Source: Spirochaetia bacterium (GTDB lineage: Bacteria > Spirochaetota > Spirochaetia > SZUA-6 > Bin103). Taken from it: a stretch of 64,000 bases of DNA. A program made the translations under genes and the position numbers. Below are positions 1-64,000 of the stretch, piece by piece. The first letter of the stretch is position 1; each line of letters begins with the position of its first letter. Below the pieces are notes generated by a model that had not been told where the DNA came from, searched no databases, and saw only the letters and a list, made by a program, of their open reading frames with translations. Location of the stretch: assembly GCA_965203055.1 (NCBI GenBank), contig OZ241863.1:1504001-1568000 (forward strand), given 5' to 3'.

Positions 1-11
1 CCGCCGCCGGC

Positions 12-1370
12 GTGAACATGCTGCCCGTCACCATCCTGTTCGGCATCCTCGGGCTGGGGATCATGGTGTTCGTCCATGAGCTCGGCCACTTCCTGGCCGC
101 CAAGGCCAACGGCGTGGCGGTGGAAGTGTTCTCCCTCGGCTGGGGCCGCGCGCTGTGCGGCGTTCGCTACCGCGGCACGGTCTATCAGCTTTCCTGGTTC
201 CCGCTGGGCGGCTATTGCAAGATGAAGGGGGACGAGGGCTTGCGCGAGGCGTCGCGCGCCGGCAGCGGCGAGGTGGCCGCGGAACCGGGGTCGTTCTTCG
301 CGGCCAGCGCCTGGCGCCGCATCGTCATCATCCTTGCCGGGCCGCTGGCCAACCTTGCCTTCGCCATCCTGGTACTGAGCGCGATCTGGTGGATCGGGTT
401 CCGCATCGACAGCCCGGAGAGCCGCATCGTGCTGGCCTCCGAGTACACCCTCGACGCGGTGGCCGGCACCACGCCGGCGGACGCCGCGGGGCTGGTGACC
501 GGCGACCGCATCGTGCGCGTCGACGGCCGCGAGGTCGCCAACTTCCAGGAGCTGCGCGGGCGCATCGCCGCGGCCCCGGAGCGCACCCTGCAGCTTACCG
601 TGGAACGCGGCGGCGCGCTGCTCGCGCTTCCCATCACCCCGGAGCTGGACCCGGCGACGCTGGCCGGCCGCATCTGGGTGTACCCGTGGGTCGATCCGGT
701 GCTGGAGGTGACGCCGGGCAGCGCCGCAGCCGCCGCCGGATTGCGCTCCGGCGACCGCGTCACGGCGCTCGGCGGCAGCCCGGTGCGCCATTCCATCGAC
801 GTGGTGCAGGCGCTGCAGCAGAGCCCGGCGCGGGCCGTGTTCACCGTGGAGCGCTCCGGCGCCGAATGGGAAATCGAGTTGCCGCTGGCCGGCGGCCTGC
901 GCGATCCGGGGTTCGCGTTTCGGGTCCCCCCGTCGCGCTCGCCGCGGCTGACATTGGGTGAGTCCTTGGGGCGCGGCGCGGCGGACACCGGGCGTACCAT
1001 CGGCGCCGCGGTCGGCGGCTTTCGGCTGCTGTTTCGCGGCAACCCGCAACAGGCCGTAGCCGGGCCGCTGCGCATCACCTACGTGATGGGGCGCGCCGCT
1101 TCGGACGGCTTCGAGCGCGGCCTCGGCGTTGGCCTGGTGCAGTTCTTCAGGCTGCTGTGCCTGATCAGCACGGTGCTGTTCGTGATGAATCTGCTGCCGC
1201 TGCCGGCGCTCGACGGAGGCCACCTGGCGCTGTACCTGATCGAGCTGGTGCGCGGCAAGCCGCTGCGCCCGGCGATCGTCTACCGGATTCAGACGGTGGG
1301 CCTGCCGCTGCTGCTGTTCCTCGCCATCGCCGCCACCTTCAGCGACATCCTGTTCTTTGCGGGCCGCTAG
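12..1370 (+). CDS. rseP: RIP (site-2) metalloprotease with PDZ domains
   Basis: HELGH zinc motif, PLGGYCKM, two PDZ-like segments (AGLVTGDRI, AGLRSGDRV), NLLPLPALDGG motif. Confidence 0.93.
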   Translation: MNMLPVTILFGILGLGIMVFVHELGHFLAAKANGVAVEVFSLGWGRALCGVRYRGTVYQLSWFPLGGYCKMKGDEGLREASRAGSGEVAAEPGSFFAASAWRRIVIILAGPLANLAFAILVLSAIWWIGFRIDSPESRIVLASEYTLDAVAGTTPADAAGLVTGDRIVRVDGREVANFQELRGRIAAAPERTLQLTVERGGALLALPITPELDPATLAGRIWVYPWVDPVLEVTPGSAAAAAGLRSGDRVTALGGSPVRHSIDVVQALQQSPARAVFTVERSGAEWEIELPLAGGLRDPGFAFRVPPSRSPRLTLGESLGRGAADTGRTIGAAVGGFRLLFRGNPQQAVAGPLRITYVMGRAASDGFERGLGVGLVQFFRLLCLISTVLFVMNLLPLPALDGGHLALYLIELVRGKPLRPAIVYRIQTVGLPLLLFLAIAATFSDILFFAGR

Positions 1371-1374
1371 CGCC

Positions 1375-3504
1375 ATGCGCCCCCGGCGGCTCCGCCTGCC
1401 GCCCATCCTGGCCGCGTGGGCGTTGTTGACCGCGGCCGCCGCTATGCCGGCCGGCGCGGCCCCCGGGCCGCTGATCAACAGCGGTCACCGCGGGGCGATT
1501 ACCGACCTGGAATACGATGCCCGGCGCCGGCTGCTGTTCTCCGCCGGCGACGATGGTTCGGTGCGGGTCTGGGAGCATGGCAGCCAAACCATCGTCCAAC
1601 ACCTGTTCCTCGGCGTCCACCGGGTCGCGCGCATCGCGCTGCAGCCGGAAGGCACCCTGCTGGCGGCCGTGCTGCGCTCCGCCGCCGGCGACCATCTGCT
1701 GGAGGTGTGGGACTGGCGCTCGGGCCGGCGGCTGCATGGCCGCGCGCTGACCGAGCCGCCGCTGCACCTGGGCTTTACCAGCCGCGGCTCGGCGCTGGTC
1801 TATACCAGGGCGCAGCTCGACAGCGTAGTGTTCCTGGACGCCCGCAGCGGCCGCCCGCTGCCGCGCCTGCCGCCCGGCCTCGGGATCGTCTCGTTCGTCA
1901 CCACCTCCACCAACGAGCGCACCATCATGACCTACCAGCCCACCGGCAGAATTCGCTACTGGGACGCTGCCGGCGCCGGCCTGCAGGCCGAGGTGACCAC
2001 GCTGCCGGGGCTGGAGCAGATCGCCGTCAGCGCCGACAACACGCTGCTGGTGGCGCGCTCGGGCGGCGACATCGTAGCCATCGACGTGGTGACCGGGCAG
2101 GTACGGCGGCGCCTCACGCCGGCGCCGCCGGCGGTGTTCGCCGTATCGGACCTGCGGCCGCAACTCATTCTGCTGGAAACGGCGCCGGCGGCGGACGGCG
2201 GCGGAGTCCGGCTGCGGCGCATCCGCCTGGACCGCGGCCTGACCGGCGACCGCGGCGCGGCCCTGGAGCTGACCGGTGCGGTGAGTGTCATCGCGGCCGC
2301 CGACTACTCGGTGTTCATGGCGCAACCGGGCGGCATTGCCGAGTACCGTTCCGGCGCGGTGCGGACCTTCGCCCGCGACGAGCTCCTGCCGGAGGCGCAA
2401 CTGGCGATTGCCGGCGATACCCTGGTGGTGGCCGCCGGAGCGCGCCTCGCCCTGTTCCGTACCGCCTTGCCGGCCGCCCCGCCGGGCGGCCGCGCGACCG
2501 CGGGCACCCCGCCGCTGCCGCGGGTGCTCAGCCGGCAGCAGGTGCCCAATCCGCTCCCGGCGCCGGTGGGGCTGACCGTGGCCGCGCCCGGGGCCGTGCT
2601 GCTGTGGAACCGGGAAGGGGAGGCCGGCGCGCTGGGAACGCTGGACCCCGCCACCGGCGCGTTCCAGCTTCGCCTCACCGGCCTGCCGGCGCCGCTGGCG
2701 CAGGTGAGCGTCCTCGAGCGGCGCCTGCTCCTGCTCGACCGCGCCGGCGAACTACGGCTGTACTCCCTGGCGCAGGTGCTCGGCGCCGACCCCGACCGGC
2801 CGCCGGAGCCGGAGCAACGGTTCCGGCTGCCCGGCGCCAACAAGGCCGCCGGCAGCGATCGGCGCCTCGTCGTCGGGCGCAGCGGCGCGCCGGCCGGCGC
2901 CGCTCCGCTGCTGCGGATCGATACCGCCACCGCCGAGACCATCCTCCTGCCGGACGAGGCGCTGCTCATCTACGACGTCGCCCAACATGCGGCCGGCGAT
3001 CTGTTCACCCTCGGGGTGGAGTCCGCGCCGGCCGGTTCCGGGCCGGCGCCGGCGCGTACCGTGCTGAAGCGCCGCACCGGCGGCAACCTGATTCGACAGT
3101 ACGTGCTCGACACCTATGCCGGCGAAGATCTGTTCGCCGCATTGGCCGCGGCGCCGGATGGGAGGCGCGTGTATTCGTCGCTGGGCCAGGACACGGTGCG
3201 GGTGTGGGACGGCCGGCGCCTGCAGGAATTGGAGCGTTCCGGTCACCGCCCGCGGCGGCTGGCGGTAGCCGGCGGCGTGCTGGTGGCGCACAATGCCGAC
3301 GGCACGTTCACGGTCTGGGACCGTGCGACGCGCGCGGTGCTGTTCGACCTGTACCTGTTCCGTGACTTCGAATGGTTGGTGGTGGAGCAGAGCGGCCGTT
3401 ACGCTCACTCCTCCGGCGCGTGGCGCTACCTCAGCGACAGCGCGCGCCGCTTGAGCGCGGCCGCGCCGGCCGCCGCCGGCTCACTGGCTCTGGCGCGAGA
3501 GTGA
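1375..3504 (+). CDS. Exported WD40/beta-propeller repeat protein
   Basis: Signal-peptide-like N-terminus; GH...LFSAGDDGSVRVWE and further VRVWD/FTVWD repeats; ATG at 1375 just after the rseP stop. Confidence 0.8.
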   Translation: MRPRRLRLPPILAAWALLTAAAAMPAGAAPGPLINSGHRGAITDLEYDARRRLLFSAGDDGSVRVWEHGSQTIVQHLFLGVHRVARIALQPEGTLLAAVLRSAAGDHLLEVWDWRSGRRLHGRALTEPPLHLGFTSRGSALVYTRAQLDSVVFLDARSGRPLPRLPPGLGIVSFVTTSTNERTIMTYQPTGRIRYWDAAGAGLQAEVTTLPGLEQIAVSADNTLLVARSGGDIVAIDVVTGQVRRRLTPAPPAVFAVSDLRPQLILLETAPAADGGGVRLRRIRLDRGLTGDRGAALELTGAVSVIAAADYSVFMAQPGGIAEYRSGAVRTFARDELLPEAQLAIAGDTLVVAAGARLALFRTALPAAPPGGRATAGTPPLPRVLSRQQVPNPLPAPVGLTVAAPGAVLLWNREGEAGALGTLDPATGAFQLRLTGLPAPLAQVSVLERRLLLLDRAGELRLYSLAQVLGADPDRPPEPEQRFRLPGANKAAGSDRRLVVGRSGAPAGAAPLLRIDTATAETILLPDEALLIYDVAQHAAGDLFTLGVESAPAGSGPAPARTVLKRRTGGNLIRQYVLDTYAGEDLFAALAAAPDGRRVYSSLGQDTVRVWDGRRLQELERSGHRPRRLAVAGGVLVAHNADGTFTVWDRATRAVLFDLYLFRDFEWLVVEQSGRYAHSSGAWRYLSDSARRLSAAAPAAAGSLALARE

Positions 3505-4842
3505 CTCGAACTTGGTGTATTCGGGAATGAAGGCCAGATTGATCTTGCCGACGGGACCGTTGCGCTGCTTGGCCACGATCAGGTCAGTCTCCACGTCGTT
3601 CAGGTTCTCGTCGGTGCCGCGCTCGCGGTGCAGGAACATCACCACGTCGGCATCCTGCTCGATGGAGCCTGACTCGCGCAGATCGGCCAGCGTCGGCAGC
3701 TTCCCCTCGGTCTCGCGCCGTACCTGAGACAGGGCCAGCACCGGCACGTCCAGCTCCCGCGCCAGCGCCTTCAACGAGCGGCTGATCTCGGCGATCTGCT
3801 CGTGCCGCGCCAACTCATGGTGCTCCGAGGTGATCAAGGTCAGGTAGTCGATGAAGATGATCTCGACGTTGTGGTTGGACCGCATGCGCCGCGCCTGGGC
3901 GCGCAGATCGAGCAGCTTGAGGTTGGGCGAGTCTTCGATGAACAGCGGGGCGTCGTAGATGCGGCCGGCGGCGTCGGTGATCTTGTGAAAGTCCGATGGC
4001 CGCAGCAGACCGGAGCGGATGCGGTTCGAGTCCAGCCGCGCTTCGCTGGCGAGCAGCCGCTGCATCAGCGCGACGGCTGACATCTCCAACGTAAAGAAGC
4101 CCACCGGCCGCTTCTGCTGCACGGCGATGTTGGCCGCCATGGTCAGCGCCAGCGCGGTCTTGCCGACCGACGGCCGCGCGCCGATGACCACGAACTCGGA
4201 GTCCTGGAACCCGCTGGTCAAGTTGTCGAGGTCCGGGAAGCCGCTGGGAATGCCGGTATAGCTGCCGCTGGAGTGATAGAGCTTCTCGATCGCCGTCACG
4301 GTCTGGGCGATCACCTCCCGCGCCAGGCGGAACGCGCCGCTCTGCTGGCGGTCGGTGATCTCGAAGATGCGCCGCTCCGCTTCCTCGATGATGTAGCGCA
4401 CCTCCTGGGTGTCGTCATACGAGTCGGCGATGATGGAGGCCGCGATGCGCTGCAGCTCGCGGCGCATGCTCAACGCCTGGACGATCCGCGCGTAGTACTC
4501 GACGTTGGCGCTGGTGGGAACCGCGGAAGTGAGCCGGGAGATCTGGGCGGTGCCGCCGCAGGCCTCCAACTCGCCGGCGCGGCCCAGTTCATCGCACAGC
4601 GTAATCAGGTCTACCGCTTCATTGCGGTCGAACAACGCGAGGATCGCTTCATAGATCTTGCGGTGGGCGGCGCGGTAGAAGTCGTCGGCGCGCAGATAGC
4701 GCAATACCGTGGACAGGGCTTCCGGGTCGAGCAGCAGCGCCCCCAGAGTGGCCACCTCGGCGTCGAGGTTGTGCGGCGGTACGGAATCCCGCAGCGGCGC
4801 CGCTGTCGGTGGTGCGGCCGGCAGCGCCGCAATACGAGCCAC
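3481..4842 (-). CDS. dnaB: Replicative DNA helicase
   Basis: PPHNLDAE N-terminus, GARPSVGKT Walker A, IFIDYL, LRESGSIEQDAD, KQRNGP. Confidence 0.97.
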   Translation of the reverse strand: MARIAALPAAPPTAAPLRDSVPPHNLDAEVATLGALLLDPEALSTVLRYLRADDFYRAAHRKIYEAILALFDRNEAVDLITLCDELGRAGELEACGGTAQISRLTSAVPTSANVEYYARIVQALSMRRELQRIAASIIADSYDDTQEVRYIIEEAERRIFEITDRQQSGAFRLAREVIAQTVTAIEKLYHSSGSYTGIPSGFPDLDNLTSGFQDSEFVVIGARPSVGKTALALTMAANIAVQQKRPVGFFTLEMSAVALMQRLLASEARLDSNRIRSGLLRPSDFHKITDAAGRIYDAPLFIEDSPNLKLLDLRAQARRMRSNHNVEIIFIDYLTLITSEHHELARHEQIAEISRSLKALARELDVPVLALSQVRRETEGKLPTLADLRESGSIEQDADVVMFLHRERGTDENLNDVETDLIVAKQRNGPVGKINLAFIPEYTKFESLSRQSQ

Positions 4843-4847
4843 CGCGG

Positions 4848-5300
4848 TCAGTCGGCGTCGGACTCGATGGTCACCTTGACGTTGGCGGCCTGATTCTCGT
4901 ACAGGCGGACGCGCACGGTGTGCTCGCCGACCATCTTGAGCGAGTGGTCGGGAACCTCGATGCGCCGGCGGTCGAGTTCGAAGCCGCGCCGCTCCAACTC
5001 CGCGGCGATTGCGACGCTGGTAATGGAGCCGAACAGCTTGCCACTCACCCCGGCGGTCATGCGAAAGGTGAGTTCCTCCGCCTCCAGCCGTTCGCGCAAT
5101 CCCGCGGCGCCGACCCGCTTCTCTTCCTTGCGCCGCTCGATTGCCTCGCGGCGGTGCTCCAGCAGGGTTATCGCGTGGTCGCTGAACGGCAGCGCCGCCC
5201 GCTTGCGGAACAGGAAGTTGCGCGCGTAGCCGGCGGCCACGTCGCAGACGTCGCCCTCTTCGCCAAGACCCAGCACGTCCTGTTGCAAAATCACCTTCAT
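4848..5300 (-). CDS. rplI: 50S ribosomal protein L9
   Basis: MKVILQQDV.GLG..GD...VAAGYARNFL, GKLFGSIT. Confidence 0.97.
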   Translation of the reverse strand: MKVILQQDVLGLGEEGDVCDVAAGYARNFLFRKRAALPFSDHAITLLEHRREAIERRKEEKRVGAAGLRERLEAEELTFRMTAGVSGKLFGSITSVAIAAELERRGFELDRRRIEVPDHSLKMVGEHTVRVRLYENQAANVKVTIESDAD

Positions 5301-5327
5301 GGTTCTCTCCTCACACGTGGTACGCTC

Positions 5328-6338
5328 TCAGGCAGCGTTGGTCCGGCGCTCCGGCGGCGGGCGCTTGAAGTCCACCCAGGTCTCCGAGATTCCCAGGAGC
5401 GGCAGCCCGAACACCGGTACGAACGTCAGCACCGGCCGAAACAGCATGAACACCAGGGCGATGCCGATCATCACCCGCATCGGACCGGGTACGTTATAGC
5501 GCCGATAGAGCCACTGCAAGACCCCGATGCCCTGCAGGGTGAACAGGAACAGAAACACCGAGAATACGTTCCAGCCGGCGTAGCGCAGCGGTCCGATCTC
5601 GCCCAGCACGGCATCGCCCAGTACCGCGGCGCCGCTCGACAGGATCGCCCAGATACACCATGGCTCCAGGCGGAAGGCAACCAGCCGCCCGACCGGCGAG
5701 CGCATGCCCATGCTGCGCGCCCCCCAGAGCGAGCCGAGCCACCATGCCGTCACCAGGTACACCAGATACAGGAACATGACGCCGCGCAACAGCACCTCGC
5801 CGATGGTGTCGGCAAACAGGTCCACCGCCGCGGCGGTGGGCGGCGGCGCGTCCAGCGCCGCGGAGGGGTTGAGACTCACGCGCAGCAGCGGCTGATCGGC
5901 AATGTAGGCGCGCATGGCCGGGGCGAATTCAGGGTCGCTCAGCAGGCCGCCGACGAAGGGGACGGCAACCAAGCCCGCGGCCCCGGTGACGATCATGATG
6001 CGCAGCAGGTGCCGGTAGGGGAGGACCCGAGGTTCGTTTACCAGCCACAGGCCGCCGAGCAATGCCGCCGACAGGAACAACTGGATGTTGTGGAGATAGC
6101 CTTCGGCCGCCGTCAGATCGGCGCGCGCCCCGCTGGTGGCCAGCTCGACCAGGGCCGCCAGCATGACGAGCAGGAGCACGCCATAGCCGAAGGCGCTGCG
6201 CCCGCGGCGCACCGCCAGCACCTGCAGCGGAATCAGAAACAGAAACACGCCGGGCGCCAGCAGATGGAGCGCCAGGCTCACGGCGGCGAATACGCCGGTC
6301 TCGATCCAGATCCGGTTGGGGAAACCCCGGTTGTTCAT
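5328..6338 (-). CDS. Polytopic membrane protein, DUF2232/YybS-like
   Basis: Many hydrophobic segments, LQGIGV and LGISETWVDF near the C-terminus; position between rpsR and rplI. Confidence 0.7.
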   Translation of the reverse strand: MNNRGFPNRIWIETGVFAAVSLALHLLAPGVFLFLIPLQVLAVRRGRSAFGYGVLLLVMLAALVELATSGARADLTAAEGYLHNIQLFLSAALLGGLWLVNEPRVLPYRHLLRIMIVTGAAGLVAVPFVGGLLSDPEFAPAMRAYIADQPLLRVSLNPSAALDAPPPTAAAVDLFADTIGEVLLRGVMFLYLVYLVTAWWLGSLWGARSMGMRSPVGRLVAFRLEPWCIWAILSSGAAVLGDAVLGEIGPLRYAGWNVFSVFLFLFTLQGIGVLQWLYRRYNVPGPMRVMIGIALVFMLFRPVLTFVPVFGLPLLGISETWVDFKRPPPERRTNAA

Positions 6339-6380
6339 GCTGGCGCCGGGCGGCGGTGCAACTTCCTGAAAGCGGCGGCT

Positions 6381-6812
6381 CTACTGCGCCGTGAACGGCA
6401 GCAGCGCCAGCGCGCGGGCGCGCTTGACCGCCGCCGACAGTTTGCGCTGGCACTTGGCACAATTCCCGGTGACGCGGCGCGGCAGGATCTTGCCGCGGTC
6501 GGTGATGTACCGGCGCAAGGTATCGATCTCCTTGTAATCGATGATTGCCTTGCCGGGCCTGCTGCGCGCGCAGAACTTGCAGAACTTCTTGCGGTAGAAC
6601 GGCCGTCCCTGGCGGGTCCGGCCGCGCCCGTCGCGGCGGTCGCCGGGCGGGCCGTCGCGCCGCTCGCGCCCGCCGCCGGCATATGCTCCCGCGCCGCGCG
6701 GCGCGGGAGCGGAGTCGACGCCCTCGCGGCGGGCGCCGGAAACGGCCTCCGGCGCATCCGCCGCCACTTCGGTGGGCGGCGGAGCCGGATCGGCTGGGGT
6801 GGTGTCAGACAT
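6381..6812 (-). CDS. rpsR: 30S ribosomal protein S18 (four-Cys form, long N-terminal extension)
   Basis: CKFC...IDYK...[25 protein letters not shown]...[12 protein letters not shown]. Confidence 0.95.
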
Positions 6813-6833
6813 GGAGTACGTATCCTTTGGGCA

Positions 6834-7292
6834 CTAGAACGGAATGTCGTCGTCGAACTCGTCGGCCGGCGGGATGCCTCCGGCACGGGCCGGCGGAGGG
6901 CCGGACGGAGGGCCGGACGGACGGCTGGGGGGAGGCGCGCCGGGCTCCTCGCGCGGCGCCCCGTCGTTGCGCCCGCCGAGCAACTGAAGGTTGCTGACCG
7001 AAATCTCCACGATGCTGCGGGTGCGCCCTTCCTGCTCCCAGCGTCGCTGCCGGAGCTGACCTTCGATCCCGACCTGCTTGCCCTTGACCAGATACTGATT
7101 GAGCACCTCGGCGGTCCGGCCCCACACCACGCAATCGAAGAAATGCGCCTCATCGACCCACTGGTCATCGCGCCGGCGCCGCTGATTCACCGCCAGCCCG
7201 ATGTTGGATACCGCCTGCCCCGAATTGGTGTACTTCAGCTCCGCATCCCGGGTGAGGCGGCCCACCAGGGTGACGTGATTGATGTCGGCCAT
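6834..7292 (-). CDS. ssb: Single-stranded DNA-binding protein
   Basis: NHVTLVGRLTRDAE, KGKQVGIEGQL, acidic DDIPF C-terminus. Confidence 0.97.
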   Translation of the reverse strand: MADINHVTLVGRLTRDAELKYTNSGQAVSNIGLAVNQRRRRDDQWVDEAHFFDCVVWGRTAEVLNQYLVKGKQVGIEGQLRQRRWEQEGRTRSIVEISVSNLQLLGGRNDGAPREEPGAPPPSRPSGPPSGPPPARAGGIPPADEFDDDIPF

Positions 7293-7298
7293 GCTCAG

Positions 7299-7739
7299 CT
7301 ACCTGCCTTGCGCCCTGCGGACGGCTTCGCCGCCGGCGGCTCCCGCCGCCAGCGGTTCCCGCCGCTGAGGCGGGTCCTGCCGCTGAGGCGGGTCCTGCCG
7401 CTGAGGCGGGTCCTGCCTCACTCGCGGTTCCCGTCGCGCGAGCGGGTCCTGCCGCGCGAGCGGGTCTCGCCGCACGATGAAGCACTTCAGCACCTCGGGC
7501 AGCAGACCGGCGGCCTGATAGATGCCCTGAACGCTTTGTGGATCGGTCTCGATCTCGTACCGGGTGTAGTGTCCCCGATCCTGCTTGGCGATCGGGTAAG
7601 CGAGCGCTCGCTCACCCACGTCATCTTCGCCGCTGATCCGCGTTGCGGCCCGGGCGAAGATCTCCTGTACGGCCTGTTTGCCGCGTTCCGTTGCCTCGGC
7701 CTCGGGGCGAAACACGAACGTGGCTTCGTATGACGTCAA
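7299..7739 (-). CDS. rpsF: 30S ribosomal protein S6 with a repetitive C-terminal tail
   Basis: YE..FVFRP, G.RALAYPIAK...GHY; probable TTG start at 7739 with GGAG 6 nt upstream; first gene of rpsF-ssb-rpsR. Confidence 0.9.
   Translation of the reverse strand: MTSYEATFVFRPEAEATERGKQAVQEIFARAATRISGEDDVGERALAYPIAKQDRGHYTRYEIETDPQSVQGIYQAAGLLPEVLKCFIVRRDPLARQDPLARREPRVRQDPPQRQDPPQRQDPPQRREPLAAGAAGGEAVRRAQGR
7343..7468. repeat. 18-bp tandem repeat (~7 units, 3 perfect) inside the rpsF 3' end
   Basis: GCCGCTGAGGCGGGTCCT x3 at 7361-7414 plus degenerate flanking units; encodes RRDPLA RQDPLA RREPRV RQDPPQ RQDPPQ RQDPPQ RREPLA. Confidence 0.9.
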
Positions 7740-7773
7740 ATAGCGCTCCAAACTTGCATGTTATTGCTCCTAT

Positions 7774-7801
7774 AATCTAGCGGCGCCGCGCCAAATGTCA
7801 A
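7774..7801 (-). promoter_or_regulatory. Sigma70-type promoter of the rpsF operon
   Basis: Minus strand TTGACA-16 nt-TAGATT in an AT-rich patch upstream of rpsF. Confidence 0.6.
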
Positions 7802-7841
7802 CCGCCCGCCGCGGCCGCCGGCGGCGCGCCGGGCGCGCGGA

Positions 7842-8555
7842 TTACCGGAGCAGCAGCGGGCGGTCGCTACGCGGCGCGAACTTCCGTTCCCGGGGCGAAT
7901 AGGGCAGTGCCAGCCGAGTCAGGTCGAGCTGCGCGTCCACCACCTGCCAGCCGCCGGCGCCCGCTTCGAGATAGATTTCGCCGGCCACCCGTCCCGGCTC
8001 CCCGAACAGACGGATGGCGGCGTGCGCCTCGCGCTCCGCCACGGTCACCGCTCCAATCCGCGCCGCGTGCGGCACGGCGCCCGCGTCCAGGTGGTACTGC
8101 AATGAGCGTCGGAGGCTGCGCAGCCGGTCCGGCGCGACGGCCGCGGCCGCGATTTCGCCCTCGGCCAGCGCGCGCAGAAAGGTGACCAGCGCGGCGGTGA
8201 CCGCGCCCGCCGGCTCGTCCGGGGCGATCAGGTCCTGCAACGGTCCGATGGCGTAATCCTGCGGCATGACGCGCTTCCCGCGCGGGTAGAGCAGGCGCCG
8301 GGCGCTGGCGCGGGAAACGGCCGGCAAGGCGGCCGTTTCCCCGTCCGCCGCCGGCGCAGTATCCGGCGAATCGGCAGCCGCGGCGCTCGGGTCGCCCGCC
8401 GCGGCCGCCGGCGGGGACTCCGCGGCGCCGGCGGCGGGGGGCTGCTCGTCGGCGCAGCCGAGCAGCAGCGCCGCGCCCAGGAGGGCGGCAAGCGCGCCGG
8501 CGGCGCGCGCCCGCGCCCGCCGCCAATCAGTAGTGCTCCGAGAACACCCGCGCAC
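7842..8555 (-). CDS. Hypothetical lipoprotein (start uncertain)
   Basis: Basic N-region, hydrophobic stretch and LLLGC lipobox, then an Ala/Pro linker and a globular domain; nearest in-frame GTG is at 8555. Confidence 0.6.
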   Translation of the reverse strand: MRGCSRSTTDWRRARARAAGALAALLGAALLLGCADEQPPAAGAAESPPAAAAGDPSAAAADSPDTAPAADGETAALPAVSRASARRLLYPRGKRVMPQDYAIGPLQDLIAPDEPAGAVTAALVTFLRALAEGEIAAAAVAPDRLRSLRRSLQYHLDAGAVPHAARIGAVTVAEREAHAAIRLFGEPGRVAGEIYLEAGAGGWQVVDAQLDLTRLALPYSPRERKFAPRSDRPLLLR

Positions 8556-8814
8556 TACGGATCGGGAAGGCGGAGTTTTCCTCCGCGAAGGAAATGATCT
8601 TGTGCAGTACGGCCTCGCCGAAGGTATGCGAGTTGGAGACCACCGCGCAGCCGATCTCCGCGGTATGCCACAGCTCATTGGCGCCGACCTCGGCTACCGA
8701 TACCTTGTACTTGCTGCGGATGCGGTCCTTCAGCGAGCCGATCGCGCGCCGCTTCTCCTTGAGCGAGCGCACGCCGGGCAGATCGATCCCCAACTGCAGC
8801 ATCGACACCACCAT
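8527..8814 (-). CDS. DUF503 (YlxP-like) small protein
   Basis: MVV...L.LPGVRSLKEKRR...SLKDRIRSKYKVSVAEV pattern; C-terminal part of ORF 8527..9453. Confidence 0.85.
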   Translation of the reverse strand: MVVSMLQLGIDLPGVRSLKEKRRAIGSLKDRIRSKYKVSVAEVGANELWHTAEIGCAVVSNSHTFGEAVLHKIISFAEENSAFPIRSARVFSEHY

Positions 8815-10618
8815 GATGCGGATGAGCGCCAGTATAGCAGGACCCGGCTCCGCAGCGCTGCCCGACCAGCGCACGATCCGGCTGCTCGACGAGCAGGTGG
8901 CGGGGCGGATTGCCGCCGGGGAGGTGATCGACCGCCCCTTTTCCATCGTGCGCGAGTTGCTGGACAACGCCATCGATGCCGGGGCCGACGAAATCGACGT
9001 GGAGCTGCACTCCGGCGGCCTCGGCCTGGTGGCGGTGCGCGACAACGGCCGCGGCATCGGGCGCGCCGATCTCGAGCAGGTGGCGTTGCGCCATGCTACC
9101 TCGAAGATAACGGACGAGCGCGACCTGCAGCGGGTCACCACGCTGGGGTTTCGGGGCGAGGCGCTGGCCAGCATCGCGGCCTGCGCGCTGCTGGAGGTGA
9201 CCAGCCGGCCGGCGGCCGCGCCGGGCGCGGCGCGGCTGGTGGCCGGCGCCGGCGGGCGCCGGGTAACCGCCGCGGCCGCGGCGCCCGGCACCCGGGTGCA
9301 GGTGACCCGCCTGTTTGCGGAGCTGCCGGCGCGGCGCCGGTTTCTGCGCCGCGCCGGCACCGAAACCTCGCTCTGCCGGCGGATGGTGCTCGAAAAGGCG
9401 CTGGCCCATCCCGGCGTGACGTTCCGCCTCACGGTGGACGGGGCGGCCGACACGGCGTTGCCCGCCTCCGCCCCGCTGCAGCGCGTGGCGGAGGCCCTCG
9501 GCGGCCGGCTGCGGCCGGACGATCTGTTTCAGGCGCGGCGCCGCTTTGCCGATTTTGAGGTTGCCGTGATCGGCGCCCGCCCGGAGCTCGCCGGCCGCGA
9601 CCGGTCGCGGCTGCTGGTGTTCGTCAACCGCCGGCGCATTCAGCAGTTCGGTCTGACGCAGGCGGTGGAGTACGGCTACGGCGCGGTGCTGCCGGGCGGC
9701 CGCCATCCGGTAGCCTGTCTGTTCGTGGAAATCGAGCCGCGGCTGGTGGACTTCAACGTGCACCCGGCCAAGCGGGAAGTGCGCTTTCGCAACCTCGCCC
9801 CGCTCCATCAGGCCGTGGTGCGCGTGGTCCAGGAGGTGGCGCCGCAGTTCGGCAGCCGCTCGCCGCTGGCCGCGCCCGCGCCGCCGCCCCCGGCCGGCAA
9901 CCTGCCGTTCCGGCCGCCGGCGGCCCTGGGCGAAACGCTGGCCGAGTCGCCGGCCGGCTTCACGGCCAGCCCGGCGCCGGGGCCGATTCTCGACCGGCCG
10001 CCGGGGATGGCCGCCGCGGCGATGATTCCGGCTCCCGGCCCGGCCCCGGGAGCGCCCGCGGCGGCGCCTGACCCCGGCGCCGGAATGCGCTACCTCGGAC
10101 AGACCCTGGGGCTGTTCCTGCTGGTCGAAATCGGAACCACCCTCTACTTCGTGGACCAGCATGCGGCGCACGAACGGGTCCTCTTCGAAGACTTGCGGCG
10201 GCGGGCGTTTCCCGTCCAGCGGCTGCTGCTGCCGATTGCGCTGGAGCTGGAACCGGCCGCCGCGGATGCGCTGGCCGCGGCGCGCGCCCGGCTGGAAGAG
10301 TTGGGAATCGTGCTCGCGCCCGGCGCCGGGCGCCCGGCGCGCATTACCGCCCTGGCCGAGCCGCTGCACCGGATTCCGGGCGAGTGGCTGGCGCGCTACC
10401 TGGCCGGCCTGCGCGGCAGCGAAGCGGACCTGGAGCGCGCCGTGCTCGCCGACGTGGCCTGCAAGCTGGCGGTGAAGGATGGCGAGGTGGTGGATCACGA
10501 GGCGGGCGCCGCCATCGCGCGCCGCTCGTTCGCCATCGACCTGCAACACTGCCCGCACGGGCGCCCGTTGTGGTACGCGGTGGCGCGCAACCAGTTGGTC
10601 AAGCGGGTAGGCCGCTAG
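8813..10618 (+). CDS. mutL: DNA mismatch repair endonuclease MutL
   Basis: IAAGEVIDRP..VRELLDNAIDAGA, RHATSKI, TLGFRGEAL, DFNVHPAKREV, DQHAAHER, ACK, CPHGRP; start is one of the ATGs at 8813/8816/8822. Confidence 0.96.
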   Translation: MMRMSASIAGPGSAALPDQRTIRLLDEQVAGRIAAGEVIDRPFSIVRELLDNAIDAGADEIDVELHSGGLGLVAVRDNGRGIGRADLEQVALRHATSKITDERDLQRVTTLGFRGEALASIAACALLEVTSRPAAAPGAARLVAGAGGRRVTAAAAAPGTRVQVTRLFAELPARRRFLRRAGTETSLCRRMVLEKALAHPGVTFRLTVDGAADTALPASAPLQRVAEALGGRLRPDDLFQARRRFADFEVAVIGARPELAGRDRSRLLVFVNRRRIQQFGLTQAVEYGYGAVLPGGRHPVACLFVEIEPRLVDFNVHPAKREVRFRNLAPLHQAVVRVVQEVAPQFGSRSPLAAPAPPPPAGNLPFRPPAALGETLAESPAGFTASPAPGPILDRPPGMAAAAMIPAPGPAPGAPAAAPDPGAGMRYLGQTLGLFLLVEIGTTLYFVDQHAAHERVLFEDLRRRAFPVQRLLLPIALELEPAAADALAAARARLEELGIVLAPGAGRPARITALAEPLHRIPGEWLARYLAGLRGSEADLERAVLADVACKLAVKDGEVVDHEAGAAIARRSFAIDLQHCPHGRPLWYAVARNQLVKRVGR

Positions 10619-10675
10619 GCGCGCCGGCGCCGGGGCGCCGCGGCAAGCAGGGCCTCCGCCGCGGCCGTGCCGGTG

Positions 10676-11080
10676 TCAGCCGCCGTCCGCCGTCAGGCGC
10701 GCGTATTCTTCGCCTGACAGGAGCTGGTCGAACTCCGCCGGATCCGCCATCTCCAGGACGAAGATCCAGCCCGCTCCCAACGGGTCGAGATTGATCAGCG
10801 CGCGGCCTTCGGCGTCCGCCAACCGCTCGTTGCAGGCCACCACGGTCCCGCTCACCGGCGCATACAGCTCACCCGCCGACTTGAGCGACTCGACCGCGCA
10901 CAGCGCGCTGCCGGCGGCCGCCCGGGTGCCGATCCGCGGCAGCTCCAGGTAGGCGATCGCGCCCAGCTCACGTTGCGCAAAGTCGGACAGGCCGACGGTA
11001 ACCCGGCCCGGCGCGTCGCGCCGGGCCCACTGATGGTCGTGCGAGTAGCGTAGTTCCATGCCAAGTTCGCCAGGTTCCAT
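10676..11080 (-). CDS. gcvH: Glycine cleavage H / lipoyl carrier protein
   Basis: YSHDHQW, VGLSDFAQRELG, VESLKSA lipoyl-Lys motif, PVSGTVVACN, DPLGAGW. Confidence 0.9.
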   Translation of the reverse strand: MEPGELGMELRYSHDHQWARRDAPGRVTVGLSDFAQRELGAIAYLELPRIGTRAAAGSALCAVESLKSAGELYAPVSGTVVACNERLADAEGRALINLDPLGAGWIFVLEMADPAEFDQLLSGEEYARLTADGG

Positions 11081-11084
11081 GACT

Positions 11085-13568
11085 TCAATCGAGCAGTGGA
11101 TTGGCGCTCGGCCGCCCGGCGCTCGGCTCCGGCGCGGCGCCCGCCGGAGCCGGCCGCCGGGTCAGGGCCGCGCCGCCGGCGCGCGGCGGATCCAGCGCCA
11201 GCCCCAGCGGGGGCCCCACGTCGATGGCCAGCAGCGAGCTGCGCAGGTTGGCTATCACCTCGGCGCGGCGCTCCGATTCATGGGCCAACATTCGGTCCCG
11301 CTGCTTGGGATCGGTGCCGGTAAGGAAGACCTCGGCAATGATCTCTTCTCCCGGCGCGCCGGACGGGAGCAGTCCCGAGCGGGCATTTACGGTCACCTCG
11401 ATCAACCCGGTGGAGGGACGCACGAAGCGCTGCGGCTGCTCCGGCTCGATCTCCTTCATGTACTCGGCCCACGCCGGACCGGTGGCGGTGGCGCCGGTCA
11501 GGTTCAGCCCCAGGGTCTCGCCGCGCTCGTCGAAGCCCATCCACAGGGCCGTGGCCTGGCGCGGCGTAAAGCCGACCGTCCAGGCATCGGACCAGTTCTG
11601 GGTAGTGCCGGTCTTGCCGGCCGTATCGCTGGCGAATCCTCCGGCCTGGCTGCTGGCCCAACGCAGCGTGCCCCACTGCACGGTACTCTGCAGCAGGTTG
11701 GTCATGAGGTAGGCCACCTGCGGGCTCATGATCTGGCGCGCGCGGCGTTCGGCCCGCTGGCGCGCGCGCAACTCCTTTTCCACTTCCAGCACCATGCGTC
11801 CGCTGCGGTCCTCGATATACTGGATGGCGAGCGGGGCCACCGACCGCCCTTCGTTCGCGAACGTGGCATAGGCGCGCGCCATCTGCAGCGGCGACACCGC
11901 GATCACGCCAAGGCCGAGCGGGTACTTGCGCGGGAACGTCGCCTCTATCTCCTCCGCTTCGGAAATGCCCAGCATGCGGGCGGAGCGGTCGATGGCGGCG
12001 TCGAAGCCGATCTCGTCCAACACCTTGAGCGAGGGCACGTTCATCGAGCGGGCCAGCGCGGTGCGCAGCAGTACCGGTCCCTTCCACTCGCCCCGATAGT
12101 TCAGCGGTACGTATTCGGTGCCGTCGTCATTGATGAACGCGACCGGGGCGTCGACGATCATGGAAGCGGGCGTGAAGTGACGTGAGCTGATTGCGGCCGA
12201 ATAGTAGAGCGGCTTGAACGCGGAACCGGGCTGCAGCCTGCCCTGGGTGGCGCGGTTGAACTGATTGCCGGTCTCGAACTTGCTGCCCCCTACCATCGCC
12301 AGAACGTGGCCGCTGCGGGTGTCGAGGGTAATTACGGCGCCCTCCACCTGGGTTCGCTTCGCCTCCTGCTCGACCCGGTCATAGGCGACCCGGGAGATGA
12401 AGCGCAGGTCATCGGCAGCGAGCGTCATTCCCAGCAGGTCGAGGGTCGGCGCCAGCTCGCGGATGAATTGCTCGGTGCCCTGCTGGCGGGTACGGACCCC
12501 CGCCACGCGCAGATCGCCGACGTTGAAGCTGAGCGAGAGCAGATCGATGAGCGGCAGGAAGCTCCGGTCGGCGGCCTCGAGCCGCGCCTGCGCGGCGCTG
12601 CGGCGCGTGTCGTTGACCCGTTCCAGGTGGCGGGTCAGCACCGCTTGCGCGGCGTGCTGGTAGTCCAGATCGAGGGTGGTGTGGACGGTCAGTCCATCCT
12701 GATACACGTCCATCGAGCCCAGCAACAGCTCGTCCAGCCGGCCGCGCACGTATTCGCTGAAGTAGGGGGCCGCGTCCGCGCGCTCCAGGAACGCGGTGGA
12801 GCGGTTCGACCGGGTAAAGTCGTAGTTGTCCCAGTACTGCCGAAAGGAGCGTTCGGCGTCAGCCGCGCCGGCGAAGCCGAGCGCCGCCATCTGGTTGAGG
12901 ATCTCGCGCTGCAGCGTGCGCGCCCGGTTGGGGTGATTGATCGGCGAGTTTCCGCCCGGGCGGTTGAGCTGGATCACCAGCATGGCGGCCTCGGCCAGGG
13001 ACACGTCGCGGGCCGAGTGCTTGAAATAGAATTGAGACGCCGCCTCCACCCCGTAGGTTCCCTCCCCGAAGTACACCAGATTGAGATAGCGCTCCATTAT
13101 TTCGTTCTTGGTGAGCCAGCGCTCCAACTGAATCGACCACCACAGTTCCACCAGCTTGCGGCGAATGGTGATCTCGGTGCGGTCGGCGTAGACGGTGCCG
13201 GCAAGTTGTTGCGTGATGGTGGAGCCGCCCGACCAGAAACGGCCGCTGATCATGTTCCAGGCGGCGCGAATCGTGTCCGGGATGCGGAATCCCGGATGCT
13301 CGAAGAAGTGACGATCCTCGCGCGTCAACAGCGCCTGGATCAGGTGCGGCGAGATCTCTTCGACGCTGATGATTTCCCGCTTCTGGTCGCGGAAGAACTC
13401 GGTGATCAGACGTCCGTGACGGTCGAGTATTCTGGTGGGTAACGCCGGCCGGTCGCGCTCGTATACGTCCAGACTGCGAATGTTGCGGGTCGCGGCAATG
13501 GCTAGGCCGGAAGCGGTTCCCACCGCCAGCGCCACCAGCAGGCAGACCGCGGCTTGCGCCCGCGTCAA
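11085..13568 (-). CDS. Class A penicillin-binding protein (PBP1A family)
   Basis: Transglycosylase motifs EDRHF, GGSTITQQL, RKLVE, YLN.VYFG; transpeptidase motifs SAFK, SMN, KTG. Confidence 0.95.
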   Translation of the reverse strand: MTRAQAAVCLLVALAVGTASGLAIAATRNIRSLDVYERDRPALPTRILDRHGRLITEFFRDQKREIISVEEISPHLIQALLTREDRHFFEHPGFRIPDTIRAAWNMISGRFWSGGSTITQQLAGTVYADRTEITIRRKLVELWWSIQLERWLTKNEIMERYLNLVYFGEGTYGVEAASQFYFKHSARDVSLAEAAMLVIQLNRPGGNSPINHPNRARTLQREILNQMAALGFAGAADAERSFRQYWDNYDFTRSNRSTAFLERADAAPYFSEYVRGRLDELLLGSMDVYQDGLTVHTTLDLDYQHAAQAVLTRHLERVNDTRRSAAQARLEAADRSFLPLIDLLSLSFNVGDLRVAGVRTRQQGTEQFIRELAPTLDLLGMTLAADDLRFISRVAYDRVEQEAKRTQVEGAVITLDTRSGHVLAMVGGSKFETGNQFNRATQGRLQPGSAFKPLYYSAAISSRHFTPASMIVDAPVAFINDDGTEYVPLNYRGEWKGPVLLRTALARSMNVPSLKVLDEIGFDAAIDRSARMLGISEAEEIEATFPRKYPLGLGVIAVSPLQMARAYATFANEGRSVAPLAIQYIEDRSGRMVLEVEKELRARQRAERRARQIMSPQVAYLMTNLLQSTVQWGTLRWASSQAGGFASDTAGKTGTTQNWSDAWTVGFTPRQATALWMGFDERGETLGLNLTGATATGPAWAEYMKEIEPEQPQRFVRPSTGLIEVTVNARSGLLPSGAPGEEIIAEVFLTGTDPKQRDRMLAHESERRAEVIANLRSSLLAIDVGPPLGLALDPPRAGGAALTRRPAPAGAAPEPSAGRPSANPLLD

Positions 13569-13588
13569 CCGGTACCGCCTCGAGTACC

Positions 13589-13625
13589 AAAAGAAACGGT
13601 CGGCCCCCGGGTGGGGGACCGACCG
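13589..13625 (-). terminator. Intrinsic terminator
   Basis: Minus strand CGGTCGGTCCCC-loop-GGGGGCCGACCG (12 bp, one U-G pair) followed by TTTCTTTT. Confidence 0.85.
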
Positions 13626-13790
13626 ACCCTTTCGGGCGCCGGCGCAAAATGAAGTAAACTGGGAGGGGAACTAAATCTTGCGACCGACACCCTGATTATC
13701 GACAGTGAACGGCGAAACCTGAGACACGAAGGCAAACCCGCCGGCATCGCCATGACGGCGGGAGATTCCATTACCCCAGAGGGTCGCCAT
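13589..13790 (-). ncRNA. Candidate ~200-nt sRNA or cis-regulatory leader (family not recognised)
   Basis: Bounded by a consensus promoter and an intrinsic terminator; lower GC; hairpins CCCGCCG/CGGCGGG and GCCC-GAAA-GGGU; no convincing ORF. Confidence 0.6.
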
Positions 13791-13795
13791 TGGCG

Positions 13796-13824
13796 AGTAT
13801 ACGCTATCCGCGCGCCGCTTTCAA
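13796..13824 (-). promoter_or_regulatory. Sigma70-type promoter
   Basis: Minus strand TTGAAA-17 nt-TATACT. Confidence 0.8.
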
Positions 13825-13852
13825 CTCTCCGCGCGCAGTTTTTCAATCGGGT

Positions 13853-14290
13853 CTACCGGAGTCGCGCCGGCCGCACGAACAGCAGCACGCCGGCCAGTGC
13901 CAGCGCCGCGGGCAGCGCCAGCAGCCCGGGCAGAGTCCCCCAGCGCGCGAACAGCAGCAACTCGCCCAACGCCAGCAGCGCCACCCCCGCGCCGCGCCCG
14001 GCGACCTGCGCCGCGGCGGCGGCGCGCGTTCGCAGGTAACGGCCGGCGGCCGGCGCCCGGCGCGCGCCGCGCAGCAGGCGGGCGCCGGCAACCGCGCACA
14101 GCACCGCGGCGGCCGCGGCGGCGACGAGCCAGTTGTAGACCGGGGTGGCGCGGGTGGCGATCAGCCACAGGGGAACGGCGATGGCGGCGCCGCACGCCGC
14201 CGCGGCCAGCACCACGGCGCCGAGAACCGCCATTACCCGAAGCAACGCCAGGTAGCCGCGCACGATGCGGCGCGCAAGTCCGCTCCCCAC
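13853..14290 (-). CDS. Hypothetical membrane protein
   Basis: About four hydrophobic segments; fills the gap between neighbouring minus-strand genes. Confidence 0.55.
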   Translation of the reverse strand: MGSGLARRIVRGYLALLRVMAVLGAVVLAAAACGAAIAVPLWLIATRATPVYNWLVAAAAAAVLCAVAGARLLRGARRAPAAGRYLRTRAAAAAQVAGRGAGVALLALGELLLFARWGTLPGLLALPAALALAGVLLFVRPARLR

Positions 14291-14345
14291 GGCGGCAGCG
14301 CTCAGCGCCCCGAGCCCGGTCGAACGCGCCCCAATCGCCGCGGCG

Positions 14346-14666
14346 CTAGCCGTCGCCGATGGGACGGGTAACGCGCGCGGTGACGTCGCCGGTGCGCAGC
14401 GCCGCCATGGCCGGTCCGTACTGCTTCATGTGCGGCGCCTGCAGGTGGGCGGCCAATGCCGCGGCCGACTCCCACTGTTCGATCAGAGTAACGCGCTGCT
14501 CGTCCGGCGGCTCCTGGATGGGGAGCGGGGAGGGGGTATCGACGGTGTAGTCGTAGCGCAGACAGCCGGCCTCGGCGCGCACCAGCGGCGCCAGCTCCCG
14601 GGCCGCGGCGAGAAACCGTTGCATGCAGCCGGGCGCGATCCGCATGGTGACGATGACGTGAACCAT
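14346..14666 (-). CDS. ABM-family (putative quinol monooxygenase) protein
   Basis: VRAEAGCLRYD, LIEQWES.AALAAHLQAPHM. Confidence 0.85.
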   Translation of the reverse strand: MVHVIVTMRIAPGCMQRFLAAARELAPLVRAEAGCLRYDYTVDTPSPLPIQEPPDEQRVTLIEQWESAAALAAHLQAPHMKQYGPAMAALRTGDVTARVTRPIGDG

Positions 14667-14699
14667 ACCCACAGAATACCCGGTCCGCGGCCCGGCCTG

Positions 14700-15368
14700 C
14701 TACGCCGAGCCGAACACGTAGCGGGCGAGCAGGGTAGCGGTCAGTCCACCGGTGCGGCGCCACGCGAAGGTGGCCTCGGGGCGGCCGAACATTACCGTGC
14801 CGTGGAACCCGAGGGTCAGCCCTTGCAGGATGTTCCAGGAGGCGCCGGCGGCCGCCACCCCGGAGGCGTCGAGCGGCGACACCACGCCGCTCAGCGACAG
14901 ATTCCAGCCGTCGGCCGGGCGGTAGCCGAGCTCGGGAAACAGGTACAGCCCATAGTGGTCGAGCGCCGCCGGGGGCGGCGGCGCGCCGGTGTCCCAGGCG
15001 CGCCACGGGCGCACGCCCGCCTCCAGCAGCAGGCTGACGGCGCCGGCGGCCGGCCCGAGGTCCAGAAACGCGAGGCCGCCGCCGGTGAGCAGCAGGTGGT
15101 GCGCGGCGGCGCGGCGCAGGTCGGCGCCGGCGGCCGCAGGCAGCGCGGTGCCGGCGCTCAGGTGCCAGTCGATGCCGGTGACCGCTCCCTTCAGGCTGAG
15201 GTAGCCGCGGTGCGCCCGGGCCGCCCCGTCCCCGGCCGCGGCGGGCGCCGCGGCGTACAGGTAGCCGCCCTCCACGGTCAGCTCGCCGAGCCGCGCCACG
15301 GCGCGCCCGCCGGCGTCGGTCCGGTCGATGGTGAGCGGATCGAGCGGCGGCAGCGCCACCAGTTCCAG
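14700..15368 (-). pseudogene. C-terminal remnant of a beta-strand-rich (outer-membrane-like) protein
   Basis: Alternating amphipathic strands ending ARYVF; no signal peptide or RBS; fused directly to a permease fragment. Confidence 0.5.
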
Positions 15369-16510
15369 CGGTCACGGCGACGGCGTAGCAGAACACGAAC
15401 AGCGTGGAGCGCACGCTGAGGCGCGGGTACAACACGTCCGCGAAGTCCAGCTCCACTCCCTCCAGGGCGGCGCCGTAGTCGAGCCCCACCTGCGCGAGCG
15501 GCAGCACGATGGCGCAGCCCAGCGCTACCCCGACCAGCGCCGCGCCGGCGCCGATGAACAACGCCTCCAGCAGGAACAGGCGCGTGATCTGAGCTCCGGT
15601 CATCCCCAGCGCGGCGATGGTGCCGATCTCCTTCCTGCGCTCGAACACCACCATCAACGTGGTGTTGACGATCACCGTGGTCGCCAGCAGGAAGAAGAAC
15701 AGCGCCACGAGGTCGTAGACACGGGTAGCTACCTGCAGCATCGGGAACAGCGGATTGGCCTCGGTCCAGGACTGCACGGCAAGCGCCGGCGGCGCCTCCG
15801 GCAGCTCGGCGCGCAGCGCCGCGCCGAGCGCCGGCGCCTGCTCCTCGCTGCCGGCGTACAGCAGGATCTCGGTGACGCCGTCGGCCGCGGTCAGCTTCAG
15901 GAACCGCTGCGCCACGTCCAGCGGCGCCAACAACAGGCCGCGCATACCGCCGATCGGATAGCCGATCACGCCGCTGACGGTGAAGGTCCAGGCCTGGGTG
16001 CTCAGCAGCGCGGTGCGGGTGAGGATGGTCAACTTGCCGCCCGCCGCCAGGATTCCAGGCGCCGCGGAAGATTCCGGTTACCCGGTAGCCGAGGTTGACG
16101 TCGCCGTACAGCGCGCGCAGGTCGATGCCCCGGTTGACCAGCCACCAGGTGGCCGCGGCGCCCGCCGCCAGACCGGCGAGCGAACCGAGCAGCCCGATGG
16201 CGCCCGCTTCGAACACGATCGCGGCGCGCAGCGCGGTATCGTCCATGCCCAGGGCGCGCATCATTCCGAACTCGCGGATGCGTTCGTACACCGCGAGCAG
16301 CATGGTGTTGGAGATTCCCATCGCGGCGATCAGGAAGATGAGGAACAGCAGCACGCCGTTGCTGGAACTCTTGGACTCCCTCAGCGCCAGGTAGTCAGGC
16401 GCCAGCTCGGTCCATCCCGCGGCCGCGGTCCCGGGGACGGCGCCGGCGAGAGCGGCGTTCAGGCGCTCGATCTCGCGCTGCGGCAGCGCGCCGCCCGGCG
16501 CCCGCAGAGC
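15369..16510 (-). pseudogene. Two truncated FtsX/LolC-E-like ABC permease remnants
   Basis: NTMLLAVYERIREFGMMRALGM (frame of 15278..16354) and NTTLMVVFERRKEIGTIAALGM (frame of 14302..16032); both lack their N-terminal halves and last TM segment; frame switches near 16045. Confidence 0.75.
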
Positions 16511-17080
16511 GCGTCCGAATGAGGCGGCGCATCAGTTTCAGGAGTCCCTCACCGGTCGCGGAATCGACGTTGGCGGTGGGTTCGTCCGCCAGCACGATCG
16601 CCGGTTTCCTGACCAGCGCGCGGGCGATCGCCACCCGCTGCTGCTGGCCGCCGGAGAGCTCGCCCGGACGCCGTTCGGTCACCTCCCGCAGGCCGACCTC
16701 GGCCAGCATCTCCAGGCTCCGCGCCCGCACCTGGTTGGCGTCGCGGGTAATCAGCGACATGGCGAAGGAGACGTTTTCGTACGCGGTAAGGACCGGGATC
16801 AGATTGAACGACTGGAACACGAACCCAAGATGATGGCGCCGGAACCGGGCGAGCTGCTTGCGGTCGAGGCCCGAAACCGGCTGACCGTCGATCAGCACCT
16901 CGCCGCCGGTGGCCGCGTCGAGGCAGCCGATCAGGTTGAGCAGCGTTGACTTTCCGGAGCCGGATGGTCCCGCGATGGCGAGAAACTCGCCGCGCGCCAC
17001 CTCAGGCTGACGCCGCGCAGGGCGGCGACTTCGCTGCTGCCGCGGCGGTATACCTTGGTGACGTTGCGGACCGAAATCAC
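16511..17080 (-). pseudogene. LolD/MacB-like ABC ATPase, frameshifted and C-terminally truncated
   Basis: VISVRNVTKVY...ALRGVSL in one frame; GPSGSGKS, LSGGQQQRV, LADEPT in another (shift near 17003); H-loop missing after LMRRL. Confidence 0.8.
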
Positions 17081-17219
17081 CCTTGCCGGCCTTTCGGCAA
17101 CCGGGCGCCGGCGGTGCAAGCGAGGGTGGAAGTTGGAACGAAACCGCGTCCGCGGCGGCGCGCAGTGAAGCACCGTGGGACCGCCGCGGATGCGGTCACG
17201 ACAGGGAAGTGTTGCTGCG

Positions 17220-17510
17220 CTATTCCGCCGCCGCCGATCCCGCCGCGTCGTCGCTCGGATTCCGCATGCGGAACTCCAGCACGTTCTCGACGCCGCGCGG
17301 GCGCCGGACGATCAGATCGCGGCCGAGCTTGGCGCCGGCGAGGCGCAGCGCCTCCCGGGCGAGGGCGATATCCTCGGACTCACGGAACTTCAAGACGCCC
17401 ACCGAATTGCCATCGATGCGCTGGACGTACTTCTCATACTTCTCGACCAAAGAGTCGGTAACACCGGGTTCCTTGACATCTTTGAGCGCGCGAGTAGAGA
17501 ATCGTGGCAT
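17220..17510 (-). CDS. Small hypothetical protein (96 aa)
   Basis: AGGAGG RBS before ATG; natural amino-acid composition unlike the GC shadow ORFs. Confidence 0.75.
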   Translation of the reverse strand: MPRFSTRALKDVKEPGVTDSLVEKYEKYVQRIDGNSVGVLKFRESEDIALAREALRLAGAKLGRDLIVRRPRGVENVLEFRMRNPSDDAAGSAAAE

Positions 17511-17797
17511 ACTAGCCTCCTAAGAGTGATTGAGTTCAAACACGGCACTCTCGCAGCGAACTCGCGCCTTGCCGGCAGGCCGAATCACCAAGTGAGCCAG
17601 GCCTGCCGCGCCGGTTGCAAGTTCGAGAGTGCGTTGTCATGAATCACCATACAATAACGTATATCCTGCCATGCTAGTCAAGCGGGGTTGATGAGACACT
17701 CCGCAACTTCTTGCCGATCGGTTGCCGGAGCGCGAGAATGGCGTACTACGTCACCGGCGGCAAGTCGGGCCGTTACCTTATCCTGAGCGAGGCAGGC

Positions 17798-18090
17798 ATG
17801 ACTATCACCGCAGTCAAGACCGCATCCATCCGCGGCTCCAAGACTGCCACGGAATCTATCACGTGCGCGACGTAATTCTGCTCGCGCAGCGGCTGGAACC
17901 GTTCGCGTTGATGTTTCTGGAGGACCCGGTACCGCCGGAGAACGACGCCGCGCTGGCCAAGGTAACGCACAGCACGCCGATCCCGATCTGTACCGGTGAG
18001 TGGCGTTGCCGCGCGGACGGATTCCGCCCTCTGGTGGAGCGGCAGGCCTGCGACCTGGTGCCGCAGGGGCCGGGTTGGGCGTCGAACTGA
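17798..18090 (+). pseudogene. Mandelate racemase/enolase-superfamily remnant
   Basis: MTITAVKT N-terminus at 17798 joined out of frame to DCHG...LEPFALMFLEDPVPPEN...IPICTGE; most of the gene is absent. Confidence 0.7.
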
Positions 18091-18165
18091 ACGAGGAGGT
18101 GGTCAACCGCCACCTGGCTCCCGGCTCCGGGCGGCTGTGATGCAAGCGTCCGGCGCGGGCGCCTG

Positions 18166-18822
18166 TCAGGTCAGCACGGCCTCGCCGCGCGGCGAGGCAA
18201 GGGTAGCGCGCAATGCCGGCGCCGGTCCCGGCCGTACCGGCAGCTCCACCCCCAGCGCGCGCAGCGCGGCGCCCACCTCCGGCGGCTGCGGGTGGCGGGC
18301 CTCCAGGCGCAACAGGCGGCATCCGGGCGGCGCGCCCGCCGCCGGCGAGACCTCCGTTCCCCAGTCGATCAGGAACGGCACCACGCCGGCGAACGGCAGT
18401 TCCCGGCGCTGGCACAAGTGCCAGCGCAGCAGCCCGCCGTCAGGCCGGCGGCGGCCGCCCGCGGCCACCGGCCCGGGGTCGTAACCGCGCGCCGCCGCCT
18501 GCCGGCGCCACTGTTCGAGCCGTTGCGCGGCGCTCGTTCGGGGCGCGTCCGGCGCGCGGGGCGCGGCATGCACCGCAAACGTGATCAGGCGCGGCGCGGT
18601 AAGGTCGTTCAGGCCGAACGGGCGCGGGGAGGGCGGCTCCGGCTGCGCGGGGTCGGGCGCGATCACTTCGAGGTAGGCCTCCCCGCCGAGGGCGAGCAGG
18701 GCATTGTGGGTGCCGCGTCCCTCGTGGCTGCCGCCGGGCACCGGCGCGACTCCCAGCAGCGCCTCCAGCCGGGCCACTGCGGGCGCCAGTTCGGGCACTC
18801 CGTACACCAGGTGGTCTACCAC
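18166..18822 (-). CDS. VOC/glyoxalase-like family protein
   Basis: DHLVYGV, GGSHEGRGTHNALLALG..YLEVIAPDP, PFLIDW. Confidence 0.85.
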   Translation of the reverse strand: MVDHLVYGVPELAPAVARLEALLGVAPVPGGSHEGRGTHNALLALGGEAYLEVIAPDPAQPEPPSPRPFGLNDLTAPRLITFAVHAAPRAPDAPRTSAAQRLEQWRRQAAARGYDPGPVAAGGRRRPDGGLLRWHLCQRRELPFAGVVPFLIDWGTEVSPAAGAPPGCRLLRLEARHPQPPEVGAALRALGVELPVRPGPAPALRATLASPRGEAVLT

Positions 18823-18829
18823 CGCCGGG

Positions 18830-19600
18830 TCACTCGATCCCCATCGCCTGCAGGTTGCGGAAGCTGGCGGCCAACTCGGCGAACGGGTCGGCGCCGTAGG
18901 TCTGGTCCTGCTCCACCATCGCCCATTCCACCCCGGCGGCGCGGCACGCCGCCACGATGCGCGGCCAGTTGAGATTGCCGGCGCCGACCGGCGCGAAGCG
19001 CTGCGTGCGGTCGGGCAGCACCACCATGTCCTTGAAGTGCACGATCGGCTGGCGGTGGCCCAGGTCGGCGATCCATTGCGCCGGGTCGGCGCCGCCCGCC
19101 GTCAGCCAGTACAGATCCAGCTCCGCCTTGAGCCGCTCCGGCGGGGCCGCCGCGTATACCTGATGCAGCCAGGTAGTGTCCCCGTAGCGCACCAGCTCAT
19201 GACTGTGGTTGTGATAGGAAAAGTCGATGCCGGCGCCGGCGAGCCGCTCGGCGATGGGCGCCAGCTCGGCCGCGAAGCGCGCCGCGCCGCCGGGCGCGTA
19301 GTACTCCTTCGGCAAGCTGCCGATGGCCGCGTGGCGGCAGCCCCACAACCGGTGCACCGCGATCAGCTCGGCCAGCTCGGTCCGGAACTGGTGCCACGCG
19401 AAATGGGTGGCCGCGATCCGCAGCCCGTGGGCGCGGGCCAGCCGCGCCACCTCGTCGGGAGCGATGGGGCCGAACGCCGATACCTGCACCGCCCGGTAGC
19501 CGATGGCTCGTACCCGGCGGAAGGTCTCGGCGACCCCTGCCGGCGTCTGCGTGTGTTCGCGCACCGTGTAGAGCTGCGCGCCTGCGCCCGGTTCACTCAT
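18830..19600 (-). CDS. Sugar phosphate isomerase/epimerase (xylose-isomerase-like TIM barrel)
   Basis: AQLYTVRE, YHNHSHE, ELDLYW, VHFKD, VEQD. Confidence 0.88.
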   Translation of the reverse strand: MSEPGAGAQLYTVREHTQTPAGVAETFRRVRAIGYRAVQVSAFGPIAPDEVARLARAHGLRIAATHFAWHQFRTELAELIAVHRLWGCRHAAIGSLPKEYYAPGGAARFAAELAPIAERLAGAGIDFSYHNHSHELVRYGDTTWLHQVYAAAPPERLKAELDLYWLTAGGADPAQWIADLGHRQPIVHFKDMVVLPDRTQRFAPVGAGNLNWPRIVAACRAAGVEWAMVEQDQTYGADPFAELAASFRNLQAMGIE

Positions 19601-19610
19601 GGTTCCGATC

Positions 19611-20465
19611 TTACCGCAAACTGCCCGCTACCGCAGCCGCGGCCGGGTGACCGATCCGAAAGTCGTTCTTGCCGGTGCGGTCCACGCCGCGCACCAGCCA
19701 GATGGGACGCTGCGAGAAGTCCACCAGGTAGGTGGAGGTGGAGGCTCCCGGCTGCAGCAGAGCGCGGTCGAAGTGGGAGGTAGCCGGCATGTAGCGCAGC
19801 GCCAGCCCGGCGCGCCGGCGGGGCGAGGAGTTGGCGCGGGAGCCGTGGATCAGGTACACGTCGTGGAGCGACATCCGCCCGGGCTGCAATTCCACGTCTC
19901 GGGCCGCGGCCGGGTCGAAGGCGCCGGCGTCCAGCTCCTGGTCGAGCACCACGTCGCGGCGCGCGCTGCGGTGGTGGCGGCGCAGCCGGTGGTGGAGATG
20001 GGAGCCGGGAATGACCCGCAGGCAGCCGTTTTCGGTGGTGCTGGCGTCGATGGCGATCCACACCGTGCAGGTGGCCAGCGGCCGAATCGGCCAGTACTGG
20101 CCGTCCTGGTGCCACGGCACTTCCAGTCCGTCGCCGCCCGGCTTGCAGAACACTTGGCAGCCCCAGAGGATGAGGTCGGGGCCGATGAGCTGCTGCACCG
20201 CGTCCAGCACCGCGGGGTGGCGCGCGATCTCAAGCAACACGCGGCTTCCTTTGACGCCCTCGGCGCTGTGTTCGAGGTGGGCGCTGACCAGCTTCTCGGG
20301 CCGCACCTCGGGGTTGTCGGCGAGCAGTCGCTCCAGTGCCGCCCGCAACCGCGCGAGCTGCTCGGCCGGGAGCGCGCGGCGCGGCACCACGATGCCGTCG
20401 CGGCGGTACGCCGCGACTTCGGCGCTGCTCAACGGCCCGGCGGGAACGCTCGTTTCATCGTTCAT
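19611..20465 (-). CDS. Phytanoyl-CoA dioxygenase (PhyH) family Fe(II)/2OG oxygenase
   Basis: PWHQD, WIAID, ENGCLRVIPGSH, HGSRAN.S..RR. Confidence 0.9.
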   Translation of the reverse strand: MNDETSVPAGPLSSAEVAAYRRDGIVVPRRALPAEQLARLRAALERLLADNPEVRPEKLVSAHLEHSAEGVKGSRVLLEIARHPAVLDAVQQLIGPDLILWGCQVFCKPGGDGLEVPWHQDGQYWPIRPLATCTVWIAIDASTTENGCLRVIPGSHLHHRLRRHHRSARRDVVLDQELDAGAFDPAAARDVELQPGRMSLHDVYLIHGSRANSSPRRRAGLALRYMPATSHFDRALLQPGASTSTYLVDFSQRPIWLVRGVDRTGKNDFRIGHPAAAAVAGSLR

Positions 20466-20474
20466 GGCGCGGTC

Positions 20475-20529
20475 ATGGTAGCACGACCGCGCGCGCGTCG
20501 TTGACCGCCGCCGGCCGCCGTGCTAGCGT
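20475..20529. promoter_or_regulatory. Divergent extended -10 promoters
   Basis: CGTGCTACCAT on minus (20475-20485) and CGTGCTAGCGT on plus (20519-20529, with TTGACC 17 nt upstream of TAGCGT). Confidence 0.55.
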
Positions 20530-20540
20530 CCCGGCGGAGC

Positions 20541-21503
20541 ATGGCTGAGCAATCGTCACCGGCCGCGCGGCCGGCAGCCGGACCTGCGCCACTACGGCAC
20601 GGGCGCCGGCTGCGCTACGCGCGGGAAAACTGGGTGCTCTATCTGTTCGTGCTGCCGGCCCTGGTCTACTTCCTGGTGTTCCACTACTGGCCGATGTACG
20701 GAGCCACCATCGCGTTCAAGCACTTCGTAGCGGTCAAGGGCATCCTGGGCAGCCCCTGGGCCGGGTTCGCGCACTTCGAACGGTTCTTCAACTCCCACTT
20801 CTTCGAGCTGCTGATCCGCAACACCATCCTGATCAGCGTGTACGTGCTGGTGGCGGCGTTTCCGGTGCCGATCGTGTTCGCGCTGATGGTCAATCAGGTC
20901 GACTACGCGCCGCTGCGCAAGACCCTGCAGACCGCCTCCTACATTCCGCACTTCATCTCGATGGTGGTGTTCATCGGCATGATCTTCCTGTTCCTGTCGC
21001 CCACCGTCGGCGTGGTCAACCGCTTCATCGTGTTCCTCGGCGGCGAGGCGACCGACTTCATGGGCAGCTCCGCCTGGTTCCGGCACGTCTACGTGGCCAC
21101 CGAGATCTGGAAGGAAACCGGCTTCGCCGCGATCATCTACCTGGCGGTGCTCAGCACCATCAACCCGGAGCTGCACGAAGCCGCGGTCGTCGACGGCGCC
21201 ACCAAGCTGCAGCGCATCATCCACATCGACGTCCCCGGCATCGTGCCCACCGCCATCGTGCTGTTGATCTTGCGGGTCGGGCGGCTGATGGACATCGGCT
21301 TCCAGAAGGCGTTCCTGATGCAGACCCAGCTCAACGTGGACGCCTCGGAAATCATCCCGACCTACGTCTACAAGCAGGGCCTGATCGGGGCGCAGTTCAG
21401 CTTCTCGGCGGCGGTGGGCCTGTTCAACTCGGTGATCAACCTGGCGCTGATTCTGCTCGTCAACCAGCTCGCCAAGCGGGTGACCGGCAACAGCCTGTGG
21501 TAG
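20541..21503 (+). CDS. Carbohydrate ABC transporter permease (LplB-like)
   Basis: Y.PMYG..IAFK, SPWAGF.HF, PHFISMVV, LHEAAVVDGA EAA loop. Confidence 0.92.
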   Translation: MAEQSSPAARPAAGPAPLRHGRRLRYARENWVLYLFVLPALVYFLVFHYWPMYGATIAFKHFVAVKGILGSPWAGFAHFERFFNSHFFELLIRNTILISVYVLVAAFPVPIVFALMVNQVDYAPLRKTLQTASYIPHFISMVVFIGMIFLFLSPTVGVVNRFIVFLGGEATDFMGSSAWFRHVYVATEIWKETGFAAIIYLAVLSTINPELHEAAVVDGATKLQRIIHIDVPGIVPTAIVLLILRVGRLMDIGFQKAFLMQTQLNVDASEIIPTYVYKQGLIGAQFSFSAAVGLFNSVINLALILLVNQLAKRVTGNSLW

Positions 21504-21522
21504 GCGGAAGGGTGGGGCAACG

Positions 21523-22491
21523 ATGGCCGACCGCGAGTTGAGCGCCGGCGGCGCCGGCCAAGCGCTCGACCGGGTTCTGGAGCGCGCCCCGCGGCGCCGC
21601 GGCCGGCTGCGGCCGAGCGCCCCCGACCGGGTGTTCGACGCCGTCAACCTGACCATCCTGGCGCTGGTGCTGGCCGCGCTGGTGTACCCGCTCTACTTCG
21701 TGGTGATCTCGTCGATCAGCGAACCGAGCCTGGTAAGCACCGGCAAGGTGACCTGGTACCCGCGCGAGCTGACCCTGCAGGGCTACACCCGGGTGCTGCG
21801 CGATCCGAACATCCTCATCGGCTACCGCAACACCTTCCTCTACACCGGGGTCGGCACGGCGCTCAACGTCGCCCTGACCGTGCTCGCCGGCTACGCCCTG
21901 TCGCGGCGCGACTTCAAGGGCCGCAATCTGATCACCGGGTTCATCGTGTTCACCATGCTGTTCAACGGCGGCCTGATTCCGCTCTACCTGGTGGTGCGCA
22001 ACCTCGGGCTGCTCGACACCATCGGCGCCATGGTGCTGCCCACCGCGGTCAACGTGGTCAACCTGATCATCGCGCGCACCTTCTTCGCCACCACGATTCC
22101 CGACGAACTGTTGGAGGCGGCGCGCGTGGACGGCTGCGGCACCGCCCGCTTCTTCTTTCAGATCGTGCTGCCGATCTCGCCGGCGATCATCGCCGTGGAG
22201 GTGCTGTTCTACGGCGTGTTCCACTGGAACGCCTTCTTCGAGGCGCTGATCTTCCTCAACGATCCCGACAAGTACCCGCTGCAGATGGTGCTGCGCGACA
22301 TCCTGCTGCGCGCCCGTCTGTCGCAGATGATGTTCACCGGCGACCCGCGCGAGTTGGCGGAGATCCAGATGCTGGCCGAGCTGATCAAGTTTTCCGCCAT
22401 CGTGGTCGCCTCGGCGCCGATCCTGCTGCTGTATCCGTTCCTGCAGCGCTACTTCATGACCGGGGTGATGATCGGTTCGCTGAAGGGGTAG
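21523..22491 (+). CDS. Carbohydrate ABC transporter permease (LplC-like)
   Basis: MLFNGGLIPLY, LLEAARVDG, YPFLQRYF..GVMIGSLKG. Confidence 0.92.
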   Translation: MADRELSAGGAGQALDRVLERAPRRRGRLRPSAPDRVFDAVNLTILALVLAALVYPLYFVVISSISEPSLVSTGKVTWYPRELTLQGYTRVLRDPNILIGYRNTFLYTGVGTALNVALTVLAGYALSRRDFKGRNLITGFIVFTMLFNGGLIPLYLVVRNLGLLDTIGAMVLPTAVNVVNLIIARTFFATTIPDELLEAARVDGCGTARFFFQIVLPISPAIIAVEVLFYGVFHWNAFFEALIFLNDPDKYPLQMVLRDILLRARLSQMMFTGDPRELAEIQMLAELIKFSAIVVASAPILLLYPFLQRYFMTGVMIGSLKG

Positions 22492-22559
22492 CGCCGGCGG
22501 GCCGCCGGCCAGCGGCGTTGCTTGCGGCGGCGCGGCGGCGGGTGTACGGTCAGACCGAT

Positions 22560-24224
22560 ATGCCTACGTTACTACGAGTGTTCGCACTGTCCGCCGGCCT
22601 GCTGCTGGCGCTGAGCGCCGCGGCGTTCGCCGCGGGAGAGGAGGAGGGCGCCGCGCCGGCCGCCGGCTTCAACGCCGCCGGCTACCCGATCGTCGACGAA
22701 CCGGTAACCATCAGCGTGGTGTGGCAGAAGTGGCCCAGCCACGTGAAGGATCCCTCCGAGATGATCGTGCCGGGGCTGGCGCGCGAGACCACCGGGGTCA
22801 ACGTCGACTGGATCGCGGTGAACGGCGATGCATGGGTGGAGCGCACCAACCTGATGCTGGCGGCGGGCGACCTGCCCGACACCTTCGGGGCGCCGTTGAG
22901 CGACTTCAACGTGGTCAGCAACGGCGAGGCGGGCGCGTTCCGGCCGATGAACGACCTGCTCGACCGGTTCGCTCCCAACGTGAACGCGATATTCGACAAG
23001 AAGCCCACGCTGCGCCCGTTCATCACCGCGTCCGACGGCAACATCTACTCGCTGTTTCGGCTCAACGAGGGAAGCTGGACCACCACCTGTCCGCTGACCT
23101 ACCTGAACAAGCCGTGGCTGGATGCGCTCGGCGCCGAGGTGCCGACCACCACCGAGGAGTATTACGAGCTGCTGCTGGCGGTGAAGAACGCCGGCGACCT
23201 GAACGGCAACGGCGAGGCGGACGAGGTACCGCTGTCGTTCCGCTTCGGCACCTGCCATCAGGGCATGAGCACCTTCTTGTGGGCGCACGGCCTGCCGGTG
23301 GAGGAAGGCCACGGCGACAACCGCGACCTGATGATGGTGCGGGACGGCAAGGCGGTCTACGCGCCCACGCAGGAGGGCTTCCGGGATACCGCCAAGTACC
23401 TGCACCGGCTGTGGGAGGCGGGTCTGATCGACCCCGAGTCGTTCTCCCAGGATGCCGGCCAATACTACTCCAAGCTGAAGCAGGACCAGTTGTTCAGCTT
23501 CAACTCCTGGTGGGCGCAGAACGTCGTGGACACCACCCGCTGGCTGGACTGGGAGTATCTGCCGGCGCTCAAGGCCCCCGGCTACGAGCCGCAGGCCAAC
23601 TACCGCTTCGACTGGACGCGCGGACTGGCGCCGATCACCGCCGCCGCCGAGCACCCCGAGGTGGTGATGCGCTGGATCGACTACTGGTACGAGCCGCTCA
23701 ACAGCTTGACCACCATGGAGGGGCCGCTCGGCGTGCGGGTGATCGAGAACGACGACGGCACCTACGGCGTGGCGCCGACCCCGGAGGGCCTCGGGCTCTC
23801 GGAGTGGCGCGATCTGGAGACCATCGGACCGGGGTTCATCACCTCGATCGACATCGACATGTACCTGAACATGTTCATCTTCGAGGGCGCGGAGATGTGC
23901 GGCACGGTCAAGTACGACACCTATTCCGCGCAGTGGCCGGAGATGTACTGGCCGCGCCCGATGTTGCCATCGGCGCAGATCAACGAGGAGCAGGCGATTC
24001 TGCCTGACATTCAAGCCCTGGTGAAGAAGACCCTCGCCCGGTGGATCACCGAGGGCGGCGCCGACGAGGAGTGGGATCAGTTCCAGGAGGACATGAACTC
24101 GATCGGCCTGCCGCGGCTGCTGGAGATCTGGCAGGAGAACCTGGACAAGTTCCTGGACGGCACCGGCGGCGTCACGCCGCGCCCCTACGACAGGGGCACC
24201 GGCCACCCGGTGCGCCCGCTGTAA
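22560..24224 (+). CDS. Carbohydrate ABC transporter substrate-binding protein
   Basis: Signal peptide, GYPIVDEPVT, LAAGDLPD, DGNIYSL, DLNGNGEADE; follows two permeases. Confidence 0.9.
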   Translation: MPTLLRVFALSAGLLLALSAAAFAAGEEEGAAPAAGFNAAGYPIVDEPVTISVVWQKWPSHVKDPSEMIVPGLARETTGVNVDWIAVNGDAWVERTNLMLAAGDLPDTFGAPLSDFNVVSNGEAGAFRPMNDLLDRFAPNVNAIFDKKPTLRPFITASDGNIYSLFRLNEGSWTTTCPLTYLNKPWLDALGAEVPTTTEEYYELLLAVKNAGDLNGNGEADEVPLSFRFGTCHQGMSTFLWAHGLPVEEGHGDNRDLMMVRDGKAVYAPTQEGFRDTAKYLHRLWEAGLIDPESFSQDAGQYYSKLKQDQLFSFNSWWAQNVVDTTRWLDWEYLPALKAPGYEPQANYRFDWTRGLAPITAAAEHPEVVMRWIDYWYEPLNSLTTMEGPLGVRVIENDDGTYGVAPTPEGLGLSEWRDLETIGPGFITSIDIDMYLNMFIFEGAEMCGTVKYDTYSAQWPEMYWPRPMLPSAQINEEQAILPDIQALVKKTLARWITEGGADEEWDQFQEDMNSIGLPRLLEIWQENLDKFLDGTGGVTPRPYDRGTGHPVRPL

Positions 24225-24292
24225 GGGCGCGCCCGCACGGCAGGCGGCGGCGAGCGCGCCGCTGCCTGCCCTTTGGCCGGCGGTCGCTCCCG

Positions 24293-25243
24293 CTACGGCG
24301 CCGCGGAGACCAGGGCGATGCCGGCCACGATCACGACCGCCGCGCCGAGGCGCAGCACTGGCGCCCGCTCCCGCATCAGCGCCGCGCCGGCGGCCACGCC
24401 CAGCACGATGCTGAACTGCCGCAGGGCCGCCACGTAACTGGCGCGCTCGGCGAGCTGATAGGCCCACAGTACCAGCGTATAGGCGCCGCACATGCAGGCG
24501 CCGCCCGCCGCGGTACGCCAGTCGCCGGCCAGGGTCCGCCATGAAAGCCGGGCCGCCGCGGCGGTCGCCGGCCCCGTCCGCCGGCGGGCGCTGGCCCGCA
24601 TCGCCGCGGCCAGCAGCGCCGCGTACAGGACGGTCGAGATGACGAACTCCCAGAGTCCGTACCGGAACGCGTCCGGCAGCCCGCCGCCCGACTGGCGGCG
24701 CAGGACCTCGGCCGCCAGCTTGTCGAACGCGGTGTAGCCGACGGTGCCGGCGGCTGCGACCGCCGCCCAGCCGAGCGTCGGCCGCAGCCGGCGCTCGCGC
24801 CGGCCGCGCACCGCCGCGCCCCGGTCGTCACCGGCCGCCCCGGAGATGACGATGCAGCCGGCCGCCACCAGGGCAAGGCCCAGCCACCCGGTCGCGCTCG
24901 GCGACAGGTTCCGCGCCAGATCGAAGCCTCCCAGAACCAGGACCGGCAACGCCCGCGTCACCGGATACACGATGCCCAGGTCGCCGGCGCGGTACCCCAG
25001 GGTGAGCCCCAGGAAGTAGACCGCCTGCGCGCAACCGGCGCCCAGCAGGAACGGCCAGACGTGGCGCAGGAGGCCGCCGGCGAGCAGCTCGGCCGCCAGC
25101 GCGATCAGGAGACCGGGCACGCTGATCGCCGCCAGGATCTGCAGCAGCGCCGTCCACGAGTCGCTGCGCCGCTTGGCGATCAGGTTCCAGCCGGCATGCA
25201 GGATCGTCGAGAACAGGACGACGCCGACGGCGAACGGAGGCAA
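24293..25243 (-). CDS. DMT/EamA-family transporter
   Basis: HAGWNLIAK, YRAGDLGIVYPVTR, YVAALRQFSIV; many TM segments. Confidence 0.85.
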   Translation of the reverse strand: MPPFAVGVVLFSTILHAGWNLIAKRRSDSWTALLQILAAISVPGLLIALAAELLAGGLLRHVWPFLLGAGCAQAVYFLGLTLGYRAGDLGIVYPVTRALPVLVLGGFDLARNLSPSATGWLGLALVAAGCIVISGAAGDDRGAAVRGRRERRLRPTLGWAAVAAAGTVGYTAFDKLAAEVLRRQSGGGLPDAFRYGLWEFVISTVLYAALLAAAMRASARRRTGPATAAAARLSWRTLAGDWRTAAGGACMCGAYTLVLWAYQLAERASYVAALRQFSIVLGVAAGAALMRERAPVLRLGAAVVIVAGIALVSAAP

Positions 25244-25265
25244 CGCCAGCTCCTGGGCGGCTAGT

Positions 25266-26519
25266 TCATGGGCGCGTCAGGAGCGCCGCCTGCTCGCCGC
25301 TGCGAGGGGTTGCGCGCGCCCGCACCGTGCAGTGGACCCAGTGCGGGTCGACGCGGAACTCGGGATCGGGCTGGCCGGCGGCGCGCAACTCGCGGCGCGC
25401 CGCCGGAATCCCGAACCCGTAGCGCTGCACCAGGCCGAGCACTCGCATTGCTTCCGCCAGCGCCGGGTTGCGGTAGTCGATCACGCCCGGATGGCCGAAG
25501 TTCTCCGGGGTCAGGGCGCCGTACGGCCCGCCGGGGCTGTTGATCTCGATCCGGTCGTCGAACCAGTAGACGTGCACCGGCGCGTTGGTGCCGTCGTAGG
25601 CGCGGTGCATCACGGCGTTGCGCACGAGCTGCTGCAGCGCGCCGAGCGGATAGGTCGAGCGGCGGACCTCGGTCGGCGCCGAGATGAAGTCGACCGCGGT
25701 GCGGTTGTGAGCGATCAGCTTGTCGTCCACCCGCCGCATCAGATCCGCTACCGACCCCTCGCAGCGCGCCTCGTCCACCACCTCGTCGCCCCATTCGCGC
25801 CCGGCGACGCGCAGAAACTGCACGTACGCGCCCGGCAGGAAGTGCTGTGGCCGCCGGCCCAGCACGAGGAGCCCGGCCACGGTCGGCACCGGGTCATCGA
25901 CCGCAGCGATCATCTTGGCCGCGGCGAGGCGCTCCTCGGCGGTGCGGTCGTTCGCCGCCAGCGTTTCGGGATCCACCGCCGCCGGCAGGTACTCGTCCAT
26001 GAAGCGCCCCACCCGCAGCTCGCCAAGCCCCGCCGCCCGCACCGGAGACACGTCGTAGTGCGGATCGCGGTGCCGGCGCTTCTCGTTCAGGAGCCGTTCG
26101 TCCTGCGCACTCGCCACCGCGCGCCGCGGTCCCACGCGAATCCAGGTGCGCCCGCGAAAGCGCACCGGAGGGGAGTGCGCGGGCAGGACCGTGACCACCG
26201 CGACCGCACTCCCGCCCAGCACCCGCTTGGCGACCGTGAGCGACGGCGGCGGCACGATGTTGCCGTCGGTCTTGATGTCGGCAAGGCGCAGCAGGAGGCG
26301 GTCGGAAATCTCCAATCCCACGGGATTGCCGGCATCGTCCGCGCCCACGAAGACCACGCCCGGCCGGCCGTGGTCCGGGAGGTCATTGGCGAACGCGCAG
26401 ACCGCTTCCCGGACTCGCGTCGGGCCGTCTCCGCGCAGAGACTCCTTGCGCTCCACCAGATCCGACTCCGGATCGCTCAGCATCGCTTCCAACTCGCGGT
26501 CGGAGTAGGGGGCGCTCAT
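25266..26519 (-). CDS. AlbA_2 (Schlafen-like) + HATPase_c_4 domain protein
   Basis: ESDLVERKES, CAFAND, VFVGADD; NAVMHRAY, DRIEINSPGG, YRNP.LA, QRYGFG. Confidence 0.85.
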   Translation of the reverse strand: MSAPYSDRELEAMLSDPESDLVERKESLRGDGPTRVREAVCAFANDLPDHGRPGVVFVGADDAGNPVGLEISDRLLLRLADIKTDGNIVPPPSLTVAKRVLGGSAVAVVTVLPAHSPPVRFRGRTWIRVGPRRAVASAQDERLLNEKRRHRDPHYDVSPVRAAGLGELRVGRFMDEYLPAAVDPETLAANDRTAEERLAAAKMIAAVDDPVPTVAGLLVLGRRPQHFLPGAYVQFLRVAGREWGDEVVDEARCEGSVADLMRRVDDKLIAHNRTAVDFISAPTEVRRSTYPLGALQQLVRNAVMHRAYDGTNAPVHVYWFDDRIEINSPGGPYGALTPENFGHPGVIDYRNPALAEAMRVLGLVQRYGFGIPAARRELRAAGQPDPEFRVDPHWVHCTVRARATPRSGEQAALLTRP

Positions 26520-26540
26520 CTGCCGGCTCGGGGCGCGGGT

Positions 26541-28340
26541 TTACCGCAGGTCCATGCGCACCGAGGTCAGGGCGCCGAACGGGTCGCCGGCCAGCAGCCG
26601 GCGGCGGGCGTCCCGGTCGCCCTTGAGGTACCAGTCGAACCACGCCCGCGCGTACCAGTCGCGGATCACGTGCGGCAGGTACACCTCCTCGCCCGTCGCG
26701 ACGGCGGCCCAGCCGAGCTCGGCGTAGCTCTCGCCGGGCGCCCCCGGCGGTCCGAACGCGGCGGCGCCGGTCGGCTTGCGCGAGCGCTCGGGCGACATCG
26801 CGAACGGCAGGTTGCCGCGCCGGAACTCCGGCCAGGGGAACTGCCGCGCGAACTCCTCGGCCAGGGTGACGTGGTTGGTGTCGCGCACGATCACCAGGCC
26901 GCGGTCGCCGGCGGCGCGCAGCCAGCCGCTCAGCGCCACCGGCTGCGGATTGTCGATCCGCTCCGGCGCGGCGCGCTCCGCGGCCAGCGGAAAGGCGGCG
27001 GCCGGGTCGCCGCCGGCGGCGGCTACCGTGGACTGAAACAGGCCGACGAACACGCCCTGCACGAACGCGTCCTCGTCGCCGATCAGCTGCAGCACCGGCT
27101 GGCGGCTGCCCACCGGCAGACCGTCCCGCTCGCCGGCGCCGAACATCTCTTCCGGCGTCCAGGTGAACGGCGGCGCATTGTTGAGCCCGAACGCGGCGCT
27201 GACGCCGGGCACGTGGTTGGCCGCCAGTTGCGCGGTCATGGAACCGAGGGAATGGCCGGCGACGCCGACCTTGCCGCCGTCGATCCGCCCCGCCAGCAGG
27301 CCGCACAGCTCGCGCGCCGCGGCGGTCGCTCCGAGCGACGCGAGGGAGGTCCGGCAGGTCGCGGTTTCCGCCCCCAGCAGGCGCAGCGTGCGGATCAGCA
27401 GCGCCACGTCCGCGACGCGCTGGCGGAACAGGTTCTGCATCATGGTGGTCGCGCGTTCCACCCCGCCCGGCACCAGTCCGGCGGCGGCCGGGTCGAAGTC
27501 CTCCGGCGGGCCGAAGCCCGGGTCTTCTTCCATGCCGAACAGGAGCCGATAGAAGTAGGGCACGACCTTGAACTCGCCGAAGATCGTCTGATAGGCGCGC
27601 TGCACCTCCGCCGCCGTCTTGGCCGCGGCGAACGGCGAATCGGGGTCGTGGAACACCAGCGGCAGGCCGCCGTCGGAAATGAAGGTCGGCGCCGCCACCA
27701 CGTAGCCGTGGGAGGCGAGGAACTCGCCCAGGGTGCTCCACATGGAGTGGGAGCCGGCGAGGCCGTGGGCCAGCACGATCAGCGGAAACCGGCCCTCGGC
27801 CGGCGCGGCGTCGAGCCAGGCGCCGCGCGGCGCGGTGACGTAGCGCCGGCCCAGCTCGGCGAACACCCGCTCCTGAGTTGCGCCGTCGGCGTCGGCCAGG
27901 GTGCCGCCCGGCACGTGCAGCAGGTTCGGATCCACCGGCAGGCCGGCGCTCAGCGCCTGGCCTACCGCCTGGTCGCCGAAGAAGAAATCCAGAAAGGTCG
28001 CGCGCCGGCCGCCGGCGGCCGGCAGCGGCGAGCGCGGCCCGGCGATGCGTTCGGCCGAGGCGGCGGCCGCGGCCGGATACCACAGGTGGAACACGACGGT
28101 GCGCCGCTGTCCGGTCGCTTCGATCGCGCGCACCAGCTCGCGATACCGGGGACTGGCGTAGGCGGCGGTCCACGGGTCGAAGCGTTGCTGGTCGTCGACC
28201 GCGAATCCCAGCGCGGAGCCGACCGCATAGTCGCCGTAGACGGCGCTTGGCGGCAGCTCCTGCAGCTGCGCGGCGACCGGGACAGTAAAGCAGGCCCCCA
28301 CGAGAATGACGGAGGCAAGGGTACGAATCGACAGAGTCAT
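26541..28340 (-). CDS. Secreted alpha/beta hydrolase (PAF-acetylhydrolase-like)
   Basis: Signal peptide, LWYPA, PLIVLAHG, LASHGYVVAA, GHSLG nucleophile elbow. Confidence 0.8.
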   Translation of the reverse strand: MTLSIRTLASVILVGACFTVPVAAQLQELPPSAVYGDYAVGSALGFAVDDQQRFDPWTAAYASPRYRELVRAIEATGQRRTVVFHLWYPAAAAASAERIAGPRSPLPAAGGRRATFLDFFFGDQAVGQALSAGLPVDPNLLHVPGGTLADADGATQERVFAELGRRYVTAPRGAWLDAAPAEGRFPLIVLAHGLAGSHSMWSTLGEFLASHGYVVAAPTFISDGGLPLVFHDPDSPFAAAKTAAEVQRAYQTIFGEFKVVPYFYRLLFGMEEDPGFGPPEDFDPAAAGLVPGGVERATTMMQNLFRQRVADVALLIRTLRLLGAETATCRTSLASLGATAAARELCGLLAGRIDGGKVGVAGHSLGSMTAQLAANHVPGVSAAFGLNNAPPFTWTPEEMFGAGERDGLPVGSRQPVLQLIGDEDAFVQGVFVGLFQSTVAAAGGDPAAAFPLAAERAAPERIDNPQPVALSGWLRAAGDRGLVIVRDTNHVTLAEEFARQFPWPEFRRGNLPFAMSPERSRKPTGAAAFGPPGAPGESYAELGWAAVATGEEVYLPHVIRDWYARAWFDWYLKGDRDARRRLLAGDPFGALTSVRMDLR

Positions 28341-28469
28341 CGATCAACTCTGTGCACCATCTCCGCCGCCCTGTCAACGCGCCTCCGCGAGGCGAGGCCT
28401 GCACACACAACAGCAGGGTGGATTGGTCTTGGGAGCGCGTGCTACCCTGCCGCTGCCAGGAGGGGACCT

Positions 28470-29756
28470 GTGAGTAGAGCATCGTTGTTGTCGCTGTTGC
28501 TGGCGGCCGGCATCGCCGCGCTGATGGCGTGCGAGCCGGCGGCGCGGCCGCCCGCCATGACCGCCGCCCCGGCAAAAGGGGAGGGGGGGACTCCGAGTGA
28601 GCCGACGCCCACTCAGCCGGCCGAGAAGAGGGAGAAGGGCTGGACGATCGGCGCGGCCGACTTTGGTAATGATGAACTGAACTTGGTGGGCGACGTGTCC
28701 AACCGTTCCGCGCCGTATGAGTGGGAGCCGATCACCGCCGGCGCCAAAGTGAGCGTTTCGATCGACGGACACAAGCTGCCGTTCACGAGCAAGAGCGCCA
28801 AGCCGGTCTTCGCGTCCGACATCTCCGGCGCGGAGTGGACGGTTGCCGCGGAGGTTCGGGCGGGCGCAGTGACGCTGGTGCTCACCGCTCCGGATCAGAC
28901 CGAAAACCTGGGCTTCGTGGAGTCGGTGAGGCTCACGAACGGGGGGAGCGGCTACACCTCGGTTCCCACCGTGACGTTTGACGCGCCGCCGTCCGGCGGC
29001 ACCGCGGCAACCGGCGCCGCGGTGGGGCCCGGCGGCGTCTTGCGCGTGCAGCTTGCGGTGGACGGCGTGACCGGGCGCGTCGGCGGTTATTACAACTCCG
29101 GGTGTTGTCCAACCGTGACGTTCGGGGCGGCGCCGTCCGGCGGCACCACGGCGACCGGAACAACGACGATGCGAACCGAAGTAGGGAGACTATTCTTTGA
29201 TAACCTGGGGAGCGGCTACACCTCTCCCCCAACCGTGACGATCGACCCTCCGCCGGCCGGCTCAGGCGGCACCCAGGCAACCGCAACGATCGTCGGGATA
29301 GTGGCGGGGGCGATTAGCACCTATGCGATGGGGAACCGGGGGAGCGGCTACAGCCTCACGTCTCCCCCTGCCGTTACGTTTTCGGGAGGAGGGGGCAGCG
29401 GTGCGGCCGCCAGACCCGACATGGTGCAAAGAAGCGTAAACCGAGTGACGATCACGAACCCCGGGAGCGGCTACACGTCCGCCCCGACCGTGACCTTTCA
29501 GACCTCGACGGGCGGTGGTACTCCCCGTACGGCAACCGGCAGCGCGGTGCTGCAAACCGAGGTCACGTCGGTGACGGTCACGAACCGGGGGAGCGGTTAC
29601 CTGTCACCGCCCGCCGTTACGATTACGGGCGGAGGGGGCAGCGGCGCGACCGCCGCGGCAATGCTGGCGGAGGAGGGCAACGACCAATACCACAACCTGT
29701 TTTGGGCACGCCAGACGCTGGAAGGCAAGCGGCTTCTGGTGAAGCTGGCGGACTAG
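28470..29756 (+). CDS. Surface lipoprotein with six GSGYT..PTVT repeats (paralog 1)
   Basis: GGAGG RBS and GTG start, LMAC lipobox, six ~36-45 aa Thr/Gly-rich repeats; C-terminal part of ORF 25173..29756. Confidence 0.85.
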   Translation: MSRASLLSLLLAAGIAALMACEPAARPPAMTAAPAKGEGGTPSEPTPTQPAEKREKGWTIGAADFGNDELNLVGDVSNRSAPYEWEPITAGAKVSVSIDGHKLPFTSKSAKPVFASDISGAEWTVAAEVRAGAVTLVLTAPDQTENLGFVESVRLTNGGSGYTSVPTVTFDAPPSGGTAATGAAVGPGGVLRVQLAVDGVTGRVGGYYNSGCCPTVTFGAAPSGGTTATGTTTMRTEVGRLFFDNLGSGYTSPPTVTIDPPPAGSGGTQATATIVGIVAGAISTYAMGNRGSGYSLTSPPAVTFSGGGGSGAAARPDMVQRSVNRVTITNPGSGYTSAPTVTFQTSTGGGTPRTATGSAVLQTEVTSVTVTNRGSGYLSPPAVTITGGGGSGATAAAMLAEEGNDQYHNLFWARQTLEGKRLLVKLAD

Positions 29757-29901
29757 GACTGCGGGAGCGGTGCTGCCGCGGCGCCGCCAGCAAGTCGTTG
29801 CTTCGCGCCCTCCACGGAAATACCGGATAAATCACATGTCTACAGCCGGTTGATTGGGTCTTGGGAGCGCATGCTACACTGCCGCTGCCAGGAGGGGACC
29901 T

Positions 29902-31155
29902 GTGAGTAGAGCATCGTTGTTGTCGCTGTTGCTGGCCGCCGGCATCGCCGCGCTGATGGCGTGCGAGCCGGCGGCCCCCGCCATGACCGCCGCCCCGGCA
30001 AAAGGGGGAGAGGGGACTCCGAGTGAGCCGACGCCCACTCAGCCGGCAGAGAAGAGGGAGAAGGGCTGGACGATCGGCGCGGCGGACTTTGGTAATGATG
30101 AACTGAACCTGGTGGGCGACGTGTCCAACCGTTCCGCGCCGTATGAGTGGGAGCCGATCACCGCCGGCGCCGAAGTGAGCGTTTCGATCGACGGACACAA
30201 TCTGCCGTTCACGAGCAAGAGTGCGGAGCCGGTCTTCGCGTCCGACATCTCCGGCGCGGAGTGGTCGGTTGCCGCCGAGGTTCGGGCGGGCGCGGTGACG
30301 CTGGTGCTCACCGCTCCGGATCAGACCGAAAACCTGGGCTTCGTGGAGTCGGTGAGGCTCACCAACCCGGGGAGCGGCTACACTTCGGTTCCCACCGTGA
30401 CGTTCGAGGCGGCGCCGTCCGGCGGCACCGCGGCAACCGGCGCCGCGGTGGGGCCTGGCGGCGTGGCGTCAGTGACGATGGGGGCCCTCGGTTATTACTA
30501 CTCCGGGTGTTGTCCCACCGTGACGTTCGCGGCGCCGACCAGCGGCACCACGGCGACCGGAACGACGACGATGCGAACCGAAGTAACGAGAATAATCATC
30601 ACGAACACGGGGAGCGGTTACACCTCTGCCCCAACCGTGACGATCGACCCTCCGCCGGCCGGCTCGGGCGGCACCCAGGCAACCGTAACGGTCGCGATAC
30701 AGAGCGGGTCACTTTATTCCTATACGATGGGGAACCGGGGGAGCGGCTACAGCCTGACGTCTCCCCCTGCCGTTACGTTTTCGGGCGGAGGGGGCAGCGG
30801 TGCAGCCGCCAACCCCGACGTGGCGCAAAGAAGAGTAACCGGAGTGACGATCACGAACCCCGGGAGCGGCTACACGTCCGCCCCGACCGTGACCTTCATG
30901 ACCTCGACGGGCGGTGGTTCCCCCCAGACGGCAACCGGCAGCGCGGCGCTGCGAACCGAGGTCACGTCGGTGACGGTCACGAACCGGGGGAGCGGTTACC
31001 TGTCACCGCCCGAGGTTACGATTACGGGCGGAGGGGGCAGCGGCGCGACCGCCACGGCAACACTGGCGGAGGGCGGCAACGATCAATACCACAACCTGTT
31101 CTGGGCGCGCCAGACGCTGGCGGGCAAGCGGCTTCTGGTGCAGGTGGCGGACTAG
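29902..31155 (+). CDS. Surface lipoprotein with six GSGYT..PTVT repeats (paralog 2)
   Basis: Same RBS, start and lipobox as paralog 1; near-identical termini, divergent central repeats. Confidence 0.85.
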   Translation: MSRASLLSLLLAAGIAALMACEPAAPAMTAAPAKGGEGTPSEPTPTQPAEKREKGWTIGAADFGNDELNLVGDVSNRSAPYEWEPITAGAEVSVSIDGHNLPFTSKSAEPVFASDISGAEWSVAAEVRAGAVTLVLTAPDQTENLGFVESVRLTNPGSGYTSVPTVTFEAAPSGGTAATGAAVGPGGVASVTMGALGYYYSGCCPTVTFAAPTSGTTATGTTTMRTEVTRIIITNTGSGYTSAPTVTIDPPPAGSGGTQATVTVAIQSGSLYSYTMGNRGSGYSLTSPPAVTFSGGGGSGAAANPDVAQRRVTGVTITNPGSGYTSAPTVTFMTSTGGGSPQTATGSAALRTEVTSVTVTNRGSGYLSPPEVTITGGGGSGATATATLAEGGNDQYHNLFWARQTLAGKRLLVQVAD

Positions 31156-31216
31156 GATGGCGGGAGCGGGTGCTGCCGCGGCGCCGCCCGGCAGGTCGTT
31201 GCTTCGCGCCTCTGCG

Positions 31217-31471
31217 TCAGCGAGCGCCGACGTGGGCCGCGCGGTCGAGCAGCGCGCGGACGCGAAGGTGCGTCTCGAGATCAGCGCGGCGGGTCGCGTC
31301 GTTCGGCCAGTCCGGTCGAGTCGCGCGCGCCGCTTCGGACAGATCGATGGCGATCCGTACCTTGTCCGCTACCGGCAGGTTCACCCGGCGCCGGCGTGAA
31401 AGGCGCTCCGGCGCATCCCAATCGCGCCGCGCGTAGGCGCGGAGTTCCGCAGGATCGAGGCGCGGCGCCAT
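31217..31471 (-). CDS. Small hypothetical protein, probable partner of a nucleotidyltransferase
   Basis: Ends HVGAR*, the DNA that overlaps the nucleotidyltransferase start at 32407; GGGAG upstream. Confidence 0.6.
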   Translation of the reverse strand: MAPRLDPAELRAYARRDWDAPERLSRRRRVNLPVADKVRIAIDLSEAARATRPDWPNDATRRADLETHLRVRALLDRAAHVGAR

Positions 31472-31489
31472 CGGAGGCCACTCTCCCCC

Positions 31490-31789
31490 TTAAGCGGTCG
31501 TTGCTTCGCGCCTGAGTGTCGGCAGGGAATCCAGATCGTCGCCCACTCGCTCCTCCGCGCGCCGCAACTCGTAGAGCTTCTGCAGATTCATCCAGAACTC
31601 CGCACTGGTGCCGAAAAAGTGCGCCAACCGGAGTGCCGTGTCCCCCGTGATCGCACGTCGTCCGTTGAGAATCTCGGTGATTCGGTTCGCAGGCACCTTG
31701 AGTTGCCGCGCGAGCTCGGCCGCGCTCATGTCAAGTACCTTCAACTCCTCGGCGATATGTTCGCCCGGATGGATTGCGGGTACTCCCAT
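31490..31789 (-). CDS. higA: HigA-family antitoxin (HTH), orphan
   Basis: AIHPGE, RITEILNGRRAITGDTALRL..FFGTSAEFWMNLQ; GGAGGA RBS. Confidence 0.9.
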   Translation of the reverse strand: MGVPAIHPGEHIAEELKVLDMSAAELARQLKVPANRITEILNGRRAITGDTALRLAHFFGTSAEFWMNLQKLYELRRAEERVGDDLDSLPTLRREATTA

Positions 31790-31828
31790 ATTCTTCCTCC
31801 TCGGGATTAGTGGTACCGCGGGCGGTGT

Positions 31829-32407
31829 CTACCCCGCGCCGGGCGTGACGTCGGCGATGGCCGCATCCAGTCTCGGAACCAGATCCGATTGTCCAAGCGC
31901 TTCCTCCAGTTGGCAGAGGAGGTCGCGCGCCTCGGTCCGGTCCACTTCGCCGCCGGCCAGCAGCGAACGCAGATCGTCCAGGTCCTTGCCGCGGCCGGCG
32001 AGCGCCTTCATCACCACCAGGTCGGTGGCGTGGGCGATGGGTACCTCGACGCCATCGATAGCCGTGCGCGTAGCGCGGCCCAGTGCGATCGCTTCGAATC
32101 CCGATCCTGCGATTACCAGATCGACCTCCATTCCCGAGGCATGGGTCAGAGGAATGACCGCGCCGCGTGCACGGAGCTCATCCGCAATGTCGGGGAAGCG
32201 GTGGCGCAGTCCCGCGGCCGCAAGGGCGTCGATCAACCCCTGCAGACCGGCGCTCCCACCCTCCACCTGCACCGTGATGTCGAGGTCCTGCGTAGCGCGG
32301 GGAGCGCCGCGCACCGCAACCGCGTGCGCACCAAAGACGAACCAGCGGAGGCCGTGACCGTCGAGCACCCGGGCGACCGCGGCGAGTGCGTCAGCGAGCG
32401 CCGACAT
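31829..32407 (-). CDS. Nucleotidyltransferase-superfamily protein
   Basis: FGAHAV...G.PRATQDLDI, EVDL, DLVVMKALAGR.KD..D. Confidence 0.8.
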   Translation of the reverse strand: MSALADALAAVARVLDGHGLRWFVFGAHAVAVRGAPRATQDLDITVQVEGGSAGLQGLIDALAAAGLRHRFPDIADELRARGAVIPLTHASGMEVDLVIAGSGFEAIALGRATRTAIDGVEVPIAHATDLVVMKALAGRGKDLDDLRSLLAGGEVDRTEARDLLCQLEEALGQSDLVPRLDAAIADVTPGAG

Positions 32408-32461
32408 TCAGAGCTTCGGCCATCGTGTGACGACCCGTGTCGCCTTGCGTTATGACGCCGC

Positions 32462-34261
32462 CTACCACGCCCATACGGCGACGGCAGTGCACGCGAGCTC
32501 CGTCGACCGCTGTTCGATGGCCGCAAAGTTCCACGGCCCGGCGCGATCGGCGATGTCGAGCGCCAGCCGGCTCGGAGATTCGCGCAGCAAGCGCTGTTTT
32601 TCGGAAAACGGACGGCGCCCCATTTCCGAATTGCGTTCGCGTTTGCGCAGGCACAGATTGCCGATCGAATTGACGACCCTCGAATAGTCGTCGCGGTGCG
32701 CGTCGTCTCCCATTTCGCGCTGCCAGTCGCCGCTGCTGCCGATGTCTTGCGGCGCGACGTGCTCCACGGTGTCGAGGGTGGAGTAGTCCGGCAACTCACC
32801 ACCTCGCGCGGTCGCCAGATGGCGGTCCAGTTCTTCGAGAACGAGGCGGGTGAATCCGATCTCGCGCGGCCGGTAGACCGGAGACTTCACGAGGGCGTCT
32901 CTGAACTCGTCGTCCCCGACCCATAGCCCCTCCTGCTTGATGACGTCACGCAGGGTTGCCGCCAAGTCCGTATCATCCCGTTCCTCGATCCGGTCCAGCA
33001 GGGATGGAAAGAACGAATCGTATCTCGTTACCGGCAGTTCGGCGACCTTGCGGCGGACCAGCAGCACGTACACCGTGCGGACCAGGCTCGCCGCTTCCTC
33101 GGTGGAGAGTGCGCCGGCGCGCTGCGTCTTCAGAACCGCCAGCAGAAAGGGCCGGCAGGACGACATGTTGGTTTCGCCGATCTTCTTCAGCACGGCATCC
33201 AAGGCGGCGGCGCCGTTTCTCGATTCGCCGAGTATTCTGCGGTACAGTGGCGCCGAGTCGGCGATTTCGTTCAGATGCCGGCGGGCGGCGCCGGCATCGA
33301 GCTGCTTGTTGTGCTGCTTGAAGAACACGTAGAGCCGGCGCCCCTTGCCGATGATCCTGCTGTGACCGATGGAGAACAGATGCCGCAGGTACTCTTCGAA
33401 GTCGAAGGAATCCGCCAGCGGCGACGAGCGGTCGATCCGCTGCACGTTGACCCAGTGCGAGCGGTGCAGCGACTCGTAATCGTCCTGGTTCGCAATGAGA
33501 GGCCGGAACAGGTAGTTGCACATCAATTCGGCCGCCGTGAGCGGTATTCCCTTGTCGTTCAGGCTCTCGAAGATCGCCTGCGGATCGTCCCGCCTGCCGA
33601 GTGGTATCCAGACGACTTTGAGGCACTCGGTCAAGGCTCTGATCCAGCGCCAGATGCCCTCGTCTCCCATATCGCCAAAGTGGCGTCCCATCCAACGCTC
33701 GAACTTATTGGATATGTTGCCGTTCGGCAGATAGAGGTACAGGTCTTCCTGCAGGGTCGGCGCCTCGGGGTTCCGGTTTCCGAATACGGAATAATAGGTG
33801 GCCAATCGGTCGCCCTTGACGCTGAACAGCTTGATCCGCCAGTAGTCATCGCGCGCCTGCCGCTCGTCCGTCCGATTGATCAGCCATTGTCCTGTCGCAT
33901 CGTAGTGCGCGCGCGCCTTCGGCGCCTTGGACAGCAGCGTTTCCAGTCGGCGCCGGAAGTAGGCGAGCATGAGATACACCGTCGTGAATCGTTGCTGGCC
34001 GTCGATGATGTCGAAGATCTTGAAGCGAGGATCCCCGGACTGCTCCGCCACCACGACCGGCCCGAAGAAATGTTCCTGCTCGGCGAGGTCGCCGTTCTGC
34101 GCGGGGTCGAGCACCTGTTCCTCGAGGTCCTGTTTGAGCTGATTCCAGTTCCTGGAGCCCCACACGTAGCCGCGCTGGAAGAACGGGATCACGTAGCGCA
34201 TCTCGCCCGAGAATATGTCGGCGAAATTGCGACTGATGATCTCTCCGTTGCTCTTGGGCAT
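32462..34261 (-). CDS. DUF262 + DUF1524 (HNH) protein, GmrSD-like restriction endonuclease
   Basis: IPFFQRGYVW, IIDGQQRFTT, IFESLNDKG; TVEHVAPQ...SIGNLCL...N; lower GC than the flanks. Confidence 0.88.
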   Translation of the reverse strand: MPKSNGEIISRNFADIFSGEMRYVIPFFQRGYVWGSRNWNQLKQDLEEQVLDPAQNGDLAEQEHFFGPVVVAEQSGDPRFKIFDIIDGQQRFTTVYLMLAYFRRRLETLLSKAPKARAHYDATGQWLINRTDERQARDDYWRIKLFSVKGDRLATYYSVFGNRNPEAPTLQEDLYLYLPNGNISNKFERWMGRHFGDMGDEGIWRWIRALTECLKVVWIPLGRRDDPQAIFESLNDKGIPLTAAELMCNYLFRPLIANQDDYESLHRSHWVNVQRIDRSSPLADSFDFEEYLRHLFSIGHSRIIGKGRRLYVFFKQHNKQLDAGAARRHLNEIADSAPLYRRILGESRNGAAALDAVLKKIGETNMSSCRPFLLAVLKTQRAGALSTEEAASLVRTVYVLLVRRKVAELPVTRYDSFFPSLLDRIEERDDTDLAATLRDVIKQEGLWVGDDEFRDALVKSPVYRPREIGFTRLVLEELDRHLATARGGELPDYSTLDTVEHVAPQDIGSSGDWQREMGDDAHRDDYSRVVNSIGNLCLRKRERNSEMGRRPFSEKQRLLRESPSRLALDIADRAGPWNFAAIEQRSTELACTAVAVWAW

Positions 34262-34335
34262 CGCTCTCCTCGATAGTCAATCTACGCCGCGTCAGACACG
34301 TTCCGATGCTTTTTTTCGCCGGCCTCGAGACGGCG

Positions 34336-34387
34336 GCCGAAAAGGTGACGGACGGGGACCGAGGTGTAACCGTTCCCCTTTTTCGGC
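34336..34387. repeat. Imperfect palindrome (terminator or REP-like)
   Basis: GCCGAAAAGG..ACGG / CCGT..CCTTTTTCGGC at the desaturase stop. Confidence 0.5.
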
Positions 34388-35433
34388 TACTCGGCCGGCG
34401 CCGCGTCTACGGCAGTCGGAGCTCCGCGCTTGCCGAGCTTGCGCTTGCGTTCGCGCATCGTCCGGTGCGCCTCGGGCGAACCGTCGTGGAAGCTGCCGAA
34501 CCACTTGTCCAGGGGCACCCCTTCGTTGCCGTAGTTGCAGTCGAAGTAGCGGTGATGCAGGTAGTGGAAGTAGCCGCCGTTGCTCATCGCGTGCTTTTCT
34601 CCGAGCTCGAACTTGTAGAACCCGGCGTGCCCGGCCGCCGGACTGAGGCCGGTGTGCACCAGATGGAACACGGCGTGCAGCGGGTGCGAGGGGATGATCC
34701 AGTGCAGCAGCACCCCGGAGAAGTAGAGCAGGTGCTCGATAGGATGCATCGACAGCCCCGACCACGGCCCGATGTTCACGTTCTTGTGGTGCAGGTAATG
34801 GGCGGCCTTGTAGAGCGGCTTCCAGTGGGTGAGGCGATGGGTCCAGTAGAAGTGCGCCTGGCGCAGCAGCAGGATGAACACCAGCATGAGCACGCAATAG
34901 ACCGGACTCTCGGCCCAGTCCACGTAGGGGATGATGCGGTTGGAATAGGCCCACAGCGTTACCGCCTCGTAGGCGGTCCAGATGGTCACTCCGCTGGCGA
35001 AGTTCCAGAAGATGTTGTCGCGCGTCTGATTCCCGAACAGGAATGCCCGGCTGTTGGCCATCAACCAGCGCGGGTTGTACTTGTAGCGCTCGCCCTGGGC
35101 GCGTTGGACGTAGAGCCGCAGGTGCAGGCCGCCGGCGATTACCAGCAGCAGCGCGGCGTTGCGCAGATAGATCTCGGCGATCCAGCCCACCGCGAAGGTG
35201 CCGGTGCGCGACAGGTCCGGCGTCAGGAACAGCCAGGCGACGACGGCGATTCCGATGTAGATGGCGTTCTTCGGCCACAGCAGCCCGTCATGTCCAAACA
35301 GCATCTTCAGGACGGGACGCAGCTTGAGCGGCCAGGTAAAGAGCGGCGACGGCTTGGGCAGCGACTCCGGCTGCCACTCGCCGCGTGCTGCCGGGCTGCG
35401 CCCGGCCTGCCCGGTAAGGTCGGCTTCGGCCAT
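34387..35433 (-). CDS. Sterol desaturase / fatty-acid hydroxylase family protein
   Basis: His boxes HFYWTHRLTH, HYLHH, HPIEH, HYLHHRYFDCNYG. Confidence 0.9.
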   Translation of the reverse strand: MAEADLTGQAGRSPAARGEWQPESLPKPSPLFTWPLKLRPVLKMLFGHDGLLWPKNAIYIGIAVVAWLFLTPDLSRTGTFAVGWIAEIYLRNAALLLVIAGGLHLRLYVQRAQGERYKYNPRWLMANSRAFLFGNQTRDNIFWNFASGVTIWTAYEAVTLWAYSNRIIPYVDWAESPVYCVLMLVFILLLRQAHFYWTHRLTHWKPLYKAAHYLHHKNVNIGPWSGLSMHPIEHLLYFSGVLLHWIIPSHPLHAVFHLVHTGLSPAAGHAGFYKFELGEKHAMSNGGYFHYLHHRYFDCNYGNEGVPLDKWFGSFHDGSPEAHRTMRERKRKLGKRGAPTAVDAAPAE

Positions 35434-35535
35434 GTTCAAAGATCCTCCCGCGTTCGGTAGGGGATTGCGGTTCGCAGCCTATCAAAGATGCTCCTGCGTG
35501 ACAACAGACCGGGCAGCGGGTAGATTGTTGCCGGC

Positions 35536-36144
35536 ATGGCCGCGCTCACCGAATCGCCGCCGGCCTCCGGCCGGCGCTGCAGCCGCAGGCTGTTCAGCAG
35601 ACGGGAGTACCACGCCATGGGACGCACCGGCATCCTGAAGCCGGCCGAACGCGTCGAGCTGCTGGTAGGCGAGGTTATCGTCATGTCGCCCATAGGACAT
35701 CGCCACGCCGCGTGCGTCGACCGCCTGAACAGCGCGTTCGCCGCACGGTCGGCTCGTCTGGCCGGGCGCGCGCTGGTGCGGGTTCAGAGTCCCCTGGCGG
35801 AGTCTGAAATCTCGGAGCCGCAGCCCGACCTGATGCTCCTGGCCCACCGCGATGACCGCTACGATTTCGGCCATCCCCAGCCGCAGGACGTGCTTCTGCT
35901 GGTGGAAGCCGCCGAGTCGTCCATCAATTACGATCGTCATACCAAGCTGCCGTTCTACCCGGCGGCCGGGATCCGCGAGGTGTGGATCGTCAACCTGCAG
36001 GCTGACCGGATCGAGTCATACACCGAGCCGGAAGCCGGCGGTTACCGCGTCACGCGGCGTTACGGACTCGGCGACCGGCTGGCGCCCGCCGCGCTCCCGG
36101 ACCTGCAGCTCGCCGTAGCGCAGATCATTCCCGCCCGCGCGTAG
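35536..36144 (+). CDS. Uma2-family endonuclease-like protein
   Basis: RVELLVGEVIVMSPIG..H, SEPQPD, D...KL..Y..AGIREVWIVNL. Confidence 0.88.
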   Translation: MAALTESPPASGRRCSRRLFSRREYHAMGRTGILKPAERVELLVGEVIVMSPIGHRHAACVDRLNSAFAARSARLAGRALVRVQSPLAESEISEPQPDLMLLAHRDDRYDFGHPQPQDVLLLVEAAESSINYDRHTKLPFYPAAGIREVWIVNLQADRIESYTEPEAGGYRVTRRYGLGDRLAPAALPDLQLAVAQIIPARA

Positions 36145-36174
36145 CCGGGCGGCCGGCCGGACGGCCGGCGGCGG

Positions 36175-37143
36175 TCACCGGGGCGGCGCGGTGAGCTCCC
36201 GCAGCCGGCGCAACGCCGCTTCGCCGTCCGCCATGGCATTCAGGAGCTTGGCCAGCGCGGCGATTTCTTGCGGACTGGTCCACGCCCGCAGCGCGCCGGC
36301 CAGCTCGGACGGTTCCCAACCGGTTGCCGCCTGCCGGCGCGCTTCCTCCAGCACTTCCTGGGCCAGCGCGGCGTCCACCGCGCTGACGGCGGCGGCGAAA
36401 CCGACCAGTTCGGCGTCCTCGCCCTCGGTGCCGGCGCGGTGTCTGGTGACGTGCGCCACCACCGCCGCCACCACCGCCAACTTGTACGGCGGCGGCTCCC
36501 CGCCGCCGGCCGCGCGGACGCGCTCGATCAGGGCAGGGGAGGGCGCTTCCGCGCGCGCCGCCGCGCGCGCGGAAGCGCACGCCTCGGCGCCGAGCTCACC
36601 AAGGCGGATGCCGGCATCGGCCGGCGCCGCCGCGGAGGGGAGCGCGCCGCCGGCCGCGGGGCGTTCCTCGGGACCGGCCGCCGCTGCCGCCGCCCCGGCC
36701 GCTCCGCGCTGCGATTCGCGCCAACCGAGCCGGGTCCGCGCCTGGTTGAACAGGTGGGTCTCCGCCGGACTCGGCTCCCCGTCGCAGGCCAGCAGGTCAT
36801 GCAGGCGCTGCAGCGCGAACTGCAGCCGCGCCCGGCGGCGGGTGAATTCGCTCAACTGCGCCAACAGCTCCGTCCAGTGGCCGCGCGGCGCCGGCTCGGT
36901 CAGGTAGCGCTGCACGCGGCGCAGCTCGCGCGTGGTGAGGCGCGGGGACAACTCGTTGAGCAGGCGCTTGACGACGTTGACCTCGGTCTGGTTGATCGGC
37001 CCGTCGATCCACGCCGCGGCCGCCAACACCTTGGCCAAGGCGAGGTAGAACGACTGGCGGTAGTCGGGCCGCTGGCGCCGGTTGCCGCCTCCTCCCAGGA
37101 GGTCGGAGAGCGCCGAACCGAACAGCGACGGGTTGGGCAGCAC
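36175..37143 (-). CDS. TerB-like domain protein (start uncertain)
   Basis: LAKVLAAAAWIDG.IN.TEV and LLACDGEPSPAE resemble TerB; C-terminal part of ORF 36175..38154. Confidence 0.6.
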   Translation of the reverse strand: MLPNPSLFGSALSDLLGGGGNRRQRPDYRQSFYLALAKVLAAAAWIDGPINQTEVNVVKRLLNELSPRLTTRELRRVQRYLTEPAPRGHWTELLAQLSEFTRRRARLQFALQRLHDLLACDGEPSPAETHLFNQARTRLGWRESQRGAAGAAAAAAGPEERPAAGGALPSAAAPADAGIRLGELGAEACASARAAARAEAPSPALIERVRAAGGGEPPPYKLAVVAAVVAHVTRHRAGTEGEDAELVGFAAAVSAVDAALAQEVLEEARRQAATGWEPSELAGALRAWTSPQEIAALAKLLNAMADGEAALRRLRELTAPPR

Positions 37144-37233
37144 GCCGGCCAAGTGTACCCCGGAACGGGCCGGAAGGGGCCGGAACGGACCGCGCCCGTA
37201 GCCGGCCCGCGCCGGGACGCGATAGGGTACGGC

Positions 37234-38223
37234 GTGGCTGATTCGACGACCGCCCGTCCCGCGGTCCTGATTACCGAGCCGATCGGCGCCGCCGGTCTGA
37301 GTATCCTGGAACGCTCCTGCAACTGCATCGCCCCCTGGCGCGGCGGCGCGCCGGCCGACCCGCGCCGCCTGCGCGCGCAGCTCGCCGCGGTGGACGCCGT
37401 CGTCGTACGGCTGTTCGAGGTGCGGGACGCGGACCTCGCCGCGGCGCCCCGCCTCAAGGTGGTAGCCAAGCATGGCGCCGGCCTCGACAACATCGACTGC
37501 GCGGCGGCGGCGCGGCGCGGCGTGCCGGTCATCTACACCCCGGGGGCCAATTCCAACGCCGTCGCCGAGCACGCGCTTGGCCTGCTGCTCGCCCTGGCGC
37601 GCAACACCGGCCGCGCCGACGCCGCGCTGCGCGACGCCCGGCCCTATCAGCGGGAGCAGTTCGCCGGTATCGAGCTGGCCGGCAAGACCCTGGGCGTGGT
37701 CGGCCTGGGGCGCATCGGCGCGCGGGTGGCGCGCAAGGCCCGCGGCCTGGAGCTGCGCGTGCTCGCCTACGACCCCTACGTCGACCGCGCCGCGTATCCG
37801 GGGCCGGCGCGCTTCGTCGATACCTTCGAGCAACTGCTCACCGGCGCCGACTTCGTGACCCTGCACGTCCCGCTTACCGGCGAAACGCGCGGCATGATCG
37901 ATGCCGGCGCGCTGGCGCGGCTCAAACCGGGCGCCCGCCTGGTCAACACCTCGCGCGGCGAAGTGATCGACGAGACCGCGCTGGCCGGCGCCCTGCGCGC
38001 CGGCACTCTGGCCGGAGCGGCGCTCGACGTGTTCGCCGAGGAACCCCTGGCGGCCGATCACCCGCTCACCCGGACGCCCAATACGCTGCTTACTCCCCAC
38101 TTGAGCGGCCTTACCGGCGAGGCGATGGCCGCGGTCTCGGAACAGGTTGCGCACGGCGTCATCGACGCGCTGCAGGGGCGGGTACCGCGCGAGCTGCTGG
38201 CGCCGCCGGCGCCGGGCGAGTGA
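37234..38223 (+). CDS. D-2-hydroxyacid dehydrogenase (SerA-like)
   Basis: KHGAGLDNID, GVVGLGRIG, VNTSRGEV, LDVFAEEP, LTPH. Confidence 0.9.
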   Translation: MADSTTARPAVLITEPIGAAGLSILERSCNCIAPWRGGAPADPRRLRAQLAAVDAVVVRLFEVRDADLAAAPRLKVVAKHGAGLDNIDCAAAARRGVPVIYTPGANSNAVAEHALGLLLALARNTGRADAALRDARPYQREQFAGIELAGKTLGVVGLGRIGARVARKARGLELRVLAYDPYVDRAAYPGPARFVDTFEQLLTGADFVTLHVPLTGETRGMIDAGALARLKPGARLVNTSRGEVIDETALAGALRAGTLAGAALDVFAEEPLAADHPLTRTPNTLLTPHLSGLTGEAMAAVSEQVAHGVIDALQGRVPRELLAPPAPGE

Positions 38224-38302
38224 ACGAGCAAGCGCGCGCTACCTGATCCGAGCGCTCACTTTTCCGCTCAAGCCGGGCGCCCCGGCAGCCGACAAGCAAG
38301 TC

Positions 38303-38941
38303 ATGGAGAAGTCCCCGGCCCGCGTCCCAAGGCGCGAATATGCTTCCGCCCAACGCGAGCACATCCTCAACGCCGCCTCCCGCGTCTTTACCGAGCGCGG
38401 CTACGACCGCGCCACCACCAAGGCGATCGCCGCCGCCGCGGAGCTGTCGGAAGGCGCGCTCTACCATCACTTCTCGGGCAAGCGCGAGATGTTGCTCGGC
38501 GTCCTTGCCCGCGTGATCGGGGCGGTACAGGGGGAGCGCGGCGGCGGCGGCGCGGCCGATCTGTACGAGCGCTACCGGCGCGCCATCAACGTGCGGGTGC
38601 GCGGCGCGCACCCGCAGATGAGAACCTTCTTCGCCCTGCTTTCAGCCATTCTCGCCGACCGCGAACTGGCCGGCCACGTGCGCAGCGAATTGCTGCAGCC
38701 CGGCATCGACAAGGCGGAACGGGCATTGCAGGCGGCCGTCGCCGGCGGCGCCATGCGGCAGATGGACGTCCCGGCGGCGGCCCGGCTGGTGTACGCCATC
38801 TTCATGGGAATCGAGCTGCTGGCGCAGATCGGCGACCAGGAGACGCTGGCCCTGCTGGAGGATGGCGGGCGGCTCGGCGACGCCTTCGCCGGCCTGCTGC
38901 TGGACGGTCTGGCGGCGCGCAGCGGGACCGGGCAGGAGTAG
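38303..38941 (+). CDS. TetR/AcrR transcriptional regulator
   Basis: ILNAASRVFTERGY..ATT..IA....LSEGALYHHF.GK. Confidence 0.9.
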   Translation: MEKSPARVPRREYASAQREHILNAASRVFTERGYDRATTKAIAAAAELSEGALYHHFSGKREMLLGVLARVIGAVQGERGGGGAADLYERYRRAINVRVRGAHPQMRTFFALLSAILADRELAGHVRSELLQPGIDKAERALQAAVAGGAMRQMDVPAAARLVYAIFMGIELLAQIGDQETLALLEDGGRLGDAFAGLLLDGLAARSGTGQE

Positions 38942-38948
38942 CCTCGTT

Positions 38949-39662
38949 TCACATGGCGCCGAGCCGGGCCTTGGCGATCGCCAGCGCGGCGACGCACGCC
39001 GTTTCCACGCGCAGGATGCGCGCGCCGAGGGTGCACGGCAGGAAGCGGTGCCGGCGCAGCACGGCGCGGTCCGCCTCGCTCCAGCCGCGTTCGGGGCCCA
39101 CCGCCAGCACCAGGGGCAGGCGCAACGCGCAGGTTCCGAGGCGCGCCGCGCCCGCGGCGTGGTCCAGGGCGACGGCGGCCGCGCCGGCGGGAAGCTGCCG
39201 CGCCGCGCACTGCAGCGAAGCGCCGCAGGTCACCGCCGGCAGCGCGGTGGCCACTGCCTGCTGCAGCCCGTCCAGCAGGTGGCGGCGCCATTCGGAGGTG
39301 GTCCAGAGCCGGCTGCGGGCATAGTTGCGGTCGCTGGTTTCGGTATGCACGAAGCGCAGCTCGCGGCAGCCGAGCGCCGCCGCCTGATAGAGGATCTTGC
39401 GGGCGCTCGGCGGGCGCGGCAGGCCGACGATCAGCAGGATGTCGTCCGGCGGCGGCGCGGCGCCGTGCCAGTCGAAGGCCAGCTCCAGTTGGTCCGCGGC
39501 GGCCGCCAGCAGCGTGCCGGTGCCGGTTGGACCGTCGATTACGCCGGCTCGGAACCGGTCTCCGGGGCGGCAGCCGAGCACCTCCAACAGGTGGCGCGCG
39601 CGCTGATCGGCCCGCGCCAGGGTCTGCCGGCGCGCGCTGCCGGCGAACAGAATGACGTTCAC
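38949..39662 (-). CDS. rsmE: 16S rRNA m3U1498 methyltransferase
   Basis: HLLEVL, VGLPRP, AVGPERGWS, LGARILRVETA; GTG start at 39662. Confidence 0.85.
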   Translation of the reverse strand: MNVILFAGSARRQTLARADQRARHLLEVLGCRPGDRFRAGVIDGPTGTGTLLAAAADQLELAFDWHGAAPPPDDILLIVGLPRPPSARKILYQAAALGCRELRFVHTETSDRNYARSRLWTTSEWRRHLLDGLQQAVATALPAVTCGASLQCAARQLPAGAAAVALDHAAGAARLGTCALRLPLVLAVGPERGWSEADRAVLRRHRFLPCTLGARILRVETACVAALAIAKARLGAM

Positions 39663-39764
39663 CGAATGACGTTCCCGGCGGGCTCGCGACACCTCACGAC
39701 ACCTACGATACCGCGCGCTTGAGCCGCTCCGCCAGGATGGTCGATGATGGGCAACCGGAGAACC

Positions 39765-40694
39765 ATGCCACAACCGAGCGATCAACCCGCGTTGCACGGC
39801 GTCATCGTGCCGATTCTGACCCCGCTTACCCCCGGCGAAGCGGTGGACGTGCGCTCCTTGCGCCGCCTGGTGAACTACCTCGTGGACAACGGCGTCCATG
39901 GCCTGTGGGCCGCCGGAACCACCGGCGAGTTCGCCGCCCTGGACGAGGCATCGCGGCGGCTGGTCATCGAGACGGTGGCCGAGGAGGCGGGCGGGCGGGT
40001 GCCGGTGATCGGCAACGTCGCCGCCCCGGCGACGCGCGCCGCCGGCGCCGCCGCCGCCGCGCTGCAAGGCTGCCCGCTGGCCGGCGTCGCGGCCACGCCG
40101 CCGTTCTACCACCTCCATTCCCAGGATGAACTGATCGACCATTTTCACGCCGTCGAGGAGCGCAGCCGGCACCCGTTGTGGGTCTACAACATCCCCGGCA
40201 CGGTCGGGCTGACCGTGGAACCGGACACCATCGCCGCGCTGGCGGCCGACGGCACGGTGGCGGGCGTGAAGGACAGCTCCGGCGCCGGCGAGGCGTTCGC
40301 CCAGCTCGTCACGCTGTGCCGGCACCGCCGCCTCGACCTGTACCGCTTCATCGGCACCATCTGGCGCGTCGCCATGGCCGGCAGCGGCGCGCACGGCGTG
40401 ATTCCCGGAGTGGCCAACCTGGCCCCCGCCGGCGCCGCGGCGGCGTGGGAGGCGGGCGCCCGCGGCGACGAGGAGGCCGCTGACCGCCGCCTCGCCGAGG
40501 TGCTCACCGCGGCGCGCGTAATGCAGCTCGGCCGCGGCGGCGGGGCGAGCGTCGCCGGGCTCAAGTCGGCGCTGAAGCTGCTCGGCATCATCGAGCACGA
40601 TACCGCGTCCGCTCCGATGCGGCCCCTCAGCGACGAGGAAAAGTCCCGCCTGCCGCCGCTGCTGGCGCAACTGGGACTCGGCGATTACGGTTGA
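39765..40694 (+). CDS. DapA/NAL-family aldolase
   Basis: GTTGEF, PPFY, YNIPG, GVKDS. Confidence 0.88.
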   Translation: MPQPSDQPALHGVIVPILTPLTPGEAVDVRSLRRLVNYLVDNGVHGLWAAGTTGEFAALDEASRRLVIETVAEEAGGRVPVIGNVAAPATRAAGAAAAALQGCPLAGVAATPPFYHLHSQDELIDHFHAVEERSRHPLWVYNIPGTVGLTVEPDTIAALAADGTVAGVKDSSGAGEAFAQLVTLCRHRRLDLYRFIGTIWRVAMAGSGAHGVIPGVANLAPAGAAAAWEAGARGDEEAADRRLAEVLTAARVMQLGRGGGASVAGLKSALKLLGIIEHDTASAPMRPLSDEEKSRLPPLLAQLGLGDYG

Positions 40695-40790
40695 GGGGCA
40701 AGCGGTATCCGGCCGCGACCGCCCGCCCGCCCGGCGTGTTGCTCATTCCGCGTGGATGCGCTACCTTACCTGCGTCCCTTGGACGTATTC

Positions 40791-40863
40791 GCCAGAATAG
40801 CTCAGTTGGCAGAGCGGTTCACTCGTAATGAACAGGTCAGGGGTTCGAATCCCCTTTCTGGCT
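40791..40863 (+). tRNA. tRNA-Thr(CGT)
   Basis: GCCAGAA/TTCTGGC acceptor stem, GTTCA-CT-CGT-AA-TGAAC anticodon arm, GGTTCGAATCC T-arm; CCA not encoded. Confidence 0.96.
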
Positions 40864-40899
40864 TCGCGTAACGCGCCGGAGTGAACGGAGGTGGGCGGA

Positions 40900-41790
40900 A
40901 TGCTGGTCGCGGGGATCGACGTGGACGCGCTCATCGACGCCCGGGTGCTGGCCGAGTACCGCGAACGCGGCTACTGGCGCAGCCCGCGGCTGTTCGACGC
41001 GCAGACCACCGCGCGGCTGCGGCGCGCCCACCGGCGCCTCTGGGCGGGTGACTTCGACCATCCCATCGCTTCGCAGTACGGCCCGCCCGGGGAGGAATCG
41101 GATCGGGCGGCGGTGCGTCAGCAGTGCAACGCCTTCTGGCTCAACGACGACATCCGCGCGGTGACCACCAGCCCGCTGCTGGGCGCCATCGGCGCGCGGC
41201 TGATGGGCGTCGCCGAGGTGCGGTTGTGGCATGACCAGGCGGTGAAGAAGCCGGCCGCCGGCGCCGCCGGCGGCGCCGTGACGGCCGGCAACATCGGCTG
41301 GCATCAGGACTACGGCCACTGGCAGTGCTCCAGCTCGACTGACATGTGCACCGCCTGGGTGGCGCTGCAGGACACCGACCTCGGCAACGGCGCCATGCGC
41401 ACCATCGTCGGCTCGCACCGCTGGGGATTGCTGGAGGAGAGCGACAACTTCGGCAAGAAGGATCTGGAGGGCCTGCGGGCGCGTCTCTCGACGCAGCCGA
41501 TCAGCGGCGCCTGGATCGACGAGCCGTGCGTGCTGCGCGAGGGGGAGGTGAGCTTCCATCACTGCCTCACGCTGCACGGTTCCGGCCCCAACCTGAGCGG
41601 CGCCGCGCGCCTGTGCGTCATCTCCCACATGATGCCGGGGGATACCAGCTATCGGCCCAGCCCCCAGCATCACCCGAACCTGGTGTTCCTCGGCCCTGAC
41701 GCCCGCCCCGGACAGCGCTTCGCCGGGCCTTGGTGGCCGGTCATGTGGCCCCCGGTAGCTACGCCGGGTCAGCGCACGCAGCCGGGATAG
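40900..41790 (+). CDS. PhyH-family dioxygenase
   Basis: GWHQD, WVALQD, NGAMR..VGSH, HGSGPN; GGAGG RBS. Confidence 0.9.
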   Translation: MLVAGIDVDALIDARVLAEYRERGYWRSPRLFDAQTTARLRRAHRRLWAGDFDHPIASQYGPPGEESDRAAVRQQCNAFWLNDDIRAVTTSPLLGAIGARLMGVAEVRLWHDQAVKKPAAGAAGGAVTAGNIGWHQDYGHWQCSSSTDMCTAWVALQDTDLGNGAMRTIVGSHRWGLLEESDNFGKKDLEGLRARLSTQPISGAWIDEPCVLREGEVSFHHCLTLHGSGPNLSGAARLCVISHMMPGDTSYRPSPQHHPNLVFLGPDARPGQRFAGPWWPVMWPPVATPGQRTQPG

Positions 41791-42569
41791 GTGGCGCCGG
41801 CGATCGGGAAGTACACGGGACCGCCGCCGGGGTCGGTGTGGGTGGAGCGGGCGCTCATGTAGGAGAGCGCTATGGCGCGCCGCCAGTGGGCGCTCCGGTT
41901 GGGCTCGGTGGCGTGCGGCAGCAGGGAGTGGAAGAACAGCCCCGCGCCGGCCGGCATCGGCACCAGCGTCCTGGCGGCCGCCGCGTAGTGCTGCGGCGCG
42001 ATCACGTAGTCGTCGGTGACGTGCACGTGGGGCAGCGCGCCGCCCCGATGGGCGCCGGCGATCACCCCCATGCAGCCGTTTTCGGTGGTGGCCTCGTCGA
42101 TGGCCAACCAGCAACTGCACAGCTCCATGGGCCGGATCGGCCAATAGGGGGAATCCTGATGCATCCCCTTGGCCGAGCCCACTTCCGGCGGCTTGAGCAA
42201 TACCGCGTTGCGGAACATCTTGAGGTCCGGCCCCAGGATGCGGGTGAGGACGCGGACCACGTTGGGGTGGCGGCCGAGCCCCTGAAACAGGTCGTCGGAC
42301 TCCACCAGACCGTCGATCTTGCGGATGCCGTCGCCGGGATGCGCCACGCTCAGTTCGCCGCGGGTGACGCGCGGCTCGGTCTGGACCCTGATGCGCTCCC
42401 GCGAGCGCCCGCCGTGCGTGTACTCGCGCAGCCGCTCTTGCAGGGCGCGCAATTCCGCCGCCGAGACCAGGTCATCGACCACGACGAAGCCGTCGCTGCG
42501 GTAATCGGCGAGCTGCCGGTCGGACAGCTCGATTGCGCCTGCGGCGCCGGTATCCGGTGCGGGTGCCAT
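41769..42569 (-). CDS. PhyH-family dioxygenase
   Basis: MHQDSPYW, WLAID, ENGCM, FHSLLPH...N.S..WRR. Confidence 0.9.
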   Translation of the reverse strand: MAPAPDTGAAGAIELSDRQLADYRSDGFVVVDDLVSAAELRALQERLREYTHGGRSRERIRVQTEPRVTRGELSVAHPGDGIRKIDGLVESDDLFQGLGRHPNVVRVLTRILGPDLKMFRNAVLLKPPEVGSAKGMHQDSPYWPIRPMELCSCWLAIDEATTENGCMGVIAGAHRGGALPHVHVTDDYVIAPQHYAAAARTLVPMPAGAGLFFHSLLPHATEPNRSAHWRRAIALSYMSARSTHTDPGGGPVYFPIAGATYPGCVR

Positions 42570-42715
42570 GGTGACGCAGGGTAGGGGCGGCGCCCCGGCG
42601 TGGCAAGCGGTCGCCGGCCGGCTTCGCACCGGGAAACCATTGCGCCGGTCCGTGCGCCACGCGCCGGCGTAAAGCCGCTATGGGCCGATTGCGGTAGAAT
42701 GGCGCGCACGTATCC

Positions 42716-44698
42716 ATGAGCACGATGCTCCCCGTCAACCTTGACGATCTCCTCTACTGTCGCAGCGTGGAGTCCGAACGAGTGGAGTTCAAGGCGTCGT
42801 GGGACCCGGCCACGACCGGCCCGCAGGTGCTGCGCACGATCGGCGCGTTCGCGAACGACTTTCACAACCTGAACGGCGGCTACGTAGTGATCGGGGTCGT
42901 GGAGCGGGACGGACGGGCAGCGCTGCCGCCGGCCGGCCTGTCCGCCGAAGAAGTCGAGGCCGCGCAGCAATGGATTCGCGGCAACTGCAATCGGATCGAT
43001 CCGCCGTACTTCCCCATCCTGTCGCCGGAATCGGTCGAGGGTCGGCTCATCCTGGTGGTCTGGGCGCCGGCAAGCGACACCAAGCCGCACCGCGCACCCG
43101 GCGGCAAGGGCGCAGCGCGCTACTGGGTCCGCCTCGGCTCCGAGACCGTCGACGCCGAGCGCCGCGGCAACCTGCTGCCCGCGCTTCTGCAGCAGACCGC
43201 GCGGGTGCCGTGGGACGATCGCCGCGCTCATGACGCGCGGGTCGAAGACGTGCGCGAAGCGAAGGTCCGCGAGTATCTGCGCGACGTCCGCAGTGGGCTC
43301 CCTGATGAGACCGACGAGCGCGACCTCTACCGGCGCCTGCGCCTCACGATGAAAGTCAACGATCATGAGGTGCCCCGGAACGCGGCGTTGTTGTTCTTCT
43401 CGAGCCGCCCTACACGGTGGTTTCGCGGCGCCCGGATCGAAGTGGTGCAGTTTGCCGCGGACCGCGGCGGAGACGTTCAGGAAGAGCGCATCTTCGAAGG
43501 CGGCCTCGTAGACCAGCTTCGTGACTGTCTGAACTACCTCGAAAACCTGTCCACCGTCCACCTGCAGAAGCAACCGCATCGGAGCCAGGTGCGCGGCTGG
43601 GTGAGCTATCCGATGCGGGCGCTGCGCGAGACGCTCGTCAACGCGGTGTATCACCGCGGCTACGACGTCGACCGGCCCGATCCCACCAAGGTCTATCTGT
43701 TTCCGAGCCGCATCGAGGTGATCAGCTACCCCGGACCGGTTCCCGGAATCGAGGCGCGTCATCTGCTGCCGAATGCCGAGGCGCGCGCGGCGCCGGCCCG
43801 CAACCGGCGAATCGGGGAGTTTCTGAAGGAACTGAAGCTGGCGGAGGGACGCCTCTCAGGGTTGCCGAAGGTGTTCCAGACGATGGAAGCCAATGGTTCG
43901 CCGGTGCCGCGCTTCGAGTTCGACGAGCAGCGCACCTGGTTTCAGGCCACGCTGCCGGCCCACCCGGAATACGGCGCCCTGTCCGCGCTGCGGGACGCGG
44001 CGCACCTGCGGGCGCTGGGCGAGCAGGCCGCAGCCCTGCGCCGCGTCGAGTCCGCGTGGGAGTATCACCGCGGTTCCGGGCTCCTCGCCGCGGAGTTGAT
44101 CGGCGTGTACGCGGCCCTCGGCGACCTCGCCCGCGCCGAAGGAATCCTGGACGACTTCAAGAGCGAGGGAGCGGAGACCGCGGTCCCGTACGTCGAAAAC
44201 AGGATGATCGAGGCGTTAGTGGACATGGGGGAGGGAGAAAAGGCGCGCCGCATGCTCATGCGGAGCCGCCCGTTGCTTTCCGGCAAGGACGCTATCGACG
44301 CCGCTATTCTGGCACGCCGCGCCAGGGACGAGCGAGGCGCCCACAGTTACTTCCAACGCGCCGGAGAAGCGGTCTATGCCGACGCTCGAGCGCTGCTCGA
44401 ATTCGCGCAGACCAAACTGTGGTTGGCGGTAGAGGCTCACCGCTACCGGCGCCGTGACTCGAATCGAAGATTGCTTGCCGAGGCCCGGACGCTCCTGGAG
44501 CGCGTGATCCAGCTCGATGCTTCTCCCGCCCGCCATGCCTGGGCGTGGCGCGAGCTCGCGCGCGCCTGCAACTGGCTGCGGCTGCCGGCTGGCGACGTCG
44601 AAGCCGCCTATCGCAAGGCGATCGAGTTGTTGCCGGACGAATCCCGGTTCGTCCGGGAATTGGCCAAAGTACGAGCAGCCCGGTCACCGCGGCGATAA
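42716..44698 (+). CDS. AlbA_2 (Schlafen-like) + HATPase_c_4 + C-terminal TPR-like helical protein
   Basis: ESERVEFKASW, AFAND...GGYVVIGV; NAVYHRGY, RNRRIGEFLKEL, EGRLSG; TPR-like AYRKAIELLP C-terminus. Confidence 0.85.
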   Translation: MSTMLPVNLDDLLYCRSVESERVEFKASWDPATTGPQVLRTIGAFANDFHNLNGGYVVIGVVERDGRAALPPAGLSAEEVEAAQQWIRGNCNRIDPPYFPILSPESVEGRLILVVWAPASDTKPHRAPGGKGAARYWVRLGSETVDAERRGNLLPALLQQTARVPWDDRRAHDARVEDVREAKVREYLRDVRSGLPDETDERDLYRRLRLTMKVNDHEVPRNAALLFFSSRPTRWFRGARIEVVQFAADRGGDVQEERIFEGGLVDQLRDCLNYLENLSTVHLQKQPHRSQVRGWVSYPMRALRETLVNAVYHRGYDVDRPDPTKVYLFPSRIEVISYPGPVPGIEARHLLPNAEARAAPARNRRIGEFLKELKLAEGRLSGLPKVFQTMEANGSPVPRFEFDEQRTWFQATLPAHPEYGALSALRDAAHLRALGEQAAALRRVESAWEYHRGSGLLAAELIGVYAALGDLARAEGILDDFKSEGAETAVPYVENRMIEALVDMGEGEKARRMLMRSRPLLSGKDAIDAAILARRARDERGAHSYFQRAGEAVYADARALLEFAQTKLWLAVEAHRYRRRDSNRRLLAEARTLLERVIQLDASPARHAWAWRELARACNWLRLPAGDVEAAYRKAIELLPDESRFVRELAKVRAARSPRR

Positions 44699-44717
44699 AC
44701 GCAGAGCAGTGGATGCA

Positions 44718-46314
44718 TCACTCTTCCACTACCTGAACCCGAAGCAGCTTGCCGTTCAGCGTTCGGCGCGCCCAATACAGGTTCTGGTACTGATCGAAGC
44801 CGCCCGCCGCCAGCTTCGCGGTGCCGGTAGCGGTAGTCCCGCTGGCCGGCGCTGAAAAGGTCACGGTCGGGGCCGACGGATAGCCGCGCCCCGGGTTCGT
44901 GATCGTCACTGACCGGACCCTGACCTGCAGCACCGCGGTGCCGGTAGCGGTGGTGGACGGGTGCAGCGATGCCGAAAAGGTCACGGTGGGGGGCGAACCC
45001 GCGGCGTAGCCAGCCCCCGGGTTCGTGATCGTCACTGACTCGACGCCGGATTGCAGCGCCGCGCTGCCGGTGGCCGTAGTCCCACTGGTCGGCGCCGAAA
45101 AGGTCACGGTCGGGGCGGACGTGTAGCCGCGCCCCGGGTTCGAAACAGATACTCTGAAGCGGCCACTCTGCAGCACTGCGGTGGCCGCTGCCCCGGTGCC
45201 GCCGCCGCCCGAAAAGGTGATGCTGGGGGCAGACGCGTAGTGGCCCCCGGCGTGACCCACCGACACTGAAGTGACGCTGCCGGAGCTGATCGTCGCGGTG
45301 CCGAGGGCCGGGATGCCGCCGCCGGACGGGGTGGAGAAGGTAACGGTGGGAGCGGACGTGTAGCCCGTCCCCCCGTTCGTGACCGTCACTGAAGTTACTC
45401 CGTTGTGCGACACCGACGTGCCGGTGGCGGTGACGCCGCCGGATGGCGGCGCGGAAATGGTAACGGTGGGGAGGGACGCGTAGCCGCTCCCGCGGTTGGT
45501 GACGGTCACTCCGCTGACGCCGCTCTGCAGCACCGCGGTGCCGGTCGCGGTGGTCCCGCTGGCCGGCGCCGAAAAGGTCACGGTCGGGGCGGACGTGTAG
45601 AGGGCCCCCGGGTTCGTGATCGTCACTGACGTAAGCCGGGTAATCAGGGTAGCGGTGCCGGTGGCCGTGACGCCGCCGGGCGGCGGATCGGAAAAGGTCA
45701 CGGTGGGGTCAGCCGTGTAGCCGCTCCCCGGCTCCGTGATCGTGACCGACTCGACCGAGTCCGACTCGCCCGACTGATCGGGCGCGGTGAGCGCGAGGAC
45801 CACCGCGCCTGCCTGGAGGTCCGGCGTTACCGTCCACTCCGCGCCGGATATATCGGACGGGAAGACCGGAGTGGTCGTCGTGCTGGTGAACGGCAGCTCG
45901 TGCCCGTCGATCGCAACGCGCACCTTGCCGGCGGCGATCCGACCCCAGAGATACGGCGCGGAACGGTTGCTGGTCTGGCTCAACACGTCGGCGTCATCGC
46001 CAAAGTGAGCCGCGCTGATCGTCCAGCTCTTGGCGTTGTCCTGCGGCGGCGTTGGCGGCGGCGCGCCGCTGCCTCCGGTCCCTCCGCCCGAACCGGCGTT
46101 GGCAGGAGTAGCAGCGGGCGGCCGAGCCGCCTCCGCGCACGCCAGCAAGGCGATGCCGGCGGCCGCCGCGAGCGCGAGCAGCGCTGCCTTACGAGCCGGA
46201 CCGGTTCTGTCGGGTGCGGCGCGGTATCCTCTTACCGACGGCTTCCGGGGGGGGGGGGGGGGTATCGTTAGTTAGGTTAGGGGGATCGTTCGGGTCGCGC
46301 GCCGGCATACGCAT
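44718..46314 (-). CDS. Surface lipoprotein with eight GSGYT..PTVT repeats (paralog 3), frameshifted at poly-C
   Basis: Same split base domain (WTI.AA.FG...APDQ / DQY.NL.WAR.TL.GK.L.V); RKAALLALAAAAGIALLAC signal in frame upstream of 46148; the ATGs at 46314/46308 are 1 nt out of frame across C16. Confidence 0.75.
46247..46262. repeat. G16/C16 homopolymer
   Basis: 16 consecutive G on the plus strand; longest homopolymer noticed in the window. Confidence 0.95.
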
Positions 46315-46317
46315 CAA

Positions 46318-46689
46318 TCAATGCAGTATCGTCGGATCGGTGTCAACGGAGGCCGGAGGCTTCGCTCGCCGTTGGGTTCCTTCAATTCGGTGTCCTGCGC
46401 GGACCGCGCGCTTGATGAAGTAGCGTCCTTCCTCGCCGAGCATCCGGTCCAGCTCCGCAGGGGTATAGATCAGCAGGTCCGCCGGCCCGAGCTCCAGGCG
46501 AAGGTCCATGACTTCCCGTACCCGGTCGAAGAACGGTTGCGCCGTATCGCGTACCAGTACGACGTCGATGTCGCTGTGTTCGTCGGCGGTGCCGGCAGCG
46601 ACCGAGCCAAACACGTACGCCGCGATGAAGTCGCCCGCGTGCCGGGCGAAGATCGATCGGGCCGCCGCAAGGTCCACGGCGCCCAGCAT
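46318..46689 (-). CDS. Minimal nucleotidyltransferase (MNT) domain protein
   Basis: YVFGSVAAG.ADEHSDIDV, DLLIYTPAE; start at ATG 46689 or GTG 46677. Confidence 0.88.
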   Translation of the reverse strand: MLGAVDLAAARSIFARHAGDFIAAYVFGSVAAGTADEHSDIDVVLVRDTAQPFFDRVREVMDLRLELGPADLLIYTPAELDRMLGEEGRYFIKRAVRAGHRIEGTQRRAKPPASVDTDPTILH

Positions 46690-46710
46690 AGCACGGGGCC
46701 GGCGCACTCC

Positions 46711-48171
46711 TCACGCGCGGCGCGCGGCGGCGCGCTGTTCGAAGAACTCCACCAGCCGCGGCGGCGCCTCGATCTCCCGCAGCAGCTCCTCGAAGCGGGC
46801 TTGGCCGGCGGCGAGCGCCGAACTGCCGGCGCCGAGCGGGCGCTCGGCCAACGGGTCCGCCGCGAGATCGAAGAGCTGCGCGGTGCCGTCTTCCCCGATC
46901 GGGGCGTAGCCGTAGTCGCCGGTAATCAGGAACGGCGTGTTTATGCCGCGCGGCCAGTCGCCGCCCGGCGCGAGCTCGCCGGGGCACGATCCGGCGAGGG
47001 CGGCGCCGCGCGGGCCGCCGCCGCGCCCGCGCAGCGCCGCGGCCAGCGAGCGGCCGTGGAGCGGCTCCGGCGTCGCTACCGGGCCGCCGGCCGCCGCCCC
47101 GCTCAAGTCGAACAGCGTCGGCATCAGATCCACCGGCTGGGCGAACACCGGGTGCCGGATGCCCGCGGTAACCCCGGGCGCCGCCACCAGCAGCGGTATG
47201 TGCGACAGCTCCGGCGACAGCGTCCAGTAGCGGCGGTCGTCCGGGTCGCGGTTGATCTTGGAGGTGCGGCCATGCTCACCCAGGGAAGTGCCGTGGTCGG
47301 AGGCGAATACCACCACGCTGTCGTGCCACAGTTCCAGGTCCTCGATCTTCTCCAGGATGCGCCCCACGTGGCGGTCCACCAGCTCGGTCTCCGCCAGGTA
47401 GTGGGCGCGCAGGTTGGCCAGCTCGGCCGGGCGGTAGCGGCTGGCCAGTCCATAGTTGGGCATCAGCATCGGCGTCCCGGTGTAGTCGGGATCGTAGCGC
47501 CGCACCAGGTACTCCGGCGGGTCCCACGGCTCGTGCGGGTCGAAGAAGTCCACCCACAGGAAGAACGGTTGCGGGCTGCGGTAGTTTTCCTCCAGCCAGC
47601 GCACCGTAGTGCGCGCGGTGCGGTAGGAAAAGGTCTGTTCCTCCAGCTCGAAGTAGCGGTTGTGCCAGCGGTGGCGGTCGACCAGGGTAGGGCGCGCCCC
47701 CGGCGGAATGGGAAAGGTCTTGTCGTGCGGCACCACCGCCGGGATCGCGTCGTTGGCGTGCAGCAGCGGGGTATCGCCCTCCTGACCGCGCTCGCAGTAC
47801 CAGGCGTGGAAGCCGGGGAAGAGCGCCAGATTGGGCTGAATCAAGTGCGAGGAGTCGCAGATCAACTGGGTCAGGTAGCCGGCGTCCGCGAACAGCCGCG
47901 CCAGGTGGTTGGCGCTCGACTGCGCGACCGGCTGCCACGGAAACCGCGGCCAGCCGGCGCGCCCGGTCGCGACGTCGGTGCGGTTGGGGCCGGTGGGGAA
48001 GCTGCCGCAATAGTAGCGCTCCACCGACGCGGCGCGCTCGGCGAAGAACCGATCCAGATGCGGGGTGCGCGGCCCGCCTTGCGCTGGGGGCCGCAGATTG
48101 TCGCGCCGGAACGTGTCGGCGATGATCAGGATGACGTTGCGCCGATCCTGCCCGGTGCCAGGGTCTCTCAT
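46711..48171 (-). CDS. Sulfatase-like alkaline-phosphatase-superfamily hydrolase
   Basis: NVILIIADTFR, T-G-P-N-R...TG at the catalytic motif, FDPHEPW, FASDHG..LGEH, DLMPTL. Confidence 0.88.
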   Translation of the reverse strand: MRDPGTGQDRRNVILIIADTFRRDNLRPPAQGGPRTPHLDRFFAERAASVERYYCGSFPTGPNRTDVATGRAGWPRFPWQPVAQSSANHLARLFADAGYLTQLICDSSHLIQPNLALFPGFHAWYCERGQEGDTPLLHANDAIPAVVPHDKTFPIPPGARPTLVDRHRWHNRYFELEEQTFSYRTARTTVRWLEENYRSPQPFFLWVDFFDPHEPWDPPEYLVRRYDPDYTGTPMLMPNYGLASRYRPAELANLRAHYLAETELVDRHVGRILEKIEDLELWHDSVVVFASDHGTSLGEHGRTSKINRDPDDRRYWTLSPELSHIPLLVAAPGVTAGIRHPVFAQPVDLMPTLFDLSGAAAGGPVATPEPLHGRSLAAALRGRGGGPRGAALAGSCPGELAPGGDWPRGINTPFLITGDYGYAPIGEDGTAQLFDLAADPLAERPLGAGSSALAAGQARFEELLREIEAPPRLVEFFEQRAAARRA

Positions 48172-48228
48172 GGGTGAAGGTCCGCCCGCCAGCATAGCAC
48201 GCGGCGCGGCCGCGCGCTTGCCGCCGGT

Positions 48229-48996
<768 letters not shown>

Positions 48997-49015
48997 CTTC
49001 GCTTCGCTCCCGCAT

Positions 49016-50170
49016 TTACAGCCGCCGGCGGATGAACGAGTTCAACACCGCCGCGCCGACGATCGTGAGACCGACGATCGTCAGAAAATTGTCGGACGAG
49101 GTCAATCGCACCAGATAGATCCCCAACCCCGGAATCTCGCCGATGAACGAGTTTTGCAGCGGGTTGGAGAGCAGCACCACGCCGCTGCGCAGGGTGGAGA
49201 TGGTCAACACCCCCACCAAGCCGCCCAGCACGCTGCCATAGCCGCCGGTCAGCAGGCAGCCGCCCACCACGGCCGCGGCGATGGCGAGCAGCTCCTGCTG
49301 CTGCCCGGAGTTGCCCTGCACCCGGCCGAACTGGCTGAACAACACCACGCCGGCGATCCCGGCGAACAACCCGGTCAGGGCGAACCCCGAGATCTTGACC
49401 CGGCGCACGTTGATGCCCTGCGCGCGCGCCGCCTGCTCGTTGCCGCCCACCGCGAACACCCGGTTGCCGTAGCGGGTGCGGGTCAGCACGAACTGCATCA
49501 GCAGCGCCAACCCGATCATCCAGAACACGGAAACCCGCAGATTGCCCAACGGCCCGGCGATGCCGGCGTTGAAGTCGCGCAGGCGGCCGCTGAACACCTG
49601 AAACAGGGCGACTTCCTGCGCCGCCTCGCGGCTGGCTTCGAACGACTGATTGCCGGAGTACACCGACACCAGCCACAGGAAGATGAACAGGGTGCCCAGG
49701 GTGGCGATGAAGGAGGGGATGCGGGTGGTGGTCACGATCAACCCGTTGACCGCGCCCAGCGCGGCGCAGCCGAGCAGGGCCAGCAGCAAGGCGGCCAGCG
49801 GCGGCAGCGGCGCGCCCACCGGGAGCAGCCCGCCCAGCAGGGTGGTGCCGCCGATCGACAGGGTGCCGAACAGGTACCCGCCCAGCGCCAGGATCGGCCC
49901 CACCGACAGATCGAACTCGCCGTTGATCATCAGCATGACCACGGCGAGCACGATGATGCCGGTGAGCACCGAGCCATTCAGGATGCTCACCAGGGTGCGC
50001 AGGGTGAGCGCCCCCCGGGCATCGAACAGAAAGTAGAATCCGTTGACCACGCCCGGGACCGACAGCACGCAGAACAGCGCCAGCAGCAGCCCCAGGATCG
50101 CGGCCGGGATGCCCGCCGGCGTGCCGAGCACGATATGCAAGATACCGCGCCGGCGCGCCGGGGAGGGCAT
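49016..50170 (-). CDS. Sugar ABC transporter permease (RbsC-like)
   Basis: GEFDLSVG, PSFIATLG, TRYGNRVFAVGGN, AIAAAVVGG. Confidence 0.92.
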   Translation of the reverse strand: MPSPARRRGILHIVLGTPAGIPAAILGLLLALFCVLSVPGVVNGFYFLFDARGALTLRTLVSILNGSVLTGIIVLAVVMLMINGEFDLSVGPILALGGYLFGTLSIGGTTLLGGLLPVGAPLPPLAALLLALLGCAALGAVNGLIVTTTRIPSFIATLGTLFIFLWLVSVYSGNQSFEASREAAQEVALFQVFSGRLRDFNAGIAGPLGNLRVSVFWMIGLALLMQFVLTRTRYGNRVFAVGGNEQAARAQGINVRRVKISGFALTGLFAGIAGVVLFSQFGRVQGNSGQQQELLAIAAAVVGGCLLTGGYGSVLGGLVGVLTISTLRSGVVLLSNPLQNSFIGEIPGLGIYLVRLTSSDNFLTIVGLTIVGAAVLNSFIRRRL

Positions 50171-50171
50171 C

Positions 50172-52127
50172 CTAATTGAGCCCCTCGCTCTCCAGGAAGT
50201 CGTAGAACGGCGTGGCGCTGTTGGGCCCCAGCGTGAAGAAGATGTTGGTGTCCGGGTTGCCGGCGTAGAAGTCGCTGATCACCTGCGCCGACGCGGCGAC
50301 GTCGTCGCTGATGCTCAGCACCCCGTTGCTGCCGGCCAGGGCGATGCCGGCCTCGCGCATGGCGTCGGCGAAGCCGCTGCAGCGCGCGTCCAGGCCGATG
50401 TGCCCCACCTGATGGTTCACGCAGACCCCCTTCGAGCCGGCCGGCGCCGCCTGCGCCAGGAACTTGCCGCCGGCGTAGCCGCCGTCATACTCCCGCTGGC
50501 CGATGTAGGTGCCGTAGGGAATCCGGTCGGAGTCGGGGCCGTCGCCGGCGTTGAACCCGACCACCGGGATGCCGTCGGCCAGCACCCGCTTCACCGAGTC
50601 ACGCAGAATGTCGGCGTTGGTGATGGTAATCGCCATCCCGTCCGGCTGATCCGCGCGCGCCTGGTCCACCAGCCGCGCCACTTCGTTCACGTCGAACGCG
50701 TCGGGCGCCAGGATCTGCAGGTTCACCCCCAGGTTGGCGGCCGCCATGGTCATGGTGTCGCGCATGGTGCACCACCACGAATCCCAGTCGCAGCGCGCAT
50801 GTTGCACCGCGATCAGGTCCACGCTCCGGTTGCGCTGCGCGCCGTATTGATCGACGCTGGTAGGCAGCACGTCGATGTTGGCGCGGGTCACGAAACCGGG
50901 GCCGGTCGGCGTCACCGAGGTGGGCGGCACCGCGCGGAAGCGGTGGTTCAGGTAGAGGATGGTGACTGCGCCGTAGCCTTGCAGGAACGGCTGCTGATCG
51001 ATCCCGAACTCGGTGCGCCCGGAACGGATGTTGCGGGCGATCTCCTGGTTCAGGTCGAAGGTGCCGTGCACGTAGTCGGCGTCCATCATACCCTCCTGCT
51101 CCACGAAGCCGTAGAACGGCGTGGCGCCGTTGGGGCCCAGGGTCAGGAAGATGTCCACCGCCGGGTTGGCGGCGTAGAAGTCGCTGATGGTCTGCTGCGA
51201 GGAAGCGGCGTCGTCGCTCACCGCCAGTACTCCGCTGCTGCCCGCGACTCCGATGCCGGCTTCGCTCAGGGCGTCCACGAACCCCTGGCAGCGCGCGTCC
51301 AGGCCGACGTGCCCCACCGCCTGGTTGATGCACACGCCCAGATGCGATCCGCCGCCGGCGGCCGCGACCAGGCGCCGGCCACCCTCGTAGCCGCCCAGGT
51401 ACTCGTCCTGGCCGAGATAGGTCAGGTAGCCCACCTCGTCCAGCTCCGGGCCCCGCCCGGCGTTGTAGGCGACCACCGGAATGCCGGCGTCCAGCGCGCG
51501 CTGCACCGGCGCCTTGAAGCGCGAGTCGGTGTAGGTGAGCAGGATGCCGTCCGGCTGCGCCGCCACCGCCTGGTCGATCAGCTCGGCCACGCGGTTCAGG
51601 TCGAACGAGTCGGGCCCCAGCACCGTCACCTCGACGCCGGTGTCGGCGGCGGCCTGGGCAATGCCTTCCTCCACCGTGCACCAGAACGAATCCCACGCGC
51701 AGCGCGCGTGCTGCACCGCAATGAACGTCAGCTCCCGATCCGGGTCCACGATGAAGCGGGTAGGCGCCGTGTCGAGGTTGGCGGCGGTGAGGAACGCCGG
51801 CCCGGTGCTGGTCACCTTGGAGGCCGGGCTGATGCCGTAGCGCGCCTCCAGGGTGAGCGCGACGACGGAATTGTAGCCCTGCAGCGCCTGCTGCTGATTC
51901 ACCCCGAACAGCGTCACCCCGGATCTGATGTTGGCGCCGATCTCCTCACTGAAGTCGAACGTGCCATGCAGAATCCCGGACGCCATCTCCATGCCGGCCA
52001 TTTCCATGCCGGCGTCCGCGGCGGCGTCGCCATCTTCCGCGGACGGGCTGGCCATCAGTACGGCCATCCCCCCGAGCAGTCCTGCGGTGACCAGAAGCCA
52101 CCGTATCGATCCGGACCAAACGCGCAT
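50172..52127 (-). CDS. Double sugar ABC substrate-binding protein (type I PBP fold)
   Basis: Signal peptide; two copies of AVQHARC.WDS.WCT...FTLGPN and two of HGTFD...QQ..LQGY...TGP.F.T. Confidence 0.88.
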   Translation of the reverse strand: MRVWSGSIRWLLVTAGLLGGMAVLMASPSAEDGDAAADAGMEMAGMEMASGILHGTFDFSEEIGANIRSGVTLFGVNQQQALQGYNSVVALTLEARYGISPASKVTSTGPAFLTAANLDTAPTRFIVDPDRELTFIAVQHARCAWDSFWCTVEEGIAQAAADTGVEVTVLGPDSFDLNRVAELIDQAVAAQPDGILLTYTDSRFKAPVQRALDAGIPVVAYNAGRGPELDEVGYLTYLGQDEYLGGYEGGRRLVAAAGGGSHLGVCINQAVGHVGLDARCQGFVDALSEAGIGVAGSSGVLAVSDDAASSQQTISDFYAANPAVDIFLTLGPNGATPFYGFVEQEGMMDADYVHGTFDLNQEIARNIRSGRTEFGIDQQPFLQGYGAVTILYLNHRFRAVPPTSVTPTGPGFVTRANIDVLPTSVDQYGAQRNRSVDLIAVQHARCDWDSWWCTMRDTMTMAAANLGVNLQILAPDAFDVNEVARLVDQARADQPDGMAITITNADILRDSVKRVLADGIPVVGFNAGDGPDSDRIPYGTYIGQREYDGGYAGGKFLAQAAPAGSKGVCVNHQVGHIGLDARCSGFADAMREAGIALAGSNGVLSISDDVAASAQVISDFYAGNPDTNIFFTLGPNSATPFYDFLESEGLN

Positions 52128-52201
52128 ATCTCGTTACCTCCTCGATTCGCGTTTCTCGCACTCAATATAGGGCCTCTCCGGCCCGGCGTCTCGCTACTGC
52201 C

Positions 52202-53224
52202 TCAGTCGTCCCCCGCCGCCCGCCCCAGATATTGATTGAGCGCGGCGATGGCGATCAACAGAAATCCGAATACCGCCTGAAAGGTCTCGATCGACAACCC
52301 CACCAGTACCAGCCCCTGGCGCAGCAAGGAGATCATCACGATCCCCAGGCAGGCGCCGGCAACGGTGCCGAATCCGCCGCGCAGCCGCAACCCGCCGATG
52401 ACGCACGCGGCCACCGCGAACAGCTCCCACAGGTTGCCGGCCAGCGGATCGATGGAGGTGCGTTCGGCGAAGTTGATGACCGAGGCGATGGCCACCAGCG
52501 CGCCGACCAGCACGAACGCGATCAGCTTGACGCGGGCGGTCGGCACCCCCTGCGCCTGGGCGGCGTCGCGGTTGCCGCCGGCGGCGAACACCCAGTTGCC
52601 GAAGCGGGTGCGGTGCAGGATGAAGGCGAACACCAGCGCCAGCACCGCGAACCAGATGATGGAGGTGCGGAAGTTGCCGGCCGGCGCCGACAGTTCGTTG
52701 AGGCCGGTAATGCCGGAGTTCAACATGCCGAACAGGAACGGCGGTTCGTCGCTCGCATAGGTCACCACCCGCCCGCCGCCGATGGCGCGGGCCACGCCGC
52801 GGTAGGCCAGCAGCATTCCCAGGGTGATGATGAAGGAGGGGTTGCCCGACTTGACGACCACGGTCCCGTTGAACAGCCCCAGCAACGCGCCGGCGCCCAC
52901 CGCGATGAGCGCCGCCAGCCATACGTTCATGCCGCCCTGGCTGATCATCACTCCGTAGGTGAAGCCCACCACGGCGAAGGTGGAGCCGACCGACAGGTCG
53001 AACTCCCCGGCCACCATGAGGATCGCGACGCCGATTACGATGATCCCGAGGATGACGCTGAAGGTGATGACGTTGGAGATGGAAACGCCGGTCAGCAGCG
53101 TGTCCGGGGTGAGGATGGAGAACATCACCGCCAGGGCGGCGACGCTGATCAGCGCCACCAGCGCCGAGCGCCGCACCAGCAGCGTCTCGACCCGGGCCAA
53201 GGTCCTGCCGACCGGGTGCCGCAT
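52202..53224 (-). CDS. Sugar ABC transporter permease (RbsC-like)
   Basis: GEFDLSVG, PSFIITLG, TRFGNWVFAAGGN, AVAACVIGG. Confidence 0.92.
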   Translation of the reverse strand: MRHPVGRTLARVETLLVRRSALVALISVAALAVMFSILTPDTLLTGVSISNVITFSVILGIIVIGVAILMVAGEFDLSVGSTFAVVGFTYGVMISQGGMNVWLAALIAVGAGALLGLFNGTVVVKSGNPSFIITLGMLLAYRGVARAIGGGRVVTYASDEPPFLFGMLNSGITGLNELSAPAGNFRTSIIWFAVLALVFAFILHRTRFGNWVFAAGGNRDAAQAQGVPTARVKLIAFVLVGALVAIASVINFAERTSIDPLAGNLWELFAVAACVIGGLRLRGGFGTVAGACLGIVMISLLRQGLVLVGLSIETFQAVFGFLLIAIAALNQYLGRAAGDD

Positions 53225-53319
53225 CCCGCAATCCTTCTAGCATGAAACGCCGCTCCGCGCCAACCCGCCCGCGGGCGGGGCGGGCCGGCCCGTCCGTGTC
53301 CTCCGTGCCCGTGGCTCCG

Positions 53320-53348
53320 TTGACGAGGATCACCGGCTCCCGTATACT
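53320..53348 (+). promoter_or_regulatory. Sigma70-type promoter
   Basis: TTGACG-17 nt-TATACT. Confidence 0.75.
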
Positions 53349-53379
53349 CCGTGTCGCCATTGCGATTACGGTGGTGTCC

Positions 53380-53613
53380 ATGCACTTTGCAGTGCTCAGC
53401 GCCATCGAGAGCGTCGAAACAATTGCAATTGGCGGACGGATACGAGAGATCATGAGGCTCCAAAAACAGTACGGTCGCGGACGCTGGCGAAAGCTGAAGG
53501 GCGTTGCGGCCGTCCGGCTTCCCGGTGGCAGCATTCGCAACGCAGAACTGCATTGGTACGAGGCGCATGGAATCGGTAGAGTGAAGATGAAGATCAAGCG
53601 ATTTCTGGACTGA
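53380..53613 (+). CDS. Small basic hypothetical protein (putative toxin)
   Basis: 77 aa, WRKLKG...AELHWYEAHGIG; low GC; follows the promoter. Confidence 0.75.
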   Translation: MHFAVLSAIESVETIAIGGRIREIMRLQKQYGRGRWRKLKGVAAVRLPGGSIRNAELHWYEAHGIGRVKMKIKRFLD

Positions 53614-53617
53614 TAAC

Positions 53618-53830
53618 GTGGCAGATCAGTACGCTTTGTGTATCGAGAATCGAGAGTGCGATGATCTTGAGAAACGGAAGCTCTACCAAGTAATTCCTGA
53701 CGAAGAAGCAGCGAAAGAGGGATACTTGCGCGTCATAGACGAATCACGGGAAGACTACTTGTACCCACAGTCGTACTTTGTGTTCGTCCAAGTACCGCAT
53801 CACGTGCACGCGCTGCTGCGCATGCCATAA
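53618..53830 (+). CDS. Small acidic hypothetical protein (putative antitoxin/immunity)
   Basis: 70 aa, LRVIDES.EDYLYP..YF; low GC; 4 nt after the previous gene. Confidence 0.75.
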   Translation: MADQYALCIENRECDDLEKRKLYQVIPDEEAAKEGYLRVIDESREDYLYPQSYFVFVQVPHHVHALLRMP

Positions 53831-53869
53831 CTGCAGCGTCTACCCAACGTATTCGACGCGCGCGTCCTT

Positions 53870-56800
53870 ATGTTGCCTCCTCCTGATTCACCCGCCGGCA
53901 ACCTCGAACGGCTGACGGCGTTGCTACGGGAGATGTTCCAGCTCGACCGCGGCGACCTCGACTTCGGCCTCTACCGGATCATCAAGCTGCAGGCGGGGGA
54001 GATCACGGCGTTTCTCGACCGCGACCTGCTACCGCAGGTCAAGACCGAGATGGACCTGAGCGGCGCCGGCGAGCTTGCCGCTCTGCAAGCGCAACTGGAG
54101 TCGGCCCGGGAGTCGGCGAGCAGGCTGGGCATCGACCCCGACGCCAACGCTCCGCCGGCGGTCGTCGAGTTGCAGCGCCGCGTTGCCGAGCTGCGCCAGG
54201 ACGCAGCCGCGGAAGCCGACGTCTACAACCACTTGGCCAACTTCTTCGCCCGATACTACGCGGAGGGGGACTTCGTGGCGCAGCGCCGCTACATGAGCGG
54301 CGGGCGCTCCGCATACCTGATTCCCTACGATGGCGAGGAGGTGAAGTTGCACTGGGCCAACGCCGGCCAGTACTACGTCAAGACCACCGAGAATTACGCC
54401 GGCTACGCGTTCACGGCCGGCGCGGGGGAGGCGGCGCGGCGGGTACGCTTCGAGATTGCCGCGGCCGACAGCGCCCGGGACGCCGTCGGGGAGGCCGCCG
54501 GCCGGCAGCGGCGCTTCGTCCTTGCCGGCCGGTCCGGCGGCCGGCCGGCGGTGGAGGAGGGCGAGCTGGTGGTGCGATTCGAGCACCGCCCGCTGACCGA
54601 CCGCGAAAAGAGGCGCTGGCCGGGCAACGGCAACGGCCAGCAGGAACGGATCAACGCCGCGGCCGGCGACCGGATTCTGAGCGCGGTCACCCAGGATTGG
54701 CGGTTCCTGCTGGCGGCGCCGGCGCCTGGGGAGGCCAACGCCGACCGTACCCTGCTGGCCCGTCACCTCGCGCGCTACACCGCCGGCAACAGCTTCGACT
54801 ACTTCATCCACAAGGACCTGGGCGGTTTCCTGCGCCGCGAGCTGGACCTGTACCTGAACCGCGAGGTGCTGAACCCGGATGATCTGGACCGGGGCGGCGC
54901 GCCGCGGCTGGACCGGGCGCTGGCGCGGGTCCGGGCGGTGCGCCGCGTCGGGCGCAAGATCATCGACTTCCTGGCCCGCCTGGAGGACTTTCAGAAGCAG
55001 CTCTGGCTCAAGAAGAAGCTGGTGCTGGAGACGCACTGGTGCGTCACCCTGGATCGCGTCCCGGATTCTTTCCTGCCGGAGATCGCGGCCAACGCGGGGC
55101 AGTGCGACGAGTGGGTGCGCTTGTTCGCGGTGGACCGGATCGAGGGCGACCTGATGAACGGCGGCGCCTGGAAGCAACCGCCGAGCGTCGAGTTGCTCAA
55201 GGCGAACCCCTGCCTCGTGGTGGACACGCGCCACTTCGACCGCGGCTTCACCGACCGCCTGCTGGCGGCGCTGGGGGAGGCCGGCCCGCTGGACGAACAG
55301 ACCGACGGGGTGCTGGTGCAGGGCGAGAACTTCCAGGCGCTGAACCTGCTGCAGGCGCGGTATCGGGGACAGGTGCGGTGCATCTACATCGACCCGCCCT
55401 ACAACACCGATGCGTCCGCGATCCTCTACAAGAACGACTACAAGGACTCCTCCTGGCTGTCGCTGATGGCGGAGGGGCTGCGGCTGGCGCGCGCCTGGCT
55501 GACCGAAGACGGCGTGCTGTGCGCGGCGATCGATGACGAAGAGGTGTCCCTGTTGCGGTTGCTCATGCGCGGTCTGCTGCCGCGCGAGCTGGGAATCGTT
55601 GCGGTCCGCTCCAACCCGGCGGGCAGGAAGTCGCGCGGACAGTTCTCTCCGGCGCACGAATACGCGCTGTTCTTCGGCAATCCGGCGGCCGTGCCGGGCA
55701 CGCTGGACAAGACAGCGCGGGAACTTGCTCGCTACCCGCTGACCGATGACCAGGGCCGGTACGCATGGAACAACCTGATCCGCCATGGATCCGGAGACAG
55801 AAGACATGATCGCCCCACGATGTTCTTTCCGATATACGTCAGCCATGACGACACGATTCGCGTTCCTGAAATGGAGTGGGATTCGGACAAGCAGGAGTAT
55901 GACCTGTCGGAGGAGCCGCGAGACGATGAAGTCGCCGTGTGGCCCATCGTCGTAGCGGACGGCGGCGTAATCGAGAAGCGCTGGCATCGCGGCCCGGAGC
56001 GGGTGAGGGCGGCGCTGCACGACTATCGCGTCCGCCGGAACGGCAAGGAAGGCCCTGCCCGCGGAATAGAGATCGACTTCAAGATTCGTCCCGACCTGGG
56101 CTCGATGCCGAAGACGTGGTGGGACGACGCCAGGTACGCGTCCGCGAATCTCGGCGCCAAGATGCTCAAGGACCTGTTCGGAGACAAGGAGTTCGACTTC
56201 GCCAAGGCCACCGGTCTGGTGGAGGACTGCCTGCGCGCCTCCCGCTGCGGCGCCGGCGCCGTCGTGCTCGACTACTTCGCCGGTTCCGGCACCACCGGCC
56301 ACGCGGTAATCAATCTCAATCGGATCGATGGCGGCGGCCGCCGCTACGTGCTGGTCGAGGTCGGTCGCCACTTCGACACCGTATTGCTGCCGCGTCTGAA
56401 GAAGGCGATCCATTCCCCGGATTGGAAGGAGGGCCGACCGGTCTCCCGCCGCGGTCTCTCGCAACTGTTCAAGTACCTCCGCCTGGAGGCCTACGAAGAT
56501 ACGCTGGAGAGTCTGGAAGCGACCCCGCCGTCGCCCGCACGGCGCGCATTGCTCGCCGCAGCCCCCGACCTGGCGGAGGACTACCGGTTGCGCTACGCGT
56601 TGGGTAGGGAAACCGCCGGCCGCGCCGGCCTGCTTGGCGGGGTGTTCACCGACCCCTTTTCCTACACGGTTGCCGTGATGCGCGGCGGCGCGCGGCGTGA
56701 GGTGCCGGTCGACCTGCCGGAGACCTTCAATTACCTGCTCGGCCTGCGCGTAGCGTCCCGCCGGCGCATCGACGGCGTGTTGGCGATCGCCGGCACCGAC

Positions 56801-57031
56801 CCCGAGGGCCGGCGCTGCCTGATCCTGTGGCGCAGTCTGCGCGCCACGGGCTACGCCGAGCTGGAAGCCTGGTTCATCCGCCATCGCGAGCGGTTTCCGC
56901 GCCCGCTGCACCTCATCTACGTCAATGGCGACCACACCTTGAACGCCCTGCTGCCGCCCGACGAGGCCTGGACCGCGGAACTGATCGAACCGATCTTCCG
57001 CGAACTGATGTTCAAGGAAGAACAACAGTAG
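53870..57031 (+). CDS. Type III R-M-like amino-methyltransferase (Mod)
   Basis: DLDFGLYRI N-terminus, YIDPPYNT motif IV preceding DYFAGSGTTG motif I (beta order). Confidence 0.9.
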   Translation: MLPPPDSPAGNLERLTALLREMFQLDRGDLDFGLYRIIKLQAGEITAFLDRDLLPQVKTEMDLSGAGELAALQAQLESARESASRLGIDPDANAPPAVVELQRRVAELRQDAAAEADVYNHLANFFARYYAEGDFVAQRRYMSGGRSAYLIPYDGEEVKLHWANAGQYYVKTTENYAGYAFTAGAGEAARRVRFEIAAADSARDAVGEAAGRQRRFVLAGRSGGRPAVEEGELVVRFEHRPLTDREKRRWPGNGNGQQERINAAAGDRILSAVTQDWRFLLAAPAPGEANADRTLLARHLARYTAGNSFDYFIHKDLGGFLRRELDLYLNREVLNPDDLDRGGAPRLDRALARVRAVRRVGRKIIDFLARLEDFQKQLWLKKKLVLETHWCVTLDRVPDSFLPEIAANAGQCDEWVRLFAVDRIEGDLMNGGAWKQPPSVELLKANPCLVVDTRHFDRGFTDRLLAALGEAGPLDEQTDGVLVQGENFQALNLLQARYRGQVRCIYIDPPYNTDASAILYKNDYKDSSWLSLMAEGLRLARAWLTEDGVLCAAIDDEEVSLLRLLMRGLLPRELGIVAVRSNPAGRKSRGQFSPAHEYALFFGNPAAVPGTLDKTARELARYPLTDDQGRYAWNNLIRHGSGDRRHDRPTMFFPIYVSHDDTIRVPEMEWDSDKQEYDLSEEPRDDEVAVWPIVVADGGVIEKRWHRGPERVRAALHDYRVRRNGKEGPARGIEIDFKIRPDLGSMPKTWWDDARYASANLGAKMLKDLFGDKEFDFAKATGLVEDCLRASRCGAGAVVLDYFAGSGTTGHAVINLNRIDGGGRRYVLVEVGRHFDTVLLPRLKKAIHSPDWKEGRPVSRRGLSQLFKYLRLEAYEDTLESLEATPPSPARRALLAAAPDLAEDYRLRYALGRETAGRAGLLGGVFTDPFSYTVAVMRGGARREVPVDLPETFNYLLGLRVASRRRIDGVLAIAGTDPEGRRCLILWRSLRATGYAELEAWFIRHRERFPRPLHLIYVNGDHTLNALLPPDEAWTAELIEPIFRELMFKEEQQ

Positions 57032-60000
57032 TGCCGCCTCCCGGACCGCGCCGCCGGGACCTGCTGCAGAACCGGCTGGTGTTGCACCGGTTCGTCTGCC
57101 GGGAGTTCGGGTTCGACGACCTGGGAACGATGCTCGGGCGGTTGCGCGACGCGCCGGTCGATCCCGCCGGCGGGGCAAGTGACTATGCCGCAGTACTCGC
57201 CGTGTACCTCACCGGCGCGACGCGCGTAACCTCCGATCTGCTGGCCGAGTACGCTGCCAACATCGCGCTCCACAGCGAGCGGTTGCGGATGTCCGGCGAG
57301 CATGACCGCACCTGGAAGCCGCATCAGTACGCCGCCCTGCTGTTCGCCGAACATTACCTGCGCCGCTACTTCGAGGACCCCGCGGCGCTGTGCGCCGACC
57401 TCGACCGCCACCGGCAACGTGACCGCCTGACCGCCTCCCTGCCGGAGTACCGGCCTGAAGAGCTGCGCACGGTCGCCTTCCAGAGCGCTACCGGCTCCGG
57501 CAAGACCCTGCTGATGCACGCCAACCTGCTGCAATACCGCCATTACCTGAGCCGGGCCGGCGGGCGGCTGAACAACGTGGTGCTGGTGACCCCGAACGAG
57601 CAATTGTCGTTGCAGCACCAACGGGAGCTGCTCGCGAGCGGCCTGCCGGCCCGGTTGTTCTCGCGCGGCGCCGGCTCCGAACTGTTCGACCCGGTGGAGA
57701 TCATCGACCTGAACAAGCTGGCCGAGCGGCCGGGCGTGAAGCGCGTCGCGGTGGGCGACTTCGGCGGCGACAACCTGGTGCTGGTCGACGAGGGCCACCT
57801 GGGCGCTACCGGTCGGGTGTGGCGCGAGCGCCGGCGCGAACTGTCGCACGGCGGCTTTACCTTCGAGTACTCCGCCACGTTCAACCAGGTGACGAGCGGC
57901 CGCGACCCTGAGCTGCTGAACGCCTACGGCAAGTGCCTCCTGTTCGACTACTCCTACCGCCGCTTCCACGCCGAGGGCTACGGCAAGGACTACGCCATCC
58001 TCAACTTGCCGGGCGGGGCGCAGGATGAAGGCAGCGACATGTACCTGCTGGGATGCCTGCTCACCTTCTACCAGCAATGCCGGATCTGGCGGGAGCAGGG
58101 CGAGCAATACGCGGCGTTCAACCCGGCCAAGCCGCTGTGGGTGTTCCTCGGCAAGACCGTGGCCGGATCGAGCCGCGCCGACCGGGAGACCCGCTCCGAC
58201 GTGGTCCGCATCCTGCGCTTTCTCGGTTGGGTACTGGGGCATGGCGAAGTGGCGCAGGTGATGATCGAGCACCTGCTGGCCGGCGCCTCGGGGCTGCTCG
58301 ACGACGCCGGCACCGACTACTTCGCGGGCCGCTTCCACCACCTGCCGCGCAACGGCGCCGCGGTGTACGCCGACCTGTGCGAGACCGTGTTCCACGGACC
58401 GGGGCGGCTGCGCGTCGTGTACCTGACCGCGGGCGAGGGAGAACTGCACCTCCGCACCGCCGACAACGAACCTTTCGGAGTCGTCAACGTCGGCGACTCC
58501 GCGGCGCTCTACAAGTTGCTCACCGATACCGATACGGCGTCCCGGGACTTCGCCGTCGATCGGGAGCTGGGCTTCGCCGGGCGGCTGTTCGGCAGCGTGG
58601 ACCGGCCCGACTCGACGGTGAACGTGGTGGTCGGAGCACGGCGCTTCATCGCCGGTTGGAACTCCTGGCGCGTCAGCACGTTGGGGCTGATGCACGTCGG
58701 CGTTGGCGAAGGACCGGAGATCATCCAGATGTTCGGCCGCGGCGTGCGGCTGAAGGGCTGGAATCTGAGCCTGAAGCGGCACCGCGCGAGCGGCGCCCCG
58801 CCGCCGGCGGACAGCGCCGGCCTGATGGAGCTGGAGCGGCTGTACATCTTCGGGTTGCGCGCCAACTACATGCAGACCTTCCGCGACCTGCTGCAGCAGG
58901 AGGGGATCCGCACCGAGCCGCAGACGGTGCGCCTCCCGGTGACCTGGAACTTCGCCCGCACCACCGACTTGAAGCTGATCCGGCTGCGCGAGGACCGGCA
59001 GTACCAATACTCCGGCGAACGGCCCGTGCTGCCGGAGCCCGCCGCCGCCGGCCTGCCGCTGGTCACTCTGGACCGATACTCGCGCCTGCAATCGATCGCC
59101 TCCGGCGCTGCCGCGGCGGGCGCCGGGGCGGGCCGGAACGCCGTCAGCCTCAAGCCCCGCGCCGTTCTGTTCGACGCCGATCGGCTATACCAGCGGCTGC
59201 TGCTGCGCAAGCGGCGCCGGGGCTGGCATAACCTGATCATCGAGCGGCGTACCGTAGAACGACTGCTGGGGAGCGACGACTGGTACCAGCTCACGCTGCC
59301 GGCCGAGCGCCTGGACTTGGCCGGGTTTCGGGAGGTGGGCGGCCTTGAGGAGATCGCCCTCGATCTGCTCACCGAGTACGCCGACCGGTTCTGGCGCGCG
59401 AGCCGCCGCCGCTGGGAGCACGCCAGAATCGAGGTGGTCCCGCTGACCCGGGACGATCCCAACAGCGTCGGCGCCTACGAGATGACGCTGGACGCCGCCC
59501 GCGAGCAGTTGGTCAAGGAAGCCGGCGAACTGGCGCGCGCCCTCCGGGAGGGCCGCTTCGACGCCCTGAAGCCGTGGTACGACGGCCTGCAGATCGGGAC
59601 CATGAGCTTTGCCGCGCACGCCTACCGCCCGCTGCTCTACGCGCGCGGCGAACGCGCCGTCACCGTGCAACCGACGCCCCTGGACCTCCACGAGAAGCGC
59701 GTCGTCGAGCAGTTGGCGGGGCTCGCCATGCGCGGCGACCCGGCCCTGCAGGGCCGGGAGCTGTTCCTGATTCGCAACCAGGCGCGCGGGCGCGGCGTCT
59801 CCTTCTTCGACGACTTCGGCTACTACCCCGACTTCATCGCCTGGCTGAAGGACGCTGCCAGCCAGCACGTGCTGTTCCTGGATCCGAAGGGGCTGAGCCG
59901 GTTCGGCGGCCGGGAACGCCGCAAGGTGCGGTTGCACCGTGCGATCGGCGAAGTGGAGCGGCACGCGCGCCGCACCGACCCGAATCTGCGGCTGCATGCC

Positions 60001-60165
60001 TATGTCCTGTCGGTCACCCCGGCCGCGCAGATCGACGCCGGCGCCCGCTCCGCCGCCGACTGGAAGCGAGACGGCGTCTACTTCCTGAACGAACGCGACT
60101 GTCTGCAGGAAGTGATCGCGCACGCCCTGCGCCGCTCCCGGGCGTCCACCGCGCTCTCCGAGTGA
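57031..60165 (+). CDS. Type III R-M-like restriction helicase-nuclease (Res)
   Basis: SATGSGKT, LVDEGH, EYSATF, QMFGRGVR, C-terminal YPDF...FLDPKG; GTG overlaps the mod stop. Confidence 0.9.
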   Translation: MPPPGPRRRDLLQNRLVLHRFVCREFGFDDLGTMLGRLRDAPVDPAGGASDYAAVLAVYLTGATRVTSDLLAEYAANIALHSERLRMSGEHDRTWKPHQYAALLFAEHYLRRYFEDPAALCADLDRHRQRDRLTASLPEYRPEELRTVAFQSATGSGKTLLMHANLLQYRHYLSRAGGRLNNVVLVTPNEQLSLQHQRELLASGLPARLFSRGAGSELFDPVEIIDLNKLAERPGVKRVAVGDFGGDNLVLVDEGHLGATGRVWRERRRELSHGGFTFEYSATFNQVTSGRDPELLNAYGKCLLFDYSYRRFHAEGYGKDYAILNLPGGAQDEGSDMYLLGCLLTFYQQCRIWREQGEQYAAFNPAKPLWVFLGKTVAGSSRADRETRSDVVRILRFLGWVLGHGEVAQVMIEHLLAGASGLLDDAGTDYFAGRFHHLPRNGAAVYADLCETVFHGPGRLRVVYLTAGEGELHLRTADNEPFGVVNVGDSAALYKLLTDTDTASRDFAVDRELGFAGRLFGSVDRPDSTVNVVVGARRFIAGWNSWRVSTLGLMHVGVGEGPEIIQMFGRGVRLKGWNLSLKRHRASGAPPPADSAGLMELERLYIFGLRANYMQTFRDLLQQEGIRTEPQTVRLPVTWNFARTTDLKLIRLREDRQYQYSGERPVLPEPAAAGLPLVTLDRYSRLQSIASGAAAAGAGAGRNAVSLKPRAVLFDADRLYQRLLLRKRRRGWHNLIIERRTVERLLGSDDWYQLTLPAERLDLAGFREVGGLEEIALDLLTEYADRFWRASRRRWEHARIEVVPLTRDDPNSVGAYEMTLDAAREQLVKEAGELARALREGRFDALKPWYDGLQIGTMSFAAHAYRPLLYARGERAVTVQPTPLDLHEKRVVEQLAGLAMRGDPALQGRELFLIRNQARGRGVSFFDDFGYYPDFIAWLKDAASQHVLFLDPKGLSRFGGRERRKVRLHRAIGEVERHARRTDPNLRLHAYVLSVTPAAQIDAGARSAADWKRDGVYFLNERDCLQEVIAHALRRSRASTALSE

Positions 60166-60167
60166 AC

Positions 60168-60239
60168 CGCGCGTGAGCGGGCGGTCCGCAATCACGCGAG
60201 TCCTGCCGCCGCGGTAAGCCCGCCCGCCGCTCACGCGCG
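60168..60239. repeat. Inverted repeat downstream of res
   Basis: CGCGCGTGAGCGG (60168-60180) / CCGCTCACGCGCG (60227-60239), perfect 13 bp. Confidence 0.6.
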
Positions 60240-60325
60240 CGGAGACACTGGCGCCGATTCACAGGCAGCGGCGCGAGACAACGAGCGAGCCGGCGCGGCG
60301 CCCGGCAGTCTGGTAGGATGCCGGC

Positions 60326-61214
60326 ATGTCGGCGTCCGAAGCGCCGCTCCGCGCGGCGCCGCCATTTCCGGCCATCCCCTACGGCCTTGCCTACTTCAAG
60401 GGCATCCGCCGGGAGGGGTTGCCTGTACGTGGACAAGACCCGCTTCCTGCGCGCCCTGGAACAGGAGCGGTTCGTGTTCTTCATCCGCCCGCGGCGCTTT
60501 GGCAAGACCTGCTGGCTGTCGCTGCTGGAGAGCTATTACTCCCGCACCGAGGCCGGCGACTTCGAGGCGGTGTTCGCCGGCACCGACATCGGCCGCGTTC
60601 CCACTCCCAACCGCAGCCGCTACGTGGTGCTGCGGTTCAACTTCTCCGCCTTCAACGACGCCCCGGAGACGCTGGAGCGGAACTTCGAGAATTACTGCCA
60701 CCTCCAGCTCCTCTACACGCTGGAAGCCTGCCCGGAGTCGTTCCCGGAATCGGTGGTCCACCGAATCTGCTCGCAGGCGACCATCAACGACAAGCTCAAC
60801 GCCCTGTTCCTGCACTCCGGGCGCGCGCAGATACCGCTCTACGTGCTGATCGACGAGTACGACAACTTCGCCAACACCATCCTGGCGCATCAGGGGGCGG
60901 ACGCCTACCACGCCTTCACCCACGGCGGCGAGATGCTCGGCTTCACCGAAGCCGAAGTGCGGGACCTGCTTTCGACCTACCGCGACCTCGGCGTCTTCGA
61001 CCAGGACCCCGACGCCGCCCTCGACACGATGCGCGAGTGGTACGACGGCTACCGCTTCGCCAAGACCGCCCCCAACGTCGTCTACAACACCGACATGGTG
61101 CTCTACTACCTGTCGTACTCACTTCCCAACAAGCCCGGCCCCGACAAGCCGCCGGCGCAGCACCGTCGACCGGGCGCAGGAGCACCACGTAGCCGGTGCG
61201 CAGCGAGGAAGTGA
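60326..61214 (+). pseudogene. AAA-ATPase-like (PD-(D/E)xK-associated family) pseudogene
   Basis: IPYG..YF..IR then a frameshift at G4 60415-60418 to YVDKT, RPRRFGKT, LIDEYD; apparent internal deletion at HGG|EMLGFTE; truncated after WYDGY.F..VYN. Confidence 0.8.
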
Positions 61215-61283
61215 CGGTTGCCGGCAATAGACCGGGTACTCCCGGTTGACCGTGCTTCGGGTGGCGGCATAGCATGTCGGCAA

Positions 61284-61402
61284 GAGACCGGGGAGCTTGG
61301 TGTTGCCAAGCTGAGAGGAGAGCCGTGGGACGGGCCGTTGCGCGCCGACCCCAGAGCTTTCGACTCGTACACCTGATCCGGGTAATGCCGGCGGAGGGAG
61401 CT
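61284..61402 (+). promoter_or_regulatory. TPP riboswitch
   Basis: GGGGAG...CTGAGA...ACCTGATCCGGGTAATGCCGGCGGAGGGAG upstream of a thiamine ABC operon. Confidence 0.92.
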
Positions 61403-61461
61403 CATCGCCCACCTGCAGCCTGATTCCCCGTCAGATTCACTCCCCGGCGGGAGGATATGTA

Positions 61462-62520
61462 ATGCGTTATCTGTCCGTCTGGGTGCCGGCGCTGCTGGCA
61501 CTTGCCGGCGCCGCCTACCTTGGCGCCGAGCCGCAAGCCGAAGCCGAGCCGGGGGCGCTCACTGTCATGGGGCACGACTCGACGGTGATCCCCGAGCCGG
61601 TGCTGGCCGAGTTCGAGGAGCGCTACGGCGCCCGCGTCAGCATCCTGTTGGCCGGCGACGCGGGATCGGCGCTCAACCGCGCCATCCTGGCGAAGGGCAG
61701 GCCGCTGGCCGACGTCCTCTACGGCGTCGACAACGCGTTCCTGAGCCGGGCACTCGACGAAGGCGTCTTCGAACGGTACGAGCCGCCGGCCCTGGCCGGA
61801 ATCGCCCCCGAGCTGCGCCTCGACGCCAGCGGCCACGCCACCCCGATCGACTTCGGGGACGTGTGCGTCAACTATGACGCCGCCTACTTCGACGCCGCCG
61901 GAGTGGCGCCGCCGCAACGGCTGGAGGAGCTGACCGACCCGGCCTATGCCGATCTCCTGGTGGTCCAGAATCCGGCGTCCTCATCGCCGGGCCTCGCCTT
62001 TCTGCTGGCCACGATCGGCCGCTTCGGCGAACCCGGCTATCTCGACTACTGGCGTGAACTGCGCGCCAATGGCGTGCGCGTCGCCCCCGATTGGGAGAGC
62101 GCGTACTTCGCCGAGTTCAGCGGCGGCACCAGTACCGGCGACCGGCCGCTGGTGGTGTCCTACGGCTCCAGCCCTCCGTTCGAGGTGATCTACGCCGAGA
62201 CTCCGATCGAGGCCCCTACCACCGGCGTGATGGTCGGGGGGGAAAGCTGCTTCCGGCAGATCGAGTTCGCCGGCATCCTGGCGGGCACGCCGCGCCGCGA
62301 GTTGGCCGAGCGCTGGATCGACTTCATGCTCAGCCCCACCTTCCAGGCGGAGCTGCCGCTCAACATGTTCGTATTCCCGGTGCTGGCTGACGTTCCGCTG
62401 GCGCCGGAGTTCGAGCGGTTCCTGTCGCTTCCCGAGCGCACCGCGCAAGTCGCTCCCGCGGCCATCGCCGCGCACCGCGAACGGTGGATTCGGGAGTGGC
62501 GCGAGGTCATGGCGCGCTGA
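61462..62520 (+). CDS. thiB: Thiamine ABC transporter substrate-binding protein
   Basis: HDS, ADVLYGVDN, NPASSSPGLAFL, VVSYGSSP, CFRQIEFAG; TPP riboswitch upstream. Confidence 0.9.
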   Translation: MRYLSVWVPALLALAGAAYLGAEPQAEAEPGALTVMGHDSTVIPEPVLAEFEERYGARVSILLAGDAGSALNRAILAKGRPLADVLYGVDNAFLSRALDEGVFERYEPPALAGIAPELRLDASGHATPIDFGDVCVNYDAAYFDAAGVAPPQRLEELTDPAYADLLVVQNPASSSPGLAFLLATIGRFGEPGYLDYWRELRANGVRVAPDWESAYFAEFSGGTSTGDRPLVVSYGSSPPFEVIYAETPIEAPTTGVMVGGESCFRQIEFAGILAGTPRRELAERWIDFMLSPTFQAELPLNMFVFPVLADVPLAPEFERFLSLPERTAQVAPAAIAAHRERWIREWREVMAR

Positions 62521-64000
62521 GCGGAGCGGTCACGCGCGCCGGCGGCGGCTCCGGCCGCCGCCGGCCGGCGGCGCGCCTCGGGCTGTGGCTGCTGCCGCTG
62601 GCGTTCCTGGCGCTGTTCTACCTCTATCCGCTCGGCGCCATCATGCAGCGCGGGCTGAGCAGTGGGGGGGCTGCCGGAGCAGATATCTGGCAGCTCCTGA
62701 CCGCGGCCACCACCCGGCGGGCGCTCTGGTTCAGCACCTGGCAGGCGGTGGTATCGACGCTGGGCACGCTGGCGGTCGGGTTGCCGGCGGCCTACGTGTT
62801 CGCCCGCTACCGCTTTCCGGGGAAGCGGTTGTTGCGCACCATCACGCTGGTGCCGTTCGTGCTGCCCACCCTGGTGGTGGCCGCCGCCTGGCAGGCGCTC
62901 CTGGGGCCGCGCGGCTTCCTGAACCAGCTCCTGCCGGCGCTCGCGCTGCCGCCGTTGCGCGCCGGCGGCAGCGCGGGGGCGATCATCGCCGCCCACGTGT
63001 TCTTCAACACCGCGCTGGTGGTGCGGCTGGTCGGGGACAGTTGGGCGCAGCTTCATCCGCGCGTCATCGAGACCGCGGCGGTGCTCGGGGCGGGGCCGAT
63101 GCGGCGCTGGCGCGCGGTAACCATGCCGCTGTTGAGCCGGCCCATCTTCGCCGCGGCGCTGCTGGTGTTTCTGTTCGACTTCACCTCGTTCGGGGTGGTG
63201 CTGCTGCTCGGCGCCGGCCGCTACGCCACCCTCGAAGTCGAGATCTATCTGCAGACGGTCACCCTGTTCGACCTGCGCGCGGCGGCGGTTCTGTCGCTGC
63301 TGCAGCTCCTGCTGACGGCGCTGGTTACCGCCGCCTACAGCAACGCGGCCGCCCGCTACCGCGCTACGCCGCGGCTGGGGCGGGCCGCCGCGTACGAGCG
63401 GGCGCCGGCGGCAGCGCGCGAGCGGTGGCTGGTGGCGGTCACGGTCGGCGCGCTGCTGGTGTGGCTGGTGGTGCCCCTGGCGGCGCTGGCGCTGCGCGCG
63501 CTGTTCTCGCTGGAGGATGGCCGCCTCACGCTGGCCCTGTTTACCCGGCTCGGCAGCCGGCCGCGCGGGGCGGCGCTGGCGGTGCCGCCGTTGCTCGCGC
63601 TGCGCAACTCGCTCCTGTTCGCGGTGCTGACCGCGCTGCTCAGCCTGGCGGTAGGGTTGCCCGCGGCGCTGGCGGCGGTGGGGGTGCGGCGGGCGTGGCT
63701 GCGGCGGCTGGTCGACATCGCGGTGATGCTCCCGCTTGGCACCTCGCCGGTCACCATTGGCTTCGGCTTCATCCTCGCGCTGGGGCTGCCCGGCTTCGAC
63801 CTGCGCGCGTCGCCGGTGCTGCTGCCGGTGGCGCATACCCTGGTGGCGCTGCCGCTGGTGTTCCGCGCGTTGGTCGGGGGGCTGCAGGCGGTCCCGGCGC
63901 GCCTGCGCGAGGCCGCCGCGGTGTTGGGCGCAGCCCCGGCGCGGCGCTTCATATACGTGGAGTTGCCGGTGCTTGGGCGAGCCGCGGCCAGCGCGGCGCT
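62496..64000 (+). CDS. thiP: Thiamine ABC transporter permease (runs off the window; start uncertain)
   Basis: LPLAFLALFYLYPL, PFVLPTLVV, AHVFFN, two EAA loops (ETAAVLGA, EAAAVLGA), FTSFGVV; absent from the ORF track because it has no stop in the window. Confidence 0.85.
   Translation, partial: MARGHGALSGAVTRAGGGSGRRRPAARLGLWLLPLAFLALFYLYPLGAIMQRGLSSGGAAGADIWQLLTAATTRRALWFSTWQAVVSTLGTLAVGLPAAYVFARYRFPGKRLLRTITLVPFVLPTLVVAAAWQALLGPRGFLNQLLPALALPPLRAGGSAGAIIAAHVFFNTALVVRLVGDSWAQLHPRVIETAAVLGAGPMRRWRAVTMPLLSRPIFAAALLVFLFDFTSFGVVLLLGAGRYATLEVEIYLQTVTLFDLRAAAVLSLLQLLLTALVTAAYSNAAARYRATPRLGRAAAYERAPAAARERWLVAVTVGALLVWLVVPLAALALRALFSLEDGRLTLALFTRLGSRPRGAALAVPPLLALRNSLLFAVLTALLSLAVGLPAALAAVGVRRAWLRRLVDIAVMLPLGTSPVTIGFGFILALGLPGFDLRASPVLLPVAHTLVALPLVFRALVGGLQAVPARLREAAAVLGAAPARRFIYVELPVLGRAAASAA

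Follow-up and report, generated by a model that had tools for sequence, protein, structure and literature searches.

Mycoplasmas, Borrelia and treponemes are among the pathogens for which phase-variable repeat lipoproteins are a textbook tool. The Vlp proteins of Mycoplasma hyorhinis, which have poly-A tracts in their promoters, and the Vsa proteins of Mycoplasma pulmonis are multigene, lipid-anchored surface proteins with in-frame tandem repeats. For Vsa, both repeat number (size) and expression (phase) are described as varying, which yields a surface shield of variable height (PMC6080569). Among spirochaetes, poly-G phase variation is known from Treponema pallidum, where variable homopolymeric G tracts of tprE/G/J, tprL and tp0126, located in the promoter or the ORF, are reported to set expression by slipped-strand mispairing (PMC7864442). 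A third point of comparison is architectural: in the streptococcal antigen I/II adhesins (SpaP, SspB, BspA), which carry a variable domain at the tip of a stalk, a matched pair of outgoing and returning repeat regions is described as associating into a long stalk, with an N-/C-terminal interaction locking the base (PMC7732690).

The genes analysed here resemble each of these systems in part. They lie in a 64,000-nucleotide stretch of a spirochaetal chromosome (the window), which contains three paralogs that we call A, B and C. These belong to a lineage-restricted and heavily expanded spirochaetal lipoprotein family of about 30 members, probably built as hairpin rods and controlled by homopolymer switches. 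The original prediction had described three paralogs with a lipobox, an N-block, a short C-block and, between these blocks, 6, 6 and 8 repeats of ~36-45 residues. All of this is found in the sequence, with a conserved N-block of ~90 residues, a conserved C-block of 27 and repeats of ~40, and splitting at the motif P.[VI]T[FI] gives 6, 6 and 8 repeats in A, B and C, respectively; the exception concerns the start of C, whose signal peptide has no canonical start codon.

Paralog A (28470..29756, plus strand), assigned from its translation and by similarity, starts with a GTG codon 7 nt downstream of AGGAGG. Its signal peptide with lipobox (…AALMAC), read off the translation, spans 28470..28532 and is followed by the N-block, which sequence comparison places at 28635..28907 and which makes up one half of the base domain, then by six ~40-residue repeats at 28917..29672 (V.SVTITNpGSGYtSaPTVTF, a linker and a TATGTA strand) and the C-block at 29673..29753 (GNDQYHNLFWARQTLEGKRLLVKLAD). 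A 1527-residue ORF at 25173-29756 that includes A in frame was rejected as a read-through artefact of high GC. Paralog B (29902..31155, plus strand), a tandem copy of A with 87% identity to it and the same start context (GTG after AGGAGG), has its N-block at 30061..30333, six repeats at 30343..31071 and its C-block at 31072..31152. In both genes a G tract is interrupted, reading GGGGAGGGGGGG at 28578-28589 in A and GGGGGAGAGGGG at 30004-30015 in B.

Paralog C (44718..~46229, minus strand, ending at 44718) is 54% identical to A and comprises an N-block at 45774..46031, eight repeats at 44805..45755 and a C-block at 44721..44804. Its frame is open to 46271, and the sole canonical start in it is a TTG at 46148, within the lipobox; the signal-peptide region is in frame, with GTA where the closest paralog (o-1846111) has ATG. 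Upstream of the signal peptide is a tract of 16 C on the coding strand (46247..46262), and further upstream, 4 nt past the stop of a nucleotidyltransferase gene, is an ATG (46312..46314, minus strand) from which a frame is open through the poly-C, one base off the lipoprotein frame of C. Judging from the sequence, the two frames would be joined if the tract had 15 or 18 C. The closest genome contains no ortholog of C, the best match there having 52% identity, and C may be a decaying copy. In the signal peptides a charged n-region precedes a hydrophobic core and a lipobox that ends in Cys, (M)SRASLLSLLLAAGIAALMAC with the lipobox VSRASLLSLLLAAGIAALMAC in A and B and ...RKAALLALAAAAGIALLAC in C, and the same arrangement recurs family-wide; as read directly from the sequence, A, B and C are predicted signal peptidase II substrates carrying the sequence feature of bacterial lipoproteins. 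Neighbouring genes in the window include those for a hydrolase, a sulfatase, dioxygenases and GmrSD as well as others, and none of them is a phage morphogenesis gene.

Across the whole 4.56-Mb genome B gave 145 matches, and 32 N-block copies are scattered over the chromosome; 27 ORFs have N-block, repeats and C-block in one frame, a recurrence which, like the phage matches of the repeats described below, speaks against a chance arrangement, and about five further family loci are frameshifted elsewhere. The N-block was found in 5 of 41 related genomes. A profile of it matched 64 of 1.84 billion representative proteins at E<=1e-3, a word-index search for the family returned 22 matches, and a search of 185,579 species genomes returned 55 loci, all from four Spirochaetia MAG records, so that its occurrence comprises a few spirochaete genomes plus metagenome proteins, with no match in phages. 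As the original prediction had supposed, we could not place the base domain in a described family, and no full-length match to a characterised family emerged from these searches: Pfam and NCBIfam gave nothing reaching or near a curated cut-off for A, B or C (Alginate_lyase2, OapC and SrfE were sub-threshold noise), a PDB sequence search gave no match for C or for a profile of the repeats and weak matches only for the N-block profile (best an Asp-box-like stretch of a xyloglucanase, E 0.0095), and the ESM Atlas gave no usable match. Nor did we find a publication on the family in the literature on GSGYT repeats or, in titles and abstracts among the matches listed, on sponge spirochaete symbiont lipoproteins. 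Sequencing runs that carry matching sequence come from sponge and marine metagenomes plus two coded organisms, and the host of the spirochaete is probably a sponge.

The repeats do have relatives. A likeness to GSGYT..PTVT repeats of phage structural proteins, part of the original prediction, is substantiated by matches of A, B and C to 15 to 17 PHROG families of phage structural proteins (E 1e-20 to 1e-45), including tail fibre, head closure and baseplate families, and by 48 BFVD matches at E<=1e-3. Two repeats of the family together are the 80-residue module found in tail, neck and baseplate proteins of phages: locally, the BFVD matches extend over 80-85 contiguous columns at 39-48% identity, with rmsd 1.2-1.8. 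Superposed globally they match poorly (TMq <= 0.31), which means that the arrangement as a whole is different. The phage proteins (PHROG 460, 5342, 701, 708, 19630 and others; BFVD A0A6J5L2T0, Q5GQW5 and A0A514ABN4) have the ~40-residue repeat and the 80-residue module in common with our family but lack the lipobox, N-block and C-block, and the family genes, with their lipobox, scattered chromosomal copies and non-phage neighbours, lie outside a phage context. For the phage GSGY...PTVTF repeat itself we found no Pfam model and, by sequence, no solved structure.

The number of repeats was predicted to be always even, and this held for nearly every member. All 27 full-length members in this genome have even counts, as do 90 of the 94 distinct full-length members in five genomes (one gene was listed twice among the 95 rows of the table), although these 94 counts reflect far fewer independent events because paralogs and orthologs share ancestry. 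By manual splitting, counts range from 4 to 14 (20 members with 4 repeats, 14 with 6, 19 with 8, 6 with 10, 13 with 12 and 18 with 14), and the four odd members have 1, 1, 9 and 11.

The centre of the repeat array is likewise distinctive. The tight turn anticipated there is present as IQSGSL in B (…AIQSGSLY…, 30700..30711, a position computed with window position 30025 as model residue 1) and as ISSGSV between repeats 4 and 5 of C. In all 20 distinct cluster-B segments the tight-turn segment occupies position n/2+1, and matches to the motif also fall at the midpoint for n = 4, 6, 10 and 12. Compared with B, longer members have gained equal numbers of repeats on both sides of the central segment (+1/+1, +2/+2, +3/+3, +4/+4); arms are balanced, allowing for rounding, in 78 of 88 aligned sequences and truly unbalanced in four; two even members have arms that are off by two (L016, +3/+5, and L017, +1/+3). 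One member (o+2729416) has ABAB duplications in both arms, and in another (o+2934454) the expansion from 12 to 14 repeats is a duplication at the centre. Coarse clustering put 677 of the 788 repeats in one type, and we therefore assigned arm types by eye and by alignment to B; in the 12-repeat members one type of junction belongs to the N-arm, another to the C-arm and a unique one to the centre, and there is no two-repeat periodicity. Conservation drops symmetrically from base to tip, with values of 0.65, 0.66, 0.54 and 0.50 before the centre and 0.56, 0.58, 0.64 and 0.72 after it.

Of the three proteins, B was modelled with AlphaFold2. An earlier run on 13 near-identical sequences reached a pLDDT of 49.4 and a pTM of 0.28, with the C-block already a helix plus a strand, and the run on 88 sequences reached 88.0 and 0.56 (the five models span pLDDT 85.7-88.0). 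In the latter, a two-residue beta turn sits at the central junction, between strands 221-226 and 229-235, long strands run across repeat borders, and the C-block forms a helix (354-365) and a strand (369-374) at pLDDT ~86-94. In 47 of 50 and 49 of 50 rows, structural alignments of only 53-96 residues begin at or before model residue 33 and end at or beyond residue 356. Because such short alignments include both termini, the N-block and C-block form one compact domain in the model; the best of these alignments is to 7rfv_A (Z 7.0, rmsd 2.7, 62 residues aligned). All matches of the model have Z <= 7, which is middling by the tool's scale, and Foldseek against the PDB gave none at E<=1e-3 (TM < 0.2). 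The base domain has its best structural neighbours among the N-terminal domains of tail, neck and fibre proteins of phages (Z 5-7). For the two contiguous repeats at the tip (model residues 188-268), the best neighbour is domain I of the T4 tail sheath protein gp18 (PDB 3foa, 3fo8; residues 99-188, 76-77 aligned, Z 5.7-5.9, rmsd 3.2-3.5), which differs in having 13% identity and a Z under the tool's clear level, and the likeness may reflect only a common small beta barrel.

The model supports the assembly of N-block and C-block into one compact base domain. The original prediction of a chain running out and back thus stood for B as to its central hairpin and joined termini; its nested contacts, in which repeat i would pair with repeat n+1-i, we infer from the closure of the base and the central turn. 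Termini that meet at the base and matched outgoing and returning repeats, the arrangement of an out-and-back stalk, emerge from the model together with the comparative counts, with no homology to antigen I/II.

Beyond the original prediction, we found homopolymer tracts at the 5′ ends of family genes. The genome contains 42 homopolymer runs of at least 9 nt, and 20 of these lie within 420 nt upstream of the 32 N-blocks, in 0.3% of the genome where 0.12 would be expected (~170-fold enrichment, binomial P ~1e-39). Such runs mark the 5′ ends of 20 of the 32 family genes; the interrupted tracts of A and B leave those two without this feature. There are two classes. Poly-G tracts of 8-22 nt lie within the coding region, between lipobox and N-block, and poly-C tracts of 10-31 nt (31 nt in a relative) lie upstream of the start; the C16 tract of C belongs to this second class, which is found in ten other family genes. 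Of the 11 poly-G genes, 4 have their signal peptide in frame and 7 have it out of frame, calls that could change where the assembled length of a long homopolymer is off by one base. A sigma-70-like promoter was found neither near the poly-C of C nor upstream of A or B. Among assembled contigs, one from sequencing run X13 crosses the C16 tract without a difference, and those of runs X1, X5 and X15 cover 46366-46800 but not 46218-46365 around it. Of the 22 homopolymer runs outside the family, one is an A run, and a crude search for lipoboxes near the other 21 gave three weak candidates.

Tracts occupy the same two positions in four genomes, with three other genomes bearing one at 19 of 30, 20 of 23 and 16 of 22 family loci and a fourth at 0 of 5. 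Against genome G011, tract length differs in 12 of 12 tract-bearing ortholog pairs, and in seven further pairs the tract is absent from both genomes. Lengths vary between proteins that remain 93-99% identical and have otherwise open frames, the pattern of contingency loci and not of decay. From position and length variation, the tract-bearing genes are probable phase-variable contingency loci, in which tract length would affect expression. Antigenic variation had been among the functions first suggested, and the switches, which played no part in that suggestion, lend it independent support.

On balance, we favour an explanation in which these proteins are nested hairpin-rod lipoproteins, switched by homopolymers and forming a variable surface set. 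A lipid-anchored N-terminus would be followed by a proline/glycine-rich linker and a compact beta-sandwich base, assembled from the ~90-residue N-block and the 27-residue C-block (helix and final strand). The ~40-residue three-strand repeats that separate the blocks, even in number (4 to 14) and each half of an 80-residue phage module, would lead the chain out through n/2 repeats, reverse it at a single tight beta turn at the midpoint and bring it back. Only the tip module would consist of two contiguous repeats; each lower module would pair one outgoing with one returning repeat and hold the module above it in its central hairpin. An even count would be required because the base must close. 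Rods of graded length would result, each module adding very roughly 3 nm to give ~6 to 23 nm in all (from strand lengths alone), with the tip least conserved. The two kinds of slippery homopolymer would make expression stochastic, poly-G by setting the signal peptide in or out of frame and poly-C by acting in a promoter or leader; A and B would be fixed in frame, and C, with C16, would have no usable start as sequenced. Each cell might then show a changing subset of stalks differing in height and tip, a variable surface coat or adhesin set that could help a host-associated spirochaete to evade phages or host recognition. The fullest version, in which phage-tail modules are recursively nested into rods of 2 to 7 modules, lengthened two repeats at a time, ~30 per genome, under two homopolymer switches, and give a non-pathogen that inhabits an animal host a coat of programmable height and variable tips against phages or host phagocytosis, we advance tentatively, as falling a little short of an even chance.

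The parity could also have a simpler source. If contiguous two-repeat domains of 80 residues were strung head to tail, with the N-block and C-block at opposite ends, even counts would follow from the domain itself, and such a rod would sit well with the contiguous BFVD matches, the alignment of gp18 to contiguous model residues 188-268, the ABAB tandem duplications, the two even members with arms off by two and the junctions of the B model, which alternate between broken (143-146, 227-228, 310-314) and continuous strands (178-197, 258-278). It would, however, separate the termini that nearly all of the short structural alignments bring together and leave unexplained the balanced arms about one conserved central segment, and neither the 12-repeat junctions, which lack its two-repeat period, nor the symmetric conservation gradient fits it. 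We regard a sequential rod as unlikely.

Alternatively, the architecture could be as we propose, but in a decaying family of ordinary, perhaps periplasmic, structural lipoproteins whose tracts are no adaptive switch and reflect assembly noise or hot spots of mutation; the 7 of 11 poly-G genes that are out of frame, the ~5 other frameshifted loci, the missing start codon of C and the genome whose five loci are all tract-free are what one would then see. The recurrence of the tracts at the same two positions in four genomes, their enrichment and their change in length in every tract-bearing ortholog pair, between proteins that are otherwise intact, make this quite improbable. Least credible is that the genes come from a prophage or phage and encode parts of a virion (tail fibre or neck decoration) rather than cellular surface proteins. 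The phage matches of the repeats and the phage-like structural neighbours of the base would be expected of virion genes; a lipoprotein signal peptide in all copies examined, the dispersal of 32 copies over the chromosome, the non-phage neighbours in the window and the restriction of the N-block to spirochaete and metagenome sequences would not, and we give this reading very little weight.

Under the hairpin-rod explanation, the family would represent a testable, length-tunable beta rod made from a nested phage module, with a sequence rule (even counts, balanced arms) that can be checked in any new genome, and it would give the first structural access to an uncharacterised repeat that is very common in the tail, neck and baseplate proteins of phages. 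Automatic annotation will label many of the genes fragments or pseudogenes, since they lack a start or have their signal peptide in another frame.

Set beside the known systems, the family has no sequence relation to Vsa or Vlp that Pfam or NCBIfam could detect, and its repeats, unlike theirs, are folded beta modules in common with phages, even in number and placed inside a split base domain. Vsa is described as switching through DNA recombination (PMC6080569), whereas the switches here would be G and C homopolymers in a genome of 70% GC. The stalk of antigen I/II works alike but is not homologous: it consists of an alpha helix and a polyproline helix wound together, not of the paired beta repeats proposed here, and those adhesins are sortase-anchored, with a fixed repeat number and no homopolymer switch. 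The poly-G genes of T. pallidum, only a handful, are candidate beta-barrel outer membrane proteins rather than repeat lipoproteins, whereas in this uncultured marine bacterium ~20 of 32 paralogs per genome bear tracts, which reach 20 nt here and 31 nt in a relative. The logic familiar from those pathogens would thus operate on a large scale in a marine spirochaete that is uncultured and high in GC, and ~20 switchable genes per 4.5-Mb genome would indicate that phages or host recognition exert a strong diversifying pressure within an animal-associated community.

The three lipoprotein paralogs in the window share one domain order: a signal peptide with a terminal lipobox (...AALMAC in A and B, ...IALLAC in C), a Pro/Gly-rich linker, an N-block (WTI.AA.FG...NRSAPY.W..I.AG..V.V.IDGH.LPFTS...SDISGAEW.V...AGAV.L.LTAPDQ), 6 (A), 6 (B) or 8 (C) repeats ending in P.[VI]T[FI], and a C-block (DQY.NL.WAR.TL.GK.L.V). 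Our translations and comparison of the three thus agree with the description in the original prediction. Paralog A (28470-29756, + strand) has a GTG start with AGGAGG 7 nt before it and a stop at 29756, and paralog B (29902-31155, +) has the same start context; the two are tandem copies with 87% identity. Paralog C, 54% identical to A, lies on the - strand, ending at 44718 in a frame that is open up to 46271. GC content is about 70% across the region, which gives rise to many long spurious ORFs; we rejected 25173-29756, which contains A in the same frame, as one of these.

These genes belong to a large family. In the organism's own genome (4.56 Mb, single contig), 145 stretches match B, and HMMs made from the N-blocks, repeats and C-blocks of A, B and C matched 45 ORFs; 32 of them have an N-block, and 27 combine it in one frame with repeats and C-block. 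About five more family loci are frameshifted. The split loci on this chromosome (1934610-1936360, 2414081-2415817, 2699932-2701502, 2814655-2816081 and 4089492-4091663) change frame inside a repeat or block and not at the 5′ tracts described below, and are pseudogenes or further slippage sites. By sequence search, the N-block is rare outside this genome. Five of 41 related genomes contain it (32, 29, 25, 22 and 5 matches), and none of the 17 belonging to other families of the order does; a word-index search gave 22 matches, and a profile run against 1.84 billion representative proteins gave 64 at E<=1e-3 and 45 at E<=1e-10. All 55 N-block loci among 185,579 species genomes fell in four Spirochaetia bacterium MAG records. 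Queries with A, B and C returned no Pfam or NCBIfam match, in keeping with the earlier statement that the base domain belongs to no recognised described family. The weakest N-block profile matches are Ig-like repeat proteins (PKD, Big_9, FlgD_ig), and the N-block includes an Asp-box-like SD.SGAEW hairpin.

Repeat number in this family is mostly even. We took 78 loci from four other genomes and counted repeats by core HMM, middle-region length and manual splitting of degenerate repeats, using ORFs with both blocks in one frame and excluding one-block ORFs, whether frameshifted or cut by a locus end; the resulting 95 rows include one gene twice (overlapping loci), leaving 94 proteins, which are kin and represent far fewer than 94 independent events. 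Counts of 4, 6, 8, 10, 12 and 14 were found in 20, 14, 19, 6, 13 and 18 proteins, respectively, two proteins have a single repeat, and one each has 9 and 11. The original claim that counts are always even therefore stands within the organism's own genome (27 of 27), but across the five genomes it holds for 90 of 94 distinct full-length proteins, with four odd exceptions (1, 1, 9 and 11). All six even classes are represented, several of them in unrelated subfamilies, and counts of 5, 7 and 13 never occur among the 94. The minimal members, consisting of N-block, single repeat and C-block (L022:465-983 in genome G011 and L045:465-980 in G015; ~170 aa when mature), would suit structure solution of the base domain.

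Even counts would fit a chain that runs out and back; the main rival, a sequential rod built of contiguous two-repeat domains, also accounts for the parity. One type of segment is special: its linker is often GGT[RQ]A, and a Gly/Ser turn (AIQSGSLY, TISSGSVT, TIHGGQVL) interrupts the strand that usually continues into the following repeat. When all repeats were clustered, one group (cluster B) was present in 20 distinct proteins, always as the fourth of 6 repeats or the eighth of 14, and the special motif falls at 3 of 4, 4 of 6, 6 of 10 (5 in one protein) and 7 of 12, placing the special junction between repeats n/2 and n/2+1, where n is the number of repeats. The tight turn originally proposed for the central junction is supported by the midpoint position of this segment in the 20 proteins and by a two-residue turn in the model of B described below. 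In an alignment of 88 sequences led by B, proteins with 4, 8, 10, 12 and 14 repeats differ from B by -1/-1, +1/+1, +2/+2, +3/+3 and +4/+4 repeats before/after the centre, and the arms are balanced in 78 of the 88 by a crude rounding. That rounding fails for six of the other ten (four four-repeat and two one-repeat sequences), and four are truly unbalanced: L016 (+3/+5), L017 (+1/+3), L025 (+3/0, n=9) and L027 (+3/+2, n=11). The arms also differ in type by eye, with 'G..VDSVTVGTAGSGY' in the outgoing and 'LRYGVASVTVTNGGSGY' in the returning arm; relatives with 12, 10 and 6 repeats are set apart by one or three copies of each type, the ORF o+2729416 has ABAB duplications in each of its two arms, and the 14-repeat o+2934454 has two extra central copies relative to its 12-repeat relatives. 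In the even but unbalanced members (L016, L017) the offset is exactly two, as expected from the duplication of two repeats within a single arm, provided that the physical turn can move by one repeat. Parity looks like a hard rule and balance like a soft one. A sequential rod leaves the balanced arms unexplained.

It also leaves unexplained the closed base and the symmetric conservation. AlphaFold2 modeled B from the 88 family sequences with a mean pLDDT of 88.0 and a pTM of 0.56 (85.7-88.0 over five models; 49.4 with 13 near-identical sequences only), and we read the model through its secondary structure and alignment ranges. Strand 3 of a repeat merges with strand 1 of its successor into one long strand (102-117, 178-197, 258-278, 339-350), the two-residue turn links strands 221-226 and 229-235 at the centre, and the C-block forms a helix (354-365) and a final strand (369-374) at a pLDDT of about 86-94. 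Foldseek found no PDB neighbour of the model, and VIA-align found only middling ones (best Z 7.0). In 47 of 50 and 49 of 50 VIA-align rows, a mere 53-96 residues aligned to compact target domains span the model from residue 33 or earlier to 356 or later (the best such alignment is to 7rfv_A residues 187-250, 62 aligned, rmsd 2.7), implying that the N-block and the C-terminal strand lie in one compact beta-sandwich in the model, as had been proposed for the two blocks. The remaining rows pair model residues 187/188-267/268 with T4 gp18 99-188 or with a related sheath protein (Z 4.5-5.9, 67-77 aligned); the two contiguous repeats around the central turn are predicted to form a tip module. With a closed base and a single central turn, the modeled chain would run out and then return; contacts between intermediate repeats (1-2 with 5-6) we infer from the model. 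Mean pairwise identity within the 6-repeat group drops and rises symmetrically, from 0.65 in the N-block through 0.66, 0.54, 0.50, 0.56, 0.58 and 0.64 in repeats 1 to 6 to 0.72 in the C-block, as expected if the base is conserved and the tip variable.

The repeats themselves match 15 to 17 PHROG families (E down to 1e-45) annotated as tail fibre, head closure Hc2, baseplate wedge and virion structural protein, so the likeness to phage structural repeats named in the original prediction was correct; judging from these matches the repeats are common, unlike the N-block. Against predicted viral structures, the model gave 48 matches at E<=1e-3, the best (2.3e-15) being a 738-aa uncultured-phage protein. 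Local matches are good (80-85 columns, rmsd 1.2-1.8, identity 39-48%) but global TM is at most 0.31: what is shared with phages is the 80-aa two-repeat module, not the overall arrangement.

In the 6-repeat group, repeat 2 of A (~29100-29125) and B (~30500-30525) has GYYYSGCCP in place of GSGYTSAP; the vicinal Cys-Cys is kept in A, B and their closest relatives and absent from more distant 6-repeat members. The metagenome variants P0006 and P0008 are mosaics, combining an A-type repeat 2 (with a 7-aa insert) with B-type repeats 3-4 or 5-6, which points to exchange between the tandem paralogs by recombination or gene conversion.

Homopolymer tracts were not part of the original prediction. The organism's own genome has 42 homopolymer runs of at least 9 nt, 41 of them G or C, and 20 of the 42 fall in the 420 nt preceding one of the 32 N-blocks, zones making up 0.3% of the genome (0.12 runs expected; binomial P ~1e-39). 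Class 1 tracts are poly-G of 8-16 nt within the coding sequence, where they encode part of the linker (QGGGG(K)PPSEP) that joins lipobox and N-block; 4 genes keep the signal peptide in the same frame as the mature part, and 7 have it out of frame; in A, B and four other members the tract is interrupted or absent, and these are therefore fixed in frame. Class 2 tracts, which include that of C, are poly-C of 10-20 nt with conserved flanks (...GCTTA[C]nATAGA...), 15 to about 250 nt ahead of the ATG. Both classes recur in three other genomes (19 of 30, 20 of 23 and 16 of 22 loci; longest tract 31 nt), and none of the five family loci of a fourth has a tract. Between the own genome and its closest relative, tract length differs in all 12 tract-bearing ortholog pairs (14 vs 20, 11 vs 22 and 12 vs 23, for example), although the proteins are 93-99% identical; in seven further pairs neither ortholog has a tract. 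Such differences at this identity are the sequence signature of contingency loci, and poly-G phase variation of outer-membrane protein genes is described as established for Treponema pallidum in PMC7864442. A scan for sigma-70-like promoters found none around C's poly-C or upstream of A and B. Outside the family, 22 runs of 9-26 nt (21 G or C, one A; e.g. chromosome positions 205565, 1667450, 1891480 and 3986337) are possible markers of further phase-variable genes; a crude search for lipoboxes close to the 21 G/C runs turned up little.

As sequenced, paralog C has no usable start and would be silent or decaying. The sole canonical start in its open frame is a TTG at 46148, within the lipobox, and it reads GTA-AGA-GGA-TAC where its closest paralog has ATG-AGA-GTA-TAC (MRVY...). 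Shortly upstream of the signal-peptide region is a run of 16 C (46247-46262, coding strand), and an ATG at 46314, 4 nt past the upstream nucleotidyltransferase stop, opens a frame through this run that is off by one base from the lipoprotein frame; a tract of 15 or 18 C would fuse the two. Contigs from three other sequencing runs carry the nucleotidyltransferase gene at 98% identity or more and end at 46366, before the poly-C (46218-46365 uncovered); sequence divergence, a rearrangement or a break in the assembly at the tract could explain this. Runs matching the window's DNA are sponge and marine metagenomes, and together with this neighbouring gene at 98% identity or more in three of them this suggests that the organism is marine, probably sponge-associated.

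Paralogous Schlafen AlbA_2 + HATPase_c_4 genes (25266-26519, -, and 42716-44698, +) flank both lipoprotein loci, the first separated from A by a hydrolase gene and the second ending 20 nt from C's stop. Defence-island-like genes lie between or beside the paralogs (31217-36144 and 46318-46707): an HTH antitoxin-like gene (31490-31789), a GmrSD restriction enzyme (32462-34261), a Uma2 endonuclease (35536-36144) and the nucleotidyltransferase (46318-46707).

The best-supported reading is that these proteins are lipid-anchored, length-graded hairpin rods whose base is split, whose tip varies and whose building block is a phage-type module; they would be expressed in stochastic subsets through the two homopolymer switches. 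As described in PMC6080569, the size- and phase-variable lipoprotein shields of mycoplasmas work alike, and in the account of PMC7732690 streptococcal AgI/II, an out-and-back stalk with a lock between its N and C termini, is a structural analogue in the way it works; the present proteins are members of neither family.
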